From NCBI GenBank assembly GCA_965215605.1, contig OZ244070.1, positions 2,048,001 through 2,112,000 on the forward strand: a DNA stretch of 64,000 bases. The letters are read 5' to 3'. The notes beneath the pieces were generated by a model. That model saw only the letters and a program-made list of their open reading frames with translations. It did not search any database and had not been told where the DNA came from. Positions 1 through 64,000 of this stretch are shown here, one piece after another; within the stretch, counting starts at the first letter, position 1; the number at the start of each line of letters is the position of its first letter. The stretch is from an uncultured Candidatus Binatia bacterium (GTDB lineage: Bacteria; Desulfobacterota; Binatia; UBA9968; JAJDTQ01). The translations under genes were made by a program, and so were the position numbers.

Positions 1-40
1 GTTCATCGACAACATCAAGAAGGAACTGGCGGCGAACTAG
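1..40 (+). CDS. 3' end of an upstream gene (partial)
   Basis: Reads FIDNIKKELAAN* from base 2 to TAG at 38-40, with host-like codon usage; followed by a palindromic repeat. Confidence 0.5.
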   Translation, partial: FIDNIKKELAAN

Positions 41-72
41 CCGCAATCCTTCACGCCAAGGGTTCCCACCAG

Positions 73-100
73 GTCATCCCGGGCTTGACCCGGGATTCAG
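73..100. repeat. REP-like palindrome, family A (GTCAYCCCGGGCTTGACCCGGGRTC)
   Basis: gtcatcccgggcttgacccgggattcag; related copies at 7456, 17421, 50696, 50737. Confidence 0.8.
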
Positions 101-107
101 GATTGAG

Positions 108-153
108 CGAAACGGGCGGCCGGTAGATGCAGAGACTGCCGGCCGCCCGTTCG
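108..153. other. Strong intergenic hairpin (terminator or regulatory)
   Basis: aacgggcggccgg (111-123) pairs with ccggccgcccgtt (139-151). Confidence 0.5.
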
Positions 154-174
154 TGTCTGGGCCCGGGGCGTGAC

Positions 175-624
175 ATGAGGCGAGGTTCCGTGAAGCACAT
201 TCTGGCAACCCTCGTGCTGTTGCTGCCTGCCGTGGCATTGGCGGACCACGAGCTCGAGAACCGCGACCTCCGCAACGGGCGGGCGCTCTATGCCGTGCAC
301 TGCGCTTCCTGCCATGGGGCCAAGCTTGAAGGTCAGCCCAACTGGCGGCGACCCGGCAAGGACGGGATCAGGCCCGCCCCGCCGCACGACGAAACCGGCC
401 ATACCTGGCATCACGACAACCACTATCTTTTCGACTACACCAGACTCGGCGGCAAGGCCCTGTTCGAGGCGCGCGGCCTGCCCGAAATCCCAAGCGGCAT
501 GCCCGGATCCTCCGAGGACCTCACCGACGACGGGATCTGGGACGTCCTCGCGTATATCCGCTCCACCTGGCCGGAGAGGATTCGCCAAATCCAGGCCACC
601 ACCAACCCACGCCATAAGCGGTGA
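175..624 (+). CDS. Monoheme class I cytochrome c (exported)
   Basis: Signal-peptide-like N-terminus, CASCH heme motif, APPHDETGHTWHH, distal Met in SGMP; start may be GTG at 190. Confidence 0.9.
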   Translation: MRRGSVKHILATLVLLLPAVALADHELENRDLRNGRALYAVHCASCHGAKLEGQPNWRRPGKDGIRPAPPHDETGHTWHHDNHYLFDYTRLGGKALFEARGLPEIPSGMPGSSEDLTDDGIWDVLAYIRSTWPERIRQIQATTNPRHKR

Positions 625-730
625 CCGATTGACCGGTTTGCCGCGCACCTATACCGCGGGTTCCAGACCCACGGTCAGCCGGGTGCCGAAGCGCCTGGGA
701 AATCTGACTCTTCGCCATCGCCCGGGATGG

Positions 731-764
731 CGTCCTTCGACTTCGCTTCGCTACGCTCAGGACG
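731..764. repeat. REP-like palindrome, family C (CCTTCGACTTCGCT..CGCTCAGG)
   Basis: cgtccttcgacttcgcttcgctacgctcaggacg; related copies at 37419 and 39733 (reverse). Confidence 0.75.
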
Positions 765-846
765 CAAGCCTCTACACCTCCGCCACGAGATCCTTGTAGG
801 ACAGCTCGGCCCTCGGTTACGTCAACGGACTTAACCAGACACCACA

Positions 847-1887
847 CTAGGCGATCATGGTCAACATGTCCTCGTGGATGGTGCGCCAGTCCCGGGCGAG
901 GTCGATACTACGGGCTCGGATCGAAAAGCCTTCCAGACAGACATCCGCCGCCAGCGGCGTGCTGACCACCGGGTAGAGCAAGATCCCCTCGTGCTTGGGT
1001 CCGGGCGATTCCGTGGCCTCGCGGTTCCGCAGGTAGGCCAGGAGTTGGTAGAGATTGTTCGAGTGCAGTTTTCCGCCGTAACGGCCTCCCAAGGAGTCCC
1101 GGTAATATTTGGCATCCATGATGATCCGCCGATCCGGCGCTTCGAGGATGACATCGGCTTCCATTCGCGGAAGCCTGGAGCGTTGGTGGTCAGGCGTGCC
1201 TTCGTCCTGCCACGTGATGGTGCGGCCGCGATGGTTGACGCGGTAGCGATCCTGCTCGCGGCGATAGAACTCGATGATGAAGTCCTCGTACAATTTTTCC
1301 ATGCGCTCTTCGTCGAAGTCCGTGAAACTCGCGTCTCCGGACTGTTCGTCGATCAGCAACTGCTCATGAATGAGCCGGCACACGGACAAAAGGAATCGAT
1401 AGTACCGGCGGTTGCGGTCGAGTTGTACCTGCTGGAAAAGCCGGCGATTCAACCGCACCACCCTTACGTCGGCGAGCTTCGTATAGGCATTTCGGACCTC
1501 CGCACGCACGTTCGCGTGCAAGTCCGGGATTCGCAGGAGAGTTCCGAGGGTGGAGCGCAGGATGCGGTTGTGCAGCACGTCATGGGACAACTCCTCGAAC
1601 ACACAAGTCACCTGGCCACGGGCACGCAGTGCCCGCTTGGCAGTCTCGCCCACGGCGATCTTCCCGCGGATGCCGGCGAGGTCCTCGCGCACTTCCCGAT
1701 AACCGCGATCGATGCCCCGGCGGATCAGCCGGAAGGTTCCCTCGGCCAGCACCTTCCCCAGGAGATCGTGGACTCTCTCCAGTCCTCCCAGTTCCTCCAG
1801 CCGGACCACGTCCTGCTCCTCGACATGGCTCCAGGCGTAGCAAAGGAGGTAGTAGATGTTGGCGATGGGGATTTTCCCTTCATTCAC
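847..1887 (-). CDS. mcrC: McrC 5-methylcytosine-specific restriction nuclease subunit
   Basis: IPIANIYYLLCYAW N-terminus, PD-(D/E)XK motif (ADVIL..IMDAKYY), NLYQLLAYL; overlaps mcrB. Confidence 0.92.
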   Translation of the reverse strand: MNEGKIPIANIYYLLCYAWSHVEEQDVVRLEELGGLERVHDLLGKVLAEGTFRLIRRGIDRGYREVREDLAGIRGKIAVGETAKRALRARGQVTCVFEELSHDVLHNRILRSTLGTLLRIPDLHANVRAEVRNAYTKLADVRVVRLNRRLFQQVQLDRNRRYYRFLLSVCRLIHEQLLIDEQSGDASFTDFDEERMEKLYEDFIIEFYRREQDRYRVNHRGRTITWQDEGTPDHQRSRLPRMEADVILEAPDRRIIMDAKYYRDSLGGRYGGKLHSNNLYQLLAYLRNREATESPGPKHEGILLYPVVSTPLAADVCLEGFSIRARSIDLARDWRTIHEDMLTMIA

Positions 1888-4096
1888 CGCGACACAACTC
1901 CTCTACCAGCCTGTCCACCTGCTCGGGGCGGTCGAACCAGTACTCGCGCAGCAAGGGTGCGATCTGGGTATCGACGATGCCCCGATACCACTGCTCGTCC
2001 GCCGACTCCTCGGGCACGAAGTAGCTGTGTCCGATCTGGAAGCCGGGGCCCAGGTCCTTGTCCTCACGGATGCGTTCGTTGAGTGCCGACAGGTTGCGGT
2101 CGATCCGGTCCACGAGGGCGCGGTCGACATCCGCCTCGAGCAGGTATTCCCGGAATTGCCTGGTGCCGAAGGCGGGCTGAAGTGTCTCGAACGCGAACCG
2201 GCGGCGAAGCGCGTAATCCACAATCGCCAGAGATCGGTCCGCGGTGTTCATGAGGCCCAGTAGATGTACGTTGTCGGGGACGCTGAAGCGTTCTCCGGAA
2301 GCCCCGTAGGTCAGCGCGATGGCGTGCTCCGGGCCACGCTTGTCCGCTTCGATGAGCATGAGCAACTCCCCGAAGATCCGCGACAGATTTCCTCGGTTGA
2401 TCTCGTCGATGATGAAGACGAAGGGCGTCTCCGGCTGCTGCTTCGCGCGTTCGCAGAACTCGAAAAACACACCGTTTCGGAGCGTGAAGCCGCCCGTCGC
2501 CGTCGGTCGCCAGCCTTGAACAAAGTCCTCGTAGGCGTAGGATTGATGGAACTGCACCATGTCGACGAAACGCGGATCCTGGTACCCGATCAGGCACCAC
2601 GCGATCCGTCGCGCGATGAAGGTCTTGCCGACTCCCGGCGGCCCTTGGAGGATCAGGTTCTTCCGCAGCGCCATGGAGTCGAGAATGCGATGAAGCTGTG
2701 ATTCTTCGACGAACAGGTCGGTGAGCGCGGTGGTAACGTCGTAGATTGGAGGCTTCTTGCAGTTGAGTTTTGGGCTGGGACCAAGTCCGCTGGCGGGATC
2801 GATCAATTCGAAGGCATCCCGCAGCCATTTCTTGTAGGGAGTGAACCGAGTCAACGTCTTGGTGGTGATCAAGTCGTTCAGGCTGATGGGGGTATCGCAA
2901 GGATGCCACTCAACCCTCCGGAGGTTCCGATATTCGGCTCGCTCGGGGTCGTGCGTGTAGTCACCGGTCACTTTTCCCCATCCGAGAATGACAGAGCGTC
3001 CTTTCTTCGAGATGAGGATGTCACCGATCCTCATCTCATGCACGAATTCCCACGTGGCACGTGAGTGGCTGCTTCTTTGCCCGCGGCCGTTCTCGATCAA
3101 CGCGTTGTGGAGGGCCTCCCTGGAGTCGTATTCGCCAAGGTCACCGAGTTCGTCGTATTCGATGGCCGCGATACCATGTTCGCGGAAATCTCCCCATAGG
3201 CGTGCCCCCCGGCCCGCCCCGATGACCCACACGTCCGCCGTGCCGAAACGGTCCCGGTACCATGCCTCATCAATGTTCTCTGAGTGCTTTGTCGGTGGCG
3301 GGCGGCTTAGCCAACGCTCGATCAACGGTGGTTCGTAGAACAGTACTTCCTCACCAGGACGCTCGTCTTGAAGCCGTCCCACTACCGCCTGAAGTGCCTT
3401 GTCGAGGTTCACGAGGTCCATCTTGTCAACATCAGGCTTCTCGCTGGTCCCTTCAGAGAAGGCTTGGACGATGGCTTTCTTGTGGTTTAGCGAGATGACG
3501 GGCTCAAACACGTCAGGGAACATGAGAAACAACAGGGCATGACGAAATAGACGCTGGCGGCCTTCTCTGTGACTATCGATCCACTCCGCGAAAACCCAGG
3601 GGTCACCCAGCAGCGATAGCCGATCCTGCGGGGCACGTGAGCCCCAGTCGAGCATGATCGTGATGATGAAGTTGAAGTCATGTCGTTGGTGTCCCAGGTA
3701 GGTCATGCCTGGAAAGAGGATCCCAGCGTCCAGAACATCGCCTAGCGCCGGGTGATCTTCAGGCAGCGCCGCTCCCGACGATTCCCAAACCGTCCTGATC
3801 CTGTCGAGCTTCGTTACCCCTTTCACCCCACTGACGATCAGGAGGAAGAGCCACGTCATTTCCGCCCACAGACGCTTCGCCTCAGGCGGCGTGGGCTCGA
3901 GTTGGTGCCGCAGTTTCTCCTCGAACGAGCCGGCTCCCTTGTCGGGGCGTTCGACGAAGTGGGTATGGAGTTGTCCAAAGTAATCCTGCGTCCAGAGCCG
4001 TTCGTCGGTGAACACCGAACCGCCGTCGATCAAACACCTCTGTTTCCATTGCTCGGCGGCCTCGAGGATGAGAGCGGCACGTTCCAGTCGACTCAT
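1880..4096 (-). CDS. mcrB: McrB-family AAA+ GTPase with extended N-terminal recognition domains
   Basis: GPPGVGKT Walker A, QFHQSYAYEDF, IDEINRGN Walker B, MNTAD McrB signature, ALRRRF; start MSRLER with GGAGG RBS. Confidence 0.92.
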   Translation of the reverse strand: MSRLERAALILEAAEQWKQRCLIDGGSVFTDERLWTQDYFGQLHTHFVERPDKGAGSFEEKLRHQLEPTPPEAKRLWAEMTWLFLLIVSGVKGVTKLDRIRTVWESSGAALPEDHPALGDVLDAGILFPGMTYLGHQRHDFNFIITIMLDWGSRAPQDRLSLLGDPWVFAEWIDSHREGRQRLFRHALLFLMFPDVFEPVISLNHKKAIVQAFSEGTSEKPDVDKMDLVNLDKALQAVVGRLQDERPGEEVLFYEPPLIERWLSRPPPTKHSENIDEAWYRDRFGTADVWVIGAGRGARLWGDFREHGIAAIEYDELGDLGEYDSREALHNALIENGRGQRSSHSRATWEFVHEMRIGDILISKKGRSVILGWGKVTGDYTHDPERAEYRNLRRVEWHPCDTPISLNDLITTKTLTRFTPYKKWLRDAFELIDPASGLGPSPKLNCKKPPIYDVTTALTDLFVEESQLHRILDSMALRKNLILQGPPGVGKTFIARRIAWCLIGYQDPRFVDMVQFHQSYAYEDFVQGWRPTATGGFTLRNGVFFEFCERAKQQPETPFVFIIDEINRGNLSRIFGELLMLIEADKRGPEHAIALTYGASGERFSVPDNVHLLGLMNTADRSLAIVDYALRRRFAFETLQPAFGTRQFREYLLEADVDRALVDRIDRNLSALNERIREDKDLGPGFQIGHSYFVPEESADEQWYRGIVDTQIAPLLREYWFDRPEQVDRLVEELCRGE

Positions 4097-4226
4097 AGAA
4101 CCTCCCTGCAGCAACTACTGTTTCTTCTGCATTCGTAGACACTGTGTCCGGCATCCGCAAATCTATAGAACTGCACGGTTTCTCTCGCCGCTTTGAGCCC
4201 GATCTGATAACGTCGTCTGAAGGCCC

Positions 4227-5627
4227 GTGAATCACTCTGTAATCAATTCGGATGCACCGGTGACGGTGGGAGCGGGGCGGAAAGGCGGGAGTCCTTCGGC
4301 GGGGTTGTGGGAGACCGTCCGCCGGGAGTGCTCCCGGGGCGGACCGCCGGGCATCGTCCGGGTGGAAACCGTGATCCCGCGCATCGACGCCTTGGCATGG
4401 CTGCGTGCGCAGGAGGCCGGTACCGTCAGGTTTTACTGGGCGGGCAGGGCCGGCGAGCATGAGGTGGCCGGTGCCGGCGTCGCCGACGTCGTCACGGGCG
4501 GGGAATCGAACGCGGTCGACTCGCTGTTCGAGCAGTTGCGCGCCCGCCTTGAGACCGTCCGGACGGCGGCGCGGTACTTCGGCGGCATGCGCTTCAATGG
4601 GGAATGCGCCGAGGATGCGGCCTGGCGGGACTTCGGCTGCTACCGGTTCGTATTGCCGCGGTTCGAGCTGAGCCAACGGGGCTCCGACAGCGTGTTGGCG
4701 TGCCAATGGCTGCGTTCTTCCGCCAACGCCGACACTCTGATGCGGGAGGTGGATGCGCTGGTTTTCCCGGAAACCACGGTCGCCTGCGTCCACCTCGACG
4801 GTGCCGCCCGCGACGACCTGCCTGACAGGGCCGGATGGGACGCCGCGGTGGCGGGGTCCCTCGCTCACGTTTCTGCCGGAGACCTGGACAAGGTCGTCCT
4901 GGCGCGGAAATCCACGTTCGCCTTTGCGACGGAGCTCGATTCCCTGGCCTGTCTCCAGGCGTTGTTGCCGGCGGCGGACCGCTGCTATCGTTTCTGCTTC
5001 GCATCCTCCGCCGGCCGGGCCTTTCTGGGCGCGTCGCCGGAGCGGCTGTACCGTCGGGATGGGCGCCAGATCGTGTGCGACGCCATCGCCGGCACGCGCA
5101 CGCGCGGCGACGGCGTGTCCCTGGACCGGCAACTGGAACGGGACCTCATGGGCAGCGACAAGGAGCGGCGGGAGCAGGACTATGTGGTCCGGGGAATTCG
5201 GGAGAACCTGGCGCCGTTGTGCGGCTCGCTGAACGCTGCGGCCGATCCGTCGGTAGTCAAGCTGCACCAGTGCCAACACCTCATGAGCACGTTCGAGGGC
5301 GTGCTCCGCGACGGCGTCGGCGACGCCGAGCTGTTGAAGGCGCTGCACCCGACCCCGGCTGTCGGCGGCTACCCCACCGACCGTGCCCTCCGGGAGATCG
5401 AGGAGAAAGAACCCTTCGACCGAGGCTGGTACGCGGGTCCCGTGGGCTGGGTGGGGCGTGACGGTGCCGAGTTCGCGGTGGCGATCCGCTCCGGGCTCGT
5501 GGACGGTTCGACGCTCTCGGTGTTCTCCGGCGCGGGGATCGTGGCCGGCTCGGTGCCCGGGGACGAGTGGGAAGAGCTGGACTACAAGATCAGCCACTTC
5601 ACCCAGGCCCTCAACCTTCCGCGATGA
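4227..5627 (+). CDS. menF: Isochorismate synthase
   Basis: KVVLARK, GASPERL, AIAGT, LHPTPAVGG, DRGWYAGPVGW, GAGIV chorismate-binding motifs; first gene of men operon. Confidence 0.92.
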   Translation: MNHSVINSDAPVTVGAGRKGGSPSAGLWETVRRECSRGGPPGIVRVETVIPRIDALAWLRAQEAGTVRFYWAGRAGEHEVAGAGVADVVTGGESNAVDSLFEQLRARLETVRTAARYFGGMRFNGECAEDAAWRDFGCYRFVLPRFELSQRGSDSVLACQWLRSSANADTLMREVDALVFPETTVACVHLDGAARDDLPDRAGWDAAVAGSLAHVSAGDLDKVVLARKSTFAFATELDSLACLQALLPAADRCYRFCFASSAGRAFLGASPERLYRRDGRQIVCDAIAGTRTRGDGVSLDRQLERDLMGSDKERREQDYVVRGIRENLAPLCGSLNAAADPSVVKLHQCQHLMSTFEGVLRDGVGDAELLKALHPTPAVGGYPTDRALREIEEKEPFDRGWYAGPVGWVGRDGAEFAVAIRSGLVDGSTLSVFSGAGIVAGSVPGDEWEELDYKISHFTQALNLPR

Positions 5628-7459
5628 CCAGCCCGCAAGCCCCCAACCTCAACCAACTGTGGGCATCGCTTCTGATCGAGGAGCTCGTCCGCAACGGCGT
5701 CGACACGTTCTGCGTGGCTCCCGGTTCTCGAAGCACGCCGCTGGTGGTGGCCGTGGCGCGAAACGGCCAGGCCCGGAGCATCGTCCACTACGACGAGCGC
5801 GGCGCGGCCTTCCATGCCCTGGGGCACGGGCGGGTTACCGGGACGCCCGCCGCCGTCGTCACCACCTCGGGCAGCGCTCTGGCCAACGTGTGGCCGGCGG
5901 TGGTGGAGGCGTCGCTGGAGCGGGTGCCGCTGCTGGTGCTGAGCGGCGACCGGCCGCCGGAGCTGCAGGACGCCGGCGCCAACCAGACCATGGACCAGGT
6001 CAAGTTCTTTGGCGCTTACGTCGAGTGGTCGGCGACTCTTCCGTGTCCTTCGGCCGACGTCGATCCGGCGGTGGTGCTGACCACCGTGGATCAGGCGGTG
6101 AGCCGCTGCGGCGGACACTCCGGCGGCGCCGTCCATATCAACTGCATGTTCCGCGAGCCTCTGGCTCCCACGGAACAGCGTGAGGACTTCGACGCGTATC
6201 TGGAACCGGTGCAGGCGTGGCGCGATGCCGGCCAACCCTACACCCGTTACGAGCGTGCACGGGTCCGCCCGGAACCGGAACTGCTGGCGGATGTGGCGGA
6301 GTTGGTCGCGCGCCGTCCCCGCGGCCTCCTGGTGGCGGGTCGGCTGGCGGGTCCGGCGGAGTGCGATGCCGTAGCCGAACTCGCCGAGACGCTGGGCTGG
6401 CCGCTCCTCCCCGATGTGACCTCGGGGCTTCGGCTGGACAGCAGGCCCAAGGTCGTTGTGCCCTACCAGGATGTCTTGCTGGGCTCCCAAGAGTTCCTGC
6501 GGCAGCACCCTGTCGAGGCCGTGATACACGTCGGCGGCCGGTTTACCTCGAGACGGCTGCCGGACCATCTGGAAGCCGTGCGGCCCGGGGACTACGTTGT
6601 CGTGGACGAGCATCCGGACCGCCAGGACCCCATCCACCGGGCGACAAAGCGGTTCCAACTCCCGGTGGCGGAGTTCTGCGGGGCCATGAGGGCGGTGGTG
6701 GCGGATGCCCGAGCAACGGGCGGTGCGGTGAATGCGGCGGCGGCCAGGGAATCCAGGGGAGCCCCGGACGCCGGTTGGCTGGCGGGCTGGCAAAGGGCGT
6801 CGGAGCACGTCGGCCGGCGCCTCGATGCGCTGCTGTCCCGGGACCAGACCCTGAACGAGCCCAAGGTCGCGTGGCTCGTGTCACGCCACATCGGAGCGGA
6901 TGAAGGGCTGTATCTCGCGTCGAGCATGCCGGTCCGGGACGTGGACACCTTCGGCTGTCCGAGGCCGGATCCGGTGGTGGTGGCCGCCAACCGGGGCGCC
7001 AGCGGCGTGGACGGCACCATCGCCACGGCCACGGGTTTTGCGCGGGGGCTGGGGAAGGGCGTCACGCTCATGATCGGCGACCAGGCATTTCTGCACGACC
7101 TGAATTCCCTGCGGTTGTGCCGGACCCTGGATACCCCGTTCGTCATCGTCGTGTTGAACAACGACGGCGGCGGGATCTTCTCGTTCCTTCCCATCGCCGG
7201 CTTCGCCGACGTTTTCGAGCCTTACTTCGGCGCGCCCCACGGCATGAACTTCGAGCACGCCGCGGCGCTGTTCGATCTCGAGTACGCCAGTCCGGCGACG
7301 GCGGACGGGTTCGTCGAAGCGTACGGCGAAGCCCGGGGCCGGCCCGGTGCCACCGTGATCGAAGTGCAGACCGCGCGCCGGGACAACTACGACCTCCACG
7401 TGAGTCTGCGAAAGGCCGCGCTGGAAGGACTCGACTCCCCCGTCATCAATTCTTCGTGA
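5624..7459 (+). CDS. menD: SEPHCHC synthase (TPP-dependent)
   Basis: APGSRSTPL, DERGAAF, TTSGSA, GANQT, NRGASGVDG, NNDGGGIF; ATGA overlap with menF. Confidence 0.95.
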   Translation: MTSPQAPNLNQLWASLLIEELVRNGVDTFCVAPGSRSTPLVVAVARNGQARSIVHYDERGAAFHALGHGRVTGTPAAVVTTSGSALANVWPAVVEASLERVPLLVLSGDRPPELQDAGANQTMDQVKFFGAYVEWSATLPCPSADVDPAVVLTTVDQAVSRCGGHSGGAVHINCMFREPLAPTEQREDFDAYLEPVQAWRDAGQPYTRYERARVRPEPELLADVAELVARRPRGLLVAGRLAGPAECDAVAELAETLGWPLLPDVTSGLRLDSRPKVVVPYQDVLLGSQEFLRQHPVEAVIHVGGRFTSRRLPDHLEAVRPGDYVVVDEHPDRQDPIHRATKRFQLPVAEFCGAMRAVVADARATGGAVNAAAARESRGAPDAGWLAGWQRASEHVGRRLDALLSRDQTLNEPKVAWLVSRHIGADEGLYLASSMPVRDVDTFGCPRPDPVVVAANRGASGVDGTIATATGFARGLGKGVTLMIGDQAFLHDLNSLRLCRTLDTPFVIVVLNNDGGGIFSFLPIAGFADVFEPYFGAPHGMNFEHAAALFDLEYASPATADGFVEAYGEARGRPGATVIEVQTARRDNYDLHVSLRKAALEGLDSPVINSS

Positions 7460-7500
7460 CCCCGGGCTTGACCCGGGGTCCAGGTCGGGGGGGCCTGGAC
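7456..7500. repeat. REP-like palindrome, family A, plus hairpin
   Basis: gtgaccccgggcttgacccggggtccagg overlapping the menD stop. Confidence 0.8.
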
Positions 7501-7539
7501 TGATGACTAGCCCGGACCGACCATTCCAAGGACACCAGA

Positions 7540-8346
7540 TTGCCCGACCGGTATCCACTCCACTACGAACTTCAGGGCAGCGGCCGGGACACCGACCCGG
7601 CGCTGTTGTTCCTGCACGGCTTCACCGGCTCCGGGCGGGACTGGACGGAGACGGTGGAGGCGCTTCCCGACCGCCGGTGCATCCTGGTGGACCTTCCGGG
7701 CCACGGGTTGAGCGCAGGTTACCCGCCCATACTCTATCCGATGCCCCAGGCGGCGCTGGCGCTGCTCGCGGTGCTGGACGCACTCGGGATAGGGCAGTGC
7801 GTGCCGGTGGGTTATTCCATGGGCGCACGGCTTGCCCTCTACGTGGCGTTGACCCACCCGGACCGTTGCCGCGCCGTGGTGTTGGAGTCAGGGTCGCCCG
7901 GACTCGCCTCGGAGCGTGAGCGTGAGGCCCGGCGCGAGTGGGACGAATCCAAGGCCTCGGAGCTGGAACGGCGGGGGTTGGATGCCTTCCTGCAAGACTG
8001 GTACCGGCAGCCGCTGTTCCATACCATTCACCGTAACGAGGCGCGCTTCGACGCGCTGATGGAGCGGCGGCGGCGCAACGACCCCGGGGGCCTCGCCCGC
8101 TCCCTCCGGTTCATGGGCACGGGCTCCCAGCCCTCCCTGTGGCCGCAACTCCCGCGGATGCCGCTTCCATGGCTGGCTGTGGCCGGTGAGCTCGACGCCC
8201 GCTACAGAAAAACCATGCAGGATATGGTAAGCCTCTCGGAAAATGGCAGGCTCGTGACCATCCCGGACGCGGGCCACAATACGCATTTCGAGAACCCCGA
8301 GGCATTCTCCCGCGCTCTGCGGGAGTTTCTGGTGTCCCGCCGCTGA
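7540..8346 (+). CDS. menH: SHCHC synthase (alpha/beta hydrolase)
   Basis: LHGFTG, DLPGHG, GYSMG nucleophile elbow, [22 protein letters not shown]; operon context. Confidence 0.92.
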
Positions 8347-8374
8347 CGAGCCGGCGGGTTGACGTCGTCTCCGC

Positions 8375-8498
8375 GTCTTTCCCGCGAAAGCGGGAATCCA
8401 GGGGCGTGGACGGTCGCCGCATTCGGCGGCCTTCCAGGCTGCATCGCTGCTGGATTCCCGCCCCGATCGGGGTCGAAGGCATGCTTCGCGGGAATGAC
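8375..8498. repeat. Inverted pair of REP-like palindromes, family B (GTCATTCCCGCG..GCGGGAATCCA)
   Basis: gtctttcccgcgaaagcgggaatccag (8375-8401) and ctggattcccg...gcgggaatgac (8450-8498); related copy at 51631. Confidence 0.8.
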
Positions 8499-8546
8499 GG
8501 AGGAGTGGGGAGCGTCTTCGGAATCGACCGAAAGCAGAGGACAGCC

Positions 8547-9362
8547 ATGATCGAATGGATCGAGGCGGGACAGTACACCGACATCAAGTACCACAAGACC
8601 GACGGCATCGCGAAGATCACCATCAACCGTCCGGAGGTGCGCAACGCCTTCCGGCCGCTGACGGTGGAGGAGATGATCCAGGCGCTGGACGAGGCGCGCA
8701 ACGACCCGGCCATCGGCGTGGTGATCCTCACCGGCGAGGGCAGGGAAGCGTTCTGCTCCGGCGGCGACCAGAAGGTTCGCGGGGATTCGGGGTACAAGGA
8801 CGGGGCCGGCGTGCACCGGCTGAACGTGCTGGATTTCCAGCGGCAGATGCGCAGTTGCCCCATGCCCGTCATCGCCATGGTGGCGGGTTACGCGGTGGGC
8901 GGCGGCCACGTGCTGCACGTGATGTGCGACCTCACCATCGCCGCGGACAACGCCATCTTCGGGCAGACCGGCCCGCGGGTAGGCTCCTTCGACGGCGGCT
9001 ACGGCGCCACCTACCTGGCGCGCATCGTGGGGCAGAAGAAGGCGCGTGAGATCTGGTACCTGTGCCGGCAGTACAACGCGCAGCAGGCCCTGGACATGGG
9101 GCTGGTGAACGCGGTGGTGCCGTACGAGCGGCTCGAGGAGGAGACGGTCCAGTGGTGCCGCGAGATCCTCGCCAACTCGCCCATCGCCATCCGCTGCCTC
9201 AAGGCTTCGTTCAACGCGGACTGCGACGGCCAAGCCGGCCTGCAGGAGCTGGCGGGCAACGCCACCATGCTCTTCTACATGACCGAGGAAGGGCAGGAGG
9301 GGCGGAACGCCTTCGTCGAGAAGCGCAAGCCGGACTTCTCGAAGTTTCCCCGGCGCCCCTGA
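8547..9362 (+). CDS. menB: 1,4-dihydroxy-2-naphthoyl-CoA synthase
   Basis: [45 protein letters not shown]; AGAGGA RBS. Confidence 0.97.
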
Positions 9363-9385
9363 CAACAACCGGCAAGGGGACCCCA

Positions 9386-10288
9386 GTGGCACAGGACCAC
9401 CTCCCCGAGCCGCCCGGCGCCGTCTCCGTCTGGTTGCTGGCGGCCCGCCCCAAGACGCTCTGGGCATCCATCGCCCCCGTGCTCATCGGCACCGCCATGG
9501 CCTTCGGCGACGGCGGCTTCCACGCGCCCGCGGCGCTGGTGGCGCTGGCGTGCTCGGTGCTGATCCAGGTCGCCACCAACTTCGCCAACGACCTCTTCGA
9601 CTACCAGAAGGGCGCCGACACCGAGGCCCGCCAGGGCCCTTTGCGGGTCACCCAAGCCGGTCTCGCAACCCCCGGCATGATGAAGCGCGGCATCCTCGTG
9701 GTGCTGCTGCTGACGCTGCTCGGCGGCCTCTACCTCATCTGGCGCGGCGGTTGGCCGGCGGTCCTGATCGGCGTCTTCTCGGTGGCGTGCGGGATGCTCT
9801 ACACCGGCGGACCCCGTCCCCTGGGCTACATGGGACTGGGCGACCTCTTCGTGTTGATCTTCTTCGGCCCGGTGGCGGTGGCCGGCACTTACTACGTGCA
9901 GGCGCTGACGGTGAACTCCACGGTGATCGTCGCCGGCCTGGCGCCGGGGCTCCTGTCGGTGGCTATCCTCGCGGTCAACAACCTCCGCGACGCGGACGAA
10001 GACGGCCGCACCGGCAAGCGCACGCTGGCGGTTCGCTTCGGGCCGGCCTTCGCCCGCGCCGAATACATCATCGCCGTGGTGGTGGCCTGCCTGCTGCCGC
10101 TCCTGCTCTACCTCGCCTCGGGACGCCACCCCTACTCGGTCGCCACCGTGGCCGTGGTGGCCGTGGCCGTGCCAGCCTTTCGCCGCCTCTTCGTCCTCGA
10201 CGGTCCGCTCCTGAACCCCGTCCTCGCCTACACCGCCAAGCTTCTGTTGCTGTACAGCGCGGTGTTCTCCATCGGTTGGGTGCTGTGA
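9386..10288 (+). CDS. menA: 1,4-dihydroxy-2-naphthoate polyprenyltransferase
   Basis: AARPKTL, NFANDLFDYQKGAD, YTGGP, VNNLRD..D..GKRTLAVR; multi-pass membrane protein. Confidence 0.95.
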   Translation: MAQDHLPEPPGAVSVWLLAARPKTLWASIAPVLIGTAMAFGDGGFHAPAALVALACSVLIQVATNFANDLFDYQKGADTEARQGPLRVTQAGLATPGMMKRGILVVLLLTLLGGLYLIWRGGWPAVLIGVFSVACGMLYTGGPRPLGYMGLGDLFVLIFFGPVAVAGTYYVQALTVNSTVIVAGLAPGLLSVAILAVNNLRDADEDGRTGKRTLAVRFGPAFARAEYIIAVVVACLLPLLLYLASGRHPYSVATVAVVAVAVPAFRRLFVLDGPLLNPVLAYTAKLLLLYSAVFSIGWVL

Positions 10289-10522
10289 GGCCTCCCGCTC
10301 AGGACGCTAGCTCTCGACCAACCGTTCGATCCACCGGCCATGGTTCTCGCAGTTCGCCACCAGATCAGCGAACGAAGCCATAGGTCTCCTGCCGGTCGTC
10401 GGCGTCGGGCGAAGGCGCGGATTTGGTTGGAGACGGGGTCGGACATGGGCGGTCGCTTCCCGGCGGGAGTTCAAAATCCCCGCGGGGTAGTGATATCAAA
10501 GGGGAACAAGGCAACCCGGTGC

Positions 10523-11659
10523 ATGAAACTCCAGCGTACCACAAGAACGACCGCGGATAGTCCGGACGCCGGGACCCTCTCGCGCTGCCGGATCTTCCGC
10601 TATCGTCTTCCGCTGGCGGCGCCGTTGCGGCTGGCCGGTCAAGTGATTCACGAGCGCGCCGGCGTCCTGGTCCGGATCGATTCCGATTCCGATGTCTCGG
10701 GTTGGGGTGATGCGGCGCCGCTGCCGGGGTTCAGCCGGGAGACTGTCGAGGAGGCCGAGACGGAGTTGACGGCCTGGGCGGGACGGCTGCGGGGCGCCGT
10801 GTTCGATCCAGGCGGCGACGATCTCGAATCCCGCCTGGGTTCCGGCCCCGCGGCGGCGTCGCCCTCCGTGCGCTTCGCGTTGGAGACGGCGCTCGCGAGC
10901 CTGTCGCGGCGGATGGAGGACACAGCGGCAGCGGAATTGACCTGCTTCGAGGGCGCCGTTCCCGTCAACGGATTGCTGACGGGTTTGCGAGAGCAGGTGC
11001 TCGCGGACGCCCGGCGTTTCCGGGACGGGGGTTGCCGGGCGGTCAAGCTCAAGGTGGGGAGGCGGCCGGTTGCGGAAGACGTCGGACTCACCCGGGCGGT
11101 GCGCGACGTGATCGGCGACGCCGTGAGCCTCAGGCTGGATGCCAACCGGAGCTGGAGCCTGGAGCAGGCGGTGGCGTTCGGCCGCGAGTTCGGCGGCGCC
11201 GGCGTCGAGTATCTGGAGGAACCCTTGCGCGACCCCGCGCAACTGCGGGAGCTGTTCGATGCCACCGGCATTCCCGTGGCTCTGGACGAGAGTCTTCTCG
11301 AGCTTCGGCCGGACGACCTCGAAGGACGGCGCGAGGTGGGCGCCGTGGTGCTGAAGCCGACGCTTCTGGGCGGCCTCGCAAGGGCCGGGGAATGGGCGGC
11401 CAAGGCGTCGGCGCTGAACATCCGCCCCGTGGTGAGCAGTTGTTTCGAGAGCGGCGTCGGGCTGCTGGCGCTGGCGGCGTTCGCCTGGGCCTCCACGGGA
11501 GACGCGGTGCCAGCGGGCCTCGACACCTATCGGTGGCTCGCCGCGGACGTGGTGGCGCCGCGCCTGCCGCTCGGCGCCGGGGCCATCGAGTGGAGCGACG
11601 CCGCGGCCCGTGGGCATCGGATCGACGGGTCGAGGCTGAGCGAGATGCGGCATGGCTGA
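10523..11659 (+). CDS. menC: o-succinylbenzoate synthase
   Basis: Enolase superfamily: KLKVG, RLDAN, YLEEP, ALDES, VLKPT, VSSCFES; start uncertain. Confidence 0.9.
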   Translation: MKLQRTTRTTADSPDAGTLSRCRIFRYRLPLAAPLRLAGQVIHERAGVLVRIDSDSDVSGWGDAAPLPGFSRETVEEAETELTAWAGRLRGAVFDPGGDDLESRLGSGPAAASPSVRFALETALASLSRRMEDTAAAELTCFEGAVPVNGLLTGLREQVLADARRFRDGGCRAVKLKVGRRPVAEDVGLTRAVRDVIGDAVSLRLDANRSWSLEQAVAFGREFGGAGVEYLEEPLRDPAQLRELFDATGIPVALDESLLELRPDDLEGRREVGAVVLKPTLLGGLARAGEWAAKASALNIRPVVSSCFESGVGLLALAAFAWASTGDAVPAGLDTYRWLAADVVAPRLPLGAGAIEWSDAAARGHRIDGSRLSEMRHG

Positions 11660-13184
11660 GATCCGCTGTCCCCTGGAAGAAGCGGCCGAGCGTCACGGCG
11701 ACCGGCCCGCGTTGGTCAGCGGCGCCCGGGCCGTGTCCTACGCGGAGTTCCACCAGCGCGTGGCGCGGGTGACCGCGGCGCTGCGGCGGGCGGGGTGCGA
11801 CCCTGGAGAGCGCGTGGCCATTCTCGCTCCCAACAGCCCCGATTACCTCGTCTGGCTGCTGGCGGTGCTCCGCCTGGGGGCGGTGTGCTGTCCCATGAAT
11901 ACGAGACTCCCCTACCGCACGGTGGCGGATCTTCTGCACCGCGTGGGCTGTCGCACGCTGGTGGTGGGGGAGTCGGAACAGCAGGGGTCCACCGGCACGG
12001 CGGGCGACATGCAGATCCTGCAGGACCATGACCTGCGGGTCATCCCGGGCAACGAGCTGCACGTGGCCGGAGACCGCGACCCGACCGCGGCCGACGCGCC
12101 TCCGGCGGTGGATCCCCAGGGCACCACCATGCCCCTCGAACGCCCCGCCACCATCGTCTTCACCTCCGGCAGCACCGGGGTTCCCAAGGCGGTGCTCCAC
12201 TCCTACGGCAACCACTACTACAACGCCCTCGGCTGCAACCGGAACCTGCCGCTGGCGACCGGCGACCGCTGGCTGCTGGACCTGCCGCTGTACCACGTGG
12301 GCGGGCTCGGCATTCTTTTCCGGTCCCTGCTGGCGGGCTCCACGGTGGTGATGCCCGACCGGGGAGAGACTCTCGACGCGGTACTGAGCCGCTACCGGGT
12401 CACGCACCTTTCGGTGGTGGTGACGCAACTGCACCGGCTGTTGCAGCAGCCCGATTCCGTGCGCTACCCTGCGCTCCGCTACATTGTCCTCGGCGGCAGC
12501 CCGGTGCCGCTGAAGCTGCTGGAGCGCGCCGGCGCCCGCGGGCTGCCGGTGTTCGCCAGCTATGGCTGCACCGAGATGGCCTCGCAGGTGGCCACGACGG
12601 GGCCGGAATCCACCACGGCCCAGCGGCTGACCTCCGGGAAGCTGCTGCCGCACCGCAAGCTCCGCATCGGGGAAGAAGGAGAGATCCAGTTGGCGGGAGA
12701 GACCTTGTTCATGGGCTACGTGGACGGCGACAGGCTGCGGCGTCCGCTGACCGATGACGGCTGGTTCGCCACCGGCGATCTCGGGCGCGTGGACGGAGAC
12801 GGCTACCTGACGGTCATCGGCCGCCGCGACAACCGGTTCTTCTCCGGCGGCGAGACCATCCATCCGGAAGAGGTCGAGCGCGCCCTGACCGATCACGACG
12901 GGGTCGAGCAGGCGGTGGTGGTGCCGATCCCGGACGAGGAGTTCGGCCAGCGCTGCGTGGCTTTCGTGCAGCCGCACGGCGGGTGTCCTGACGGCCCGGC
13001 GCTGGCGGCGTGGCTCGGGCGGACCCTGCCTCGCTACAAGGTGCCGGATGCCTTCTACCAGTGGCCGGACACCGATCCGAATACATTCAAGATCGACCGG
13101 GCACGATTCCGCCGGTTGGCCGTGGACGGGCCGAAGGCGTCGCTGGGGCCAAGGACGCCAGCAGCACCGGGAGGAATTCCATGA
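11652..13184 (+). CDS. menE: o-succinylbenzoate-CoA ligase
   Basis: FTSGSTGVPK, LPLYHVGG, SYGCTEMASQ, TGDLG, GRRDNRFFSGGE. Confidence 0.93.
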   Translation: MAEIRCPLEEAAERHGDRPALVSGARAVSYAEFHQRVARVTAALRRAGCDPGERVAILAPNSPDYLVWLLAVLRLGAVCCPMNTRLPYRTVADLLHRVGCRTLVVGESEQQGSTGTAGDMQILQDHDLRVIPGNELHVAGDRDPTAADAPPAVDPQGTTMPLERPATIVFTSGSTGVPKAVLHSYGNHYYNALGCNRNLPLATGDRWLLDLPLYHVGGLGILFRSLLAGSTVVMPDRGETLDAVLSRYRVTHLSVVVTQLHRLLQQPDSVRYPALRYIVLGGSPVPLKLLERAGARGLPVFASYGCTEMASQVATTGPESTTAQRLTSGKLLPHRKLRIGEEGEIQLAGETLFMGYVDGDRLRRPLTDDGWFATGDLGRVDGDGYLTVIGRRDNRFFSGGETIHPEEVERALTDHDGVEQAVVVPIPDEEFGQRCVAFVQPHGGCPDGPALAAWLGRTLPRYKVPDAFYQWPDTDPNTFKIDRARFRRLAVDGPKASLGPRTPAAPGGIP

Positions 13185-14176
13185 CAGCGAAGCGGGGAAG
13201 GGCAAAGGCCGCGGCGCGGCGGGACGGCAACGGTGAGTTGGTGTCGCTGCTCCGGCGCATGTGGGTGATCCGCGCCTTCGAGGAGAAGGTGTCCGCCCTC
13301 TACGCGGCCCGGGAGATCGTCGGCCTGCTCCACCTCGGCATCGGGCAGGAAGCCGTGGCGGTGGGCGTGTGCGGCCTGCTGGACGCCGATGACCTGGTCT
13401 ACGGCGGGCACCGCTCCCACGGCCACGCCATCGCCAAGGGAGCGGACCTGAACCGGCTCATGGCCGAGTTGGCGGGGCGCGCCACCGGCTATTGCCGCGG
13501 CAAGGGCGGCTCCATGCACGTCGTGGCGGCCGAGACCGGCTTCGTCACCGCCAGCGGCGTGGTGGGCGGTACCGTTCCGCTGGCCCTGGGCGCGGCCTTC
13601 ACCGCCCGGGAGAGGGGCGCAGGGCGGGTGGCGGTGGTGTTCTTCGGCGACGGCGCCGGCCAGACCGGTCCCTTTCACGAGTCCCTGAACATCGCCAGCC
13701 TGTGGGGGCTTCCGGTCATCTTCGTATGTGAGAACAACGGCTACGCCGAGTTCACGCCGCTGTCCGCCCACACCAAGGTGGAGCGGCTGGCCCGGCACGC
13801 CGAGACCTACGGCATCCCCAGCGCCACCGTGGACGGCAACGACATCCTGGAGGTTCGCGAGGCCATGGGCCGTGCCGTGGACAACGCTCGCGCCGGCAAG
13901 GGGCCGGCCTTCGTCGAATGCCTGACCTACCGCCTCCGGGGTCACTACGAGGGCGACCCCGGCAAGTACCGGGAACTCTCCCAGTTGGCCGACTGGAAGA
14001 GGAAGGACCCCATCGCGCGCTTCACGGGGGTGCTGAAACGGCGGCGGGCCGCGTCCACCAAGGATTTCGAGGAGGCGGAGGCCGACGCGCGCGCGCTGGT
14101 GGAAGCGGCGGCGGAGTTCGCCCTGGCGTCTCCCTGGCCGGAGCCCGAGGAGACCGGGACCCAGGTTTGTGCATGA
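13181..14176 (+). CDS. TPP-dependent dehydrogenase E1 alpha subunit (PDH/acetoin-type)
   Basis: HLGIGQEA, HRSHGH, GKGGSMH, GDG..ENN TPP motif, TYRLRGH. Confidence 0.92.
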   Translation: MTAKRGRAKAAARRDGNGELVSLLRRMWVIRAFEEKVSALYAAREIVGLLHLGIGQEAVAVGVCGLLDADDLVYGGHRSHGHAIAKGADLNRLMAELAGRATGYCRGKGGSMHVVAAETGFVTASGVVGGTVPLALGAAFTARERGAGRVAVVFFGDGAGQTGPFHESLNIASLWGLPVIFVCENNGYAEFTPLSAHTKVERLARHAETYGIPSATVDGNDILEVREAMGRAVDNARAGKGPAFVECLTYRLRGHYEGDPGKYRELSQLADWKRKDPIARFTGVLKRRRAASTKDFEEAEADARALVEAAAEFALASPWPEPEETGTQVCA

Positions 14177-14183
14177 GGTGGAC

Positions 14184-15164
14184 ATGGCGGAGCTGAGCTA
14201 TCTGGAGGCCATCCGCTCGGGGCTGCTGGCCGAGATGCGGCAGGATTCCTCGGTCTACGTCTTCGGCGAGGACGTGGCGCTGGGCGGGCCTTTCGGGGTC
14301 ACCCAGGGTATCGCCGAGGAACTGGGCGCCCACCGGGTGGTGAACACGCCCATCAGCGAAGGCACGGTCATGGGCGTCGCCATCGGCGCGGCGCTGTCGG
14401 GTCTGCGACCGGTGGTGGAGATCATGTTCATGGACTTCATCACCCTGGCCATGGACCAGCTCGTCAACCACGCCGCCAAGCTACACTACATGTCCGGCGG
14501 GCAACTGAAGGTGCCGTTGACCGTGCGGGTCCAGTGCGGCGTGCAGGGCAACATGGGCGCGCACCACTCCCAGAGCCTGGAGTCGTGGTTCCTCCACGTC
14601 CCCGGCCTCAAGGTCGTCATGCCGTCGAATCCGGCCGACGCCGAAAGCCTCATGCGGGACGCTGTCCGCGACGACAACCCGGTCCTGTTCATCGAGCACC
14701 GGGCACTGTATTTCTCGCGGGCGGAAGTGCCGGAAGGGGGCAGCGGCCTGCCCATGGATCGCGCGGCAGTGCTCCAGACGGGCGCGGACGTCACCGTCGC
14801 CGCCGTGTCGAAGATGGTGGGGCCGGCGCTGGAGGCGGCCGAAACGCTGGCCGGCGATGGGGTTTCCGTTGAGGTCATCGACCTCCGCAGCCTCGTGCCG
14901 CTGGACATCGACACCCTGGTGGAGTCGGTGAGGAAGACGTCGAGGCTTGTGGTGGTGCACGAAGCGGTGGAGCAGGGCGGGGTCGGAGCGGAAGTTGCCG
15001 CCCGCGTGCAAGAGCAGGCCCTTTACTTCCTCGACAGCCCGATCCTGCGGGTCGCCGCCCCCAACGCCCCGGTGCCATGCGCGACGCCGCTGGAGAGTTC
15101 CTTTGTTCCCGACAAGGAACGGATCGTGGAGACCGTGCGCCGGGCGCTGGCCGGCGGACCCTGA
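14184..15164 (+). CDS. TPP-dependent dehydrogenase E1 beta subunit
   Basis: GEDV, NTPISE, EIMFMDF, AHHSQSLE, DLRSLVPLD. Confidence 0.92.
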   Translation: MAELSYLEAIRSGLLAEMRQDSSVYVFGEDVALGGPFGVTQGIAEELGAHRVVNTPISEGTVMGVAIGAALSGLRPVVEIMFMDFITLAMDQLVNHAAKLHYMSGGQLKVPLTVRVQCGVQGNMGAHHSQSLESWFLHVPGLKVVMPSNPADAESLMRDAVRDDNPVLFIEHRALYFSRAEVPEGGSGLPMDRAAVLQTGADVTVAAVSKMVGPALEAAETLAGDGVSVEVIDLRSLVPLDIDTLVESVRKTSRLVVVHEAVEQGGVGAEVAARVQEQALYFLDSPILRVAAPNAPVPCATPLESSFVPDKERIVETVRRALAGGP

Positions 15165-15171
15165 TTGAGCT

Positions 15172-15262
15172 ATTTCTCCTTTGAAAAAGGATAAATATAT
15201 ATGATTCTATCCTTTTCATAATAAGAAATATTTATTATATTCTCCTTTTCACAAGGAGAGTA
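15172..15262. promoter_or_regulatory. Three palindromic operator-like boxes at 33-bp period
   Basis: TCCTTT starts at 15177, 15210, 15243; box 1 atttctccttt-gaa-aaaggataaat, box 3 tattctccttt-tca-caaggagagta covers the RBS. Confidence 0.8.
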
Positions 15263-16611
15263 TGGTTTTGGAACCGACCCTGACAACCTTCCGGCAAGTG
15301 TTGGCCGAACAGCTCGCTGGATCTTTGCAAGCACCGCCTCCTTCCCACACTCCCCGCCGCGTCCATGGCCTTACGCGGTTTCCGGGCAAGGCGACCGCGG
15401 TGGTCGGTATGCGCCGGGCCGGCAAAACCACCTTTCTGCACCAGTTGCGCCATGAGTTCATCACAACCGGCGCGGCTTCTTCACGGGTCCCTTACGTATC
15501 CTTCGAGGACGAGCGGCTGACCGGTTTGGAGGGCCGCCATCTGGATCTGCTGCTTGACGAATACCAACGCCTTTCGACCGGGGAGGCAAGCGATTCGGCG
15601 GTCATGTGGTGTTTTGACGAGATCCAGTTGGTGCCGGGCTGGGAGCGCTTCGTGCGCCGGTTGCTCGATACGGAGGCCGTGGAGGTGTACGTGAGCGGTT
15701 CCTCGGCGACACTACTGTCGCGTGAGATCGCTACGGCGTTGCGTGGCCGGGCATGGCAGGTGCTCATGCACCCGTTCGGCTTCGACGAGGCGCTTCGCCA
15801 TCAGGGGACGGAGCTTCCGGAGCGGACGGAGGTCCTGTCCCGCGAGCAACGCGTGCGTTTCGAGCGGGAATTCACGGCGTGGCTGGTTGCCGGCGGGTTT
15901 CCGGAAGCCCAGGGGCTGGACACCGCGCCGCGGCACCAACTGCTGCGCGACTACGTGGACGTGGCGGTGCTTCGCGATGTCATGGAACGTCACGGAGTCG
16001 GCAACGTCACCGGGCTCCGGTGGCTGGTGCGGCAATTGCTCGGCAACGCGGGCGGTCTGTTCAGTGTCGAGAAGCTCCACGGGGCGCTCAAATCCCACGG
16101 AATCGCCATCGCCAGAGATACGGTGCACCAACTCCTCGGCTACCTCGAAGACTGCTTTCTCGTGCGCGTGGTGTGGATGGAGTCGAGTTCCGAGCGGCAA
16201 CGGATGGTGAATCCACGGAAGGCGTATCCGGTGGATCCGGGTTTGATCCCCGTGTTCGACCGTACCGGCCGCGCCAACATCGGACAGGCCCTGGAAACCG
16301 CGGTGCTCATCGAACTGGAGCGGCGGCGCAGCGAGGTTACCTATGTGCGCACCGTACAGGGATACGAAGTGGATTTTCTGACACGGGAGGCGGACGGAGG
16401 CCGGGAATTGATACAGGTTTGCGCCGATGCGTCGGAGCCATCCACCGCGGAACGCGAACTCCGCGCCCTGGTGGCGGCGGGGGAGCAGTTCCCCGACGCC
16501 CGCCTGCGCCTTTTGACTCTCGACCGTGACGGCATACCCGACCCGTTGCCGGACGGCGTGGTGGCGCAGCCTGCCTGGATCTGGATGCTTGGATACGGCG
16601 ATCCCGAGTGA
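15262..16611 (+). CDS. AAA_14/DUF4143 ATP-binding protein (copy 1)
   Basis: GMRRAGKTT, FDEIQ, SGSS, GGFPE, NPRKAYPVDPG, C-terminal EVDF..IQV nuclease-like motif. Confidence 0.9.
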   Translation: MVLEPTLTTFRQVLAEQLAGSLQAPPPSHTPRRVHGLTRFPGKATAVVGMRRAGKTTFLHQLRHEFITTGAASSRVPYVSFEDERLTGLEGRHLDLLLDEYQRLSTGEASDSAVMWCFDEIQLVPGWERFVRRLLDTEAVEVYVSGSSATLLSREIATALRGRAWQVLMHPFGFDEALRHQGTELPERTEVLSREQRVRFEREFTAWLVAGGFPEAQGLDTAPRHQLLRDYVDVAVLRDVMERHGVGNVTGLRWLVRQLLGNAGGLFSVEKLHGALKSHGIAIARDTVHQLLGYLEDCFLVRVVWMESSSERQRMVNPRKAYPVDPGLIPVFDRTGRANIGQALETAVLIELERRRSEVTYVRTVQGYEVDFLTREADGGRELIQVCADASEPSTAERELRALVAAGEQFPDARLRLLTLDRDGIPDPLPDGVVAQPAWIWMLGYGDPE

Positions 16612-16620
16612 CGGGCGCCG

Positions 16621-17385
16621 TTACCGGTGCAGCCACTTGGGCTTGCGTTTCTCCACGAACGCCTGGACGCCTTCCTCCACGTCCTCGGTTTCCAGCAACT
16701 CTTTCAGATAGATTTCTTCGGAACGCGCGAGGGCGGCGGCGAGCTGCTGGAGGCCGATCTCCCGCAGGCCCTTGAGGGTGATGCGCAGCACCGCGCGGCT
16801 CTTGTCCAGCAGTTCGTTCCGAAGGACCTCCAGCGCCTCGCCGAGTTGGTCCCGCGGCACTACCCGGTTCACGAGCCCGATGGACTCGGCTTCCCGCGCC
16901 GACAGGCGGCGGCCGGTGAGGATCATCTCGGCGGCCCGGTGGTAGCCGATCTGCGAGGAGAACCGGGCCAGGGCCACCGGCGGAAAGCAGCCCACGGTGA
17001 CCTCGGGGGTGGCGAAGAGGCTCTCCTCGGAGGCCAGCACCAGGTCGCAGGAGGAGGCCAGCTCGCAGCCCCCGCCCAGGCAGACGCCGTCCACCACCGC
17101 GACGGTGGGCTGACGGAGGCTCATCAGCTTCCGGATGACCCCGTGCACCAGCTCGAGCATTTCTGGTACCTGCGCCCGGGTGTGGTCCTTCACATCCACG
17201 CCGGCGGAGAAGGCGCGTCCGCCCGCGCCGCGGATCTCCACGAGATCCACGCCGGCGTCCTGGTCCAGTTCGTCGAGAATCTGGCGCAGTTCCCGTAACA
17301 ACGCGAGGTTGAGGACGTTGAGGGGTGGGCGGTCGATGATCACCGACGCGACTCCACCGGTTCTATCGAGGTGTATTTCCGCCAT
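16621..17385 (-). CDS. Enoyl-CoA hydratase/isomerase (dienoyl-CoA hydratase-like)
   Basis: [39 protein letters not shown]. Confidence 0.9.
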   Translation of the reverse strand: MAEIHLDRTGGVASVIIDRPPLNVLNLALLRELRQILDELDQDAGVDLVEIRGAGGRAFSAGVDVKDHTRAQVPEMLELVHGVIRKLMSLRQPTVAVVDGVCLGGGCELASSCDLVLASEESLFATPEVTVGCFPPVALARFSSQIGYHRAAEMILTGRRLSAREAESIGLVNRVVPRDQLGEALEVLRNELLDKSRAVLRITLKGLREIGLQQLAAALARSEEIYLKELLETEDVEEGVQAFVEKRKPKWLHR

Positions 17386-17420
17386 GGTTACATTCCTGTG
17401 CTTGTCCCCCGTGCCTCCCA

Positions 17421-17449
17421 CCTGGACCCCGGGTCAAGCACGGGGTGAC
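17421..17449. repeat. REP-like palindrome, family A
   Basis: cctggaccccgggtcaagcacggggtgac. Confidence 0.8.
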
Positions 17450-17462
17450 GATTTGGAGGCAG

Positions 17463-18974
17463 CTAGAACTGGAACACCAGCGACTTGATGGTGACCGGCA
17501 CGGTCCCCGACGGTTCCAGCACCCTGCCCAGGTCGATGAAGTCGAAGTCCCGCAGGGTGATGCCGTCCAGGGCCAGCACCTGGCTCCGGAGGCCGAAGTC
17601 CTGCTTGAGGATGGTGCCCACCAGGCCGGCCATGTCGTGATCGAATACCAGGTAGATGGGCCGTTCGCGCGCCATGGTGCGCGGCAAACCCTCCATCAAC
17701 CCGCGGCAGAACGCCGCGATGCGAAAGGCGGCGGGCGGTCCCTGCCACACGAAGACCAGCGCCACCTCGGCTTCGCCCTCGTTGAGATCGAAGGACCGGA
17801 AGTGACCCTGGATGGTCCGTGCCATGACGGCCGGGTCGATGTCGCCGTCCAGGTCCACCGGCGGACGCAACACCTGGAGGTTCTTGCGCGGCAGCAGGTC
17901 GTCGTCGGAGCGATAGATGGTGTTGCCGGACACCTGGACGGTGTGCTGCGCCGCCCCCATGACCGTGGCCCGGATGCACTCCCGTGCGCTTACCAGCGGC
18001 GCCGGCAACTCGCCTTCGTCGATGCGGCGCCGCAGCGCCCTGCCCAGCGGCGCCCCCATGTCGCCGTGGGACTCCCGCTCGTGGCCGTAGATGTACTCGC
18101 TGACGCCGCCGGAGAAGACCACCGCGTCGCAGTCACGGGATCCGTTCAGGGGCGGCGTCACCCATAGCGGCTCCAGCTCGGGACCGGCGGCGCCGCCCCG
18201 GGCCAGGGTCAGCACCGTCTCCGCCATGTGGTCGGCCAGCCGCTCGATATCGCCGGGGCTCGTCCGGTCCCCCACGTTCCAGTCCAGTCCCGCGTGGCCG
18301 GCGAGGGTCTTGCCGCCGGGCTCCAGCACCGTGATGGTGCCGTCGCCGTCGGTGGCCAGCAACCGTCCGCCCACGTGAAAGGCGGCGGTGCCGACCACCC
18401 GTCCCGCTTCGGCCATGGCGAGCTTGGTGGTGCCGCCGCCGATGTCGATGTTGAGCACGCGGCAGCGCTCGTTTGCCGACCAAGCCACGGCGCCGGAGCC
18501 GTGGGCCGCCAGCAGCGCCTCGAAGTTGTGGCCGGCGGTGGCGCAGACGAAGTCGCCGCGCTGATCGGCAAAGAGGTCCGCGATGGCGCGGGCATTGTTC
18601 CGCCGGATCGCTTCGCCGGTGAGAATGATCGCGCCGGTGTTCACGTCGTCCGGCGTGAGCCCCGCCTCCTGGTACGCGTCGTCCACGAGCCGGCCCAGAG
18701 CGCCGTCGTCGATGCGTTCGCGGTTGGCGGTGTAGGGGGTGAAGCGGATAGGGGAGAGGTAGAGCGTCTTCCTCTCCGTGACCACGAAGCGGCTGGACAG
18801 CTCCCGTCCCAAGCGCCGCAGCACCAGGCGCGAGAAGAGGATCTGGGACGTGGCCGTGCCCACGTCGATGCCGACGCTGGTGAGCGTGATGGTGTCGAGC
18901 TTCCAGAGAGGGTGGTCTTCCTCTTCCGCCGGCGCCCCTCCGTCGTGGTCGTGATCCTCTCCGATGTCGTGCAT
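17463..18974 (-). CDS. EutA-like reactivating factor (ASKHA ATPase)
   Basis: SVGIDVGTATSQ, GAIILTGEA, FVCATAG, DIGGGTTK, FSGGV, IRATVMGA, VPVTIKSLVF. Confidence 0.85.
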   Translation of the reverse strand: MHDIGEDHDHDGGAPAEEEDHPLWKLDTITLTSVGIDVGTATSQILFSRLVLRRLGRELSSRFVVTERKTLYLSPIRFTPYTANRERIDDGALGRLVDDAYQEAGLTPDDVNTGAIILTGEAIRRNNARAIADLFADQRGDFVCATAGHNFEALLAAHGSGAVAWSANERCRVLNIDIGGGTTKLAMAEAGRVVGTAAFHVGGRLLATDGDGTITVLEPGGKTLAGHAGLDWNVGDRTSPGDIERLADHMAETVLTLARGGAAGPELEPLWVTPPLNGSRDCDAVVFSGGVSEYIYGHERESHGDMGAPLGRALRRRIDEGELPAPLVSARECIRATVMGAAQHTVQVSGNTIYRSDDDLLPRKNLQVLRPPVDLDGDIDPAVMARTIQGHFRSFDLNEGEAEVALVFVWQGPPAAFRIAAFCRGLMEGLPRTMARERPIYLVFDHDMAGLVGTILKQDFGLRSQVLALDGITLRDFDFIDLGRVLEPSGTVPVTIKSLVFQF

Positions 18975-18992
18975 GGCCTGGTCGCGCCCGGA

Positions 18993-20228
18993 TCAGTCGA
19001 TGAAGCTGCCTTCGGCGTCGGGGAGGTTGCCCTGCTCGCCCGGCAGGTTGCCGTGCTCGTCCGGGAACAGGACCTTGACGGCCTCGGCGCCGGCCTCGCC
19101 GGTGCACCACGGCACCATGTTCTTCATCCGGCAGGTGATGCCGCGCCTGGCCAGCTCTGCCTCGAAGATCTGATGGATCTCCGGATCCTCATCCTCGTAC
19201 TCCACCTGGTAGCCGCCCTTCTTGCCGCTGACCTCGCCGGTGCGGAGCACGGTGGATTCCTGCGCCTGCCAGCGGTTGACCGCGTACTTGCGCGACAGTC
19301 CCTGGTTCATCACCAGGTAGGTGGCGGGCGTCTCACCCACGTTGAAGTGCTGGTGCAGCCACAGGCCCTGCCCGGCGCCGGAGAGGTAGAGGCTCCCTTC
19401 CTTCCAGTCGCAGCGAATGCGCTCCTCGTTGCCGCGCTGGGCGAGCACGTAGCCCTCGCCTTCGATGATGTACAGATGCGCTCCGGGGCCGTGGCGGTGG
19501 GATTTCTTGTAGTAGCCGGACTCGAAGCGGGACACGTGGGACTCCATCAGCCCGGAGCCCATGACCATGAACGCGTTGGTGCCGCCGCCGCCCCGGCTCT
19601 TCCACTCGTAGAGGGGCAGCTTGCGGATGTCCGGGATGAAGTTGGTTTCCCATACCCGCCCGCGGTACAGCTTGGCCTCGGCGTTGAAGTAGTCGGGCTC
19701 GCCCTGGTAGCGGTCGTCGAAGTCGTAGTTGTTGTCGAAGATGAAGTGCTCGCTGTTCCACTGCCGGAAGAGTTGCGGCAGGTCGGTGACGGAGAACCAT
19801 CGGGCCGGCTGCGACAGGCTGGCATTGAAGAACTGGTGCCAGGCGTTGGTGGGGGGCACGAAGTAGCTGCCGGGCCCCCACTCGAAGGTCTGTTTCTCCC
19901 CGCCCTCGCGCCACACCGAGCAGGAGCCGTGGCCTGAAACCACGTAGATGGCCTCGGTGTACATGTGCCGCAACGGCGCGGTGTAGCCTCCGGGCGGCAG
20001 CTCGACGATGTGCTCGTCGCCGCCGTTGTCGCCGTCGAGGTAACACAGCGCGCCCTTGACGCCGTCCCCCTTGCGCGGCCACGGGCCCACTTCCACGGCC
20101 TTCATGTCCTCGATGAAGACCCCGCCCACGAGCGGGGCGCCCTCGCGGTTACGCCACTCGGAATAGGAATCGACGCGGGTCAGCGCGGGTTGTTTTTCCG
20201 GGTCCAGGGGTTGGGTGGGTATGGTCAC
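18993..20228 (-). CDS. Bicupin protein (gentisate dioxygenase-like fold)
   Basis: Two cupin motifs: RHMYTE..WHQFFN and SHRHGPG..LHQHFN; GTG start. Confidence 0.85.
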   Translation of the reverse strand: MTIPTQPLDPEKQPALTRVDSYSEWRNREGAPLVGGVFIEDMKAVEVGPWPRKGDGVKGALCYLDGDNGGDEHIVELPPGGYTAPLRHMYTEAIYVVSGHGSCSVWREGGEKQTFEWGPGSYFVPPTNAWHQFFNASLSQPARWFSVTDLPQLFRQWNSEHFIFDNNYDFDDRYQGEPDYFNAEAKLYRGRVWETNFIPDIRKLPLYEWKSRGGGGTNAFMVMGSGLMESHVSRFESGYYKKSHRHGPGAHLYIIEGEGYVLAQRGNEERIRCDWKEGSLYLSGAGQGLWLHQHFNVGETPATYLVMNQGLSRKYAVNRWQAQESTVLRTGEVSGKKGGYQVEYEDEDPEIHQIFEAELARRGITCRMKNMVPWCTGEAGAEAVKVLFPDEHGNLPGEQGNLPDAEGSFID

Positions 20229-20368
20229 GATGTCGCCTCTTTCTGTGATTTTGGGGAAGGGTAGGCGATTAAATGGAGTCCTGTCAATCCAGCAGCATGC
20301 TCCGGCGCTCGCGATCCTCCGGGAAGGGCGCGAAGGAGGCGGCGGCAAGGAAAACGGTTGCAGGACAA

Positions 20369-20460
20369 TTACAAATGCCTGGTTATAGTCGTTGTAAATG
20401 CCAGGTCATCTACGTTATAAATAATCGGTCAGATCCGTTTCAGATGCCCGGTCAGTATTG
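20369..20460. promoter_or_regulatory. Four direct repeats at 23-bp period (TTnnAAATGCCnGGTCA)
   Basis: AAATGCCTGGTTA 20373, AAATGCCAGGTCA 20396, AAATAATCGGTCA 20419, AGATGCCCGGTCA 20442. Confidence 0.8.
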
Positions 20461-20486
20461 CCGAAGCCAAGTGGGACGAGAACGAA

Positions 20487-21734
20487 ATGTACATGCCGCG
20501 GATCGCAGACAAGGAGCTTGCCGATCGCCTGGGGGCCGCCGGGGCCGTGCTGATTGAGGGTCCGAGAGCCTGCGGCAAGACTGAAACAGCCCGTCAGCAG
20601 GCCGCCAGCGAAGTGCAACTCGACGTCGACGAGAACGCTCGCCACGCCATGGCCATCGATCCCGCACTGGTGCTGGAAGGAGACAGCCCGCGGTTGATCG
20701 ACGAGTGGCAGATCGAGCCTGCCATCTGGAACCATGTCCGGCGCGCCGTGGATCGGAGGCGCAGCCCCGGACAGTTCATACTGACCGGCTCGGCAGTGCC
20801 CGCCGATGACATCACCCGCCACACCGGCGCGGGCCGAATATCCCGCATCAGGCTGCGCACCATGAGCTCCTTCGAAGCGGGATTTTCCACTGGCCAGGCG
20901 GCTCTTTCAGACCTGATGCGCGGCCGGTTCGAGGGTTGCTCGCGCCAGGGCACCACGCTGGCGGAACTCGTCGCGCACCTGAGCCGGGGCGGTTGGCCGG
21001 GCGACCTGAAACTGGCGGACCCGGCGTGCATGACAGCCCGCATCGACTATCTGGAGGAAATCCGTCGAGTCGACATTGTCCGGGTTGACGGCGTTTCCCG
21101 GAATCCGGACCATGTCGCCCGCGTGCTGCAATCGCTCGCGCGAAACGTGGGAACGCCGGTCAGCGGGCGCACCATCGCCGCGGACGCCGGCGGGGGCGAC
21201 GGCCCGTTGGACGAGGACACCGTGCGCGGTTACCTCGCTGCTCTGCGGCGGTTGATGGTGTACGAAGAGCAGCCGGCGTGGTCGCCGCGGCTTCGCTCCA
21301 GGTCCACGCTGCGGCGTTGGCCGAAACGGCACTTTGTCGACCCCTCGCTGGCGGTGGCGGCCCTTGGTGCAACGCCGCCACGGTTGTTGGCGGACCTCAA
21401 CTTCCTGGGTCTGTTGTTCGAATCCATGGTGTATCGGGACCTTTCCATTTATTCTCGTGTGTGCGACGCGAACGTCTATCACTACCGCGACAACACCGAC
21501 CTCGAAGTCGACACCGTGGTGCAGAACCGTCAAGGAGACTGGTGCGCCTTCGAGGTGAAGCTCGGCGCCGGACAGGTGGACGCCGCGGCGGCGTCTCTGT
21601 TGAAGTTCCGGGAACGGGTGGACTCGGCCGCGGTCGGCGAACCTCAAATGCTTGGCGTTATCGTGAGTTCCGGTTATGGCTATGTCCGTAACGACGGCAT
21701 CGCCGTCATCCCCATTGCCGCGCTGGGCCCATGA
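20487..21734 (+). CDS. AAA_14/DUF4143 ATP-binding protein (copy 2)
   Basis: GPRACGKT, IDEWQ, ILTGSA, GGWP, PKRHFVDPSL, EVD..FEVK. Confidence 0.9.
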   Translation: MYMPRIADKELADRLGAAGAVLIEGPRACGKTETARQQAASEVQLDVDENARHAMAIDPALVLEGDSPRLIDEWQIEPAIWNHVRRAVDRRRSPGQFILTGSAVPADDITRHTGAGRISRIRLRTMSSFEAGFSTGQAALSDLMRGRFEGCSRQGTTLAELVAHLSRGGWPGDLKLADPACMTARIDYLEEIRRVDIVRVDGVSRNPDHVARVLQSLARNVGTPVSGRTIAADAGGGDGPLDEDTVRGYLAALRRLMVYEEQPAWSPRLRSRSTLRRWPKRHFVDPSLAVAALGATPPRLLADLNFLGLLFESMVYRDLSIYSRVCDANVYHYRDNTDLEVDTVVQNRQGDWCAFEVKLGAGQVDAAAASLLKFRERVDSAAVGEPQMLGVIVSSGYGYVRNDGIAVIPIAALGP

Positions 21735-21766
21735 TCCGGCCAGCCGACCACGGAGAGGAGCAATCC

Positions 21767-22930
21767 ATGCCCGGCCCCCTGAACGACATCCGCGTGGTGG
21801 ATTTCACCCACGCCCTGAACGGTCCCTTCTGCACCATGCTGCTGGGGCATCTGGGAGCCGAGGTCATCAAGATCGAGCCGCCCCAGGGCGACAACTTCCG
21901 GCGCTCCTGGACGGCGCCGGACGCGGGCAAGGACGGCTACGAGTTCCTGTGGATCAACGTCAACAAGAAGAGCGTGGTGCTGAACCTCAAGAGCGCGCGC
22001 GGCGTCGAGCTGGCGCAGGAGATCATCGCCCGCGCGGACGTGCTGGTGGAGAACTACCAGAAGGGCACCATGGAGCGGTTCGGGCTCGACTACGACTCCC
22101 TTAAGGAGGCGAACCCGCGCCTGATCTACGCCTGCTCCCGCGGATACGGCGAGTGGGGTCCCTACGCCGACTACGGCAACACCGCCGCCACCAACAATAG
22201 CATGACCGGCTGGACCCACACCGCCTGGGAGTACGCCGGCGCGAAAGGCACCAAGTCGCTGGGCATCGGCGACGAGGCCGCCGGCGTCAGCATGACCGTG
22301 GGCATCCTGGCGGCGCTCCACGCCCGTGAGCGCACCGGCGAGGGCCAGCGCATCGTGGTGTCCATGCAGGAGGCGGTGCTGGGCTTCATGGTCAGCTCCA
22401 TGCACGAGCACTTCACCGGCCAAATGGTGGGCAACACGCCCATGGAGGTTGCCGACGGCTACTTCACGTTGCGGATACCTCACATGGACGACGGCGGCTG
22501 GAGCCGGCTGGCGGAGAGGATGGGGCGGCCCGAGCTGGCGAAGGACCCGCGCTTCGCGATTGCCGCCGCCCGGCGCGAGCACAAGGACGAGTTGGACCGG
22601 CTCGTCCGGAACTGGGCGAAAACGCGCACCCGGCAGGAGCTGTGGGACGCCGTCCGCGACCTCGGCTACTTCGGCGCGCCCGTCCTGTCCAAGGCCGAGG
22701 TCCGGGACGACCCCCACATCAAGGCGCGCAACGCCTTCATCGAGCGCGACCATCCCACCGCCGGCCCCACCACCTTGCTGGCGCCGTGGATCCACATGTC
22801 CCAAACGCCGGCCTCCATCCGCGCCGACGCCCCGGCCATTGGCCAGCATACCGACGAGGTGCTGGGAGGGCTGTTGAACCTAACGGAGGCGGATTTGGCG
22901 GATCTGCGCAACACCGCGGTCATCCGTTAA
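21767..22930 (+). CDS. Family III CoA transferase (CaiB/BaiF)
   Basis: GPLNDIRVVDF, GAEVIKIEP, NKKSVVLNLK, ADVLVENY, NPRLIY, GQHTDEVL. Confidence 0.92.
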   Translation: MPGPLNDIRVVDFTHALNGPFCTMLLGHLGAEVIKIEPPQGDNFRRSWTAPDAGKDGYEFLWINVNKKSVVLNLKSARGVELAQEIIARADVLVENYQKGTMERFGLDYDSLKEANPRLIYACSRGYGEWGPYADYGNTAATNNSMTGWTHTAWEYAGAKGTKSLGIGDEAAGVSMTVGILAALHARERTGEGQRIVVSMQEAVLGFMVSSMHEHFTGQMVGNTPMEVADGYFTLRIPHMDDGGWSRLAERMGRPELAKDPRFAIAAARREHKDELDRLVRNWAKTRTRQELWDAVRDLGYFGAPVLSKAEVRDDPHIKARNAFIERDHPTAGPTTLLAPWIHMSQTPASIRADAPAIGQHTDEVLGGLLNLTEADLADLRNTAVIR

Positions 22931-22937
22931 GGCACAG

Positions 22938-22960
22938 GTAGGGGCGACCGGCGGTGGCCC
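22938..22960. repeat. GTAG-type REP, family D
   Basis: gtaggggcgaccggcggtggccc; reverse copy at 33142-33165. Confidence 0.7.
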
Positions 22961-23006
22961 TTGTTGGGCATCCACGGCAGCCGCCACCAACGGCACGGTC
23001 TCGGGA

Positions 23007-23645
23007 TCAGTCTTCGGGCGTTTTGTCCGGGAACTCGCACAGGTCGGCGATGACGCAGCGCGGGCACTCGGGCTTGCGCGCCTTGCAGACGTAGCGGCCG
23101 TGGAGGATGAGCCAGTGGTGGGCGTCCTTGCGGAATTCCGGCGGCGTCAGGCGGGTGAGGCGGGTCTCCACCTCCAGCGGAGTCTTTCCCTTTGCCATGC
23201 GCGTGCGGTTGGCGACGCGGAAGATGTGGGTGTCCACGGCGATGGCGGGCTCGCCAAAGGCGGTGTTGAGGATGACGTTGGCGGTCTTCCGGCCCACGCC
23301 GGGGAGCTTCTCCAGGGCCTCACGGGTGCGCGGCACCTGGCCGGCGTGCTCGTCAATGAGGATTCGGCAGGTCTTGATGATGTTCTCGGCCTTGCTGTTG
23401 AACAGCCCGATGGTGCGGATGTAGCGCTTGAGGCGGGTGGTGCCCAGCTTGAGGATCTTCTCGGGGGTATTGGCCACCGGGTACAACTTGGCCGTGGCCT
23501 TGTTCACGCTCACGTCGGTGGCCTGGGCCGACAGCACCACGGCGACCAGCAACTCGAAGGGATCGACCCAGTCCAGCTCGGTGGAGGGACTGGGGTTGTT
23601 TTCCTGGAGTCGCTCGTAAATGGCGGTACGCTTCTGCCTGTTCAT
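23007..23645 (-). CDS. nth: Endonuclease III
   Basis: LSAQATDVSVNKAT, HhH LPGVGRKTANV, AVDTH, C-x6-C-x2-C-x5-C [4Fe-4S] motif. Confidence 0.97.
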   Translation of the reverse strand: MNRQKRTAIYERLQENNPSPSTELDWVDPFELLVAVVLSAQATDVSVNKATAKLYPVANTPEKILKLGTTRLKRYIRTIGLFNSKAENIIKTCRILIDEHAGQVPRTREALEKLPGVGRKTANVILNTAFGEPAIAVDTHIFRVANRTRMAKGKTPLEVETRLTRLTPPEFRKDAHHWLILHGRYVCKARKPECPRCVIADLCEFPDKTPED

Positions 23646-23646
23646 G

Positions 23647-24765
23647 TCAGGGTATGTATTTCTCGTCCTGCAGGAAGAGCTCGCTGGGAATCTCGGTGCC
23701 CAACCCCTTTTCCTTGCATTGACTATAGATGAGGTGGCTTACGGCGGTAAACTGCACGCCGTCTCCACGCAGGACGAGCCCCGTGATCTGGCTGTCGGTC
23801 GTGCGGCCGGGGTGGTTTCCGGCGATGACGTCGCCCAGGAGCGGCAGCTTGTCCCACTCGATTTGCGTCGGCCGCGTGTACTGGTCCTTCCCGTGCTCGG
23901 GGATGGCTTCGGCGCCGCCGATGGCATACCGCATCCAACGCCGGCCGTGGCGGTTCATGGTCAGCACGTCGCAGCGTTCCCAGCCGGCGATCTCCAGTTC
24001 CACGTCCGAGACGTTGCTGACGAACTGACCCGGCTCCAGCCAGTCGGCCATCACCACCGGGTCCTTGGAGTTGGTGGCCATGTAGACGATGTCCGCTCCC
24101 CGGACCGCCGCGCGCGCGGAAGGAACCGGAACGATCTTGATTCCGGCCTCCTTTGACATCTGCTCCGCGAAGGTCTCCTTCTTGCCGGGAGTCGGGCTGT
24201 ACACCTTGATCTTGTCCAGGTTGCCGAGGGCTGCGAAACAATGAACGGCGCCCTGGGCCTGCCAGCCCGTTCCGACGAGGCCCACCGTGCGCGAATCCTT
24301 GCGTGCCAGGTATTTCGCGCCCACCGCTCCGGTGCCCGCCACCCGGAACTTCTGAAGATAGCCGTCATGGATGATGGCCAGCAGTTCGCCGGTGCGGGAG
24401 CTGTAGAGGTAGATAAGGCCGCAGAACCTTCCGTCCCTGCGGCCCGGCACGCGCCGCTGAAGCGTTCTGCCGTCCTGTTCGAAATAGGTGATGATATCGG
24501 AGTCGATGCGGTCCGTTGTCGCGTCCAGCTTGGCGATCGCGCCGCTCAGCGAGGTGAACGAGTGGTGTGTCGGGTTGCCTCCGCCTTCGGGAAACCTGGG
24601 GTAATCACGGTAGTCGTCGGGATCCCTCGGTGTAAACACCCTGTAGGGGGGCGCGTTGATGGCGCCGCCGGTCGCCAGCTCCCGCGCCGCCAGCTCCAAA
24701 GCCTCGTTGACCGCCGACGGGTCGAGGACCTTCTCCACGGTCGGATTGTCGATGATAAGTGTCAT
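23647..24765 (-). CDS. Ornithine cyclodeaminase/mu-crystallin family protein
   Basis: TGELLAI, RVAGTGAVGAKYLAR, GTGWQA Rossmann motif, ATNSKDPV, GRTTDSQIT. Confidence 0.88.
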   Translation of the reverse strand: MTLIIDNPTVEKVLDPSAVNEALELAARELATGGAINAPPYRVFTPRDPDDYRDYPRFPEGGGNPTHHSFTSLSGAIAKLDATTDRIDSDIITYFEQDGRTLQRRVPGRRDGRFCGLIYLYSSRTGELLAIIHDGYLQKFRVAGTGAVGAKYLARKDSRTVGLVGTGWQAQGAVHCFAALGNLDKIKVYSPTPGKKETFAEQMSKEAGIKIVPVPSARAAVRGADIVYMATNSKDPVVMADWLEPGQFVSNVSDVELEIAGWERCDVLTMNRHGRRWMRYAIGGAEAIPEHGKDQYTRPTQIEWDKLPLLGDVIAGNHPGRTTDSQITGLVLRGDGVQFTAVSHLIYSQCKEKGLGTEIPSELFLQDEKYIP

Positions 24766-24795
24766 GTCGCCTCCCAGACGTTGTGGCACCCCGCG

Positions 24796-26100
24796 TCAGT
24801 CGCTACGGCCGACCCCGCGGGTCCAGGGTCCGATCAACAGGGTCGTGGTGATTCCGGCGGCGCCTACCAGCACCAGAAGCAGCCACGGCACGTAGGCGTG
24901 GCTGTGGAAGTGGTCGACGAGGGCGCCGGCCATGTACGGACCGACGACGCCTCCCCACATGTAGAAGAAGCTCATGCTGCCGCGGATGGTGCCGAAGCGG
25001 CGCCGCCCGAAATAGTCTCCCACCGCAGCCCATATGACCGGTATCGATGAATCCAGCACGCTGAACAGCGTGGCGAACAGCAGCAACCCCCAGAGCGTGG
25101 TGCTCCACATCAGGACGAGGACCGCGATGAAGGAAAGCACCATGCACCAGGCCACCAGGCGTACCTTGTTGGTCTGATCGGCAATCCATCCCATGATGAA
25201 GTGGGCCACGATGTTCATGCCGTTGAACCACGACAGCGGGAGCGCCGCGGCCAGAGGCGTCAGGCCCTTCCACTCCATCAGGGGTATGAAATGCACGATG
25301 ACGGTGGTGTAGGCCGCGGTCCGGGTGGTCATCCACAGGACGAAGAGCCAGAAGACCGGGGTGCGCATGGCGCGGCCGGTTTCGTAGTCGGAGTCGCCAT
25401 GGGCCTCCGTCCCGTCATTCTCCGACCCGTCCTCTCCCTCCCCGGGCGGCGGGGTGGAAGACGACGCCGTCTCCGAGGATATTTGCAGGCCCATGCTTTC
25501 CGGCGACCGGCGGATCCTCAGGGCCAGGGGCGCGGCCACGAACAGGAACACGCATCCCGCGGTGAACGCGGCCGTTCGCCAGCCCCAGAAGTGGACGGCC
25601 ACCGCCAGCAGGACCGTGACGACGGTGCCGCCCACGGGCATGGCGGCGCTCAGACAGGTCAGCGCCCGCGCGCGGTAACGGCTGAACCAGTTGACGGCGA
25701 GCACCGCCGGAGCATGCACGAAGCCGGCCGTGAAGGTCAGGGAGATGACCCCGACGTAGATGATGAGGAAGCTCGCGTAGCTGTCGACGGTGGAGAAGAG
25801 AACGTAGCCGGCGCCGCACAACAGCGCCGCGGTCAGGATCACGGGCTTGGGGCCGAAGCGGTCGATGAGGTAGCCCGCCAGCGGGCCCTCGATGGCGCCC
25901 TCGGCCCGGGCCAGGGAGAAGGCCAGCGAAGTGGCCGCGTGGCTGATGCCCAACTCTTTCTGGATGGGAAGGAAGTAGACCGTGAAGCCGAAGCTGTGGA
26001 GTCCGCCGCCGATGGTGCGGATGAGGGCCGTCAGCCCGATCATCCGCCAGCCGTAGTAGAGGTCCGACAGCCGGCGGCGAAGACCCTTGATCGACTGCAA
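24796..26100 (-). CDS. MFS transporter
   Basis: YYGW start, GYLIDRFGPK motif A, about 12 hydrophobic segments. Confidence 0.9.
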   Translation of the reverse strand: MQSIKGLRRRLSDLYYGWRMIGLTALIRTIGGGLHSFGFTVYFLPIQKELGISHAATSLAFSLARAEGAIEGPLAGYLIDRFGPKPVILTAALLCGAGYVLFSTVDSYASFLIIYVGVISLTFTAGFVHAPAVLAVNWFSRYRARALTCLSAAMPVGGTVVTVLLAVAVHFWGWRTAAFTAGCVFLFVAAPLALRIRRSPESMGLQISSETASSSTPPPGEGEDGSENDGTEAHGDSDYETGRAMRTPVFWLFVLWMTTRTAAYTTVIVHFIPLMEWKGLTPLAAALPLSWFNGMNIVAHFIMGWIADQTNKVRLVAWCMVLSFIAVLVLMWSTTLWGLLLFATLFSVLDSSIPVIWAAVGDYFGRRRFGTIRGSMSFFYMWGGVVGPYMAGALVDHFHSHAYVPWLLLVLVGAAGITTTLLIGPWTRGVGRSD

Positions 26101-26180
26101 GCGGATTCACCCGCCGGGCGGCCGGTCCCTCGACGTTCGATTCGTTGTCGAGTCCGACAGGCCGCCCGTTCGGAGTTGAT

Positions 26181-28466
26181 TTAATTCCCGGCTTCCCGCA
26201 GCGCCCGCAGCACGTTCTCGGGGCTCAGGGGGAGCCTGCGGACGCGCACGCCGGTGGCGTTGTAGATGGCGTTGGCGATGCAGGCCATGGGCGGCACGGA
26301 GCCGATCTCTCCCGCGCCCTTGGTGCCGTAGGGTCCGGCGCCGGGGTAGCCCGGCACGGTGACGGCCTCGATGCGCGGCAGCATGTTGATGGTCGGCATC
26401 AGGTAGTCGACGAAGGTCGGGTTCAGCGTCCGCCCGTCGCCGTCGTGCACCACCTGCTCGCACAGCGCTTGGCCCAGGCTCATGGCCGCGGCGCCTTCGA
26501 TCTGGCCTTCTACCGCCTTGGGATGCACCACGAAGCCCACGTCATGCACGGCCACGTACTTCAAGATCTTCACGTTGCCGGTGTCGGCGTCCACCTCCAC
26601 CAAGGCGGCGTGGGTGGTGAAGGGCTGAGAACTGCCGCGCTCCCGCTCGTCGGCCTGGGAGGCCTTGGAGTCGAAGTAGCCGCGGCCGATGACGTCGCCG
26701 ATCTCGTTGTGTCCCGCGTTGCAGACCGACGCCAGCGACACCGACCGTGACGGCGCGCCCTTGACCTGGACCTGCCGGTCGACGATTTCCAGGTCCTCCG
26801 GGCTGGCCTCCAACTGTCCCGCGGCCATGCGCAGGATCTGTTCGCGGGCGTCCTCGGCCGCCAGCTTGACGGCGTTGCCGGAAACCAGCATCGAGCGGCT
26901 GCCCACGGTGCCCGCGTCCCAGGGACTGGCGTCCGTGTCCACGTTGAGCACGGTGACGTCGTCGGTGGAAATGCCCAGCACCTCGGCCACGATCATGGGG
27001 ATGCCGAAGGGGGCGGCGGTGCCATAGTCCACCTTGCCGATGTGCACCGTGGCGGAGCCGTCCTCGTTCATCTTGACCACCGCGCCGCCGCCGGGTCCCG
27101 CGCCCTCGATCCACGCCCCGGTGGCGAACCCGATGCCCTGGTTCTTTCCGAGCTTGACCTTGCCCCAGCCGATCTTCTCCTTGGCGAGGTTCAGGGTCTC
27201 GGCCAGCGAGCTGTCCCGCAGCTTGGGGACGCCGACGATGCCGTCGCCCTTCTCGGGCACGTTCTTCAGGCGGAACTCGATGGGGTCCATGCCCAGCTCG
27301 GCGGCGAGGGAGTCCATGTGGGATTCCATGGCGAAGGTGGCCTGGGGGCCGCCGGGGCCGCGCACCGGACCGCATACCTGCTTGTTGGTGTAGACGGTGA
27401 AGCCGTCCATGTGGATGTTGGGCAGGCGGTACCAGCCGCCCACCATCTGGGTGCAGCGGCCGCCGGCCTGGTTGCCGAAGCCCGAGTAGCCGCCGGCGTC
27501 GTACACCACCTTGCCCTGGCGCGCCACCAGGGTGCCGTCCTTCCTGGCGCCGGTCTTGATCCAGATCTTGCAGCCGGAGCGGATGGTGGTGGAGATGGTC
27601 TCTTCCGCCTTGTCCATGACGATCATCACCGGCTGCCCCGCGGTCAGCGCCAGCAGCGCGCAGATGGGCTCCAGGCCCGCGCTGGAGGTGACCCCGCTGC
27701 CCTTGCCGCCGAAGCCGCCGCCGATGCCGGTGGAGATGACCCGCACCTGGTTCAGGGGCAGTCCCACGAGGTTGGCGACTTCCGTGCGCACCGGGAAGGG
27801 CGCCTGGGCGTTGGCCCACACCGTGAGGCGGCCGTCCTCCTCGGGCCGGGCCGCGGCGATGCGCGGCTCCAGGTACTGGGGATGGATCATCCTGGTTTCG
27901 TAGACCTCGTCCACCACCACGTCGGCTTCCGCCATGGCGGCCTCGGCGTCGCCGATGTTCACCGCCGCGTAGCCGCAGACGTTCTTGACCTGCACGCCTT
28001 CCGGCAGGTTCTTGGGCAGCGGCATGTCCTCGTGGATGGTCGGCGCCGACTCCTTCATGGTCTCTTCCGGGTCCACCACCACCGGCAGCGGCTCGTAGGT
28101 GACCTTGATCTTCCCGAGCGCTTTCTTGACCAGCGCCTGGCTGTCCGCCGCCACCGCCGCCACCGGGTCGCCCATGTAGCGGACCTTGTCCTTGGCGAGG
28201 ATGTAGCGGTCGATGTAGGAGCGGCCGTAGCGCACGTCCGGCGCATCCGCGGCCGTCACCACCGCGCGCACGCCGGGGATGGCCTTGGCCTCGCTGGTGT
28301 CGATGCCGACGATTTTCGCGTGGGCATGCTCGCTCCGGAGCACGCCGCCGCTGAGGGCGTCGGGCAGGTTCAGGTCGATGCCGTAAACGCCCTTGCCGAC
28401 CACCCGCTCGACCCCGCCCTTGCGGGGCATGTCGGTTCCCAGGACGGTGTATTCAGCCTTTGCCAT
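26181..28466 (-). CDS. Xanthine dehydrogenase-family molybdopterin-binding subunit
   Basis: GGGFGGKG, VRGPG loop, QIEG, TKGAGE catalytic Glu, IANAIYNATG. Confidence 0.93.
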   Translation of the reverse strand: MAKAEYTVLGTDMPRKGGVERVVGKGVYGIDLNLPDALSGGVLRSEHAHAKIVGIDTSEAKAIPGVRAVVTAADAPDVRYGRSYIDRYILAKDKVRYMGDPVAAVAADSQALVKKALGKIKVTYEPLPVVVDPEETMKESAPTIHEDMPLPKNLPEGVQVKNVCGYAAVNIGDAEAAMAEADVVVDEVYETRMIHPQYLEPRIAAARPEEDGRLTVWANAQAPFPVRTEVANLVGLPLNQVRVISTGIGGGFGGKGSGVTSSAGLEPICALLALTAGQPVMIVMDKAEETISTTIRSGCKIWIKTGARKDGTLVARQGKVVYDAGGYSGFGNQAGGRCTQMVGGWYRLPNIHMDGFTVYTNKQVCGPVRGPGGPQATFAMESHMDSLAAELGMDPIEFRLKNVPEKGDGIVGVPKLRDSSLAETLNLAKEKIGWGKVKLGKNQGIGFATGAWIEGAGPGGGAVVKMNEDGSATVHIGKVDYGTAAPFGIPMIVAEVLGISTDDVTVLNVDTDASPWDAGTVGSRSMLVSGNAVKLAAEDAREQILRMAAGQLEASPEDLEIVDRQVQVKGAPSRSVSLASVCNAGHNEIGDVIGRGYFDSKASQADERERGSSQPFTTHAALVEVDADTGNVKILKYVAVHDVGFVVHPKAVEGQIEGAAAMSLGQALCEQVVHDGDGRTLNPTFVDYLMPTINMLPRIEAVTVPGYPGAGPYGTKGAGEIGSVPPMACIANAIYNATGVRVRRLPLSPENVLRALREAGN

Positions 28467-28490
28467 GGGTCTTGACTCCTTCCCACCCGT

Positions 28491-28961
28491 TTACGACATC
28501 CGCTTGGCGGCCAGTTCGACGGCGTCGAAGATCTTCGTGTAGCCCGTGCACCTGCAGATGTTTCCGGAGATGGCCTCCTCGACATCCTCGGCCGTGGGGC
28601 TCTTGGTGCGGTCCAGCAAGGCCTTGAGGGAGACGATGAAGCCCGGTGTGCAGTAGCCGCACTGCACCGCGCCGGTGTCGATGAAGGCCTGTTGCACCGG
28701 GTGCAGCTCGGCGCCGTCGGCGATGCCCTCCACCGTGACCAGGTCGGCCCCGGCCGCGTCCGCTCCCAGGACGACGCAGGAGTTCACCGGCTTGCCGTCC
28801 ATGATGATGGTGCAGGCGCCGCACTCGCCCGTGTTGCAGCAGAGCTTGACGCCCTTGTAGCCCAGCGTGTCGCGCAGGAAGTCCACCAGCGCGGTGGACG
28901 GCTCCAGCTCGGCCGTGTGAGTTTTGCCGTTTACCGTGAGTGTGATCTCCAGGCCCATCAC
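28491..28961 (-). CDS. (2Fe-2S)-binding small subunit of Mo-hydroxylase
   Basis: CNTGECGACT, NSC, QCGYCTPG, NICRCTGY. Confidence 0.95.
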   Translation of the reverse strand: MMGLEITLTVNGKTHTAELEPSTALVDFLRDTLGYKGVKLCCNTGECGACTIIMDGKPVNSCVVLGADAAGADLVTVEGIADGAELHPVQQAFIDTGAVQCGYCTPGFIVSLKALLDRTKSPTAEDVEEAISGNICRCTGYTKIFDAVELAAKRMS

Positions 28962-29827
28962 GCCACCTCCTTACCGGTTAACGCTTGCCAGCACTGTTCC
29001 AGCCCCCGGCGCGTCAGCGCGTCCACGATCCAGCCGCGGTACTCGCCGCTGCTGCGCTGGTCGGTGATGGGGCTCGACTCGGATGCCGAGCTTGCGCCGG
29101 CCTCCTTCAAGAGGGCCGCGTCAAGCGCCTTGCCCGAAACCAGCGCCTCGGTCTTCGGCGCGCGGACGGGCGTGGGCGCCACCGCCCCCAGGCCGATGCG
29201 GACATCGTCCAGGGCGGTCTTGTCTCCGTTGGTCCTCGCCATCACGGCGACTCCCACCATGGCGATGTCCATGGGGCCGCGCACCGCGTGCTTGAGGTAC
29301 ACGGCGTGGCTCCCGGCCGCGGGAAAGGGCACCGAGATGCCCGTGAGCAGGCCCTTGGAGCCGAGGCTGGTCTTGCCCGGCCCGCGGAAGAACGCGCTAA
29401 AGGGCTCGGTGCGGACGCCGTCGGAGAAGGTCACCTCGGCCGCGGCCTCCAGCACCAGCAGCGGCGTCAGGGTCTCGCCCGAAGGAGAGGCCCGGCAGAT
29501 GTTGCCGCCGATGGTGGCGGTGTTCCGGATCTGCAGCGAGGCGAACTGGTGCGCCGCCTGCCACAGCAGCGGCAGCCGCTCGCGCACGAGGTCGCTCTCC
29601 TCGAGCTCGTGGATGGTGGCCAGCGGGCCGATGTGGACGCCGCCGTTGCTCTCGCGGATAGCGTTCAGGTCCGGGATGCGCTTGATGTTCACGAGGCAAC
29701 CCGGCTCGTCGCTGTACTTGATGTCCACCATCACGTCGGTGCCGCCGGCGATGACCTCGGCCTGATCACCGTGCTGGTCCAGCAGCGCGAGCGCCTCGTC
29801 GACGGTCTTGGGTTCGAAGTAGTCCAT
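28958..29827 (-). CDS. FAD-binding medium subunit of Mo-hydroxylase
   Basis: AGGTD, QIRNTATIGGN, GAVAPTP. Confidence 0.93.
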   Translation of the reverse strand: MDYFEPKTVDEALALLDQHGDQAEVIAGGTDVMVDIKYSDEPGCLVNIKRIPDLNAIRESNGGVHIGPLATIHELEESDLVRERLPLLWQAAHQFASLQIRNTATIGGNICRASPSGETLTPLLVLEAAAEVTFSDGVRTEPFSAFFRGPGKTSLGSKGLLTGISVPFPAAGSHAVYLKHAVRGPMDIAMVGVAVMARTNGDKTALDDVRIGLGAVAPTPVRAPKTEALVSGKALDAALLKEAGASSASESSPITDQRSSGEYRGWIVDALTRRGLEQCWQALTGKEVA

Positions 29828-30021
29828 GGATTCCTGCTCCCGGCTGTAGTCTTGATATGTCCTTCGCCCGTGTGTCTGTGGGTTCTCTTAGCCCAGTCGC
29901 AGGGCAGATGGCAAGAAGGGCAGGGAGGGTTCCAGTTGTCCGGTCGCGGTGTTATTGTCGTGGCGGGCGCCGGCGCCGCCGAGGCGCACCCTTACTTGAC
30001 ATCCACTCCGGAGGAACGGCC

Positions 30022-31044
30022 ATGGCGAAGGAAAGCACGGAGTACCGGGAGCACTGGGGGAGGGAGGGCTTCGCCGGGACCGGGGTGAACGTCACCCGCA
30101 CGCACCACAGTCCGGACTTCATCTCGGTCACGGGCCCGCATGTGCCGCACCGGCTGAACGTCGGCGCCGTGGCGTTGCCAGAGCGCGACGATGCGGAGGC
30201 GCTGCCCGTCGCTTTCCACGCGGGCCGCACGGGTGTCCAGCTCAGCGTGTCCGGACGCGCCCATCCCATGCCCTTCGTGGTGTCCAACGTCGAGGCCGAC
30301 GAGGTGCACTTCGTGCAGGAGGGAGAGCTGGAGTTCCGCACGGCCTACGGCACGCTCACCGGAGAACCCGGCGACTTCGTGGTCATTCCGCGCGGGATCC
30401 CGTACCGTGTCCGGCCCGAAACGGATTCGAGCCTTTCGGTCATCGTCGAGACCCCGGGAGCGCTCCGCTTCGATCCGTCGCCGACCTTCGGCTCCGGGCT
30501 CCGGTGCGCGGTGATCGGCGAAGACGAAGCCCAGGACGTGGAGACCGTGCTGCTGCTCAAGTCCTTCGACGGCGTCACCCGGTACGTCAAGCCGACGAAC
30601 CCGCTGGCCACCCAGGCCCTTGTGGACGGTCCCAGCCCGGTATGGAAGCTGAATCTCAGGGACGTCCCCACCGATGAGAACGGTCCTCCGGTCCAGTTCA
30701 TTGCGTCGCCCGGCCGGGACGAGCTGTTCTACAACCTGAGCGCCCGCCACCGCCGTCGCCCGCCCATCCACAACAACGTGGACTACGACGAGCTGATCTA
30801 TTACTTCGAGGGTCCCGGCGCCTGGGGCGGCGTGAACGAGCCCGGCATGCTGACCTGCGTGCCCAAGGGCGTGATCCACCACGGCCCCTCCGAGGACGTG
30901 CCCGAGGGCTACTACGCGTGGATGCTGGAGTCGCGCTGCACCCTGCGCCTGACCGACGCCGGCGCGGCCGCCGCGGAGCTCATGGAGACCGACCTCTACG
31001 GCCCCCACGCCACCAGCCGGGACGGCGCCGCCAACGGCCGGTAG
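30022..31044 (+). CDS. Homogentisate 1,2-dioxygenase-like cupin
   Basis: NVEADEVHFV..G, GDFVVIPRG, HNNVDYDE..HHGP metal motif; GGAGG RBS. Confidence 0.8.
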   Translation: MAKESTEYREHWGREGFAGTGVNVTRTHHSPDFISVTGPHVPHRLNVGAVALPERDDAEALPVAFHAGRTGVQLSVSGRAHPMPFVVSNVEADEVHFVQEGELEFRTAYGTLTGEPGDFVVIPRGIPYRVRPETDSSLSVIVETPGALRFDPSPTFGSGLRCAVIGEDEAQDVETVLLLKSFDGVTRYVKPTNPLATQALVDGPSPVWKLNLRDVPTDENGPPVQFIASPGRDELFYNLSARHRRRPPIHNNVDYDELIYYFEGPGAWGGVNEPGMLTCVPKGVIHHGPSEDVPEGYYAWMLESRCTLRLTDAGAAAAELMETDLYGPHATSRDGAANGR

Positions 31045-31062
31045 GTTCGGGAGACCGGGCTC

Positions 31063-32295
31063 TTGCGATGGCGTTTCCGCCGGCCCGCGAAGCGCGGCCG
31101 CACCCTGGCCGCGCTGGACGTTCGTGACTTCCGGCTGCTCTACATCGCTCTTTTCGGAACCTCGGTCAGCTATCAGCTCCAGCGCACCATCGAGCTCTGG
31201 CTGGTCTACGATCTCACCGGTTCCCCCCTGTTGACCGGTTTCACCGGCTTGGTCCGCGGTTTGGCTACGCTGGTATTCCAACTCGCGGGAGGAGTCGTGG
31301 CCGACCGTATCGACCGGCGGCGGTTCGTGATCCTGGTCCAGGGGGTGAATGCCCTGATCACCCTGTCCCTGGGGACGCTGGCTCTCACCGGCCTCATCGC
31401 GGTGTGGCACATCTACCTGGCGGCGTTCGTTAACGCGACCCTGACCACCGCGGCGGGACCGGCACGGACCGCCATGGTCCCGGGCCTCGTGCCGCGGGAG
31501 CTGCTGGTCAACGCCTTCGCGCAGATCGCGTCCGTCCGCAAACTGTCGCAGCTCGTGGGCCCCGCGGCGGGCGGCGTCCTGATCGGCGTCGCGGGCTCCG
31601 GCTGGACCTACGCGGTGGCCTGCCTGATCTATGTCGTGTCCGTCCCGATCATGGTGTGCATGCGCTACGAGTCCGGGCCGCTGGACCGGGAGCAGTCGCC
31701 GGTGAAGAGCCTGCTCGAAGGGGTCGCCTTCATCCGGCGCAACTCGCTGATCGTGGTCCTGCTGGTGACCGAGTTCGCGGCGGTCTTCTTCGGCAGCTAC
31801 CGGGCGCTGCTGCCGATCTTCGCCGTGGCCATGGGCCTCGGCCCCGAAGGCTTGGGCATCCTCCTGGCCGCGCCGGCGCTGGGCGCGCTCCCCGGAGTGG
31901 CCGCGGTCATGTGGCTGGGGAACATCTCGTACAAGGGCCTGTTCATCTCGTTCAGCGTCATGGCCTACGCCGGTTGCCTTTTCGGGCTGGCGTTCTCCAC
32001 GTGGTTTCTCGGGTCGGTGGCGATCCTGTTCCTGGTGGGCGTCTTCGATGCGCTGCAAGCCGTGGTGCGCCAGGTCGTGATCCAGGCCCGCACCCCGGAC
32101 AACCTGAGAGGACGCGCCGCGAGCTTCCAGCGCATACTGGGCGTGGGCGCCCCCTCCCTGGGCGAGGCCCACTCGGGCGCTGTTGCCGCGCTGATCGGCG
32201 CCCCCTGGACGCTGGTGGTGACCGCGGTAGTATGCATCGGGATCACCGCGGGGCTGGTGGTGAAGCGGCCGGATTTGCGGGACCGGGACCTGTGA
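31063..32295 (+). CDS. MFS transporter
   Basis: RDFRLL, GVVADRIDRR motif A, PDNLRGR. Confidence 0.9.
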   Translation: MRWRFRRPAKRGRTLAALDVRDFRLLYIALFGTSVSYQLQRTIELWLVYDLTGSPLLTGFTGLVRGLATLVFQLAGGVVADRIDRRRFVILVQGVNALITLSLGTLALTGLIAVWHIYLAAFVNATLTTAAGPARTAMVPGLVPRELLVNAFAQIASVRKLSQLVGPAAGGVLIGVAGSGWTYAVACLIYVVSVPIMVCMRYESGPLDREQSPVKSLLEGVAFIRRNSLIVVLLVTEFAAVFFGSYRALLPIFAVAMGLGPEGLGILLAAPALGALPGVAAVMWLGNISYKGLFISFSVMAYAGCLFGLAFSTWFLGSVAILFLVGVFDALQAVVRQVVIQARTPDNLRGRAASFQRILGVGAPSLGEAHSGAVAALIGAPWTLVVTAVVCIGITAGLVVKRPDLRDRDL

Positions 32296-32313
32296 TCGTG
32301 CGTGGGGAGAGGC

Positions 32314-32360
32314 TTGCGAAATGCTTGGTATCAGACTAAGTTTAAGAGACTAAGCTAGTT
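32314..32360 (+). promoter_or_regulatory. TA operon promoter/operator
   Basis: TTGCGA (32314)-17 bp-TAAGTT (32337); AGACTAAG repeated at 32333 and 32347. Confidence 0.55.
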
Positions 32361-32373
32361 AGATGGAGCGGCT

Positions 32374-32619
32374 ATGCGAACTGTAAACATGCACGAAGCC
32401 AAGACACATTTGTCCAGTCTCGTCGAGGCTGCCGCAAATGGAGAGCCCTTCATCATCGCGCGTGCGGGGAAGCCGGTGGTGAAGGTCGTTGCCGTGGAAG
32501 CGCCGGAATCGGCAAAGATGCGCCGAATCGGGTTTCTGGACGGCAAAATCTCGGTGCCCGAGGACTTCGATCGCATGGGCTCCGCTGAAATCGAGGCGTT
32601 GTTCGAGGGCGAGGAGTGA
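32374..32619 (+). CDS. Phd/YefM-family antitoxin
   Basis: VNMHEAKTHLSSLVE..GEPFIIARAGKPVVK, VPEDFD. Confidence 0.93.
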   Translation: MRTVNMHEAKTHLSSLVEAAANGEPFIIARAGKPVVKVVAVEAPESAKMRRIGFLDGKISVPEDFDRMGSAEIEALFEGEE

Positions 32620-33035
32620 ATCTCCTTCTGGACACCCATGTGCTCCTTTGGGCAGCAGGATCTTCTGAGCGGTTGCCGGAGGAGGGGCGGAGTTTGCTCG
32701 AAGAGCAAGAGACGCAGCCGGTCTTCAGCGCGGCGTCCATCTGGGAAATCGCCATCAAGAGCGGGATCGGGCGCTCGGACTTCCGCGTCAATCCTCATCT
32801 ACTGCGGCGAGGATTGCTGGAGAACGGCTACACGGAACTGCCCGTGACGGGTGCCCACGCGGTAGCGGTGGTATTGCTGCCGCCTCTACACAAGGACCCG
32901 TTCGACCGCATACTGATCGCCCAAGCCCAGGTCGAAGGGATCACGCTGTTGACGGCAGACAAGATGGTAGGACGATACCCGGGGCCGATCCGGGTGCTGG
33001 TAACGTCAAAAGGCTTGTGTCAGGGAGAAGAGTGA
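32616..33035 (+). CDS. vapC: PIN-domain VapC toxin
   Basis: LLLDTHVLLW, SIWEIAIK, HKDPFDRILIAQA, LLTAD; GTGA overlap with antitoxin. Confidence 0.93.
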   Translation: MNLLLDTHVLLWAAGSSERLPEEGRSLLEEQETQPVFSAASIWEIAIKSGIGRSDFRVNPHLLRRGLLENGYTELPVTGAHAVAVVLLPPLHKDPFDRILIAQAQVEGITLLTADKMVGRYPGPIRVLVTSKGLCQGEE

Positions 33036-33141
33036 TGGGACTCCCTGGGACCTGTTTTCGTGAGTTAAGACGGCGAACTGGATACGGTCCATGGAGGTAT
33101 GATTCTGGAAGACGCCGATGGGACGATGGGGTTCCTTTCAC

Positions 33142-33165
33142 AGGGCGACCGCCGGTCGCCCCTAC
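33142..33165. repeat. GTAG-type REP, family D (reverse)
   Basis: agggcgaccgccggtcgcccctac. Confidence 0.7.
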
Positions 33166-33260
33166 ATGTCATCGCGCGTCGCCGACCTCAAAGATCCCTG
33201 TGTAACTTGTCCCAGGAATTTCCGGGACACGACACTAACTAAGTTTCAAAGGGAATATAA

Positions 33261-33297
33261 CCTTGTAATCGTGGATCTGCATGCCATAATTACGAGG
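33261..33297. promoter_or_regulatory. Inverted repeat overlapping the promoter of ATPase copy 3
   Basis: ccttgtaatcgtgga-7 bp-gccataattacgagg (11/15 match); arms contain TTGTAA and TGcCATAAT, with ATG at 33298. Confidence 0.6.
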
Positions 33298-34458
33298 ATG
33301 ATTGAGCGACGAGTACTCCAAACCGTCTTGAGACGGCTGGAGCAGTTCCCGGCCGTGGCATTGCTGGGTCCTCGCCAAGTCGGCAAGACCACATTGGCCG
33401 AAGCCGTGGGCGCTGAACGGGAAAGCGTTTACCTCGATCTGGAGACGCAGTCGGGCCGCGAAAGACTGTCCGATCCGTCGGATTATCTCTCTGCACATGA
33501 AGACAGGCTGGTGATCCTGGACGAAGTGCAGGCAATGCCGGAGTTGTTCCAGGAACTCCGGAGCCTGATAGACCGGGGACGTCGCCGCGGCAGGCGAACC
33601 AACCGCTTTCTCATACTCGGGTCGGCGTCAATGGATCTTCTGAGGCAGTCGAGCGAGAGCCTTGCCGGACGTCTTGCGTACGTCGAACTGGAACCCATGG
33701 ACGTGTTGGAGGTCCTGCGCGACGACAGGGAGAATCTTTGGCTGCGCGGGGGGTTCCCGGACAGCTTTCTGGCAGGGGACGATGCCGCCAGCGCACTCTG
33801 GAGGGACAGCTTCATCAAGACCTACCTGGAGCGGGACATTCCGCAACTCGGCCCGCGAATTCCTGCCGAGACGCTACGGCGCTTCTGGACCATGCTGGCG
33901 CACACTCAAGGCCAACTCCTGAATGCGGCGCAACTGGCCCGCGCCCTTGCCGTCGACGGAAAGACTATCGCCCGCTACCTGGACCTCATGGTCGACCTGT
34001 TGCTGGTCCGTCGACTGCAGCCCTACCACGCCAACGTGCGCAAGCGCCTCGTCAGGTCACCGAAGGTCTACGTGCGCGACAGCGGTCTGGTCCACACCCT
34101 CCTCGGCCTCGATGACCGTGAGGCCGTGCTCGGCCATCCCGTGGCCGGCGGAAGCTGGGAGGGATTCGTCTTGGAGAACATCCTGCGGGCCGCTCCCGAA
34201 CGAACCCTCGCCAGTTTCTACCGCAGCGCCGCGGGCGCCGAGATCGACCTGCTGCTGGAAATGCCCAACCAGGAACTCTGGGCCATCGAAATCAAGCGCG
34301 GTCTCGCCCTGAAGCTCGAACGAGGTTTCCACCACGCACGGCAGGACCTGAAGCCGGATCGCTGCTTCGTGGTGTATTCGGGGGATGAGAGATACCCTCG
34401 GGGGGAGGGTGTGGAGGTTGTCGGACTGGAGGAACTATGTCGCACTGTTTCTCAATAG
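33298..34458 (+). CDS. AAA_14/DUF4143 ATP-binding protein (copy 3)
   Basis: GPRQVGKTT, LDEVQ, LGSAS, SESLAGR, RGGFP, SPKVYVRDSGL, EIDLL..IEIK. Confidence 0.92.
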   Translation: MIERRVLQTVLRRLEQFPAVALLGPRQVGKTTLAEAVGAERESVYLDLETQSGRERLSDPSDYLSAHEDRLVILDEVQAMPELFQELRSLIDRGRRRGRRTNRFLILGSASMDLLRQSSESLAGRLAYVELEPMDVLEVLRDDRENLWLRGGFPDSFLAGDDAASALWRDSFIKTYLERDIPQLGPRIPAETLRRFWTMLAHTQGQLLNAAQLARALAVDGKTIARYLDLMVDLLLVRRLQPYHANVRKRLVRSPKVYVRDSGLVHTLLGLDDREAVLGHPVAGGSWEGFVLENILRAAPERTLASFYRSAAGAEIDLLLEMPNQELWAIEIKRGLALKLERGFHHARQDLKPDRCFVVYSGDERYPRGEGVEVVGLEELCRTVSQ

Positions 34459-34585
34459 CGGCAGCCTTCAAGCGTGCGAACTGTGACATTTTGGAATAAT
34501 CAACTAAAATAAGTGTCAAGTCTACCCTGAAAACCCCGCACTGGACCGGCACACAGAGGTAGCAGTCTCAGGGAGGGACCTAGCC

Positions 34586-35524
34586 ATGAATGCACAACGC
34601 TACCAGCTTCGTATCAGTGGCCTTGACGAATCTGAAGGTCAGATCAGGGCGGTAACCCTTGAGCGTGTCGTCTCCGCGTTGCGCTCAACCGCAGAGCGCA
34701 CAACACGTTTGCTCGCTACTGGCAAGAGTAGTGAAAAGGGACCAAAGCCCAAATGGCTCGACGCCACGACTGACTTCACCATCACCGGTTTGAAGGCAGG
34801 CTCCACAACGCTGGAGATGGAGGCGCCTCGCCTTGGCGTGACAGCTCGTGAGGCATTTGCTCAGCAGGAATTCTGGCGCGAGACGCCGAGCCTTCAAGAC
34901 ACCGCTCTCGACCTCGCTGCCTTCGCAATCGAAGAAGTTGGTGCTGACGACCCCTCTGGGGACCGTTTCGACATCGCCGTTATCCAAGCGATTCTTAAGT
35001 TTGGGAGTGCAGCAGTCGGACGCGTCTCCTATGAGCTGAACCCAAAGGGTCGTGCACGGGGACACTTTGTCCTGGACCACGAGACACGGAATCGAGCCGC
35101 GGGCCAGTTGAAAAGGATTCCGAAGCCGAAAGCCTTCATTGTAAGCGGCAGACTGGATGAAATTCGCCATGGGAGCGCACGATTTTGTCTTGTAACGAGT
35201 CAGAACATGCGTCTTCTTGGATGCCTGGACACCACCCAATTGGACACAGAATCGTTGCGTCCCCTGTGGGGAAAACAGACTACGGTGGAAGGGATGGTTC
35301 ATTTCAAGGCAAATGGCCAACCGCGGTTGATCCAGGCGCGCCGGATAGGTGGGCAGTTGGAGGGGGACAGCCTTTTCGAGGAAATGCCACTACTGACAAT
35401 TCCGGAGCCTCACAGGCCTCATAAGGCCGGGCGCGGACGAACTTCGTCTTTCGATCCGATAGAGCTAGCCGGCGCGTGGCCCGGTGATGAGTCCATAGAG
35501 GATTTGATGGCCGAACTCGACTGA
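34586..35524 (+). CDS. Hypothetical protein; N-terminal domain shared with 44360 protein, antitoxin-like acidic C-tail
   Basis: 312-aa ORF with GGGAGG RBS and lower GC; ends LAGAWPGDESIEDLMAELD directly upstream of a PIN gene. Confidence 0.8.
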   Translation: MNAQRYQLRISGLDESEGQIRAVTLERVVSALRSTAERTTRLLATGKSSEKGPKPKWLDATTDFTITGLKAGSTTLEMEAPRLGVTAREAFAQQEFWRETPSLQDTALDLAAFAIEEVGADDPSGDRFDIAVIQAILKFGSAAVGRVSYELNPKGRARGHFVLDHETRNRAAGQLKRIPKPKAFIVSGRLDEIRHGSARFCLVTSQNMRLLGCLDTTQLDTESLRPLWGKQTTVEGMVHFKANGQPRLIQARRIGGQLEGDSLFEEMPLLTIPEPHRPHKAGRGRTSSFDPIELAGAWPGDESIEDLMAELD

Positions 35525-35543
35525 GCCGTCTGCTCATGGGTTG

Positions 35544-35829
35544 ATGACGCGTTTCCTCCTTGACACCAACATGTTGCTCGGCTTTATCCGTGAAGCGCCC
35601 TGTGGTCTTGGCTGCATACGCCCTGATAGACGCCTGGACGCATGGCAAAGATGTGGCTTCGCCTCGAAACCACCCGCCGCCAAAACCGGCTGTGCCGATG
35701 TCCAAGAACGATCTCTGGATCGCCGCAACTGCTCACGTGAGCCAGGCCGTGCTCCTCTCGACAGACAACGACTTCGCACACCTGGACAAGATATGGTTCG
35801 ATTTCAAAAAGGTGGACATGGAAGTGTAG
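35544..35829 (+). pseudogene. PIN-domain toxin, internally deleted and frameshifted
   Basis: MTRFLLDTNMLLGFIRE in one frame; ..MSKNDLWIAATAH..LLSTDNDFAHL in another frame; junction near 35600; middle of domain missing. Confidence 0.8.
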
Positions 35830-35944
35830 CAACAGTCTTGGCCGGTCATACCAGACCGCTATGCGAGAACGGCCATGGAAACCGGCTCATACACAAAATT
35901 CTGTACAGGACCGCCAACGGCGCTGGTAAACCGTGTGTTTCGGG

Positions 35945-37387
35945 CTATCCCAACGCTGGCTTCCTTTGAACCCACCCCGCCGTCCGCTCATACGCGTGCA
36001 CCACTTGAAACACGCGGCTCTCATCAAAGCACGCGCCGACCACCTGCAGCCCCAACGGCAGCCCGGCAGCCGTAAACCCGCAGCACACGCTCAGCACCGG
36101 CAGCCCGGTGACGTTGAACGGGATGGTGCAGCGGGTGCCGATGCTGCCGCTGGGGTGGCGGAAGGGGATCCGGCGGCCGTCGATTTCGGCGAAGCCTTGC
36201 TTGCATTCCTCGATGGTGGGCGCGGCGATGCCGACGGTGGGGGCGACGATCACTTGCACGTCCTGGAGGGCCTCCTCGAACTCGCGGCAGATGACGCGCC
36301 GCACACGCTGGGAGGTGACGTAGGTCGAGGCGGGGATGGTGAGGGAGGCGATGTTCCGGTGCAACAACTCACGGCTGTAGCCCCCGGGCTGCTTGCGCAG
36401 GTAGGGTTCGTGGGCCACGACGTTCTCGCAGCGGCTGGTGGCGGTCTGGACGGCGGGGACCGCATCCATGTGGGGGATGGTGATGTCCTTGACCTGCATG
36501 CCCAGGGATTCCAAGGCGGCGAGAGCGTCCCGGAACCCCTTGGCCACCTCGTCCACCATCAGCTCGTCGAAGTAGCTGTCGATGACGCCAACCTTCATGC
36601 CGGCGACGGCGCTGCCCAGGCCTTCGCTGTAGTCGGGCACGGGTTCGGGAGAGGTCAGCGGGTCGTTGGGATCCTCCCCGGCGATGGCGGCCAGCACCAG
36701 GGCGCAGTCCTCCACGGTCTTGGTGAAAGGGCCGAAGTGGTCGGAGGAGAAGCCGCCGGTGCCGGCGACGCCGCCGTAGCGGCTGACGCGGCCGTAGGTG
36801 GCCTTGAGGCCCACGGTGCCGCACCAGGCGGCGGGGTTGCGTACCGAGCCGGCGTTGTCGGTGCCGATGGAGATCAGGCACAGGTCGGCGGCCACCGCGG
36901 CGGCAGAGCCGCCGCTGGAACCGCCCGGCACCCGGCTGGTGTCCCACGGGTTGTGGGTGGTGCCGAAATAGGGGTTCATGGTGGTGCCGCCGCCGGCCCA
37001 CTCGTGCATGTTGTTCTTGCCCAGGACGATGGCCCCGGCCTCCCGCAGCCGGGTCACCACGGTGGCGTCGAAGTCGGGCTTCCAGTCCGCCAGGATCCGG
37101 CTGCCGGCGGTGGTGGGGTAGCCCCTGACCGCGAGGTTGTCCTTGATGGACACCGGGATCCCGTGTAGCGGCCCGCGGTAGTTGCCGCCCGCGATCTCCT
37201 TCTCGGCACGACGCGCCGCCGCCATGGCGTCGTCTTCCATGACGGTGCTGTAGGCGTTGAGCACGGGGTTGAGGCGCTTGATCCGCTCCAGATAGCAGGC
37301 GGTCACTTCCACCGGCGAGACCTCCCGGGCGGCGATGCGGGGGGCCAGGCTTGCGATGGTGAGGGTTGTGGGATCCAGGTCGGGCAT
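35945..37387 (-). CDS. Amidase signature enzyme (GatA-like)
   Basis: GPLHGIPVSIKD, GGSSGGSAAAVAA, GTDNAGSVRNPA. Confidence 0.93.
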   Translation of the reverse strand: MPDLDPTTLTIASLAPRIAAREVSPVEVTACYLERIKRLNPVLNAYSTVMEDDAMAAARRAEKEIAGGNYRGPLHGIPVSIKDNLAVRGYPTTAGSRILADWKPDFDATVVTRLREAGAIVLGKNNMHEWAGGGTTMNPYFGTTHNPWDTSRVPGGSSGGSAAAVAADLCLISIGTDNAGSVRNPAAWCGTVGLKATYGRVSRYGGVAGTGGFSSDHFGPFTKTVEDCALVLAAIAGEDPNDPLTSPEPVPDYSEGLGSAVAGMKVGVIDSYFDELMVDEVAKGFRDALAALESLGMQVKDITIPHMDAVPAVQTATSRCENVVAHEPYLRKQPGGYSRELLHRNIASLTIPASTYVTSQRVRRVICREFEEALQDVQVIVAPTVGIAAPTIEECKQGFAEIDGRRIPFRHPSGSIGTRCTIPFNVTGLPVLSVCCGFTAAGLPLGLQVVGACFDESRVFQVVHAYERTAGWVQRKPALG

Positions 37388-37418
37388 GGGACCTTCCTTT
37401 CGTTGCCTGTCAGAATGG

Positions 37419-37474
37419 CGTCCTTCGACTTCGCCCGCCCTCCGACAAGCTCAGCACCCGCTACGCTCGGGACG
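37419..37474. repeat. REP-like family C with nested insertion
   Basis: cgtccttcgacttcgc-[ccgccctccgacaagctcagcacc]-cgctacgctcgggacg. Confidence 0.7.
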
Positions 37475-37501
37475 CACGGTGATTTTCTTCCGTTCGTTCC
37501 G

Positions 37502-38503
37502 CTAGTCGAGGTCGGCGCAGGCGGGGATGACCTTGTGTCCCCACAGATCCATGATCACGTCGAAGTTGCGGTTGGGGGGCGTGAGCAGCACGTGGGACAC
37601 GCCGGCCCCGGCCAGCTCCCGGATCCGCTGCGTACACTCTTGCGGGGTTCCGGCGATGGCGAATCGCCCCAGCAGGTAGTCCGTGATGAGCGCGGGATCC
37701 GACCTTTCCTCCATCGGCTTGCTGATGTCGAAGCCGGCCATGAACCGCTTGACGCCGGCGAGCTCATGTTCCGGCACGGTCTCCAGGGTAAAGCGGAAGT
37801 TGTGATGGGCGCGGTTGGCGAGGCGCCCGCGCACCAGGTCCCGAGCCCTTGGCCCGTCTTCGTCGACACAGATCATTCCCCCGACCGCGATGTCGATATC
37901 GGACAAGGCGCGTCCGCCTTCCTCCGCTCCGGCCGCGATCTGGCCGCGCGCCCAGTCCAGCACGTCCAGGTCGAACCCGGTCCCCAGGATGACGCCGTCG
38001 GCATACCGTCCGGCGACCCGGAGGCTCCGGGGCCCCACCGCGGCTATGTAGATGGGCACGGGAGTCTTGCCGGCGTTGAGGGAGACGGCGCCGGCGCCTT
38101 CCTTGCCCCGGGGCACCTCGATGGACCGTCCCTGGAGCAGTTCGCGGATGGTGGCCAGTCCCGCCGCGAAATCGGCCAACGGCGTGGCTCTCCGTCCCAG
38201 CCGGTAGGTGGAGCCGTCGCCGGTGCCCAGCCCCAGTAGCGCCCGCCCCCCGGCAAACTCGTTGGCCGTGGCGGCGGACGAAGCCAGGGCGGTGGGGTCG
38301 CGGTAGGCCATGGTGGTGACGGCGATGCCGAAACGGAGCCGTTCCGTTCGCAGGGCGCACACGGTCATGGCCTGGAACCCGTCGAGGTTGTTCAGGTGAC
38401 CGTCGGCGAAGAACAGGGCGTGGAAGCCCAGAGCCTCGGCAGCCTCCGCCCGGCGAGTGATCTGGTCGGCGTTGCGAGCGGGGCTGTGAATGGAAAAATG
38501 CAC
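37502..38503 (-). CDS. LLM-class flavin-dependent oxidoreductase
   Basis: AEALGF, GRALLGLGTGD, PIYIAAVGPRSLRVAGRYADG, AGTPQEC. Confidence 0.9.
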   Translation of the reverse strand: MHFSIHSPARNADQITRRAEAAEALGFHALFFADGHLNNLDGFQAMTVCALRTERLRFGIAVTTMAYRDPTALASSAATANEFAGGRALLGLGTGDGSTYRLGRRATPLADFAAGLATIRELLQGRSIEVPRGKEGAGAVSLNAGKTPVPIYIAAVGPRSLRVAGRYADGVILGTGFDLDVLDWARGQIAAGAEEGGRALSDIDIAVGGMICVDEDGPRARDLVRGRLANRAHHNFRFTLETVPEHELAGVKRFMAGFDISKPMEERSDPALITDYLLGRFAIAGTPQECTQRIRELAGAGVSHVLLTPPNRNFDVIMDLWGHKVIPACADLD

Positions 38504-38538
38504 GGGTGACTCCTTGCCAGGATATGCGACGGACCGTG

Positions 38539-38608
38539 GCAGGGGCGGGATTCAAACCCGCCCGGCATTGCGCTGTGCGTACGCGGCGGGTTTGAATCCC
38601 GCCCCTGC
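38539..38608. repeat. Inverted REP doublet (REPIN-like), family D
   Basis: gcaggggcgggattcaaacccgcc ... ggcgggtttgaatcccgcccctgc. Confidence 0.8.
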
Positions 38609-38673
38609 ACCGCTGTCTTCCGTAGCGCAGGGCCGTGGAGGCGTCGGTTTGTCTCGTGCTCGGGACCGGCCGG

Positions 38674-39711
38674 CTACATCCCGAACAGCCGCATGGCGTT
38701 GCCGCCCAGGATCTTTTCCTTGTCGTCGTCCGAGATGCCCTCGAGATCCCGCACCATCCGCACCGTTCCTTCCTTCCAGGTACCCGACGGGTCGTTGTGC
38801 GGGTAGTCGCTGCCCACGGTCAGATTGTGGTCCTTCCAGAAGTCGCAGGCGTAGCGGATGGAGGTCTCGGCGGCGAAGGCCGACACCCAGATCTGGCTGA
38901 AGAACTCGCTGGGGTCCTTGCCCAGCTTCTTGCGGCCGTTGGGGTCCATGTCCAGGCGGTTCATGAGCCAGGGCACGAAGGCGGCCGAGCCTTCCACGAA
39001 ACAGATGCGCAGGTCGGGGAACTCCTTGAGGGCGCCGCGCAGGATCAGGCTCCCCATGTCCACGATGTAGCGGAAGGGGAACGCCAGCAGGAAGGGCAGG
39101 GCGTTGTTGTCGGCTTCCAGAAAGAGCTGTTCGATGCCCACCAGCGCCGGATTGGGATGGTCCTGGCGGTCCGACGCCGTGTCATGGACCAGGATCGGGA
39201 TGTCGAGCTGGCACACCTTGTCGTAGACCGGCCACAGCCGCTCCGCTCCCAGGTTGGCGTCCTCGAAGCCGCCCATGAACTTCACGGCCTTGATGCCGAG
39301 CTGGTTCACCATCCGGTCCAGCTCCTTGCAGGACTCTTCCACGTCCGGCAGGAACACCCAGCCGACGCCGATGTAGCGCTCGGGATGGGCGCATTCCGCC
39401 AGGTCCCGGGCCACCGCGTCATTGTATCGCCGGGCCAGCTCGCAACCCAGGTCCCGGTCCCAGGTGTACAGGAGCTCCCGGTTCTCCGGGATGAGCACGT
39501 GCTTGTCGAAGCCTTCGAAGTCGGCCTGCGCCACCCGTACGTCCAGGTCCCAGCGTCCCTTGGGCGCCTGGTTCTTGATGAGTGTCCCGTCCGGCAGCAC
39601 GGACTTGACCTCGTCGCCCTTCCGCACCACCCGCGGGGAGTCGGGGTATTGGTCGCTGATCCCTTCCAGGAACTTCACCGGGAAATAGTGGGTGTCGCAG
39701 TCGATGTACAT
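38674..39711 (-). CDS. Amidohydrolase-2 family protein
   Basis: IDCDTHY, PILVH, FPDLRICFVEG, GSDYPHND, LGGNAMRLF. Confidence 0.9.
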   Translation of the reverse strand: MYIDCDTHYFPVKFLEGISDQYPDSPRVVRKGDEVKSVLPDGTLIKNQAPKGRWDLDVRVAQADFEGFDKHVLIPENRELLYTWDRDLGCELARRYNDAVARDLAECAHPERYIGVGWVFLPDVEESCKELDRMVNQLGIKAVKFMGGFEDANLGAERLWPVYDKVCQLDIPILVHDTASDRQDHPNPALVGIEQLFLEADNNALPFLLAFPFRYIVDMGSLILRGALKEFPDLRICFVEGSAAFVPWLMNRLDMDPNGRKKLGKDPSEFFSQIWVSAFAAETSIRYACDFWKDHNLTVGSDYPHNDPSGTWKEGTVRMVRDLEGISDDDKEKILGGNAMRLFGM

Positions 39712-39732
39712 TAGCCGTCCTCCGTGATTGGC

Positions 39733-39769
39733 CGTTCGCCCTGAGCGTAGCGTAGCGAAGTCGAAGGGC
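39733..39769. repeat. REP-like family C (reverse)
   Basis: cgttcgccctgagcgtagcgtagcgaagtcgaagggc. Confidence 0.75.
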
Positions 39770-39770
39770 T

Positions 39771-40868
39771 CTACGCATACGTGAAGATCGCCCGGCCCAG
39801 GATCTTGCCTTCCTCCAGGTCGGTCACCGCCTCGTTGACCTGGTCCAGGGAGTAGCGGCGCGTCACCAGGTCGTCGAGCTTGAGCTTGCCTTCCCGGTAC
39901 CAGCGGACGAACGTGGGGAAGTCGCGGTCCGGGAGGCAGTCGCCGGCGTGGGTGCGGGTGAAGTAGCGGCCTCCGGCGAAAAGGTTCGTGTTGATCAGCG
40001 GCGTCGCGCCCGGTGGCGGCAGGCCTATCAGCAGGGCGGTCCCGCCGCGCTCGAGCCCCGGCGCCCCGGTGCGCACCGAACGCAGGATCTGGTCCTGGGT
40101 GGCGGGATGGCCCACCGCATCCAGCGCGAAGTCCGCGCCGCCGCCGGTGAGCTCGGTGATGGCTTCCACCGGGTCCACCTTGCTCGCGTTGATGCAGTGG
40201 GTGGCGCCGAAGCCCTTGGCGAACTCCAGCTTCCCGTCGTCCAGGTCCACGGCGATGAGCGGGTAGGCGTCCACCACCGCCGCGGCCGAGATGGCGCACA
40301 TGCCGATGCCGCCCACGCCGTAGACGGCCACCGATTGTCCCGGCCCCACCTTCAGCGTGTTGATGATGGCTCCCGAACCGGTGGTGACCGCGCAGCCGAT
40401 GATGGAGGTCACGTCGGTGTCCACGTCGTCGTCCATGGGAAGCACCACGCGCTCGGACGCCACCAGGTGTTCCGCCCAGGTGGACGCCGACGCCCAGATG
40501 GACTGTTCCCGCCAGGTGGCCGGAATGGGCGGCCGCATGTTGAGGGCGTGGGACACGGGCGGCAGCGGCGACTCCGGGGCGTTCCGGTCGACCCAGGTGG
40601 TGAAGACCCGGTCGCCTTCCTTCACGTGGTTCACGTCGCTGCCCTTGGCCACCACCACGCCGGTGGATTCGTGCCCCAGGAGCGCCGGCAGCTTGGAGCG
40701 CTGCTCATCGGGTGAGCGCTGGATCTGATGGAGCTGGGAGTGGCAGATGCCGCTGGCGTAGAGCTTCACCAGCACCTGATCCGGTGCGGGATCCGGGAGC
40801 GTGACCTCGTCCACCACCAAGGGCTTGCGTGATTCGACCAGGATTGCGGCCCGGGATTTGGTTGGCAT
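39771..40868 (-). CDS. Zinc-binding alcohol dehydrogenase
   Basis: GICHS, LGHE, IGCAVTTG, GVGGIG; the structural-Zn cysteine loop is absent. Confidence 0.9.
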   Translation of the reverse strand: MPTKSRAAILVESRKPLVVDEVTLPDPAPDQVLVKLYASGICHSQLHQIQRSPDEQRSKLPALLGHESTGVVVAKGSDVNHVKEGDRVFTTWVDRNAPESPLPPVSHALNMRPPIPATWREQSIWASASTWAEHLVASERVVLPMDDDVDTDVTSIIGCAVTTGSGAIINTLKVGPGQSVAVYGVGGIGMCAISAAAVVDAYPLIAVDLDDGKLEFAKGFGATHCINASKVDPVEAITELTGGGADFALDAVGHPATQDQILRSVRTGAPGLERGGTALLIGLPPPGATPLINTNLFAGGRYFTRTHAGDCLPDRDFPTFVRWYREGKLKLDDLVTRRYSLDQVNEAVTDLEEGKILGRAIFTYA

Positions 40869-41098
40869 GGCGCTTTCCTTTCCGTCATACGGCCCGGAAG
40901 CCGTGCCGGCCTGAAGGCCGTGATGCCGCATGGATTGGCGGCTTCGCAGTCTCGTGAGTAGTTGCCGAGGGGTTGTTTGTCAAGGGACCGGGGAGCCGTC
41001 GTTTCCGCTGGTTCCGCCGTTGAAAAGGTGTTAATCAGCGTACGAATACATCACGCGAAGATCTCGAACATCTCAATCCTGTTCAGGAGGTATTGACC

Positions 41099-42175
41099 AT
41101 GCCGACCATCGATGCCGACGCTCACGTCGTCGAATCCGAACGGACCTGGGACTACATGGATGCGGCCGATCAGAAGTACCGTCCCATCGTCGTCAAGCCG
41201 AGCGGCGACCAGGGAGGCGAGTACTGGTTCATCGACGGCAAGATCCGCGGCCTGGTGCGGATCGTCATGACCGCTCATGAGCTCGACGATGTCGCCGACC
41301 GTACCGGCCGGGTGATGTTTACGCCCCAGGAAACCCGCGAGATGGAGAACGTGGACGCTCGGGTCAAGCACATGGACGAGCTCGGCATCGACATCCAGGT
41401 GCTCTATCCGACTATTTTCATCGAGCAGATCACCGAGAAGCCCGAGTGGGAGATCCCCATTTGCAGGGGCTACAACCGCTGGCTGGCGGATATCCACCAG
41501 CAAGGGAAGGGCCGGCTACGGTGGATCTGCGTGCTGCCGCTGCTGGACATGAGCGCGTCTCTGGAGGAGCTGGAGTTCTGCAAGCAGAACGGCGCCTGCG
41601 GGGTCTTCATGCGCGGCATCGAGGGGCGCCGCCTTCTCACCGACCCCTACTTCTATCCCCTGTACGAGAAGATGAGCGAGCTTGACATGGCCGTGGGCGT
41701 GCACGTCGGAAACGGCAACCCGCAGGAAGAGGACCTCGTGTCCCAGTACAACGGCGGCGGCAGCTTCTGGAAGTTCCGCATCCCCGTCATCGGCGCGTTC
41801 CACTCGGTGATCATGGGCGAGATCCCCAAGATGTTTCCCAAGCTTCGTTTCCACTGGGCCGAGGCCGCGGCCCTCTGGGTCCCCTACGTCGTCAAGGACC
41901 TGAAACGCCGCTGGGGCGCCCAGAACAAGGACTTTCCGGACAACCCGCTCAAGGAATACCGGCAGTACGTGTCGTGCCAGACCGACGACGACGTCGACTA
42001 CATCTTCAGGTACTCCGGCGAGGACAACATCGTCATCGGCACCGACTACGGCCACAACGACCAGTCCACCGAAATCGAGGCGCTGCGCAACCTGAAGGAG
42101 CTCGGCAGCATTACCGCGCCCCAGTACGAGAAGATCATCGACGATAACCCGAAGACGCTGTTCGGGTTGCAGTAG
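41099..42175 (+). CDS. Amidohydrolase-2 family protein
   Basis: IDADAHVVE, GIDIQVLYPT, YNRWLAD, GTDYGHND; AGGAGG RBS. Confidence 0.92.
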   Translation: MPTIDADAHVVESERTWDYMDAADQKYRPIVVKPSGDQGGEYWFIDGKIRGLVRIVMTAHELDDVADRTGRVMFTPQETREMENVDARVKHMDELGIDIQVLYPTIFIEQITEKPEWEIPICRGYNRWLADIHQQGKGRLRWICVLPLLDMSASLEELEFCKQNGACGVFMRGIEGRRLLTDPYFYPLYEKMSELDMAVGVHVGNGNPQEEDLVSQYNGGGSFWKFRIPVIGAFHSVIMGEIPKMFPKLRFHWAEAAALWVPYVVKDLKRRWGAQNKDFPDNPLKEYRQYVSCQTDDDVDYIFRYSGEDNIVIGTDYGHNDQSTEIEALRNLKELGSITAPQYEKIIDDNPKTLFGLQ

Positions 42176-42224
42176 GGATTGGCGAGTTCGCTCCCCGAGC
42201 GGCGGGGGTTGGTGTCAGTTAGGG

Positions 42225-42251
42225 GAAGGGCGGGTTTGAAACCCGCCCTTC
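42225..42251. terminator. Hairpin between convergent genes (REP family D-derived)
   Basis: gaagggcgggtttgaaacccgcccttc. Confidence 0.65.
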
Positions 42252-42263
42252 GTCGTTGTGCTG

Positions 42264-42809
42264 CTAGTCCGCTTTGGTGCGGACCCGCCACCGCTGGTAC
42301 TTGGCGGTTTTCTCGTCACAAGGCTCCAGGGTCAGGCGTCGTATGAGATGCGGCGGCCGGCCGCCTCCTCCCTGCCTCGATTCGCCCCCCGCCACCGTCA
42401 CGCACAGATTCGGCGCGCTCTTGGTGACGATCGCACCCTCGGACGTCATGGAAAACCCCTGCGGCGGCGAGCCGTCGCATTTGGCGAGCCCGAGGCCGGC
42501 CCCCGCCTCGGCCCCGCCCGCGGTCATGCAAACATCGAACCCCGGCATGTGGAAGCGCCCCGCCTTGATGCCGTCGCTGTCGAACCCCTGGTCGACGCCG
42601 AGTTGGCCCTGATAGCTGTAGCAACTGTGGGCCTGAAGGCCTCTGTCGACCCTGGCGCGTTCCTTGTAGCCGCGGATGTCCAGGCAAAAGCCGCGCTGGT
42701 CGTCCAGGCGGTCGACCAGGAGAACCTCCACGGTTTCGCCCGCTACGGCGGGGCCGGCAAGCGCGGCGCCGACGAGAACGGTCAAGAAAATGAGTCCGAG
42801 GTATTTCAT
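42264..42809 (-). CDS. Secreted ricin-type beta-trefoil lectin-like protein
   Basis: Signal peptide; repeated GFCLDI / VCMT / LCVT..C..QRW units. Confidence 0.75.
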   Translation of the reverse strand: MKYLGLIFLTVLVGAALAGPAVAGETVEVLLVDRLDDQRGFCLDIRGYKERARVDRGLQAHSCYSYQGQLGVDQGFDSDGIKAGRFHMPGFDVCMTAGGAEAGAGLGLAKCDGSPPQGFSMTSEGAIVTKSAPNLCVTVAGGESRQGGGGRPPHLIRRLTLEPCDEKTAKYQRWRVRTKAD

Positions 42810-42855
42810 GGGACCTCCGTTCATTGGACAGACAGGGATTAGACGGACAGGGGTT

Positions 42856-43845
42856 TCAAGCGTCGAGTTTCAGCAGCCGTGCGGCCGTGCCCCCCAGAAT
42901 GTCCTCCTTGACCTGCTCCTCAAGCTCCAGGTTCCGGACCGCTGCGATGTACCCACGTATCGCCTGGTTGCCCTTGCCGCCCTGCGTGCTCACGCCGGTG
43001 AAGTTTTGCGGATAGTCGGTGGCGAACACGAGTCTGTCCGGGCGGATGCCCAGCAAGCCGCAACCGAAGGCCGTGAGGCCTCCCTCGAAGCCCGAGAGGT
43101 CGAAGTAGAGCCGATCGAAATACTCCTCGAACGAGTGTTGCAACGTGCCGAACCGGTGCGCCATGGCCACCAGCCGGTCCTTGAACGCGGCGATACCGCC
43201 GCCGAAGTGCCCGATGACGAAGTCGATCTCCGGGTGGCGGTCCAGCACCCCGCCGGCGATCAACCGGATGGTCGCGATGGTCAGGTCGATCTCCCTGCCG
43301 ATGATGCGCGGCAGATCGTAGCCCTGAATCGAATCATAACCCTTGGGCACCAGCGCCGGGTGCACGAATATCGGGACGCCGAGCCGCGCGACCCGCTCGT
43401 AGAACCGGTCCAACTCCGGCGCGTCGAGAAAAAGCCCGCCTACCTGTGAGGTGATGGTCACGCCGTGGAGTCCGCGCTCCCGGATCGCCCGATCCAGCTC
43501 GTCCAGCGCCTTGTCGCCTTCAAGGACCGGCGCATGCGCCAGCCCGACGAACCGCCCGTTGTACCGCCGCTCCAGCTCCGCGTAGCTGTCATTGATGACC
43601 CTGCAATCCTCCAGGCTCCCGTCCCACCCCAGATGGCAGGACACCACCGACACGTCCACCCCGGCCTCGTCCATGTCCTGGAGCTGCGCCTCCGCGTCGT
43701 ACAGCTTCGAGTGAAGTGTCATCCGCGGCACCCCGCCCTCAGTGGCCACGGCGACCTTGTCGGAGTAGAGGCCTTTCTTTCGGGCCAGGGACTCGGGGAC
43801 GTAGTGATGTTGAAAGTCTATGACCACAGACCTACCATTTGTCAT
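42856..43845 (-). CDS. Amidohydrolase-2 family protein (ACMSD/decarboxylase-like)
   Basis: IDFQHH, PIFVHP, GHFGG, FATDYPQ, ILGGTAARLL. Confidence 0.9.
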   Translation of the reverse strand: MTNGRSVVIDFQHHYVPESLARKKGLYSDKVAVATEGGVPRMTLHSKLYDAEAQLQDMDEAGVDVSVVSCHLGWDGSLEDCRVINDSYAELERRYNGRFVGLAHAPVLEGDKALDELDRAIRERGLHGVTITSQVGGLFLDAPELDRFYERVARLGVPIFVHPALVPKGYDSIQGYDLPRIIGREIDLTIATIRLIAGGVLDRHPEIDFVIGHFGGGIAAFKDRLVAMAHRFGTLQHSFEEYFDRLYFDLSGFEGGLTAFGCGLLGIRPDRLVFATDYPQNFTGVSTQGGKGNQAIRGYIAAVRNLELEEQVKEDILGGTAARLLKLDA

Positions 43846-44359
43846 CGTCCGGCAAGGAGAGGAATTGGAGGGCCTCAAGTACCTCGTCGAGCGCCGAAAC
43901 TGAACCGTCGCCGTATACGGCATTGGGTCGTTCAGTTGTCGACTCAAGCTCGTACTGACTCTGTGCCCCATCCAGAATTTGGGACAGGCTGGCGGCAGCA
44001 ATAAGGCGTATTTGGGGGTAGTGGATCATGCCGCCAGGGTCCTGTTTAACATATTCGGCGTTTCCGGTAGAGCGGGCAGAGGGGCACGCGAACGGCGGCG
44101 CTTGGCCGCCTCTGCGGTGGTATGCCCCCGTCGTAGGCTTCGGCCGGGTTGGCATCACCCAAGGCGGAATGAGGTCTCTCGGTGTCAAAAAGACCCCCCA
44201 CCGGGCGATGACCCGTTGAGTCTGGAACCCGCGATCATGGCCCAAAGCCGATTCCCCGGGACCACCTCAAGGTGCCTGTCTCTAAACTTTTGAAGTCCGG
44301 CTTGCCTGGTGGTATCTGGTTAAGGGTATAGTTGGGTTGCACGCCCTGGAGATACCAAC

Positions 44360-45481
44360 CTGCCTACTGGACACAAGATATTCGAGCTGCGTTATGTCGG
44401 GGCACGGTTTGAAGGCCCGCGCCTGCCGACGACGCTGCTGGCCGACCTGTCTGCTTTCCGCGACTTGCTGGTCGCCTACGCCAAGGATCGCTGGCGAGAG
44501 TCGCATGCTGACCGTGAACGCCTCCCCAAGGGGTTCGACAAAAGCATCTCACTTGACTTGGTCGGGATCGAGGATGGGAGTGCAGTTCCAAAACTCGACT
44601 GGAGCCTGGAACAAGCGCAGATAACATTGCCGGGTTTCACGGACGAGCTCGAAGAGATTGTCGATCAGTCCTTCAAGGACCTGGTCGGCCTGATCGATGG
44701 CGCCGGCCAAGACCGCTTCCCTACAGCACTTTCCTCTGAGCACATCCGCGCCCTCAACAAACTCGGCGCCGGTCTACGCGATCAGGAAAGGATCGAGTTC
44801 CCAGACCCGCCTGATCCTGACGGAAACGTTGTCTTTCTCGACAATTATCGCCGAAAAGCCCTCATCACCCATGTACGGGAGACTTACCAGCTCCGCTTCG
44901 AAGGAATCGGCGACCTGCGCGGGTTCAACGTAGCCGGCTACATTGATGTCCATACCCAGGAATACGGAGAACTGAGGATCGATGTGGACAGTGATCGGAT
45001 CGCGGCAGAGTTCGACGGGAATATAGGTGCCGCAATTCAGTTCGAGCTCATGATCGAGCTCGATAACAGAGACACTTTCCGCAGCATCATCGATGTCTTC
45101 GATGTGGAGTTGATCGACCCTGATCTGGCGGACAATGTGATGCGTTGTATGGAACGATTGACCGATCTCGGGAACCTCCAGGACGGGTGGCACGATGGTG
45201 AAGGCTCCGCGCCATCCGACGAAGCCATCAAGGTAGCGAAGAACTTTCTCAGACAACGTCCGTCGATGACGGGAGCCCTTTCAGTCTTCCCGACCCTTGC
45301 GGGCGGCGTGCTGTTCGAGTTTGAAGTCCACGGCTGGGACTATTCCGTCGAGATTGAAGCCGATGGAGGGCTGGAGTTCTTCGGTATACAGATCGACGGT
45401 CCGGAGGAGTTGGAGGCAAGACACTATATGAACGCCGGAGAAGAGTTCCTGGCCGAATTCGATGGGCGAGTAGGGGTGTAG
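44360..45481 (+). CDS. Hypothetical protein; N-terminal domain shared with 34586 protein, C-terminal DGW..AP..GGV.FE domain
   Basis: Frame open back to TAA at 44321; homologous FELRYVG..EG segment lies upstream of the listed TTG 44465; GGAG at 44348 then CTG at 44360. Confidence 0.75.
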   Translation: MPTGHKIFELRYVGARFEGPRLPTTLLADLSAFRDLLVAYAKDRWRESHADRERLPKGFDKSISLDLVGIEDGSAVPKLDWSLEQAQITLPGFTDELEEIVDQSFKDLVGLIDGAGQDRFPTALSSEHIRALNKLGAGLRDQERIEFPDPPDPDGNVVFLDNYRRKALITHVRETYQLRFEGIGDLRGFNVAGYIDVHTQEYGELRIDVDSDRIAAEFDGNIGAAIQFELMIELDNRDTFRSIIDVFDVELIDPDLADNVMRCMERLTDLGNLQDGWHDGEGSAPSDEAIKVAKNFLRQRPSMTGALSVFPTLAGGVLFEFEVHGWDYSVEIEADGGLEFFGIQIDGPEELEARHYMNAGEEFLAEFDGRVGV

Positions 45482-45488
45482 GTTCCCG

Positions 45489-45887
45489 ATGGCCGTCCAA
45501 CTATCCGATGACGACGAAGTACTGTTTCGGCAAGTACATCCTGACTTCATGCAGGGTGATGTGCCGTCAAGCCAGTCGTTCATGCCGACACCGAAAGACG
45601 ACAACAAGCTCTCCGTTGACCGTTCAGCCCTGACAACGGCGAAGGATTCCTATCGGCTATTTACTGGTAATGGTCTCAAGTCCACGGCCGTGTATGGCCT
45701 GACCGTAGGAGAGTTTCGCGGACAGGACATCCCCTGCGTAGAGGATCCGTTGGATGCGAGCGACGGCATGGCCGCCAATCCGGCTCACGCTCTTGCGGAC
45801 TATGAAGCCCATGCGCCAACCCGGCAGAAGACGAAAGCTAAGCGCTTGAAGCAAAAGGCGTTAGCTCGCGGACGGCTCTATCCCTGA
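45489..45887 (+). CDS. Small hypothetical protein, ADP-ribosyltransferase-like toxin candidate
   Basis: EVLFRQVHP (R), SF.P, LSVD (S), NPAHA (H) motif spacing; 7 bp after partner gene. Confidence 0.65.
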   Translation: MAVQLSDDDEVLFRQVHPDFMQGDVPSSQSFMPTPKDDNKLSVDRSALTTAKDSYRLFTGNGLKSTAVYGLTVGEFRGQDIPCVEDPLDASDGMAANPAHALADYEAHAPTRQKTKAKRLKQKALARGRLYP

Positions 45888-45932
45888 CCTGAACAGCGAC
45901 AGATTCCCAACCCGCTCTGATCGTCTATTCTG

Positions 45933-45962
45933 TTGACACTGCGCCTCTCCGTTGGATACCAT
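45933..45962 (+). promoter_or_regulatory. Sigma70-type promoter
   Basis: TTGACA-18 bp-TACCAT upstream of the molybdopterin oxidoreductase. Confidence 0.55.
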
Positions 45963-46071
45963 CCGGCGGTCAAAGTGTCGGCAGGCTGTCGACCCTCACC
46001 TCAATCCTCTTCTGGAGGGAAAGGGAGCAAAGAAGCTTTTCAGGCTCCCGTCGATTACCGGTAACAATGCC

Positions 46072-48219
46072 ATGAACACCACCCAATCCATCATCCCCAG
46101 CACCTGCTGGGAGTGCAGCGCCCATTGCGGGTCGCTGGTGACCGTCGAGGACGGGCGGGTGACCAAGGTGTCGCCGTACCCGGAGCATCCGGCGTCGCTG
46201 GGGGCGTTCTGCGTGAAGGGGATACGGGGGTTGCCGGAGCTGACCTACCATCCGGACCGGGTGCTTTATCCGATGAAGCGCACCGGGCCTCGGGGTGGGG
46301 GGCGGTGGCAGCGGGTGTCGTGGGACGAGGCGCTGGACGAGATGGCCGAGGCGATGCTGGCGGTGCGGGAGCGGTACGGGCCGAAGGCGCTGTGCGGGGC
46401 GGTGAGCAACGCGCATTTCAGCCGCGGGGTGATGCTGGCGCTGCTCCTGCGCGCTTTCGGGTCGCCCAACTGGATGATGAACCAGGACCTTTGCGGCGGG
46501 TGCCGGGCGCTGAGCGACCGGATCACGGGGCTGGCCATCAGCAAGGGCGAGGACATCGACAATACCCGGTGCGCGCTGGTGGTGGGGCGGAATCCGTATG
46601 CGGCGGACCCGCCACAGTGGCAGGCGCTCAAGCGCGCCAAGGCGAAGGGCGCGCGTGTCGTGGTGATCGATCCGGGCGAAACGCCGGCGGCCACCATGGC
46701 CGATGTTTGGCTGCGGCCGCGGCCGGGTACGGATGCGGCCATCGGGCTGGCGATGATCCACTGGCTGGTGGAGCATGGCCGCTACGACCGTGAGTTCGTG
46801 GAGCGCTGGTGCCATGGCTTCGACGCGCTGGTGGAGCGGGCGGCGCAGTATCCTGCCGGACGCGCCGCGGAGTTGACCGGGGTGCCGCAGGCGGACATCG
46901 AGAAGGCTGCGGAGTACTACGCGGACGGCCCCTCCTGCTTCGTGAGCGGGCACGGCATCGACGCCTTCAGCGCCGGGGTCCAGACCTTCCGCGCTTTCCA
47001 TTGCCTGGTGGCGATCAGCGGCAACCTGGACCGCGAGGGCGGCAACCGGCGCGTCAAGAAACCGGCCGGGTTCACCAACTACATCGAGGTGCTGCACAAG
47101 CCCGAGTTCCGGCTGCCGCTGGAAGTGGAGAACCAGACCATCGGCGCCGACCGCTTCCCGCTGTGGGCGGGACCCGAGGGCTGGCAGACCGCGTGCCACA
47201 ACCCATCGGTGATCGAGGCGGTGCTCAGCGGCAAACCCTACCCGGTGCGCGCCCTGTACATCAGCGGTGTGAACATTGTGGTGACGTATCCCGACACGCC
47301 CAAGACTCTGGAGGCGCTCAAGTCTTTGGACTTTCTGGCGGTGGCCACCCACATGATGAATCCCACGGCCGAGTTCGCGGACATCGTGCTGCCCAAGACC
47401 ACCGGCCTGGAGGATGAGGAGGTGTCGCTGGAGGGGTCGGGTCCGTGTCTGAGCCTGATTCAACCGGCGGTGGAGCCTTTGGGCGAGGCGCGCGGCGACT
47501 TCCGCATCGCCCATGACTTGGCCCGGCGCATCGAAGCCCGGGGCGTCACCGAAGCGCGGCGCTTCATCCCGTGGGAGACCAAGCGCGAGTTCAACGAGTT
47601 TTTGTTGGGCGACTGCGGGATCACCATGGAGCAGTTGCGCGAGAAGGGTTACGCCAACTTCCCGTTCACCTGCGGCGACTTCGAGAAAAGCGGCTTCAAG
47701 ACCAGGACGGGCAAGGTGGAGCTCTATTCCGAGCGCCTCGCCAAGTTGGGGCTGGACCCGCTGCCGGACTACACGCCGACCCGCACCGAGCGCGAGACGC
47801 CCGCGGTGCGCGACTCCTACCCGCTGACCTTGCTCACCGGGGTGCGGGAGCGCACCTACCACCATTCGCGTTTTCGCGACCAGGGCTGGGCGCGCAAGGT
47901 TTCGCCGGAGCCGCGGCTGCAATTGCATCCGGATACGGCCACGCAATACCGGCTGGCCCACGACGACTGGGTGTGGGTGGAGACCGCCGGCGGGCCGGGC
48001 CGCTGCCGCCTGAAGGTGCGGGTCACCGAGGCGACCCTGCCCGGGGTGGCGCGCACCGGCATGGGCTGGTGGTACCCGGAGGCGGAAGCCCCCCACCGCG
48101 GCGCCCTGGAGGTGAACATCAACGCCGCCATGCGCTATGATGGGCCGTGGGACCCGGTGACGGGATCGGCGGACACGCGCGGGCTGCCGTGCCGCATCGC
48201 CAAGGTCGAGAACCCGTGA
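46072..48219 (+). CDS. Cytoplasmic bis-MGD molybdopterin oxidoreductase (acetylene hydratase-like clade)
   Basis: CWECSAHC..C [4Fe-4S], SWDEALD, NQDLCGGC putative Cys ligand, PGTDAA, ADIVLP; no Tat signal. Confidence 0.9.
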   Translation: MNTTQSIIPSTCWECSAHCGSLVTVEDGRVTKVSPYPEHPASLGAFCVKGIRGLPELTYHPDRVLYPMKRTGPRGGGRWQRVSWDEALDEMAEAMLAVRERYGPKALCGAVSNAHFSRGVMLALLLRAFGSPNWMMNQDLCGGCRALSDRITGLAISKGEDIDNTRCALVVGRNPYAADPPQWQALKRAKAKGARVVVIDPGETPAATMADVWLRPRPGTDAAIGLAMIHWLVEHGRYDREFVERWCHGFDALVERAAQYPAGRAAELTGVPQADIEKAAEYYADGPSCFVSGHGIDAFSAGVQTFRAFHCLVAISGNLDREGGNRRVKKPAGFTNYIEVLHKPEFRLPLEVENQTIGADRFPLWAGPEGWQTACHNPSVIEAVLSGKPYPVRALYISGVNIVVTYPDTPKTLEALKSLDFLAVATHMMNPTAEFADIVLPKTTGLEDEEVSLEGSGPCLSLIQPAVEPLGEARGDFRIAHDLARRIEARGVTEARRFIPWETKREFNEFLLGDCGITMEQLREKGYANFPFTCGDFEKSGFKTRTGKVELYSERLAKLGLDPLPDYTPTRTERETPAVRDSYPLTLLTGVRERTYHHSRFRDQGWARKVSPEPRLQLHPDTATQYRLAHDDWVWVETAGGPGRCRLKVRVTEATLPGVARTGMGWWYPEAEAPHRGALEVNINAAMRYDGPWDPVTGSADTRGLPCRIAKVENP

Positions 48220-48253
48220 GACAAAATTCCGGGCGAAGTTCGGAGGAAGCCCC

Positions 48254-49324
48254 ATGTTGAACGTCATCAGACAACCGGCCGTGCTGAACCAGCCCGTGGT
48301 GGACCCCGCGGCCTGGACCGCTGAGGATCTGGCCTCGGACCAGAGCTGGATACACCCGCTGACCGAGAGCGAGATCGCGGAGCTGGACGCTGCCGTGGCG
48401 CGGGTGGAGCAACGCGGGCTCGACATCCTGGACATCACCCGGGACGACTTCGCGCTTGCGACCCTGGGCGACCGGCTCGACGAGATCGCCTCCGACGTCG
48501 TCGACGGTCGCGGTTTGTCGCTCATACGCGGGGTGCCGGTGCATCGCTACAGCCGCATGCAGTCCGCCATCGCCTTCTGGGGAATCGGCCTGTTCCTTGG
48601 CGAGCCCGTGTCCCAGAACTCCAAGGGACACCTGCTGGGGCACGTGGCCGATCTCGGCGGCACCCTCAAGAACCCCAAGCACCGCGGCTACCAGACCCAC
48701 GACATGCTGCCCTTTCACTGCGATGCCTGCGACCTGGTGGTGCTGATGTGCCTGCACCCGGCCAAGTCCGGCGGCAGCAGCCGGTTCACGAGCACCCTCA
48801 ACGTCTACAACGAGATGCTCAAACGCCGCCCCGAGCTGGTGGCGGAGTTGGCCGCCCCCATCTACCGCGACCGCCGCGGCGAGGTCCCGGAGGGCAAGGA
48901 CCCGTGGTGGCAGCTCGCCATTTTCAACTTCTACGAAGACTATCTGACCGTGAGTGCGGGCGGCACCTATGTCCGCTCGGCCCAGCGGTTCGAGCAGTTG
49001 CCGCGCCACACCGAGGCCCTGAAGGATGCGCTGACCCTCTTCGCCGATCTGTGCAATGAGCTGTCGTACGACATGGAGTTCTTGCAGGGCGACGTGCAGA
49101 TATTGCACAACCACGTCACCGCCCATTCGCGCACCGAGTTCGAGGACTACCCGGAGCCCGAGCGCCGTCGCAATCTCCTGCGTCTATGGCTCGGCACACC
49201 CGGCGGGCGGCCGCTGCCGCCTGCGTTCAGCGACCGTTTCTCCCACCTGAAGGAAGGGGAACGGCCGGCCGGCGGCGTCGTGGTGCCGGGAACGGTGTAC
49301 AAGGCGCCGCTGTATCCGGAGTAG
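48254..49324 (+). CDS. TauD/TfdA-family Fe(II)/2-oxoglutarate dioxygenase
   Basis: FHCD HxD motif, GD..NH..HSR, RRNLLRLWL. Confidence 0.9.
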   Translation: MLNVIRQPAVLNQPVVDPAAWTAEDLASDQSWIHPLTESEIAELDAAVARVEQRGLDILDITRDDFALATLGDRLDEIASDVVDGRGLSLIRGVPVHRYSRMQSAIAFWGIGLFLGEPVSQNSKGHLLGHVADLGGTLKNPKHRGYQTHDMLPFHCDACDLVVLMCLHPAKSGGSSRFTSTLNVYNEMLKRRPELVAELAAPIYRDRRGEVPEGKDPWWQLAIFNFYEDYLTVSAGGTYVRSAQRFEQLPRHTEALKDALTLFADLCNELSYDMEFLQGDVQILHNHVTAHSRTEFEDYPEPERRRNLLRLWLGTPGGRPLPPAFSDRFSHLKEGERPAGGVVVPGTVYKAPLYPE

Positions 49325-49373
49325 GGTCTCAACCCCCCGGTTCCGTACGGTAGCGGGGTTTGAATACGGGGCG

Positions 49374-50675
49374 TCAGTACGGCCGGCAGAACCGGTCGCG
49401 TCCGCCCCAGATGTCGATGCCGCCGGCGATGACGTCGCGGGCCTCCAGCACCAACGGGTCACCGGCGGCTACGTAGGGCGCGCCGGGATAGTTGATGAGC
49501 TGGAGCCGGTCGTAGGCGCCCACCACCCGTTCCGCGGCGGGTAGCTCGACGACGATGTCGCGGTTGCCGGTGCTGATCACGGCGTCGGCTTCTTTTTCGT
49601 AGTACAGCAGGGGAGCTTCGGTGCCGTCCTTGCCGCCGTATTCGTAGGTGACGAGGACGGTCTTGATGCCCCTCTCCTCGCAGCCTTTCACCGTCAGCAT
49701 GACCTCGATGAAGGCGTTGCCCGAGCCCGTGCGCGTGATCAGGGCGGCGTCGGCGCCCAGGGACATGGCCACCCGCACGGCATTGTGGGCCGCGATCTCC
49801 TTTTCGCGGGAGGTCTCGAAGCCGATGCGCTGGAGGATCACTCCCGCGAACCGGTACCGCCGGTCCCGCAAGAGCCCCAGCGCCAGGGGCTGATGCTGCC
49901 AGTTCCAGGTGATGGGATGATAGCTGACGGTGCGGATGGTGCTGGAGGTGATGGCGCCGTCGGTCAGCTCGTTGGGGTGCAGCACCGTGGACAGGGATTC
50001 CTGGACCGGGAAGCCGTAGTAGGCGACGTTGGACGGCTTGTTATCGGGCCCGGTGAAAACGCCGATGATGACCACGGCAGCCGGGAGATCCGCTCCATCG
50101 GCGTCCGGGTCATGTATCTCCACATCGTCCGGCTCGAGTTCCTTCGTGGCCTCGGCCAGCCGCAGGGCCGTGCCAAACTCCGCGCGCTGGATGGCTTGGT
50201 GCGCCTCGTATGCGGACAGTCCGTCTTCCAGGTCGAGGGTCAGCACCAGGTTGTTCAGCGAGCTGAAGGGGGTCATGTCGGCGCCGGGTCCCCACATGTC
50301 CAGGATGGCGCTGCGCTGGGCGGTGGTGCCGGTGCGGACGGTGCCCTCGTAGGCCACGGCGGTGACCAGCGCCATGCCCGAGAGACGGTGGGTGCGCCCC
50401 TGACCCACTGGAGCCACCGGCCCGAGGACTCCCGGAAACACCTGTCCCGTGCCGGCGGTCTTGATGCGCGGTTCCACCACGTCGCGGATGCCGGTGACCC
50501 GCGCTTTCTCGCCGGGGTGCACCACGTCGAAGCTCGCGGAGCGCACCCGCGGATCCTCCTCCGCCCATGCCGCCAGGCTTTCGGTATCCACTTCCAGAAC
50601 GCCGGAGGCATAGCGCGTCTCGCGGCCGAGGCGGATTTCGCGTACGCGGTAGGCTGCGAGTTCGAGGGCAGTCAT
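49374..50675 (-). CDS. Glycine/sarcosine/betaine reductase component B proprotein-like (GrdE family)
   Basis: DVVEPRIK, VGQGRTHRL, DMWGPGA.TPFS, LHPNELTDGAI, GIKTVLVTYEYGGKDG, ADAVISTGN. Confidence 0.85.
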   Translation of the reverse strand: MTALELAAYRVREIRLGRETRYASGVLEVDTESLAAWAEEDPRVRSASFDVVHPGEKARVTGIRDVVEPRIKTAGTGQVFPGVLGPVAPVGQGRTHRLSGMALVTAVAYEGTVRTGTTAQRSAILDMWGPGADMTPFSSLNNLVLTLDLEDGLSAYEAHQAIQRAEFGTALRLAEATKELEPDDVEIHDPDADGADLPAAVVIIGVFTGPDNKPSNVAYYGFPVQESLSTVLHPNELTDGAITSSTIRTVSYHPITWNWQHQPLALGLLRDRRYRFAGVILQRIGFETSREKEIAAHNAVRVAMSLGADAALITRTGSGNAFIEVMLTVKGCEERGIKTVLVTYEYGGKDGTEAPLLYYEKEADAVISTGNRDIVVELPAAERVVGAYDRLQLINYPGAPYVAAGDPLVLEARDVIAGGIDIWGGRDRFCRPY

Positions 50676-50695
50676 GCCCCCACCCCCTATCCCCG

Positions 50696-50790
50696 CCTGG
50701 ACCCCGGGTCAAGCCCGGAGGTGACGTGGAGGGGGGCCTGGACTCCGGAGCCTGTCCCCGGACTTGATCCGGGGTCGAGTCCGGGGTGAG
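50696..50790. repeat. Two family A REP-like palindromes, the second with a nested insertion
   Basis: cctggaccccgggtcaagcccggaggtgac and cctggactccgga-[gcctgtccccggacttgatccgggg]-tcgagtccggggtgag. Confidence 0.8.
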
Positions 50791-50825
50791 GCGGCGGGGT
50801 GCGGTTGGGCTCGGGAGGCAGTGGG

Positions 50826-51584
50826 TCAGTGCATGTGCTGGCCGCCGTCCACGCTGATGGACTGGCCGGTAACGAAGTCGCTGTCGTCGGAGGACAGAAA
50901 GATGACCGTGCCTACCAGGTCGTCGGGATACTGGTCCCGCTGGAACGCGCGGCTCTTGCGCCGGTTCTCCAGTTGCTGGGGGGTGGTGACGCCGTCCTGG
51001 CTGTCGCCCGATATGGTGAGGCCGGGCATGATAGCGTTGACGTTGATGCCGTCGGGGCCGATCTCCCGCGCCAGTGCCCGGGTGAAGCCGAGCACGCCCG
51101 CCTTGGACGACACATAGTGCAGGAACATCGGCGTCCCGCCCAGGATGGTTCCCGAGGAGATGTTGATGATCTTGCCTTTGCCCTGCTCCTTCATGGCCGG
51201 GTATACTGCCTGAACGCACAGGAACAGGCCCTTGACGTTCACCGCCATGACCCGGTCCCACTCGTCCTCGGGGATCTCCATGAAGGACTTCTTCTTGAGC
51301 GCGGTGTAGAGGCCGGCGTTGTTCACCAGGACGTCGATGCGGCCGTATTCCTTCAGCACCGCGTCCGCCATCTGGCGGGTCTTCTCCGGCGAGGCGACGT
51401 CCACGGCCACGGGAATGGCATCGCCGCCGTCCTTCCTGATCTCCTCGGCCACCTGGGTGGCGGCCTCCACCTGGATGTCGGCCACGGCCACCTTGGCCCC
51501 TTCCTTCGCCAGCCCCTTGGAATAGGCGCGGCCGATGCCGATGCCGCCGCCCGTCACGATCGCGACTTTACCGTCCAAACGCAT
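50826..51584 (-). CDS. Short-chain dehydrogenase/reductase
   Basis: TGGGIGIG, NNAG, YVSSK catalytic motif. Confidence 0.95.
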   Translation of the reverse strand: MRLDGKVAIVTGGGIGIGRAYSKGLAKEGAKVAVADIQVEAATQVAEEIRKDGGDAIPVAVDVASPEKTRQMADAVLKEYGRIDVLVNNAGLYTALKKKSFMEIPEDEWDRVMAVNVKGLFLCVQAVYPAMKEQGKGKIINISSGTILGGTPMFLHYVSSKAGVLGFTRALAREIGPDGINVNAIMPGLTISGDSQDGVTTPQQLENRRKSRAFQRDQYPDDLVGTVIFLSSDDSDFVTGQSISVDGGQHMH

Positions 51585-51630
51585 GATGAAATCCTCCTCT
51601 TATGGATACTGCCCCCGTTCTCCGCCCTTC

Positions 51631-51678
51631 CTGGATTCCCGCTTGCGCGGGAATGACGGAGAGGAGGGCGGGAATGAC
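51631..51678. repeat. REP-like family B plus half copy
   Basis: ctggattcccgcttgcgcgggaatgac ... gcgggaatgac. Confidence 0.8.
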
Positions 51679-51697
51679 GGGTGCGGGTTTCGTTATT

Positions 51698-52618
51698 TCA
51701 CAGTCCATACAACTCCACGGCCGTCCTCCACAGCACTTGCTCCACGTCGTCCTCCGAGATGCCCGACTCCCGGACGACCCTGAGCCTGGCCGGGTACAGC
51801 GGCTCGGGCACCTCCACGCACCGCCAGGTGGGCGACCAGTCGGTGCCGAACATGATGCGGCCGGCGCCGATGGTCTCCACCGCTCGCCGCAGGTGCTCGG
51901 CGGTGGTGGAAGTCGTATCGAAATACACGTTGGGGTTGCGCATGGCAACGATCAGCGCCGATTCGAAGTAATGCTGGATGGCCCGTCCCATCTTGGTGAG
52001 GACGATGGGGACATCGGGATAGCGTCCGGCGATCTCGTCCACGTAGATGGGGTCGGCGTAGTACATGCGGCCGGGAAACTGGGTCCAGCCCGTTGCGATG
52101 AGCAGCGGCACCCGGTAGTCGGCCAGGGTTTCCATGATGGGGCGCAGGTCGTCGGCGATCTTGACCGGGTGGGTTTCGGTGGTGAAGGGGCCGCCGTGGG
52201 ACTCGCCGATGCCCTTGAAGCCCAGCCGCCCGATGCGGTCGGCGATTTGTTCGGGCGCGGCCGCCCGCAGCGCCGGCGCGTTCTCCCAGACGCCGTTGCC
52301 CGAGTAGTCTTCCCCCAGGCTCGCGAGCCCGTACAGCCGGTCCGGATACCGCGCCACGGCCGCCGCGGTCTTGGCGTCCTTTTCGTCCGGGCTGTCGCAG
52401 CCGCCGGTGGTCATGATCAACGCCTTGTCCACGCCGTACCGGTCCATGTCCGCGATCAGCTCGTCGACGTAGTCCACCAGCGGTTCGGTGTCCCGAGCCC
52501 GGTAGAGCTCGGGATGGTTGCGGCGGAAGCCTACGAGGTCCGGGACGCTGCGGATCTTGCCGCGCAGGTCCCGGTAGGCGGGCGGCCCGAAGGGATGGCA
52601 GTGGACCTCGACGATCAT
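51698..52618 (-). CDS. Amidohydrolase-2 family protein (divergent)
   Basis: EVHCHP, MDRYGVDKA, NVYFDTT, IMFGTDW; usual strand-5/6 His positions appear replaced (LIATGW, LTKMG). Confidence 0.85.
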   Translation of the reverse strand: MIVEVHCHPFGPPAYRDLRGKIRSVPDLVGFRRNHPELYRARDTEPLVDYVDELIADMDRYGVDKALIMTTGGCDSPDEKDAKTAAAVARYPDRLYGLASLGEDYSGNGVWENAPALRAAAPEQIADRIGRLGFKGIGESHGGPFTTETHPVKIADDLRPIMETLADYRVPLLIATGWTQFPGRMYYADPIYVDEIAGRYPDVPIVLTKMGRAIQHYFESALIVAMRNPNVYFDTTSTTAEHLRRAVETIGAGRIMFGTDWSPTWRCVEVPEPLYPARLRVVRESGISEDDVEQVLWRTAVELYGL

Positions 52619-52655
52619 GCGCGTCCTTCGTCCGCCCGTCTCGACCGGACGTGCG

Positions 52656-53705
52656 TCACTGTTTCGGGACCAGGATGCCCCTCAACCGGGCCATCAGTTC
52701 GGCGTCGAGCTCGAAGAACTCGTTCACCGCCTGAGCGACCCGGGTGCCGGGAATGGGGTTGATGATGAGCCTGGACTTTTTCGCCTCGGCCAGCAGCTCC
52801 GGGTCCTTGAAGGTAGCCGCGAAGGCCTTGCGCAGGAGCTCCACGCGGTCCTTGGGGGTGCCCGGAGGCAGCGAGAAGGCCCGCAGTATCTCGTGGGCGT
52901 TGCGCCCCACCACGCCCGCCAACTGCCGTTGCGCGTCGTTCTTGGCGAATTCCAGGATGTTCGGGACGTTGGGGAAGCTGGGGTGCCTTCCGACGCCCAC
53001 CTGGACCACGAAGTTCAGTTCTCCCGCGGGGATCCGCTTCGGCCAGTACGAGAAGATGACGTCGGGACTCCAGCAGCCGCCCATGACCTCCCTTTTCTCG
53101 ATGGCCAAGCGGATTCTGGCGGCGCCGCCATAGCCCTCGATCAACTGGAGCGGGACCCCCGTGATGTTGTGGACCAGTCGGGGAATGTCCGAGATGGAGC
53201 TGCCTGGCCCCATGCCGCCGAGCTTGAGGGGCTTCTTGGCCGCGAGCCACTGGTCCATGTCGGTTATGCCGCTGTCCCTGGCTACGATGCACGCCGTGTA
53301 GCTGGGCTTGGGGACGGTGATCCACTCGAACTTTCGGGCATCGAACTGGACCCGCTTGTTCCCGAGGACCTGCTGCAGCACCAGGGTGCCCACCCAGTGG
53401 CCGATGGTGAGGCCGTCGGGCTTGGCCTTGTTGTACATGTAGTTGGCGGCGATGAGGTTGCCGGCCCCGGTCATGCTGGTCACCAGGGTCCTGGGGGTTC
53501 CCGGAAGGTGCTTGGGGAGGTGCCGGGCCACCAGACGCGCGTAGGTATCGAAGCCGCCGCCCGGGGCGGAGCCCACGATGATGCGGATCGTCTTGTCCTT
53601 GTAGAAATCCGCGGCCGACGCCGCGGTGGCGGTCATGCAAACGAGGGCCAAGCCCACGGCAAGGGCGACTCGGAGCACGGAAACACGATTGCGTCTCATG
53701 GTCAT
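52656..53705 (-). CDS. Tripartite tricarboxylate transporter substrate-binding protein (Bug/TctC)
   Basis: Signal peptide, GGGFDTYAR, GAG, KPDGLT, PPGTP; AGGAGG RBS. Confidence 0.9.
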   Translation of the reverse strand: MTMRRNRVSVLRVALAVGLALVCMTATAASAADFYKDKTIRIIVGSAPGGGFDTYARLVARHLPKHLPGTPRTLVTSMTGAGNLIAANYMYNKAKPDGLTIGHWVGTLVLQQVLGNKRVQFDARKFEWITVPKPSYTACIVARDSGITDMDQWLAAKKPLKLGGMGPGSSISDIPRLVHNITGVPLQLIEGYGGAARIRLAIEKREVMGGCWSPDVIFSYWPKRIPAGELNFVVQVGVGRHPSFPNVPNILEFAKNDAQRQLAGVVGRNAHEILRAFSLPPGTPKDRVELLRKAFAATFKDPELLAEAKKSRLIINPIPGTRVAQAVNEFFELDAELMARLRGILVPKQ

Positions 53706-53824
53706 TCCTCCTTGTGGCATACAACCCTTGGGACCGTCCCTCAGGTCGGGGATTTCGTTTCGTCGGGCATCACGAACGCCCTGTTCTTCACTAGTACGAA
53801 AGCCGCCGTGGGCCAAGCAGCCGG

Positions 53825-54559
53825 TCAGAGCCACTCCACTGCCTTGACGGCGATCTCCAGGATCCGCTCCTCGGCCTGAAGGAACGAGGGATCGCGAAAA
53901 CCCAGCTTTCCCGTGAGGCATTCGTCGGAGACCGCCAGGATCGCGCCCGCCCCGGCGTTCTTCACCTGTGCCACGGTCAGGAAGGCGGCGGTCACCATGT
54001 CGATGGCCGAGATCTGCTGCCGCTCCAGGTCGGCCACGAGCTCCGGCGTCTCCCGGAACAGCGCGTCGGTGGTGAACACCCGGCCGTGGTGAACCGGCAC
54101 CTTGAGGCTGTCGGCCGCCCTCACGAGGGCCTCCACGACCCTCGGGTGGGGCAGGGTGGCGAAGCCTTCGGAGACGTAACGGGGGCTGGCGCCGTCACCC
54201 CGGACGGCGCCAGCGGCGATGACGATGTCGCCGAGCTTCACCGTTCCCTGCAGCGATCCGCAGCTTCCCACCCGCACCAGGGTCTCCACGCCGGCGGCGC
54301 ACAGCAGCTCGGTGGTGATGGCGGAGTCGGCCGAGTAGCGGCCTCCGTTGCCGACGGTGACGCGCCGGCCCCCCAGCGTGCCCGTGTGCATTTCGTAGTC
54401 CTGGAAGGCGAGGGTCCTGCGCGGGTCCGACAGCGCGCGCCGCAGCTTCGCGGCACGGTCCCGGGGGCCGGGTACCAGCGCGATGCTCCCAAGGGCGCCG
54501 GGCTTGACGCCCAACCGGGACAGCATCTTTCCGGCGGTGAGATGGGGCTCGTTTCTCAT
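53825..54559 (-). CDS. Nucleoside phosphorylase (uridine/purine PNP_UDP_1 family)
   Basis: LVPGPRDRA, RVGSCG, AVRGDGAS.YV, TTDALFRET, DMVTAA, VSD. Confidence 0.88.
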   Translation of the reverse strand: MRNEPHLTAGKMLSRLGVKPGALGSIALVPGPRDRAAKLRRALSDPRRTLAFQDYEMHTGTLGGRRVTVGNGGRYSADSAITTELLCAAGVETLVRVGSCGSLQGTVKLGDIVIAAGAVRGDGASPRYVSEGFATLPHPRVVEALVRAADSLKVPVHHGRVFTTDALFRETPELVADLERQQISAIDMVTAAFLTVAQVKNAGAGAILAVSDECLTGKLGFRDPSFLQAEERILEIAVKAVEWL

Positions 54560-57500
54560 GGCGTGGCCTCCGGAGGCACGTCCACGGCGCGGCCCGACCG
54601 CAGGAGGATCAACTTGAAGGCTGTCACCTCCCGGTTCAGGCCTCGCCTGACCGCCTCGGTGTAGATCCGCGCCTGGTGACGGTAGTCCCGCATAACCACC
54701 GCGTCGTCGTCGCCCGTCACCTGGTCGGTCTTGTAGTCCGCCACGTATAGTTGCCCCTGCCGCTCGTACACCACGTCGATGATGCCTTCCATGACCTGGC
54801 CGTTGTCCCACGGCAGGACGAAGGGCATCTCCCGGCCCAGTATCCGGGCGTCCCGCAGCTCTCCGTAAACCGGCGAGTCGGTCCAGGTGGCCCAGATGGC
54901 CTTCAACTCCCGGATCACCTCCCGTGCCGACGGCAACTCGGGGGCATGGCGGGCGATGGCTTCATCGAGGTCCTCGCCGGCCCGTTGGGTGTGAAAGTCC
55001 CAGTGCTCGAGCACCTTGTGGGCCAGCGTCCCCAGTTCGAGGGCGGCGTCGCGCCCGAGTCCGTCCGGGTGCGTGCGTGCCTCCGCTGCTTCGCCGGCGG
55101 ATTTGAGCCGCGTGGGGCTGACGAAGAGCGGGGTGTGGCGCCGGGTTTCGTATTCGTCCCAACGCCGGCGCCATTCGCGCTCGTACCCTGACCAGTCCGT
55201 GGCGTCCGGGGGCGGCGCTGGCCGGGGGTCGCCCTGTTCGTCTGCCCCCGGAGTTTCCGCCACCACCTCCACTTCCATCTCTCCGGCGCCGCAGGCCACC
55301 GTGGCCGGGTCCGCGCCCTGCAGGCTGCCGCCGGCTGCCTCGCCGATCATGCCGGCCAGGCTGTCGCCGTCCCCTCCCCGCCGGTCGGCAAAGGAGACGA
55401 CCAGTTGCTGGCTGGGCCGGGTCATGGCCACGTACAGCAGGCGGCGCTGCTCGTAGGCTTCCCGCTCCCGCCGTTTCGCCCGGAGGAAGACGCCGGGCAG
55501 ACTCCACAGGTCATCGACGTGGATGCCCGTGAGGCCGGTGGCCCAGTCCCGCTGCACCTCCACGGGCGAGGAAGGCCCCCTGTTCACTCCGCCCAGAGCG
55601 TCCACCAGCACCACCACGGGGAACTCGAGCCCCTTGGCCCGGTGGATGCTCATGATCCGCACGGAATCCAGGGCCTCTTCCTCCAGGGCGTTCTCGGACT
55701 CGTCCTCCCGGTCCCGGACGCGGCGTTCCAGCTCGGCCACCACGTCCTTGAGGGTGCCGCTGCCGCCGGCGCCCGTCTCCATGGCCACCAGGCGCACCTT
55801 CTCCAGATTGGCCACGGCCTGTTGCCCCGATCGACCGCCGGCCGCCAGCACCGACAGCGGCAGTTCCCTGAACACCCGCTCCACCGCCTTTCCGGCTTCC
55901 AGGAAGCGCGCCTTCCGGTGCAGCCGGTGGAGACGCTGATAAAGGTCCATGACGTTGCCGGGCAGGTCCACCCACCGGGAGTCCGCCGCCGAGCGGTAGT
56001 CCAGGAGCCCTTGCCGGTGGAGATCGAAGATCGCCGCGTCGTCGTGCCCGCCCACGGGCGAGCGGAGCACCCCCACCAGCGCGAGCCGGTCGTGGGGGTT
56101 GTCGATGGCCCGCAGCAGGTTGACGGCGTCTATGACTTCCTGAGCGGCATAGAAGTCCCGCTCGCCTTCCACCACGTACGCGATGCCGTGCCGGCGCAGC
56201 GCTTCCAGGTAGACCTGGACGTTGGTCAGCGCGCGCATGAGAAACGCGACGTGGCCAGGCTGGAGCGTCACCCGGGTGCCGCTCCTGCGGTCGAGAAAGG
56301 TCCGGCCCAGCACCTCCTCTTCGAGCCAGCGCGCCAGCGATTCCGCCTCCAGCCGGCGCATCGACCCGGCGTTGCCGGGCGCCCCCGTGCTGGTCACCCG
56401 GCGGACGCGGACAGGGCTTGGGCTTTGCTCCGGCGGCGCTCTGCCGGGCTCCGGATCGACCCGGTCGAGTCCCGGTTGGAGGGCAATGTACTCGGGTTGC
56501 AGGCCGGGCCGTTCCCGGATCAGGTGCTCGAAGATGCCGTTCACCACGTCGAGGATCCGGGGGTCGCTCCGGAAGTTGGCGGTCAGCCGGTACTGGACGC
56601 CGTTCTGGGCCTCTATCACGTCCTTGACGACGTTCAGGTAGGCTTCCATGTCGGCGCCCCGGAACCCGTAGATGGATTGCTTGGGGTCCCCCACCACGAA
56701 CAGCTTGCCCGGGACGAGGCGGATCTCGCGCCAGTCCCCGGCTCCCTGGGAGCGCTCCTCGCACAGCCACAGCAGGATCTCGTATTGCAGCGGATCGGTG
56801 TCCTGGAACTCGTCCACGAGGATGGCCTTGAAACGCGCCTTCAGCTCTTCCCTGATCTGCGGGTGGTCGCGCAGCAGGTCCCGGGCCCGCACCAGCAGGC
56901 CGTCGAAGGTCACAAGGCCATTGCGGGCGAACTCCCCGCGACACTGTTGGACCAACGGCGCCAGCAGGGCGCACAGCCGTTCGACCTCCGCGGCGTCCAC
57001 CTGGGCCAGCCCGGCCGCGTCCGCAAGGACGTTGCGGGCGAGCCTGAAATCCTGGTCGGTCCATCCGTTCACCCGGGATGGAGTGCCCTTCAACAGGTCC
57101 AGTTCCCCGGCGTCGACGGGAGGGCCCCCGGCGAGGACGGACCGTATGGCCTTCCGTGCCGCCGCCAGCATCCGCTCGATCTTCCGGTCCTTCGGGTGGC
57201 GTTCGATGAGATCCGTTACGGACTCGTCCAGCCCCTGCAACCACTTGCCGACGGCATCGCCGGGCGGGCTTGCGAGCGGCAGTGCGTCCAGGTCCACGTT
57301 CTCGGCGCAAAGAGCCAGGGCGAGGTCCCGGAGCAGGTCCAGCGGGAAGCGGCCGAGGACATGCTTCCACGCCGCCTTTCTGGAGTTGGTGCCGGCCAGC
57401 TCTTCGTCAAGCCACAGCCCCCATCGGGTCTCGAACCGTCTCTTGCGCAGGCTGCCGTCGTCCTCCTGGAACCGCGGGTCGAGCCCGGCCTCCAGCGGGT

Positions 57501-57927
57501 AGAGCCGGAGCAGCGACGCGGCGAAGCTGTGGATGGTGCCGATCTGCGCCCGCTCGAGGTCCTGCAGCGCTTCCCGGGCCCGGCGGTGGACCTCGTCCGC
57601 GGTCAGGCGGTACCGCTCGCGGAGGGTTTGGGTCCGTTGGGTTCCCGCGGCGTCCGCCGGTCCCGGCCGGCCGGCATCGGGCCGGGCCAGGACTTCAAGC
57701 TCTTCCCGCAGGCGCGCCTTCATCTCGTTGGCGGCCTTGTTGGTGAAGGTGAGGGCCACCAGTTCCGTCACCTTCACCGGATGCGGCTCGCGCATGAGCA
57801 GGTTCACGCACCGTTCCACCAACAGGGTCGTCTTGCCGGTTCCCGCGCCCGCGGTCACGACGACGTTGCGGTCGAAGGTCGTGGTTGCCTGCCGCCGTTG
57901 CGGTTCGTCCGGGGGAGGGCCGGTCAT
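54556..57927 (-). CDS. addA: AddA helicase-nuclease
   Basis: AGAGTGKT, LTFTNKAA, VDEFQDT, VGDPKQSIYGFRGAD, SIHRAKGLEF, YVAMTR, C-terminal GIID..ADYKT. Confidence 0.9.
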   Translation of the reverse strand: MTGPPPDEPQRRQATTTFDRNVVVTAGAGTGKTTLLVERCVNLLMREPHPVKVTELVALTFTNKAANEMKARLREELEVLARPDAGRPGPADAAGTQRTQTLRERYRLTADEVHRRAREALQDLERAQIGTIHSFAASLLRLYPLEAGLDPRFQEDDGSLRKRRFETRWGLWLDEELAGTNSRKAAWKHVLGRFPLDLLRDLALALCAENVDLDALPLASPPGDAVGKWLQGLDESVTDLIERHPKDRKIERMLAAARKAIRSVLAGGPPVDAGELDLLKGTPSRVNGWTDQDFRLARNVLADAAGLAQVDAAEVERLCALLAPLVQQCRGEFARNGLVTFDGLLVRARDLLRDHPQIREELKARFKAILVDEFQDTDPLQYEILLWLCEERSQGAGDWREIRLVPGKLFVVGDPKQSIYGFRGADMEAYLNVVKDVIEAQNGVQYRLTANFRSDPRILDVVNGIFEHLIRERPGLQPEYIALQPGLDRVDPEPGRAPPEQSPSPVRVRRVTSTGAPGNAGSMRRLEAESLARWLEEEVLGRTFLDRRSGTRVTLQPGHVAFLMRALTNVQVYLEALRRHGIAYVVEGERDFYAAQEVIDAVNLLRAIDNPHDRLALVGVLRSPVGGHDDAAIFDLHRQGLLDYRSAADSRWVDLPGNVMDLYQRLHRLHRKARFLEAGKAVERVFRELPLSVLAAGGRSGQQAVANLEKVRLVAMETGAGGSGTLKDVVAELERRVRDREDESENALEEEALDSVRIMSIHRAKGLEFPVVVLVDALGGVNRGPSSPVEVQRDWATGLTGIHVDDLWSLPGVFLRAKRREREAYEQRRLLYVAMTRPSQQLVVSFADRRGGDGDSLAGMIGEAAGGSLQGADPATVACGAGEMEVEVVAETPGADEQGDPRPAPPPDATDWSGYEREWRRRWDEYETRRHTPLFVSPTRLKSAGEAAEARTHPDGLGRDAALELGTLAHKVLEHWDFHTQRAGEDLDEAIARHAPELPSAREVIRELKAIWATWTDSPVYGELRDARILGREMPFVLPWDNGQVMEGIIDVVYERQGQLYVADYKTDQVTGDDDAVVMRDYRHQARIYTEAVRRGLNREVTAFKLILLRSGRAVDVPPEATP

Positions 57928-60900
57928 GAAGGATCCGTTTCTTGGGCCTGGTGTCTCTCGGCCCTGGCGCGGGAGGGGAAATGGTCCTTGCGGCAGATCT
58001 CCGACACCTCGCAAGACCGGCAATGGGTTCCGGGCTTGATGACGAATTCGCCGGCATGGATGCCTCGCAGGAGCCGGGCGATCACGTCTCGGATCGCTTG
58101 TCCGGACGACCCGTCCCAGGCCGGCGCGGGGAAGGACTTCCGGACCAGGGGCCCCTTGCCCCAATGGCTGGCGATAAAGTAGTACCAGGCCGCTTCGACG
58201 CTCGCGTCCTCGGTGAGACCCCGGCTCTTGGCGTATTCCGCGGCCAGCAGCACGTAGACAGGCAGTTGCAGCTTCCGCCCGCCAATCGCCGCGGCCTCGG
58301 GTCTGTCTTCCCCGTTGCCGGGTCCCTTGCCGGTCTTGTACTTGTAGTCGACGACACGATAGCGGCCGTCCTCGGCATGATGGTCGATACGGTCGAGGCG
58401 GCCGTGCACGGGCAGGTCCCGGAGGTCCTGGGGCCATTCCTCGCCGAGCCGCGTGGTCAGGTAGCTCTCGAACTCCGCGGGGCGGAAGCCCGATCGCCTC
58501 ATCTCCTCCAGGTCCGCCCGGACCGCCTCCCGCAGCACGCCGACAAGCTCTTCGCTGGCCACTTCCCACACCGCCGGGTACCCTGTGGCGTAACGCGCCT
58601 CGAAGGCGGAAACGACTTCGGCGGCCGCGCTGTCGAGCCAGGCGCTCCAGCCGTTCCCCCAGGCGCGGCCGGCATCCTGGTAGAATCGCTGCAGGATTTC
58701 GTGGCAGAGCTGTCCCCATTCCAACGCCTGGACCGGCGCCGCCGTTTCCGGGCGCTCCAGCCGTTCCAGCTTGAGCACGCCGCGGGCGAAGTACTGGAAC
58801 GGGCAGCGGCCGTATGTCTCCAGGGTGGTGGGGGAGACGGCGTTCTCGAGGATCCCGTTCCAGACCTCCTCCAGCGGGCCGGTGACGCCGTCGAACGGCC
58901 CGGCCGTCCCCGCGCCTTCGTCCCGCGCCCGGACCGCCGCCGCGCTCTTGTGGAAGCTCTCCGCCGACACGCCGCCCATGCGGACCAACGAGGTAGGGTC
59001 CGCTCCGTCCACGGCCCGCCGCACCGCCAACTCTTCCGGCAGGAGCCAGCGGTCGTCGTCGAAGGGCGCCACGCGCCGCTTGGCGAGAACGCTCTTGGGA
59101 ATAGGGGTTTCGCCGCCGCCGGCGTCCCCGCCGGATGGGGCCACCTCGCGGAGGTACCAGGACGGCGCCAGCGGGCGCGCGGCCGCATCCGAGCGTTGGT
59201 AGCTGCAATGGAGGTGGTCGGCGGCCGAGCCCCTGAGCAGCGCGAACAGGAGCTTTTCCTCGTCGTACCCCGCCAGTTTGGAGGAGATCTTGAAGCCCAG
59301 GTCCGTCTCCAGGACCCGCCGGGCGTGGTCCCGCAGGAAGGGATCCTCGCGGATGGTGCGCGGGAACACGCCTTCGTTCATGCCCACCAGGAAGAGCGCC
59401 CGGAAGGGGATGCCCCGGGCCGACCCGGCATCCATGACCTGGACCCCCGGCACGACCTCCTCGGACACCGGCACCGCTGCCCGGTCCAGACTGTCACGCC
59501 ACGTCTGGGCGAAGGTGTCGAGGGAGACGGTCGGGGCGATCGCCTCCAGCGCCGCCAGTCCTGTGAAAGTCTGGTCGATGGCCTTTTGCGCTACGGGCGC
59601 CGCTTCGTCCGACCCCGGGTTGAGAAACCGGTCGACGACAGTGTGCCAGGCCGCGGCCAGATCCGACCATCCGCCCTTTTCGGGCAACGCGCTCAGATGC
59701 TCGTGCAGCGTGTTGACGGTCTTGAGCAGCGCGGCGATCTGGTCCGGTTTGATGTGCAGGCGGCCGCCTTCCTCATCGTCCACCAGGCTCAGCTTGAGGC
59801 CCTCGGCGGCGTAGCGTTCCAGCCGGCGCCATTCGGCCATGCCCCGGTTGATGCGCAAGGAGCGGGTGGCCACGTCCCAGAGGTCCGGCCTGGGTTCGGC
59901 GCCGGGGTCCAGGACCGCGTTGAAGTTGAAGTCGTGGGACGCCAGGAGATCGATGACGCCGGCCCGCGGATAGTCCCGGACCGGCAGGTCCAGGAGCGTC
60001 AGCACGGCCCTGACGCGGTTGAAGCGGCGCAGGGGTTCCCGGGCGGGGGTGTGGAACGGAATGCCGTGCTCGGGGAAGATCTCCTGGATCCACGGCAGGT
60101 AGGGGTCCAGGGTGCGCGCCACGACGCCCACGTCCTGGAAGTCGAAGCCGTCCCGCTCCACGAGCCGGAGGAGTTGCTTGGCCACGGCGAGGACTTCGTC
60201 CCGGGGTCCGGCGCAACTGACGATCTCGCGGCGGGAGCCCGGATCCGCCGGCGGACAGGGTTCCGCACCGGGGCCGCCCGGCGAGGCGCCGTTTGCGGTG
60301 CGGTCCTCGACGAGGTCCACGACTTCTTCCGTCCCGGCGAGCCCCCGGAGGTAGCGGTCGTAGAAATCCTGGGCGAAGGACCAGTCCGCATGGCCCTGCA
60401 CGAGAGGATAGAACAGGGTTACCGGGTAGTTGCCGGCAACGCCCCGGAAAAGCTCCAATTGGCTCTGGGTCAGGTCGTAGAAGCCGTAGTAGTAGATGCA
60501 CCGGAACTGCGCCAGGTGGGCCGAGGACGGCGCGTGTTGCGCCGCGGTGGCATCGATGTCCTGGTGGTCCTGGGCCTGCCACTCCGGGAAACGGCGCTTC
60601 ACCTCCCGGTACAGCTCGAAGAGGTCGCCCAGCGCGTTCCGGTCCCGGTTGCCGAACAGCCCCTCGCGTAGCGCGTCCAGGGCGGACTCGGGATCCACCA
60701 TGCCGTCCTTGAGATCCCGCAGGGTCTGCCACAGCGAGGAACAGGCGCCGTCGTTGTCCATGATCCGGGCGAACCGTCCATGGGCCGGCACCACGCGTCT
60801 CAGCGCTTCCTCCATGAACGTCTCGTCGCGCAGCACCGGCCCCGCTGGGCCCCGCATTTCGTGGAACAGGTCCAGGCTGAGTTGGAAGAAGGTGAGGACG

Positions 60901-61082
60901 TGAAAGTTCAGGAGGTGAAGGCCGTGCTCCTTGGCCAGCAGCACCTTGACGCGCCGGCGCAGGGTCTCCGAGGGGACCACGAGGAGCAGCGGGGCCAGCG
61001 GGTCCTGCTCCCGCCGCGCCCGGATCTCCTCCGCCAGGGCGTTTTCCAGGTGGGGATGATAGGGACCGAGAACGATTTTCAT
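57924..61082 (-). CDS. addB: AddB nuclease subunit with Fe-S staple
   Basis: YGFYDLT, GMNEGVFP, RCPFQYF, GRLDRID..VDYK, LQLPVY, CRSC..C; overlaps addA. Confidence 0.88.
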   Translation of the reverse strand: MKIVLGPYHPHLENALAEEIRARREQDPLAPLLLVVPSETLRRRVKVLLAKEHGLHLLNFHVLTFFQLSLDLFHEMRGPAGPVLRDETFMEEALRRVVPAHGRFARIMDNDGACSSLWQTLRDLKDGMVDPESALDALREGLFGNRDRNALGDLFELYREVKRRFPEWQAQDHQDIDATAAQHAPSSAHLAQFRCIYYYGFYDLTQSQLELFRGVAGNYPVTLFYPLVQGHADWSFAQDFYDRYLRGLAGTEEVVDLVEDRTANGASPGGPGAEPCPPADPGSRREIVSCAGPRDEVLAVAKQLLRLVERDGFDFQDVGVVARTLDPYLPWIQEIFPEHGIPFHTPAREPLRRFNRVRAVLTLLDLPVRDYPRAGVIDLLASHDFNFNAVLDPGAEPRPDLWDVATRSLRINRGMAEWRRLERYAAEGLKLSLVDDEEGGRLHIKPDQIAALLKTVNTLHEHLSALPEKGGWSDLAAAWHTVVDRFLNPGSDEAAPVAQKAIDQTFTGLAALEAIAPTVSLDTFAQTWRDSLDRAAVPVSEEVVPGVQVMDAGSARGIPFRALFLVGMNEGVFPRTIREDPFLRDHARRVLETDLGFKISSKLAGYDEEKLLFALLRGSAADHLHCSYQRSDAAARPLAPSWYLREVAPSGGDAGGGETPIPKSVLAKRRVAPFDDDRWLLPEELAVRRAVDGADPTSLVRMGGVSAESFHKSAAAVRARDEGAGTAGPFDGVTGPLEEVWNGILENAVSPTTLETYGRCPFQYFARGVLKLERLERPETAAPVQALEWGQLCHEILQRFYQDAGRAWGNGWSAWLDSAAAEVVSAFEARYATGYPAVWEVASEELVGVLREAVRADLEEMRRSGFRPAEFESYLTTRLGEEWPQDLRDLPVHGRLDRIDHHAEDGRYRVVDYKYKTGKGPGNGEDRPEAAAIGGRKLQLPVYVLLAAEYAKSRGLTEDASVEAAWYYFIASHWGKGPLVRKSFPAPAWDGSSGQAIRDVIARLLRGIHAGEFVIKPGTHCRSCEVSEICRKDHFPSRARAERHQAQETDPS

Positions 61083-61178
61083 CTCCGGGGACTTTGGCAG
61101 ACCCGGCACCCGTTGCCAAGGTCGATTCGGCGCGTCCCGGTCTTGATTCGGGCGCCATGGGTCACTAGTCTCGGCTGC

Positions 61179-61901
61179 GTGAGAGTCCATTTCCTCGGAT
61201 CCGGGGACGCCTTCGGCAGCGGCGGCAGGAACCAGACCGCCTATCTGCTGGAGGACGGCCCGCGCCTCTTCCTCCTCGACTGCGGACCGGCGGCCTTGCC
61301 GGCCCTCAGGCGCGCCGGGTTGGATCCGGCGGACCTCGACGCCGTCATCCTGAGCCACCTGCACGGAGACCACTTCGGCGGACTGCCGTTCTTCTTCATC
61401 CACTACCTTTACGACCGGCCCCGGAGCCGTCCGCTGGAGGTGGCCGGCCCCCCGGGGACCGAGGCGCGCGTGCGCGATCTCATGGCGCTGATGTACGGGC
61501 GGAAGGAGCTGCCTTTCGCCGTTTTCACCGTGCTGGAGCCCGATGCCGTCACCGCCGTGGCCGAGGCCGAGGTGCTGGCCTTCCGGGTCCCGCACCAGAC
61601 CGACGCCGTGTCGCTGGGCCTGCGGGTGACGGTGGCGGGCCGCACCGTGCTTTTCTCCGGGGATTCGAGCTGGACGGACCAGTTCATCACCCATAGCCGG
61701 GACGCCGACCTGTTCATCTGCGAGTGCTGCCACTACGACGCCCCATCACCCGCGCACATGAGCTACGTGGAGATCGCCGCGCGCCGGGAGCGGCTGGAGT
61801 GCAGGCGGCTGATCCTGACGCACATGGGCGAGGAGATGCTGGCCCGGCGCCGGTCCCTGCCGGTGGAGACGGCGGAGGACGGACTGGTGGTGGATTTGTA
61901 G
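61179..61901 (+). CDS. MBL-fold metallo-hydrolase (RNase Z-like)
   Basis: FLGSGDAFGSGGR, SHLHGDH, FSGD, LILTHM. Confidence 0.9.
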   Translation: MRVHFLGSGDAFGSGGRNQTAYLLEDGPRLFLLDCGPAALPALRRAGLDPADLDAVILSHLHGDHFGGLPFFFIHYLYDRPRSRPLEVAGPPGTEARVRDLMALMYGRKELPFAVFTVLEPDAVTAVAEAEVLAFRVPHQTDAVSLGLRVTVAGRTVLFSGDSSWTDQFITHSRDADLFICECCHYDAPSPAHMSYVEIAARRERLECRRLILTHMGEEMLARRRSLPVETAEDGLVVDL

Positions 61902-61965
61902 GGGCGGGTTCAAACTTGGCCGTGTGCGAAACCCGTTATACACCGATGGGGCGCCACGTAACTTC

Positions 61966-61994
61966 TTGACAACCCGGCAAGCGTCTCCTACAAA
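61966..61994 (+). promoter_or_regulatory. Sigma70 promoter, probably leaderless transcript
   Basis: TTGACA-17 bp-TACAAA, then 6 nt to ATG 62001 with no SD. Confidence 0.55.
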
Positions 61995-62000
61995 CCCGCC

Positions 62001-62285
62001 ATGCCTAGAGTTACTTTCATGCCACTGGGACAGAGCTTCGAGGTCGACGACGGCACCACCATCCTGGTGGCGGCCATACGCAACGGCGTCACGCTTCGCC
62101 ACGACTGCACCGAGGCCATCTGCGGCACGGACCGGGTGAAGATCCTCGCCGGAGACAACAACCTGAGCCCCATGGACGACAACGAGGAACTGACCCTGTC
62201 CATGCTCAACGCGGATGCCGCGGAACGCCTGGGCTGCGTCGCCAAGGTGCTCGGTGACGTGATCGTGGAGATACCGGCGGAGTAG
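62001..62285 (+). CDS. [2Fe-2S] ferredoxin (third Cys replaced by Asp)
   Basis: Fer2 fold: HDCTEAICGTDRV..RLGC. Confidence 0.88.
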   Translation: MPRVTFMPLGQSFEVDDGTTILVAAIRNGVTLRHDCTEAICGTDRVKILAGDNNLSPMDDNEELTLSMLNADAAERLGCVAKVLGDVIVEIPAE

Positions 62286-62338
62286 CATCCGTCGCGGCCG
62301 CGAGGGTTCTCCCGCGAACAACCCGGCTGGAGGTCCAA

Positions 62339-63193
62339 ATGAGCAGAGTCAAGGAAGCCCTCGACCGGAACGGCACCCTGGTCATGCCCGGCGTCTACGA
62401 CGCGCTGAGCGCGCGCATCGCCCAACGCGCCGGCTTCGACGTCATCTTCACCACCGGCTACGGCATCTCGGCGACCATGCTGGGCGAGCCGGACTTCGGC
62501 ATCCTCACGCAGACCGAGATGCTGAGCACCATCTACCGCATCTGCGGCGCGGTGCCGACGCCGGTCATCGTGGACTCGGACACCGGCTACGGCAACGCGG
62601 TGAACGTGGTCCGCACCGTCAACGAGCTGATGCGGGCGGGGGCGGCGGGCATGTTCCTGGAGGACCAGGTCTGGCCCAAGCGCTGCGGGCACATGAGGGG
62701 CAAGCAGGTGGTGCCCCTGGACGAGTACCTCAAGAAGCTCAACGCGGCGGTGGCGACCAAGGCGGACGGGGACCTCTTCATCGTGGCCCGCACCGACGCA
62801 CGCCAGGCCCTGGGCCTCGATGAGGCCATCCGGCGCGGCATCGCCTTCAAGGAGAACGGCGCCGACGCCGTGTTCATCGAAGCCCCGGAAAGCCGCGAGG
62901 AGATGCGGGAGATCGCCGGCAACGTGCCGGGGCCGCTGGTGGCCAACATGATCGAGCGCGGCGTCACGCCGCTGATGACCCCGGCGGAGCTGGGGGAGTT
63001 GGGCTTCGCGCTCATCGTCTGGCCCGTGGGTCCGCTCTACTCCGCCGCTCAGGCGCTCAAGAACTACTACACCAACCTCCGGGAGGCCGGCACCGCGGAG
63101 GCCCTCATGGACCGGCTGCTGCCGTTCGACGACTTCCACGACATCGTGGGGCTCGAGGAGAAGTACGCCCTGGACGAGAAGTACCGGACGTGA
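62339..63193 (+). CDS. Isocitrate lyase/PEP mutase family enzyme (methylisocitrate or dimethylmalate lyase-like)
   Basis: YDALSA, DSDTGYG, EDQVWPKRCGH, ARTDA. Confidence 0.92.
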   Translation: MSRVKEALDRNGTLVMPGVYDALSARIAQRAGFDVIFTTGYGISATMLGEPDFGILTQTEMLSTIYRICGAVPTPVIVDSDTGYGNAVNVVRTVNELMRAGAAGMFLEDQVWPKRCGHMRGKQVVPLDEYLKKLNAAVATKADGDLFIVARTDARQALGLDEAIRRGIAFKENGADAVFIEAPESREEMREIAGNVPGPLVANMIERGVTPLMTPAELGELGFALIVWPVGPLYSAAQALKNYYTNLREAGTAEALMDRLLPFDDFHDIVGLEEKYALDEKYRT

Positions 63194-63214
63194 TGCGGCC
63201 GCGTGGCGGCTTCT

Positions 63215-64000
63215 TCAGGGGGTTGCATGCGCGGTGGCGTGGATGATCGTGGCTTCCTTCAGAGGCAGCGGGGTCATGGCCCCGTCGGGCAATTCCACCA
63301 GCATCTCTCTCAACGCTCGCAGATCGACGCTCAGCTTGAGCTCCAGGATCTGCCGGATGAGGTCGGCCATGAGGTCGGTGTCGCTCGCGCGGCCGTCGCG
63401 GTACACCTGGACGTAGGCTTTGCCGTCCATCAAGCCCACCTTGGCGTGCTGGTAGATCACCCGTACGGGCGTGCCTTTGGGCACCCGCGGATACAGGTAG
63501 TCGATGTCCTCGGGATAGAGCCGGATGCAGCCGTGAGTCACCCGGCGGCCGATGGCCCAGGGGTTGTTGGTGCCGTGGATGCCGTAGGTGGTGTGGGACA
63601 AACGCATCCAGTACTTGCCCAACGGGTTGTCCGGCCCCGGAGGGACGACCTTGCGCGGGTGTTCCATCTCGGCCTGGATGGATTTCGGCACGTACCACGT
63701 AGGATTCGTCCGCTTCTCTCCGACGCGGTACTCTCCGGCCGGAGTCTCCTGGCCGTCCACGCCGACGCCCAACGGAAAGGTCATGACCCTGGAGTCGGGC
63801 AGGTAGTAGTACAGTCTCATCTCGGCGATGTTGAGGACCAGCCCCTTCCGTGGGCCGCGGGGAAGAATCCATTGGGCGGGTATGGCGACCCTCGTGCCGG
63901 CGCCGGGCAACCAGGTATCCACGCCGGGGTTCGCCCGCTTGATTTCCAGGTACCCCAGGTGATGAAGGCGGCCGATATCGAGGAGGGTGTCGCTGGTTTT
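63215..64000 (-). CDS. L,D-transpeptidase (ErfK/YbiS family) with LysM-like domain, 5' partial
   Basis: Frame open to window end (KTSDTLLDIGR..ANPGVD), PPGPDNPLG, IHGTN..THGCIRL. Confidence 0.92.
   Translation of the reverse strand, partial: KTSDTLLDIGRLHHLGYLEIKRANPGVDTWLPGAGTRVAIPAQWILPRGPRKGLVLNIAEMRLYYYLPDSRVMTFPLGVGVDGQETPAGEYRVGEKRTNPTWYVPKSIQAEMEHPRKVVPPGPDNPLGKYWMRLSHTTYGIHGTNNPWAIGRRVTHGCIRLYPEDIDYLYPRVPKGTPVRVIYQHAKVGLMDGKAYVQVYRDGRASDTDLMADLIRQILELKLSVDLRALREMLVELPDGAMTPLPLKEATIIHATAHATP

Follow-up and report, generated by a model that had tools for sequence, protein, structure and literature searches.

The three PDC-S01 proteins encoded in the window (the whole 64,000-nucleotide stretch of DNA analysed here) are probably one-gene, self-limiting ATPase-nucleases, each of which would repress its own promoter via a clade-specific operator, with defence or abortive infection as the most likely job. 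Each of the three genes, here called A1, A2 and A3, is preceded by a motif that appears, from its sequence matches, to be essentially private to it within the genome. This private DNA signature changes in step with the protein across many bacterial groups, and the most likely reading is autorepression, with each protein bound at its own promoter. For PDC-S01 we infer that the protein contacts the operator directly and represses transcription, that it depends on ATP, that it is an active nuclease and that it serves in defence.

Three members of a large family in one genome

A1 (15262..16611, + strand, 449 aa) matches PADLOC profile PDLC04787 (E 3e-89), and A2 (20487..21734, + strand, 415 aa) and A3 (33298..34458, + strand, 386 aa) match profile PDLC04790 (E 2e-64 and 3e-94, respectively). 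In a profile search, PF13173 (AAA_14) and PF13635 (DUF4143) were both matched in each protein; these two domains in one polypeptide, together with the PDC-S01 HMM match, place all three in PDC-S01/COG1373. A3 probably begins with the ATG at 33298, which the alignment of orthologues favours over the start at 33118 given by the ORF finder. By BLASTP, A3 shares 27-32% identity with A1 and A2, and A1 and A2 give no significant alignment with each other; A3 has no PDB sequence match and no NCBIfam match. An independent contig from the best-matching run, which may be the source sample, spans 14800-16936 with 0 differences.

The first-pass annotation had treated A1-A3 as a special trio. This is not borne out by the whole genome, which carries 26 PDC-S01 copies, A1-A3 among them: one triple of copies within 20 kb has P = 0.16 in simulation, and the three triples observed in the genome have P = 0.003. 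The description of the genes as having distinct upstream repeats holds. A3 is flanked not by housekeeping genes but by a Phd/PIN toxin-antitoxin pair and low-GC DNA at a variable spot.

PDC-S01, an ATPase fused to PD-(D/E)xK, is reported to rank fourth in frequency among prokaryotic defences, with about 39,000 detections (PMC12988326). Most PDCs, PDC-S01 included, are given there as candidates with validation pending (PMC12988326; 10.1101/2024.01.29.577857), and DUF4143/COG1373 was entered as "Unknown" (PMC3424549). Cis sites, autoregulation and clade-specific operators are absent from the sections of these accounts available to us (PMC12988326, PMC3424549), and no description of operators of this kind was found in the literature searched, which was mainly open-access.

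Putative operators upstream of A1, A2 and A3

The putative A1 operator array (15174..15260, unstranded) consists of three 21-nt palindromes of consensus TTCTCCTT-N5-AAGGAGAA (TCTCCTT-N5-AAGGAGA), which start at 15174, 15207 and 15240 with a period of 33, the middle one being degenerate. The direct repeat is significant against 200 dinucleotide shuffles (p = 0.005). The palindromes are the top three PWM matches in the 3.96-Mb contig (33.5, 27.3 and 8.4 bits; next 6.4), and the array is kept in 13/13 genus orthologues. By sequence, a -10-like box, TATATT (15236..15241, + strand), lies in the last spacer, the -35-like hexamer sits inside the palindrome preceding it, and a Shine-Dalgarno AAGGAG (15253-15258) is provided by the final palindrome, within its right arm. 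At 61 loci with A1-type (hereafter C-type) sites, the -10 score is 4.10 in the gene direction vs 3.39 in reverse. We infer from these sequence features that the A1 array overlaps a sigma70-like promoter in actual use.

Similarly, the putative A2 operator array (20368..20454, + strand) comprises four 18-nt direct-repeat units of consensus GTTRCAWATRCCNGGTY, starting at 20368, 20391, 20414 and 20437 with a period of 23 (p = 0.005, 200 dinucleotide shuffles). They take PWM ranks 1, 2, 3 and 5 genome-wide, and all of the 11 A2 orthologues have at least four units on the 23-bp register. In the sister clade (55-58% identity) and in plasmid homologues (40-43%), the 23-bp period is kept and the letters differ. 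A phylum-wide search of 400 genomes returned one match to A2 from another genus, with only a degenerate array.

The putative A3 operator is a single 37-bp palindrome, CCTTGTAAT...ATTACGAGG (33261..33297, unstranded), in which 11/15 arm positions are complementary. It too overlaps a sigma70-like promoter, with a -35-like TTGTAA (33263-33268) and a -10-like CATAAT (33285-33290), and ends at the start codon; the mRNA is, on this layout, probably leaderless. The palindrome is kept in 4/4 full-length orthologues, scores 36.0 bits (next genome match 17.3), and has outer arms in common with those of the sister clades, with a different interior. The best-scoring inverted repeat 5' of A3 (a region of 33-bp arms near 33200-33250, p = 0.015 vs shuffles) was dropped as the operator because it is not conserved, two orthologues lacking it.

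In the A1 clade and at A3, the site thus lies over the gene's own -35/-10/+1, as expected of an autogenous operator, so that bound protein would repress its own transcription. The earlier proposal of autoregulation is supported by this overlap and by the Orc1/Cdc6-like AAA+ plus winged-helix fold described below.

Motifs are private and switch with the protein clade

Upstream regions of 17/25 paralogues score as repeats vs 46/448 of GC-matched other genes (p = 8e-11), and 10/25 vs 10/448 do so at a stricter cut, the thresholds of both comparisons having been chosen after the family scores were seen; 8/25 paralogues fail the repeat test. In 28 genomes of the genus, every one of the 33 exact A1 palindromes maps to the A1 promoter or to the scar of one, whereas the control gave 0.

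A motif-only scan of GTDB with the C-type motif gave at least 110 loci, and 62 of the 110 among the matches listed adjoin a family gene. Of the 26 paralogues in the genome, A1 is the best match for all 62 genes, 61 of which have sites at period 33, and the A1-clade gene-plus-motif loci span 12 labelled phyla. A scan with a symmetric variant that had been predicted, TGTCC/GGACA (G-type), gave at least 121 loci, with a family gene at 62 of the 121 among the matches listed; 59 of these genes best-match sister or more distant proteins. Flanks are only about 300 bp in 30 of the C-type and 41 of the G-type loci. In a quick tree, which mixes phyla, the 46 C-type rows group as a single clade (SH-aLRT 100) nested within the G-type rows. 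The winged-helix residue E270 is found in 46/46 C-type and 0/28 close G-type proteins; T45, P77 and W165, in columns outside the winged helix, separate the two groups equally well, and the C/G switch happened once in evolution. As the determinant of C- vs G-type, residue R/K285 of the recognition helix was rejected because 6/46 C-type proteins carry K.

Starting from proteins of another phylum, C-type sites were found with 6/9 E270 proteins and G-type sites with none of them; non-E270 proteins had G-type sites in 4/13 and C-type sites in none. A palindrome of at least 7/8 pairs lies at the start in 18/21 cases of that phylum, and the best second copy is 32-33 bp upstream in 17/21. The site is thus private and covaries with the DNA-binding domain, with the C/G switch counting as one event. 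Cognate, paralogue-specific sites, as the first-pass annotation had suggested, are supported by motifs that are private, co-inherited across phyla and switched with the protein clade; the arrays are conserved upstream of homologues, and no global regulator explains the motifs.

The sites might alternatively serve a separate transcription factor, or form RNA hairpins that hide the ribosome-binding site, and the last A1 arm does have AGGAG and its complement, so that a hairpin would be possible if transcription started further upstream. However, with the -10 box immediately 5' of the last palindrome, transcripts from that promoter would not include the upstream arms; moreover, G-type sites keep the geometry without AGGAG, and the A2 units are direct repeats. 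Sites serving a separate factor are hard to square with motifs that are absent from the rest of the genome and accompany the gene across 12 phyla while its neighbours change. Both ideas are largely refuted and very improbable.

Predicted fold and nuclease domain

The A1 structure predicted from a 129-row alignment (pLDDT 94.3) comprises an AAA+ ATPase, a winged helix (helices 269-278 and 285-297) and a DUF4143 nuclease-like tail. The closest structural matches to the model are the archaeal Walker-type ATPases PAB2304 (2qen; Z 16.7, rmsd 4.6, 274 aligned) and SSO1545 (2fna; Z 16.6, rmsd 4.5, 275 aligned), a likeness that extends to STAND/NLR ATPases; these matches span A1 residues 25-334 at 14-17% identity, with the nuclease tail outside them. 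Orc1/Cdc6-DNA complexes are also among the structural matches, and the AAA+ plus winged-helix fold of Orc1/Cdc6 is present in the predicted structure. On this model, the A1 fold is Orc1/Cdc6- or STAND-like, although STAND NLR/Avs proteins carry a repeat sensor domain and PDC-S01 is without one. A single-sequence fold of A3 gave no usable model (pLDDT 33.5), and the A1 homodimer prediction (ipSAE 0.01) was weighed neither way.

The E-x-D...E-x-K motif is intact in A2, A3 and 126/147 non-A1 rows. The A1 tail has E-x-D...Q-x-C in place of E-x-K and so lacks the catalytic lysine. Because Q-x-C occupies the catalytic motif in 40/50 A1-like rows, the A1-clade nuclease may be atypical or dead, or may have an alternative active site.

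In the mechanism that we favour, the winged helix, held in its Orc1/Cdc6-like AAA+ frame, would contact a clade-specific operator that consists either of sites spaced by two helical turns (22-23 bp) or by three (31-33 bp), or of one long palindrome. Each paralogue would thereby cap its own dose of a potentially toxic nuclease, most likely employed in phage/plasmid defence or abortive infection, and a different operator for each would allow 20-35 copies to coexist in one genome without cross-talk.

Inheritance, mobility and replication

Within the genus, the genes are mostly passed on at a fixed locus, and where they are lost it is through deletions, many of which leave the operator behind; this leaves the earlier ideas of a mobile unit and of an iteron or origin weakly supported. 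For a mobile unit of gene plus array, one distant subclade with operator pairs at both ends speaks in favour and the A1 clade, with no terminal copies, against. A selfish cassette, in which the protein binds its own ends, the PD-(D/E)xK domain catalyses excision or transposition and promoter-less twins are scars or landing pads, is quite improbable. It would account for the operator pairs found 3' of the stop codon in three contigs of that subclade (L364/365, L409 and L433), with arms kept and spacer changed, and a single palindrome lies downstream of the gene at one further locus (L314). At two other loci (L240 and L202), both flanks carry a duplicated 18-33 bp from the end of the upstream gene. 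Also consistent with a cassette are the relocation of one orthologue together with its array (genome G010), the mixing of phyla in the tree, and the clean empty A2 site seen by empty-site comparison in 7/19 genus genomes, alongside ragged deletions elsewhere; a transposon origin is stated for other NTPase-plus-REase elements (PMC11342252). On the other hand, a terminal or downstream operator copy is present in 0/39 A1-clade genes and 0/25 close G-type genes, and none was seen by eye at both ends of A2 and A3 orthologues. Repeat scores of at least 11 between upstream and downstream regions occur in 7/197 genes vs 7/394 in a cross-gene control (means 7.6 vs 7.4), which is not clearly above the control, and no general pattern of operators repeated next to the stop codon emerged. 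Furthermore, 11/13 A1 orthologues are in the same genomic context, and lost alleles show ragged internal deletions, not one precise junction.

Periods of 22-23 bp are typical of plasmid iterons, and the fold is Orc1/Cdc6-like with sites adjoining the gene. Each paralogue might accordingly be imagined to fire its own origin or iteron set, for which the multiple orc/cdc6-adjacent origins of haloarchaea would be a precedent (PMC3528665). This is extremely improbable: the AT-rich patch amounts to no more than the promoter of 60-120 nt and leaves no space for an unwinding element of its own, the C-terminal part of the protein is a nuclease-like domain, and the 26 copies are dispensable and in a bacterium. 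Plasmid homologues are scarce (6 records at E 1e-60), and the annotation next to the two inspected lists no replication genes.

Gene-less operators and phage copies

Strong twin operators with no family gene are frequent, numbering 20-21 among the 110 C-type loci listed and 49 among the 121 G-type loci listed. Their -10 score is lower than that of gene-bearing operators (3.16 vs 4.28, p = 8e-8; in a second comparison 3.31 vs 4.12, p = 1e-7). These orphans were selected by exact pattern, so the conservation of their arms is partly circular; A1 orphans picked by locus number three, too few to show selection. Within the genus, selection on orphan arms was not shown, two genomes (G008 and G042) differing at 2/32 arm positions with flanks about 90% identical. 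As a regulon the orphan operators are not supported: their neighbours are mixed (helicases, HipA, PIN and metabolism; 79 proteins, drawn from 111 plus 9 phage ORFs), and of 10 orphan-bearing genomes, all incomplete MAGs, 0 have a C-type gene, two have G-type genes at 48-51% and one has a match at 34%.

Full-consensus G-type twins of period 33 also occur on phage contigs (L487, L492/L497 and L496; L498 with 27/28), as do C-type twins of the same period (L482/L484/L486), in about four or five phage lineages; the 2.5-5 kb covered around them contains no family gene. Between two related phages with 79.6% identity, 28/28 arm positions agree, as against differences at 4/24 centre and spacer positions. 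Six of the 14 G-pattern viral matches (L488-L490, L495, L499 and L500) were discarded as phage operators because they are terminal repeats. Three unannotated "phage" records are 27-31% identical to A3.

Plain autorepression leaves the intact arms and decayed -10 of the gene-less operators unexplained, and likewise the phage copies. One extension, compatible with autorepression, takes the array as an antidote: a sink that keeps the enzyme inactive until loss of host DNA or a phage-driven change frees its cutting, with orphan operators as immunity to an incoming copy and phage operators as decoys. The frequent promoter-decayed orphans, the conserved phage arms and the variable array copy number (1-3 for A1, 4-7 for A2) are in its favour. 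Against it, besides the circularity and small number noted above, TGTCC/GGACA-like phage repeats also exist with periods of 31 and 23 and as terminal repeats (10/14 hits), so that the arm motif has independent origins as well. By alignment search, a family gene is present on one viral contig, so the phage twins may be scars; the viral contigs have no close A1 relative and 0 matches to the A2 motif. We regard the antidote role as distinctly unlikely. Unlikely too is the broader picture of PDC-S01 as a one-gene immune switch, inhibited by its own operator, with a different code for each paralogue, and released on host DNA destruction or a fall in the ratio of sites to protein, in which promoter-dead operators would be immunity retained after gene loss and phage copies decoys.

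Known systems and implications

The autorepression that we favour resembles two known arrangements. C proteins of type II R-M systems have family-specific C-boxes 5' of their own gene, recognized by phylogenetic footprinting, often with a leaderless mRNA (PMC2632904), and they share with A1-A3 family-specific sites upstream of the regulator's own gene and the control of a nuclease. Unlike C proteins, A1-A3 have regulator, ATPase and nuclease in one polypeptide and the winged helix in an AAA+ frame, and no separate small HTH protein with endonuclease and methylase neighbours them in the window. Haloarchaeal orc/cdc6 genes, with many paralogues per genome and diverse cognate boxes adjacent to each (PMC3528665), pair an AAA+ plus winged-helix fold with adjacent boxes as in A1-A3, which differ in having sites over the promoter, no unwinding element, a C-terminal nuclease-like domain and a bacterial host. 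Elements of CR-NTPase followed by CR-REase, described as of transposon origin (PMC11342252, citing Zhang et al. 2016), are likened to PDC-S01 by their described architecture only, and the A1-A3 clades are without transposon ends.

An exact cognate DNA for each protein makes the PDC-S01 family testable at once, with E270 as a candidate specificity residue, and gives a reason to clone the genes with their native array, without which they may be toxic or silent. On the immune-switch reading, there would also be a readable code in which E270 goes with TCTCC, N/H270 with TGTCC, and K270 with TGTCAC-like arms and a 32-bp period. If the gene-less operators of phages are decoys, they would be a DNA-only counter-defence, and if the enzyme is indeed a switch held by its operator, the tens of thousands of members would be a natural library of orthogonal winged-helix/operator pairs. 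Private operators would explain how one cell tolerates 20-35 paralogous nucleases.

Three divergent paralogues and their upstream arrays

The genes A1 (15262-16611), A2 (20487-21734) and A3 (33298-34458) each encode AAA_14 and DUF4143 domains, match the PADLOC system PDC-S01, and are mutually distant (27-32% identity where alignable). They belong to a set of 26 DUF4143 genes in the source genome, and four genus relatives have 26-35 family matches per genome. Among relatives that carry a name, those nearest to A1 (77-87% identity) are mostly labelled Candidatus Binatia. PDC-S01 genes are clustered in the genome above chance overall (P = 0.003). Two further triples within 20 kb were found on the same contig at 1208554-1216852 and 1749273-1756230, a tandem pair included, and two paralogues are broken (at 1749273 and 2684703), one frameshifted and one 5′-truncated behind an RNase H-like gene.

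The predicted A1 model (pLDDT 94.3) is nearest to the archaeal ATPases 2qen (Z 16.7) and 2fna (Z 16.6), followed by NLR/STAND and Orc1/Cdc6 structures, origin-DNA complexes among them. These matches cover residues 12-333, and the tail was assigned from Pfam, motifs and PMC3424549. The E-x-D...E-x-K motif is retained in A2 and A3, and the A1 clade has Q-x-C. Judged by eye, the recognition helix begins with residues that do not vary inside an orthologue cluster and that differ between clusters.

The first-pass annotation held that each paralogue is preceded by a different repeat motif, and this was confirmed for all three: palindromes at 15174/15207/15240 for A1, direct units at 20368/20391/20414/20437 for A2, and a palindrome at 33261-33297 for A3. 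The upstream repeats of the paralogues exceed chance. For 25 paralogues a start could be located (starts picked by rule, one gene without a Walker A motif left out); an upstream repeat, inverted or direct, reaches P ≤ 0.025 against 200 shuffles in 17 of them. Seventeen of the 25 pass a score cut that 46 of the 448 GC-matched control windows upstream of other genes pass (P = 8×10−11), and 10 pass a stricter cut (10/448 windows); the cuts were set after the family scores were known, the control windows come from our own gene calls, and the paralogues are not fully independent of one another. A strong direct repeat was found in 14 of 47 non-A1 orthologue clusters, 12 of the 14 repeating every 22-23 or 31-32 bp (3/9 in controls).

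Predicted promoter geometry

Sites covering the -35 element and +1 are characteristic of repression. At loci with A1-like palindromes bearing TCTCC-type arms (C-type), a -35-like hexamer lies inside the first palindrome and a -10-like box in the spacer preceding the last one; the -10-like score is 4.10 of 6 in the direction of the gene and 3.39 in reverse (n = 61). The A3 palindrome includes a -35-like and a -10-like box and runs up to the ATG. A hairpin acting in the RNA is argued against, because the predicted mRNA lacks the upstream arms and the G-type variant sites described below lack AGGAG.

Co-inheritance and privacy of the arrays

Orthologues of all three genes keep their arrays. A1 was detected in 13 of 24 genus genomes, with one to three palindromes in 13/13; at least four units on the 23-bp register precede A2 orthologues in 11/11; and the A3 palindrome is kept in 4/4 full-length orthologues. 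The sister clade of A2 (55-58% identity) has CGCCGAATTRCCGGTT units with the 23-bp period unchanged, and two plasmid homologues (40-43% identity) have 23-bp arrays of other sequence. The sister clades of A3 have the outer arms in common and a different inner part. With the A1 motif as sole query, a scan of GTDB genomes gave at least 110 loci, 62 of which have a family gene or remnant downstream. A1 is the best match in all 62, and the period is 33 bp in 61, the scan having permitted 32-34. About nine of these loci, probably from the window's own genus because they are ≥77% identical to A1, are joined by others spanning 12 labelled phyla.

A global regulator could also explain such motifs. When matrices built from other genomes were run over the 3.96-Mb contig, the window's own copies ranked 1-3 for A1 and 1, 2, 3 and 5 for A2, and the A3 site scored 36.0 bits with the runner-up at 17.3. 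Exact copies of the A1 palindrome were counted in 28 genus genomes: there are 33, spread over 20 of the genomes, and every one lies at an A1 promoter or at the remnant left by gene loss (control, 0). In one genome (G010) gene and array were relocated together. With sites that are private in genome and genus, and an array that moved along with its gene, a global regulator is unlikely. Single A2-like units were also seen outside the A2 promoter, at 3582318 (22.2 bits) and 2125855 (17.8 bits) of the contig.

Joint change of motif and protein

TGTCC...GGACA arms were first met by chance in two relatives of 48-51% identity. We predicted that this G-type variant should mark the clade of those relatives, and scanned metagenomes. 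A family gene was found at 62 of at least 121 loci, with the twin directly upstream in 58; the best matches of these genes were loci L315 (33), L314 (12), L015 (11) and L316 (3), and A1 (3). A quick maximum-likelihood tree was built from 84 proteins. In it all 46 C-type rows group as a single clade (SH-aLRT 100) within the 36 G-type rows, and therefore the switch happened once and involved all four half-sites. At four columns (T45, P77, W165 and E270) the 46 C-type proteins are fully separated from 28 close G-type ones, and E270 lies where helix 269-278 of the winged helix begins.

In another phylum, 401 genomes were searched starting from the protein, with site type assigned by a strict pattern, and 22 new loci were obtained. 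E270 proteins have C-type sites in 6/9 and G-type in 0/9; non-E270 proteins have G-type sites in 4/13 and C-type in 0/13. The remaining loci mostly show more arm variants with the geometry preserved. In the geometry set (n = 21; L536 at a contig end and the 5′-truncated L540 left out, L314 added), the start-site palindrome has at least 6/8 pairs in 20 loci, against 42% of 315 background windows, and at least 7/8 in 18. The best second copy lies at 33 bp in 14 loci and at 32 bp in three, all three with K270 proteins. In these sequence comparisons motif and protein clade change together, with E270 as a candidate specificity residue.

Gain, loss and neighborhood

Both flanks are common to 11 of the 13 A1 orthologues, one flank to 1, and 1 is relocated. 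Among 14 other genomes, the A1 locus shows twin palindromes without the gene in 3, the array beside a gene that has an internal deletion in 2, a remnant without array in 1, the gene in 2, and repeats, an insertion or nothing in 6. The A2 locus is filled in 8 of 19 genomes, clean in 7, reduced to the array in 3 and to remnants in 1; joints in related populations remove parts of A2 (20412 to 20876; 20888 to 21550). At the A3 locus, a hotspot for toxin-antitoxin genes and insertions, sister-type palindromes without the gene were seen by eye in six genomes. The genes are thus inherited vertically and lost repeatedly, which would fit a costly gene, and on a longer scale they have also been transferred between phyla. 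Operator copies at the stop codon were found in 0/39 A1-clade genes and on three contigs of one distant subclade.

Other elements were observed around these genes. A Phd/YefM antitoxin and PIN toxin pair (32374-33035), inserted between an MFS gene and A3, has its own small upstream palindromes (cagactaag/cttag-type) and occurs in relatives with or without A3. Downstream, 34586-35829 holds a low-GC 312-aa ORF (0 Pfam, PADLOC or NCBIfam matches) and then a broken PIN gene; in G021 this ORF recurs at the same hotspot without A3. REP-like short palindromes (gtaggggcgaccg...ggtcgccc and ttcgacttcgcttcgctacgctcag types) lie at 33140-33190 and at many genus loci (such as L023, L007 and L006), often inserted beside family genes; in L023 one splits the array from the start. 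At the paralogue loci L240 and L202, an 18-33-bp copy of the upstream gene's 3′ end follows the ATPase gene, resembling an integration scar. At L095, L102, L162, L124 and L138, A1-clade genes or orphan operators directly precede probable defence-island genes, namely a DEAD-box helicase and a gene that is presumably of DUF499 type.

Twin sites without genes

Gene-less twin sites, which plain autoregulation would not by itself explain, make up 20-21 of the at least 110 C-type and 49 of the at least 121 G-type scan loci, and their -10 boxes are weaker than those of gene-linked twins chosen by the identical pattern. A C-type gene-less twin occurs in one phage (3/5 viral hits). Three phages have full-consensus G-type twins, and a fourth has a near match inside its small-terminase ORF. 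Of 14 hits in a viral scan with free period, four (three phages) are 33-bp G-type twins, seven belong to one phage group at 31 bp, two are at 23 bp and one is a terminal repeat; the ORFs holding or adjoining the 31- and 23-bp hits we take to resemble replication initiators. The phage-borne sites could be left over from captured genes, could have arisen by convergence, or could be decoys.

In a tRNA-rich phage (L487/L405/L416), the twin G-type site beside tRNA-Ile(tat) overlaps a promoter-like stretch; the phage gene directly behind this stretch encodes 131 aa and has a Shine-Dalgarno sequence. Separately, small 13-15-kb viral contigs (L489/L490, L499/L500, L495) have inverted terminal repeats of TGTCC/GGACA units at 33-bp spacing; as far as compared, no relation to the ATPase family was detected for them.

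Known context and significance

PDC systems are candidates that were recognised because they lie embedded within other defence systems, according to 10.1101/2024.01.29.577857, whose main text does not contain 'S01'; PMC12988326 and PMC13356809 give PDC-S01 abundance figures. C-boxes (PMC2632904) and haloarchaeal orc/ORB pairs (PMC3528665) are regulatory analogues of these operators. The PDC-S01 family is already known, and its cis code is absent from the papers searched, where we found no description of these operators in work on the family, its regulation or DNA decoys. Added here are the C/G switch, predicted and then confirmed, a candidate residue, genus-wide privacy, the three-locus scar series and the phage-borne sites. 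Taken as a whole, the arrays are real and family-wide, and they are quite probably cognate self-operators, a reading with good support.
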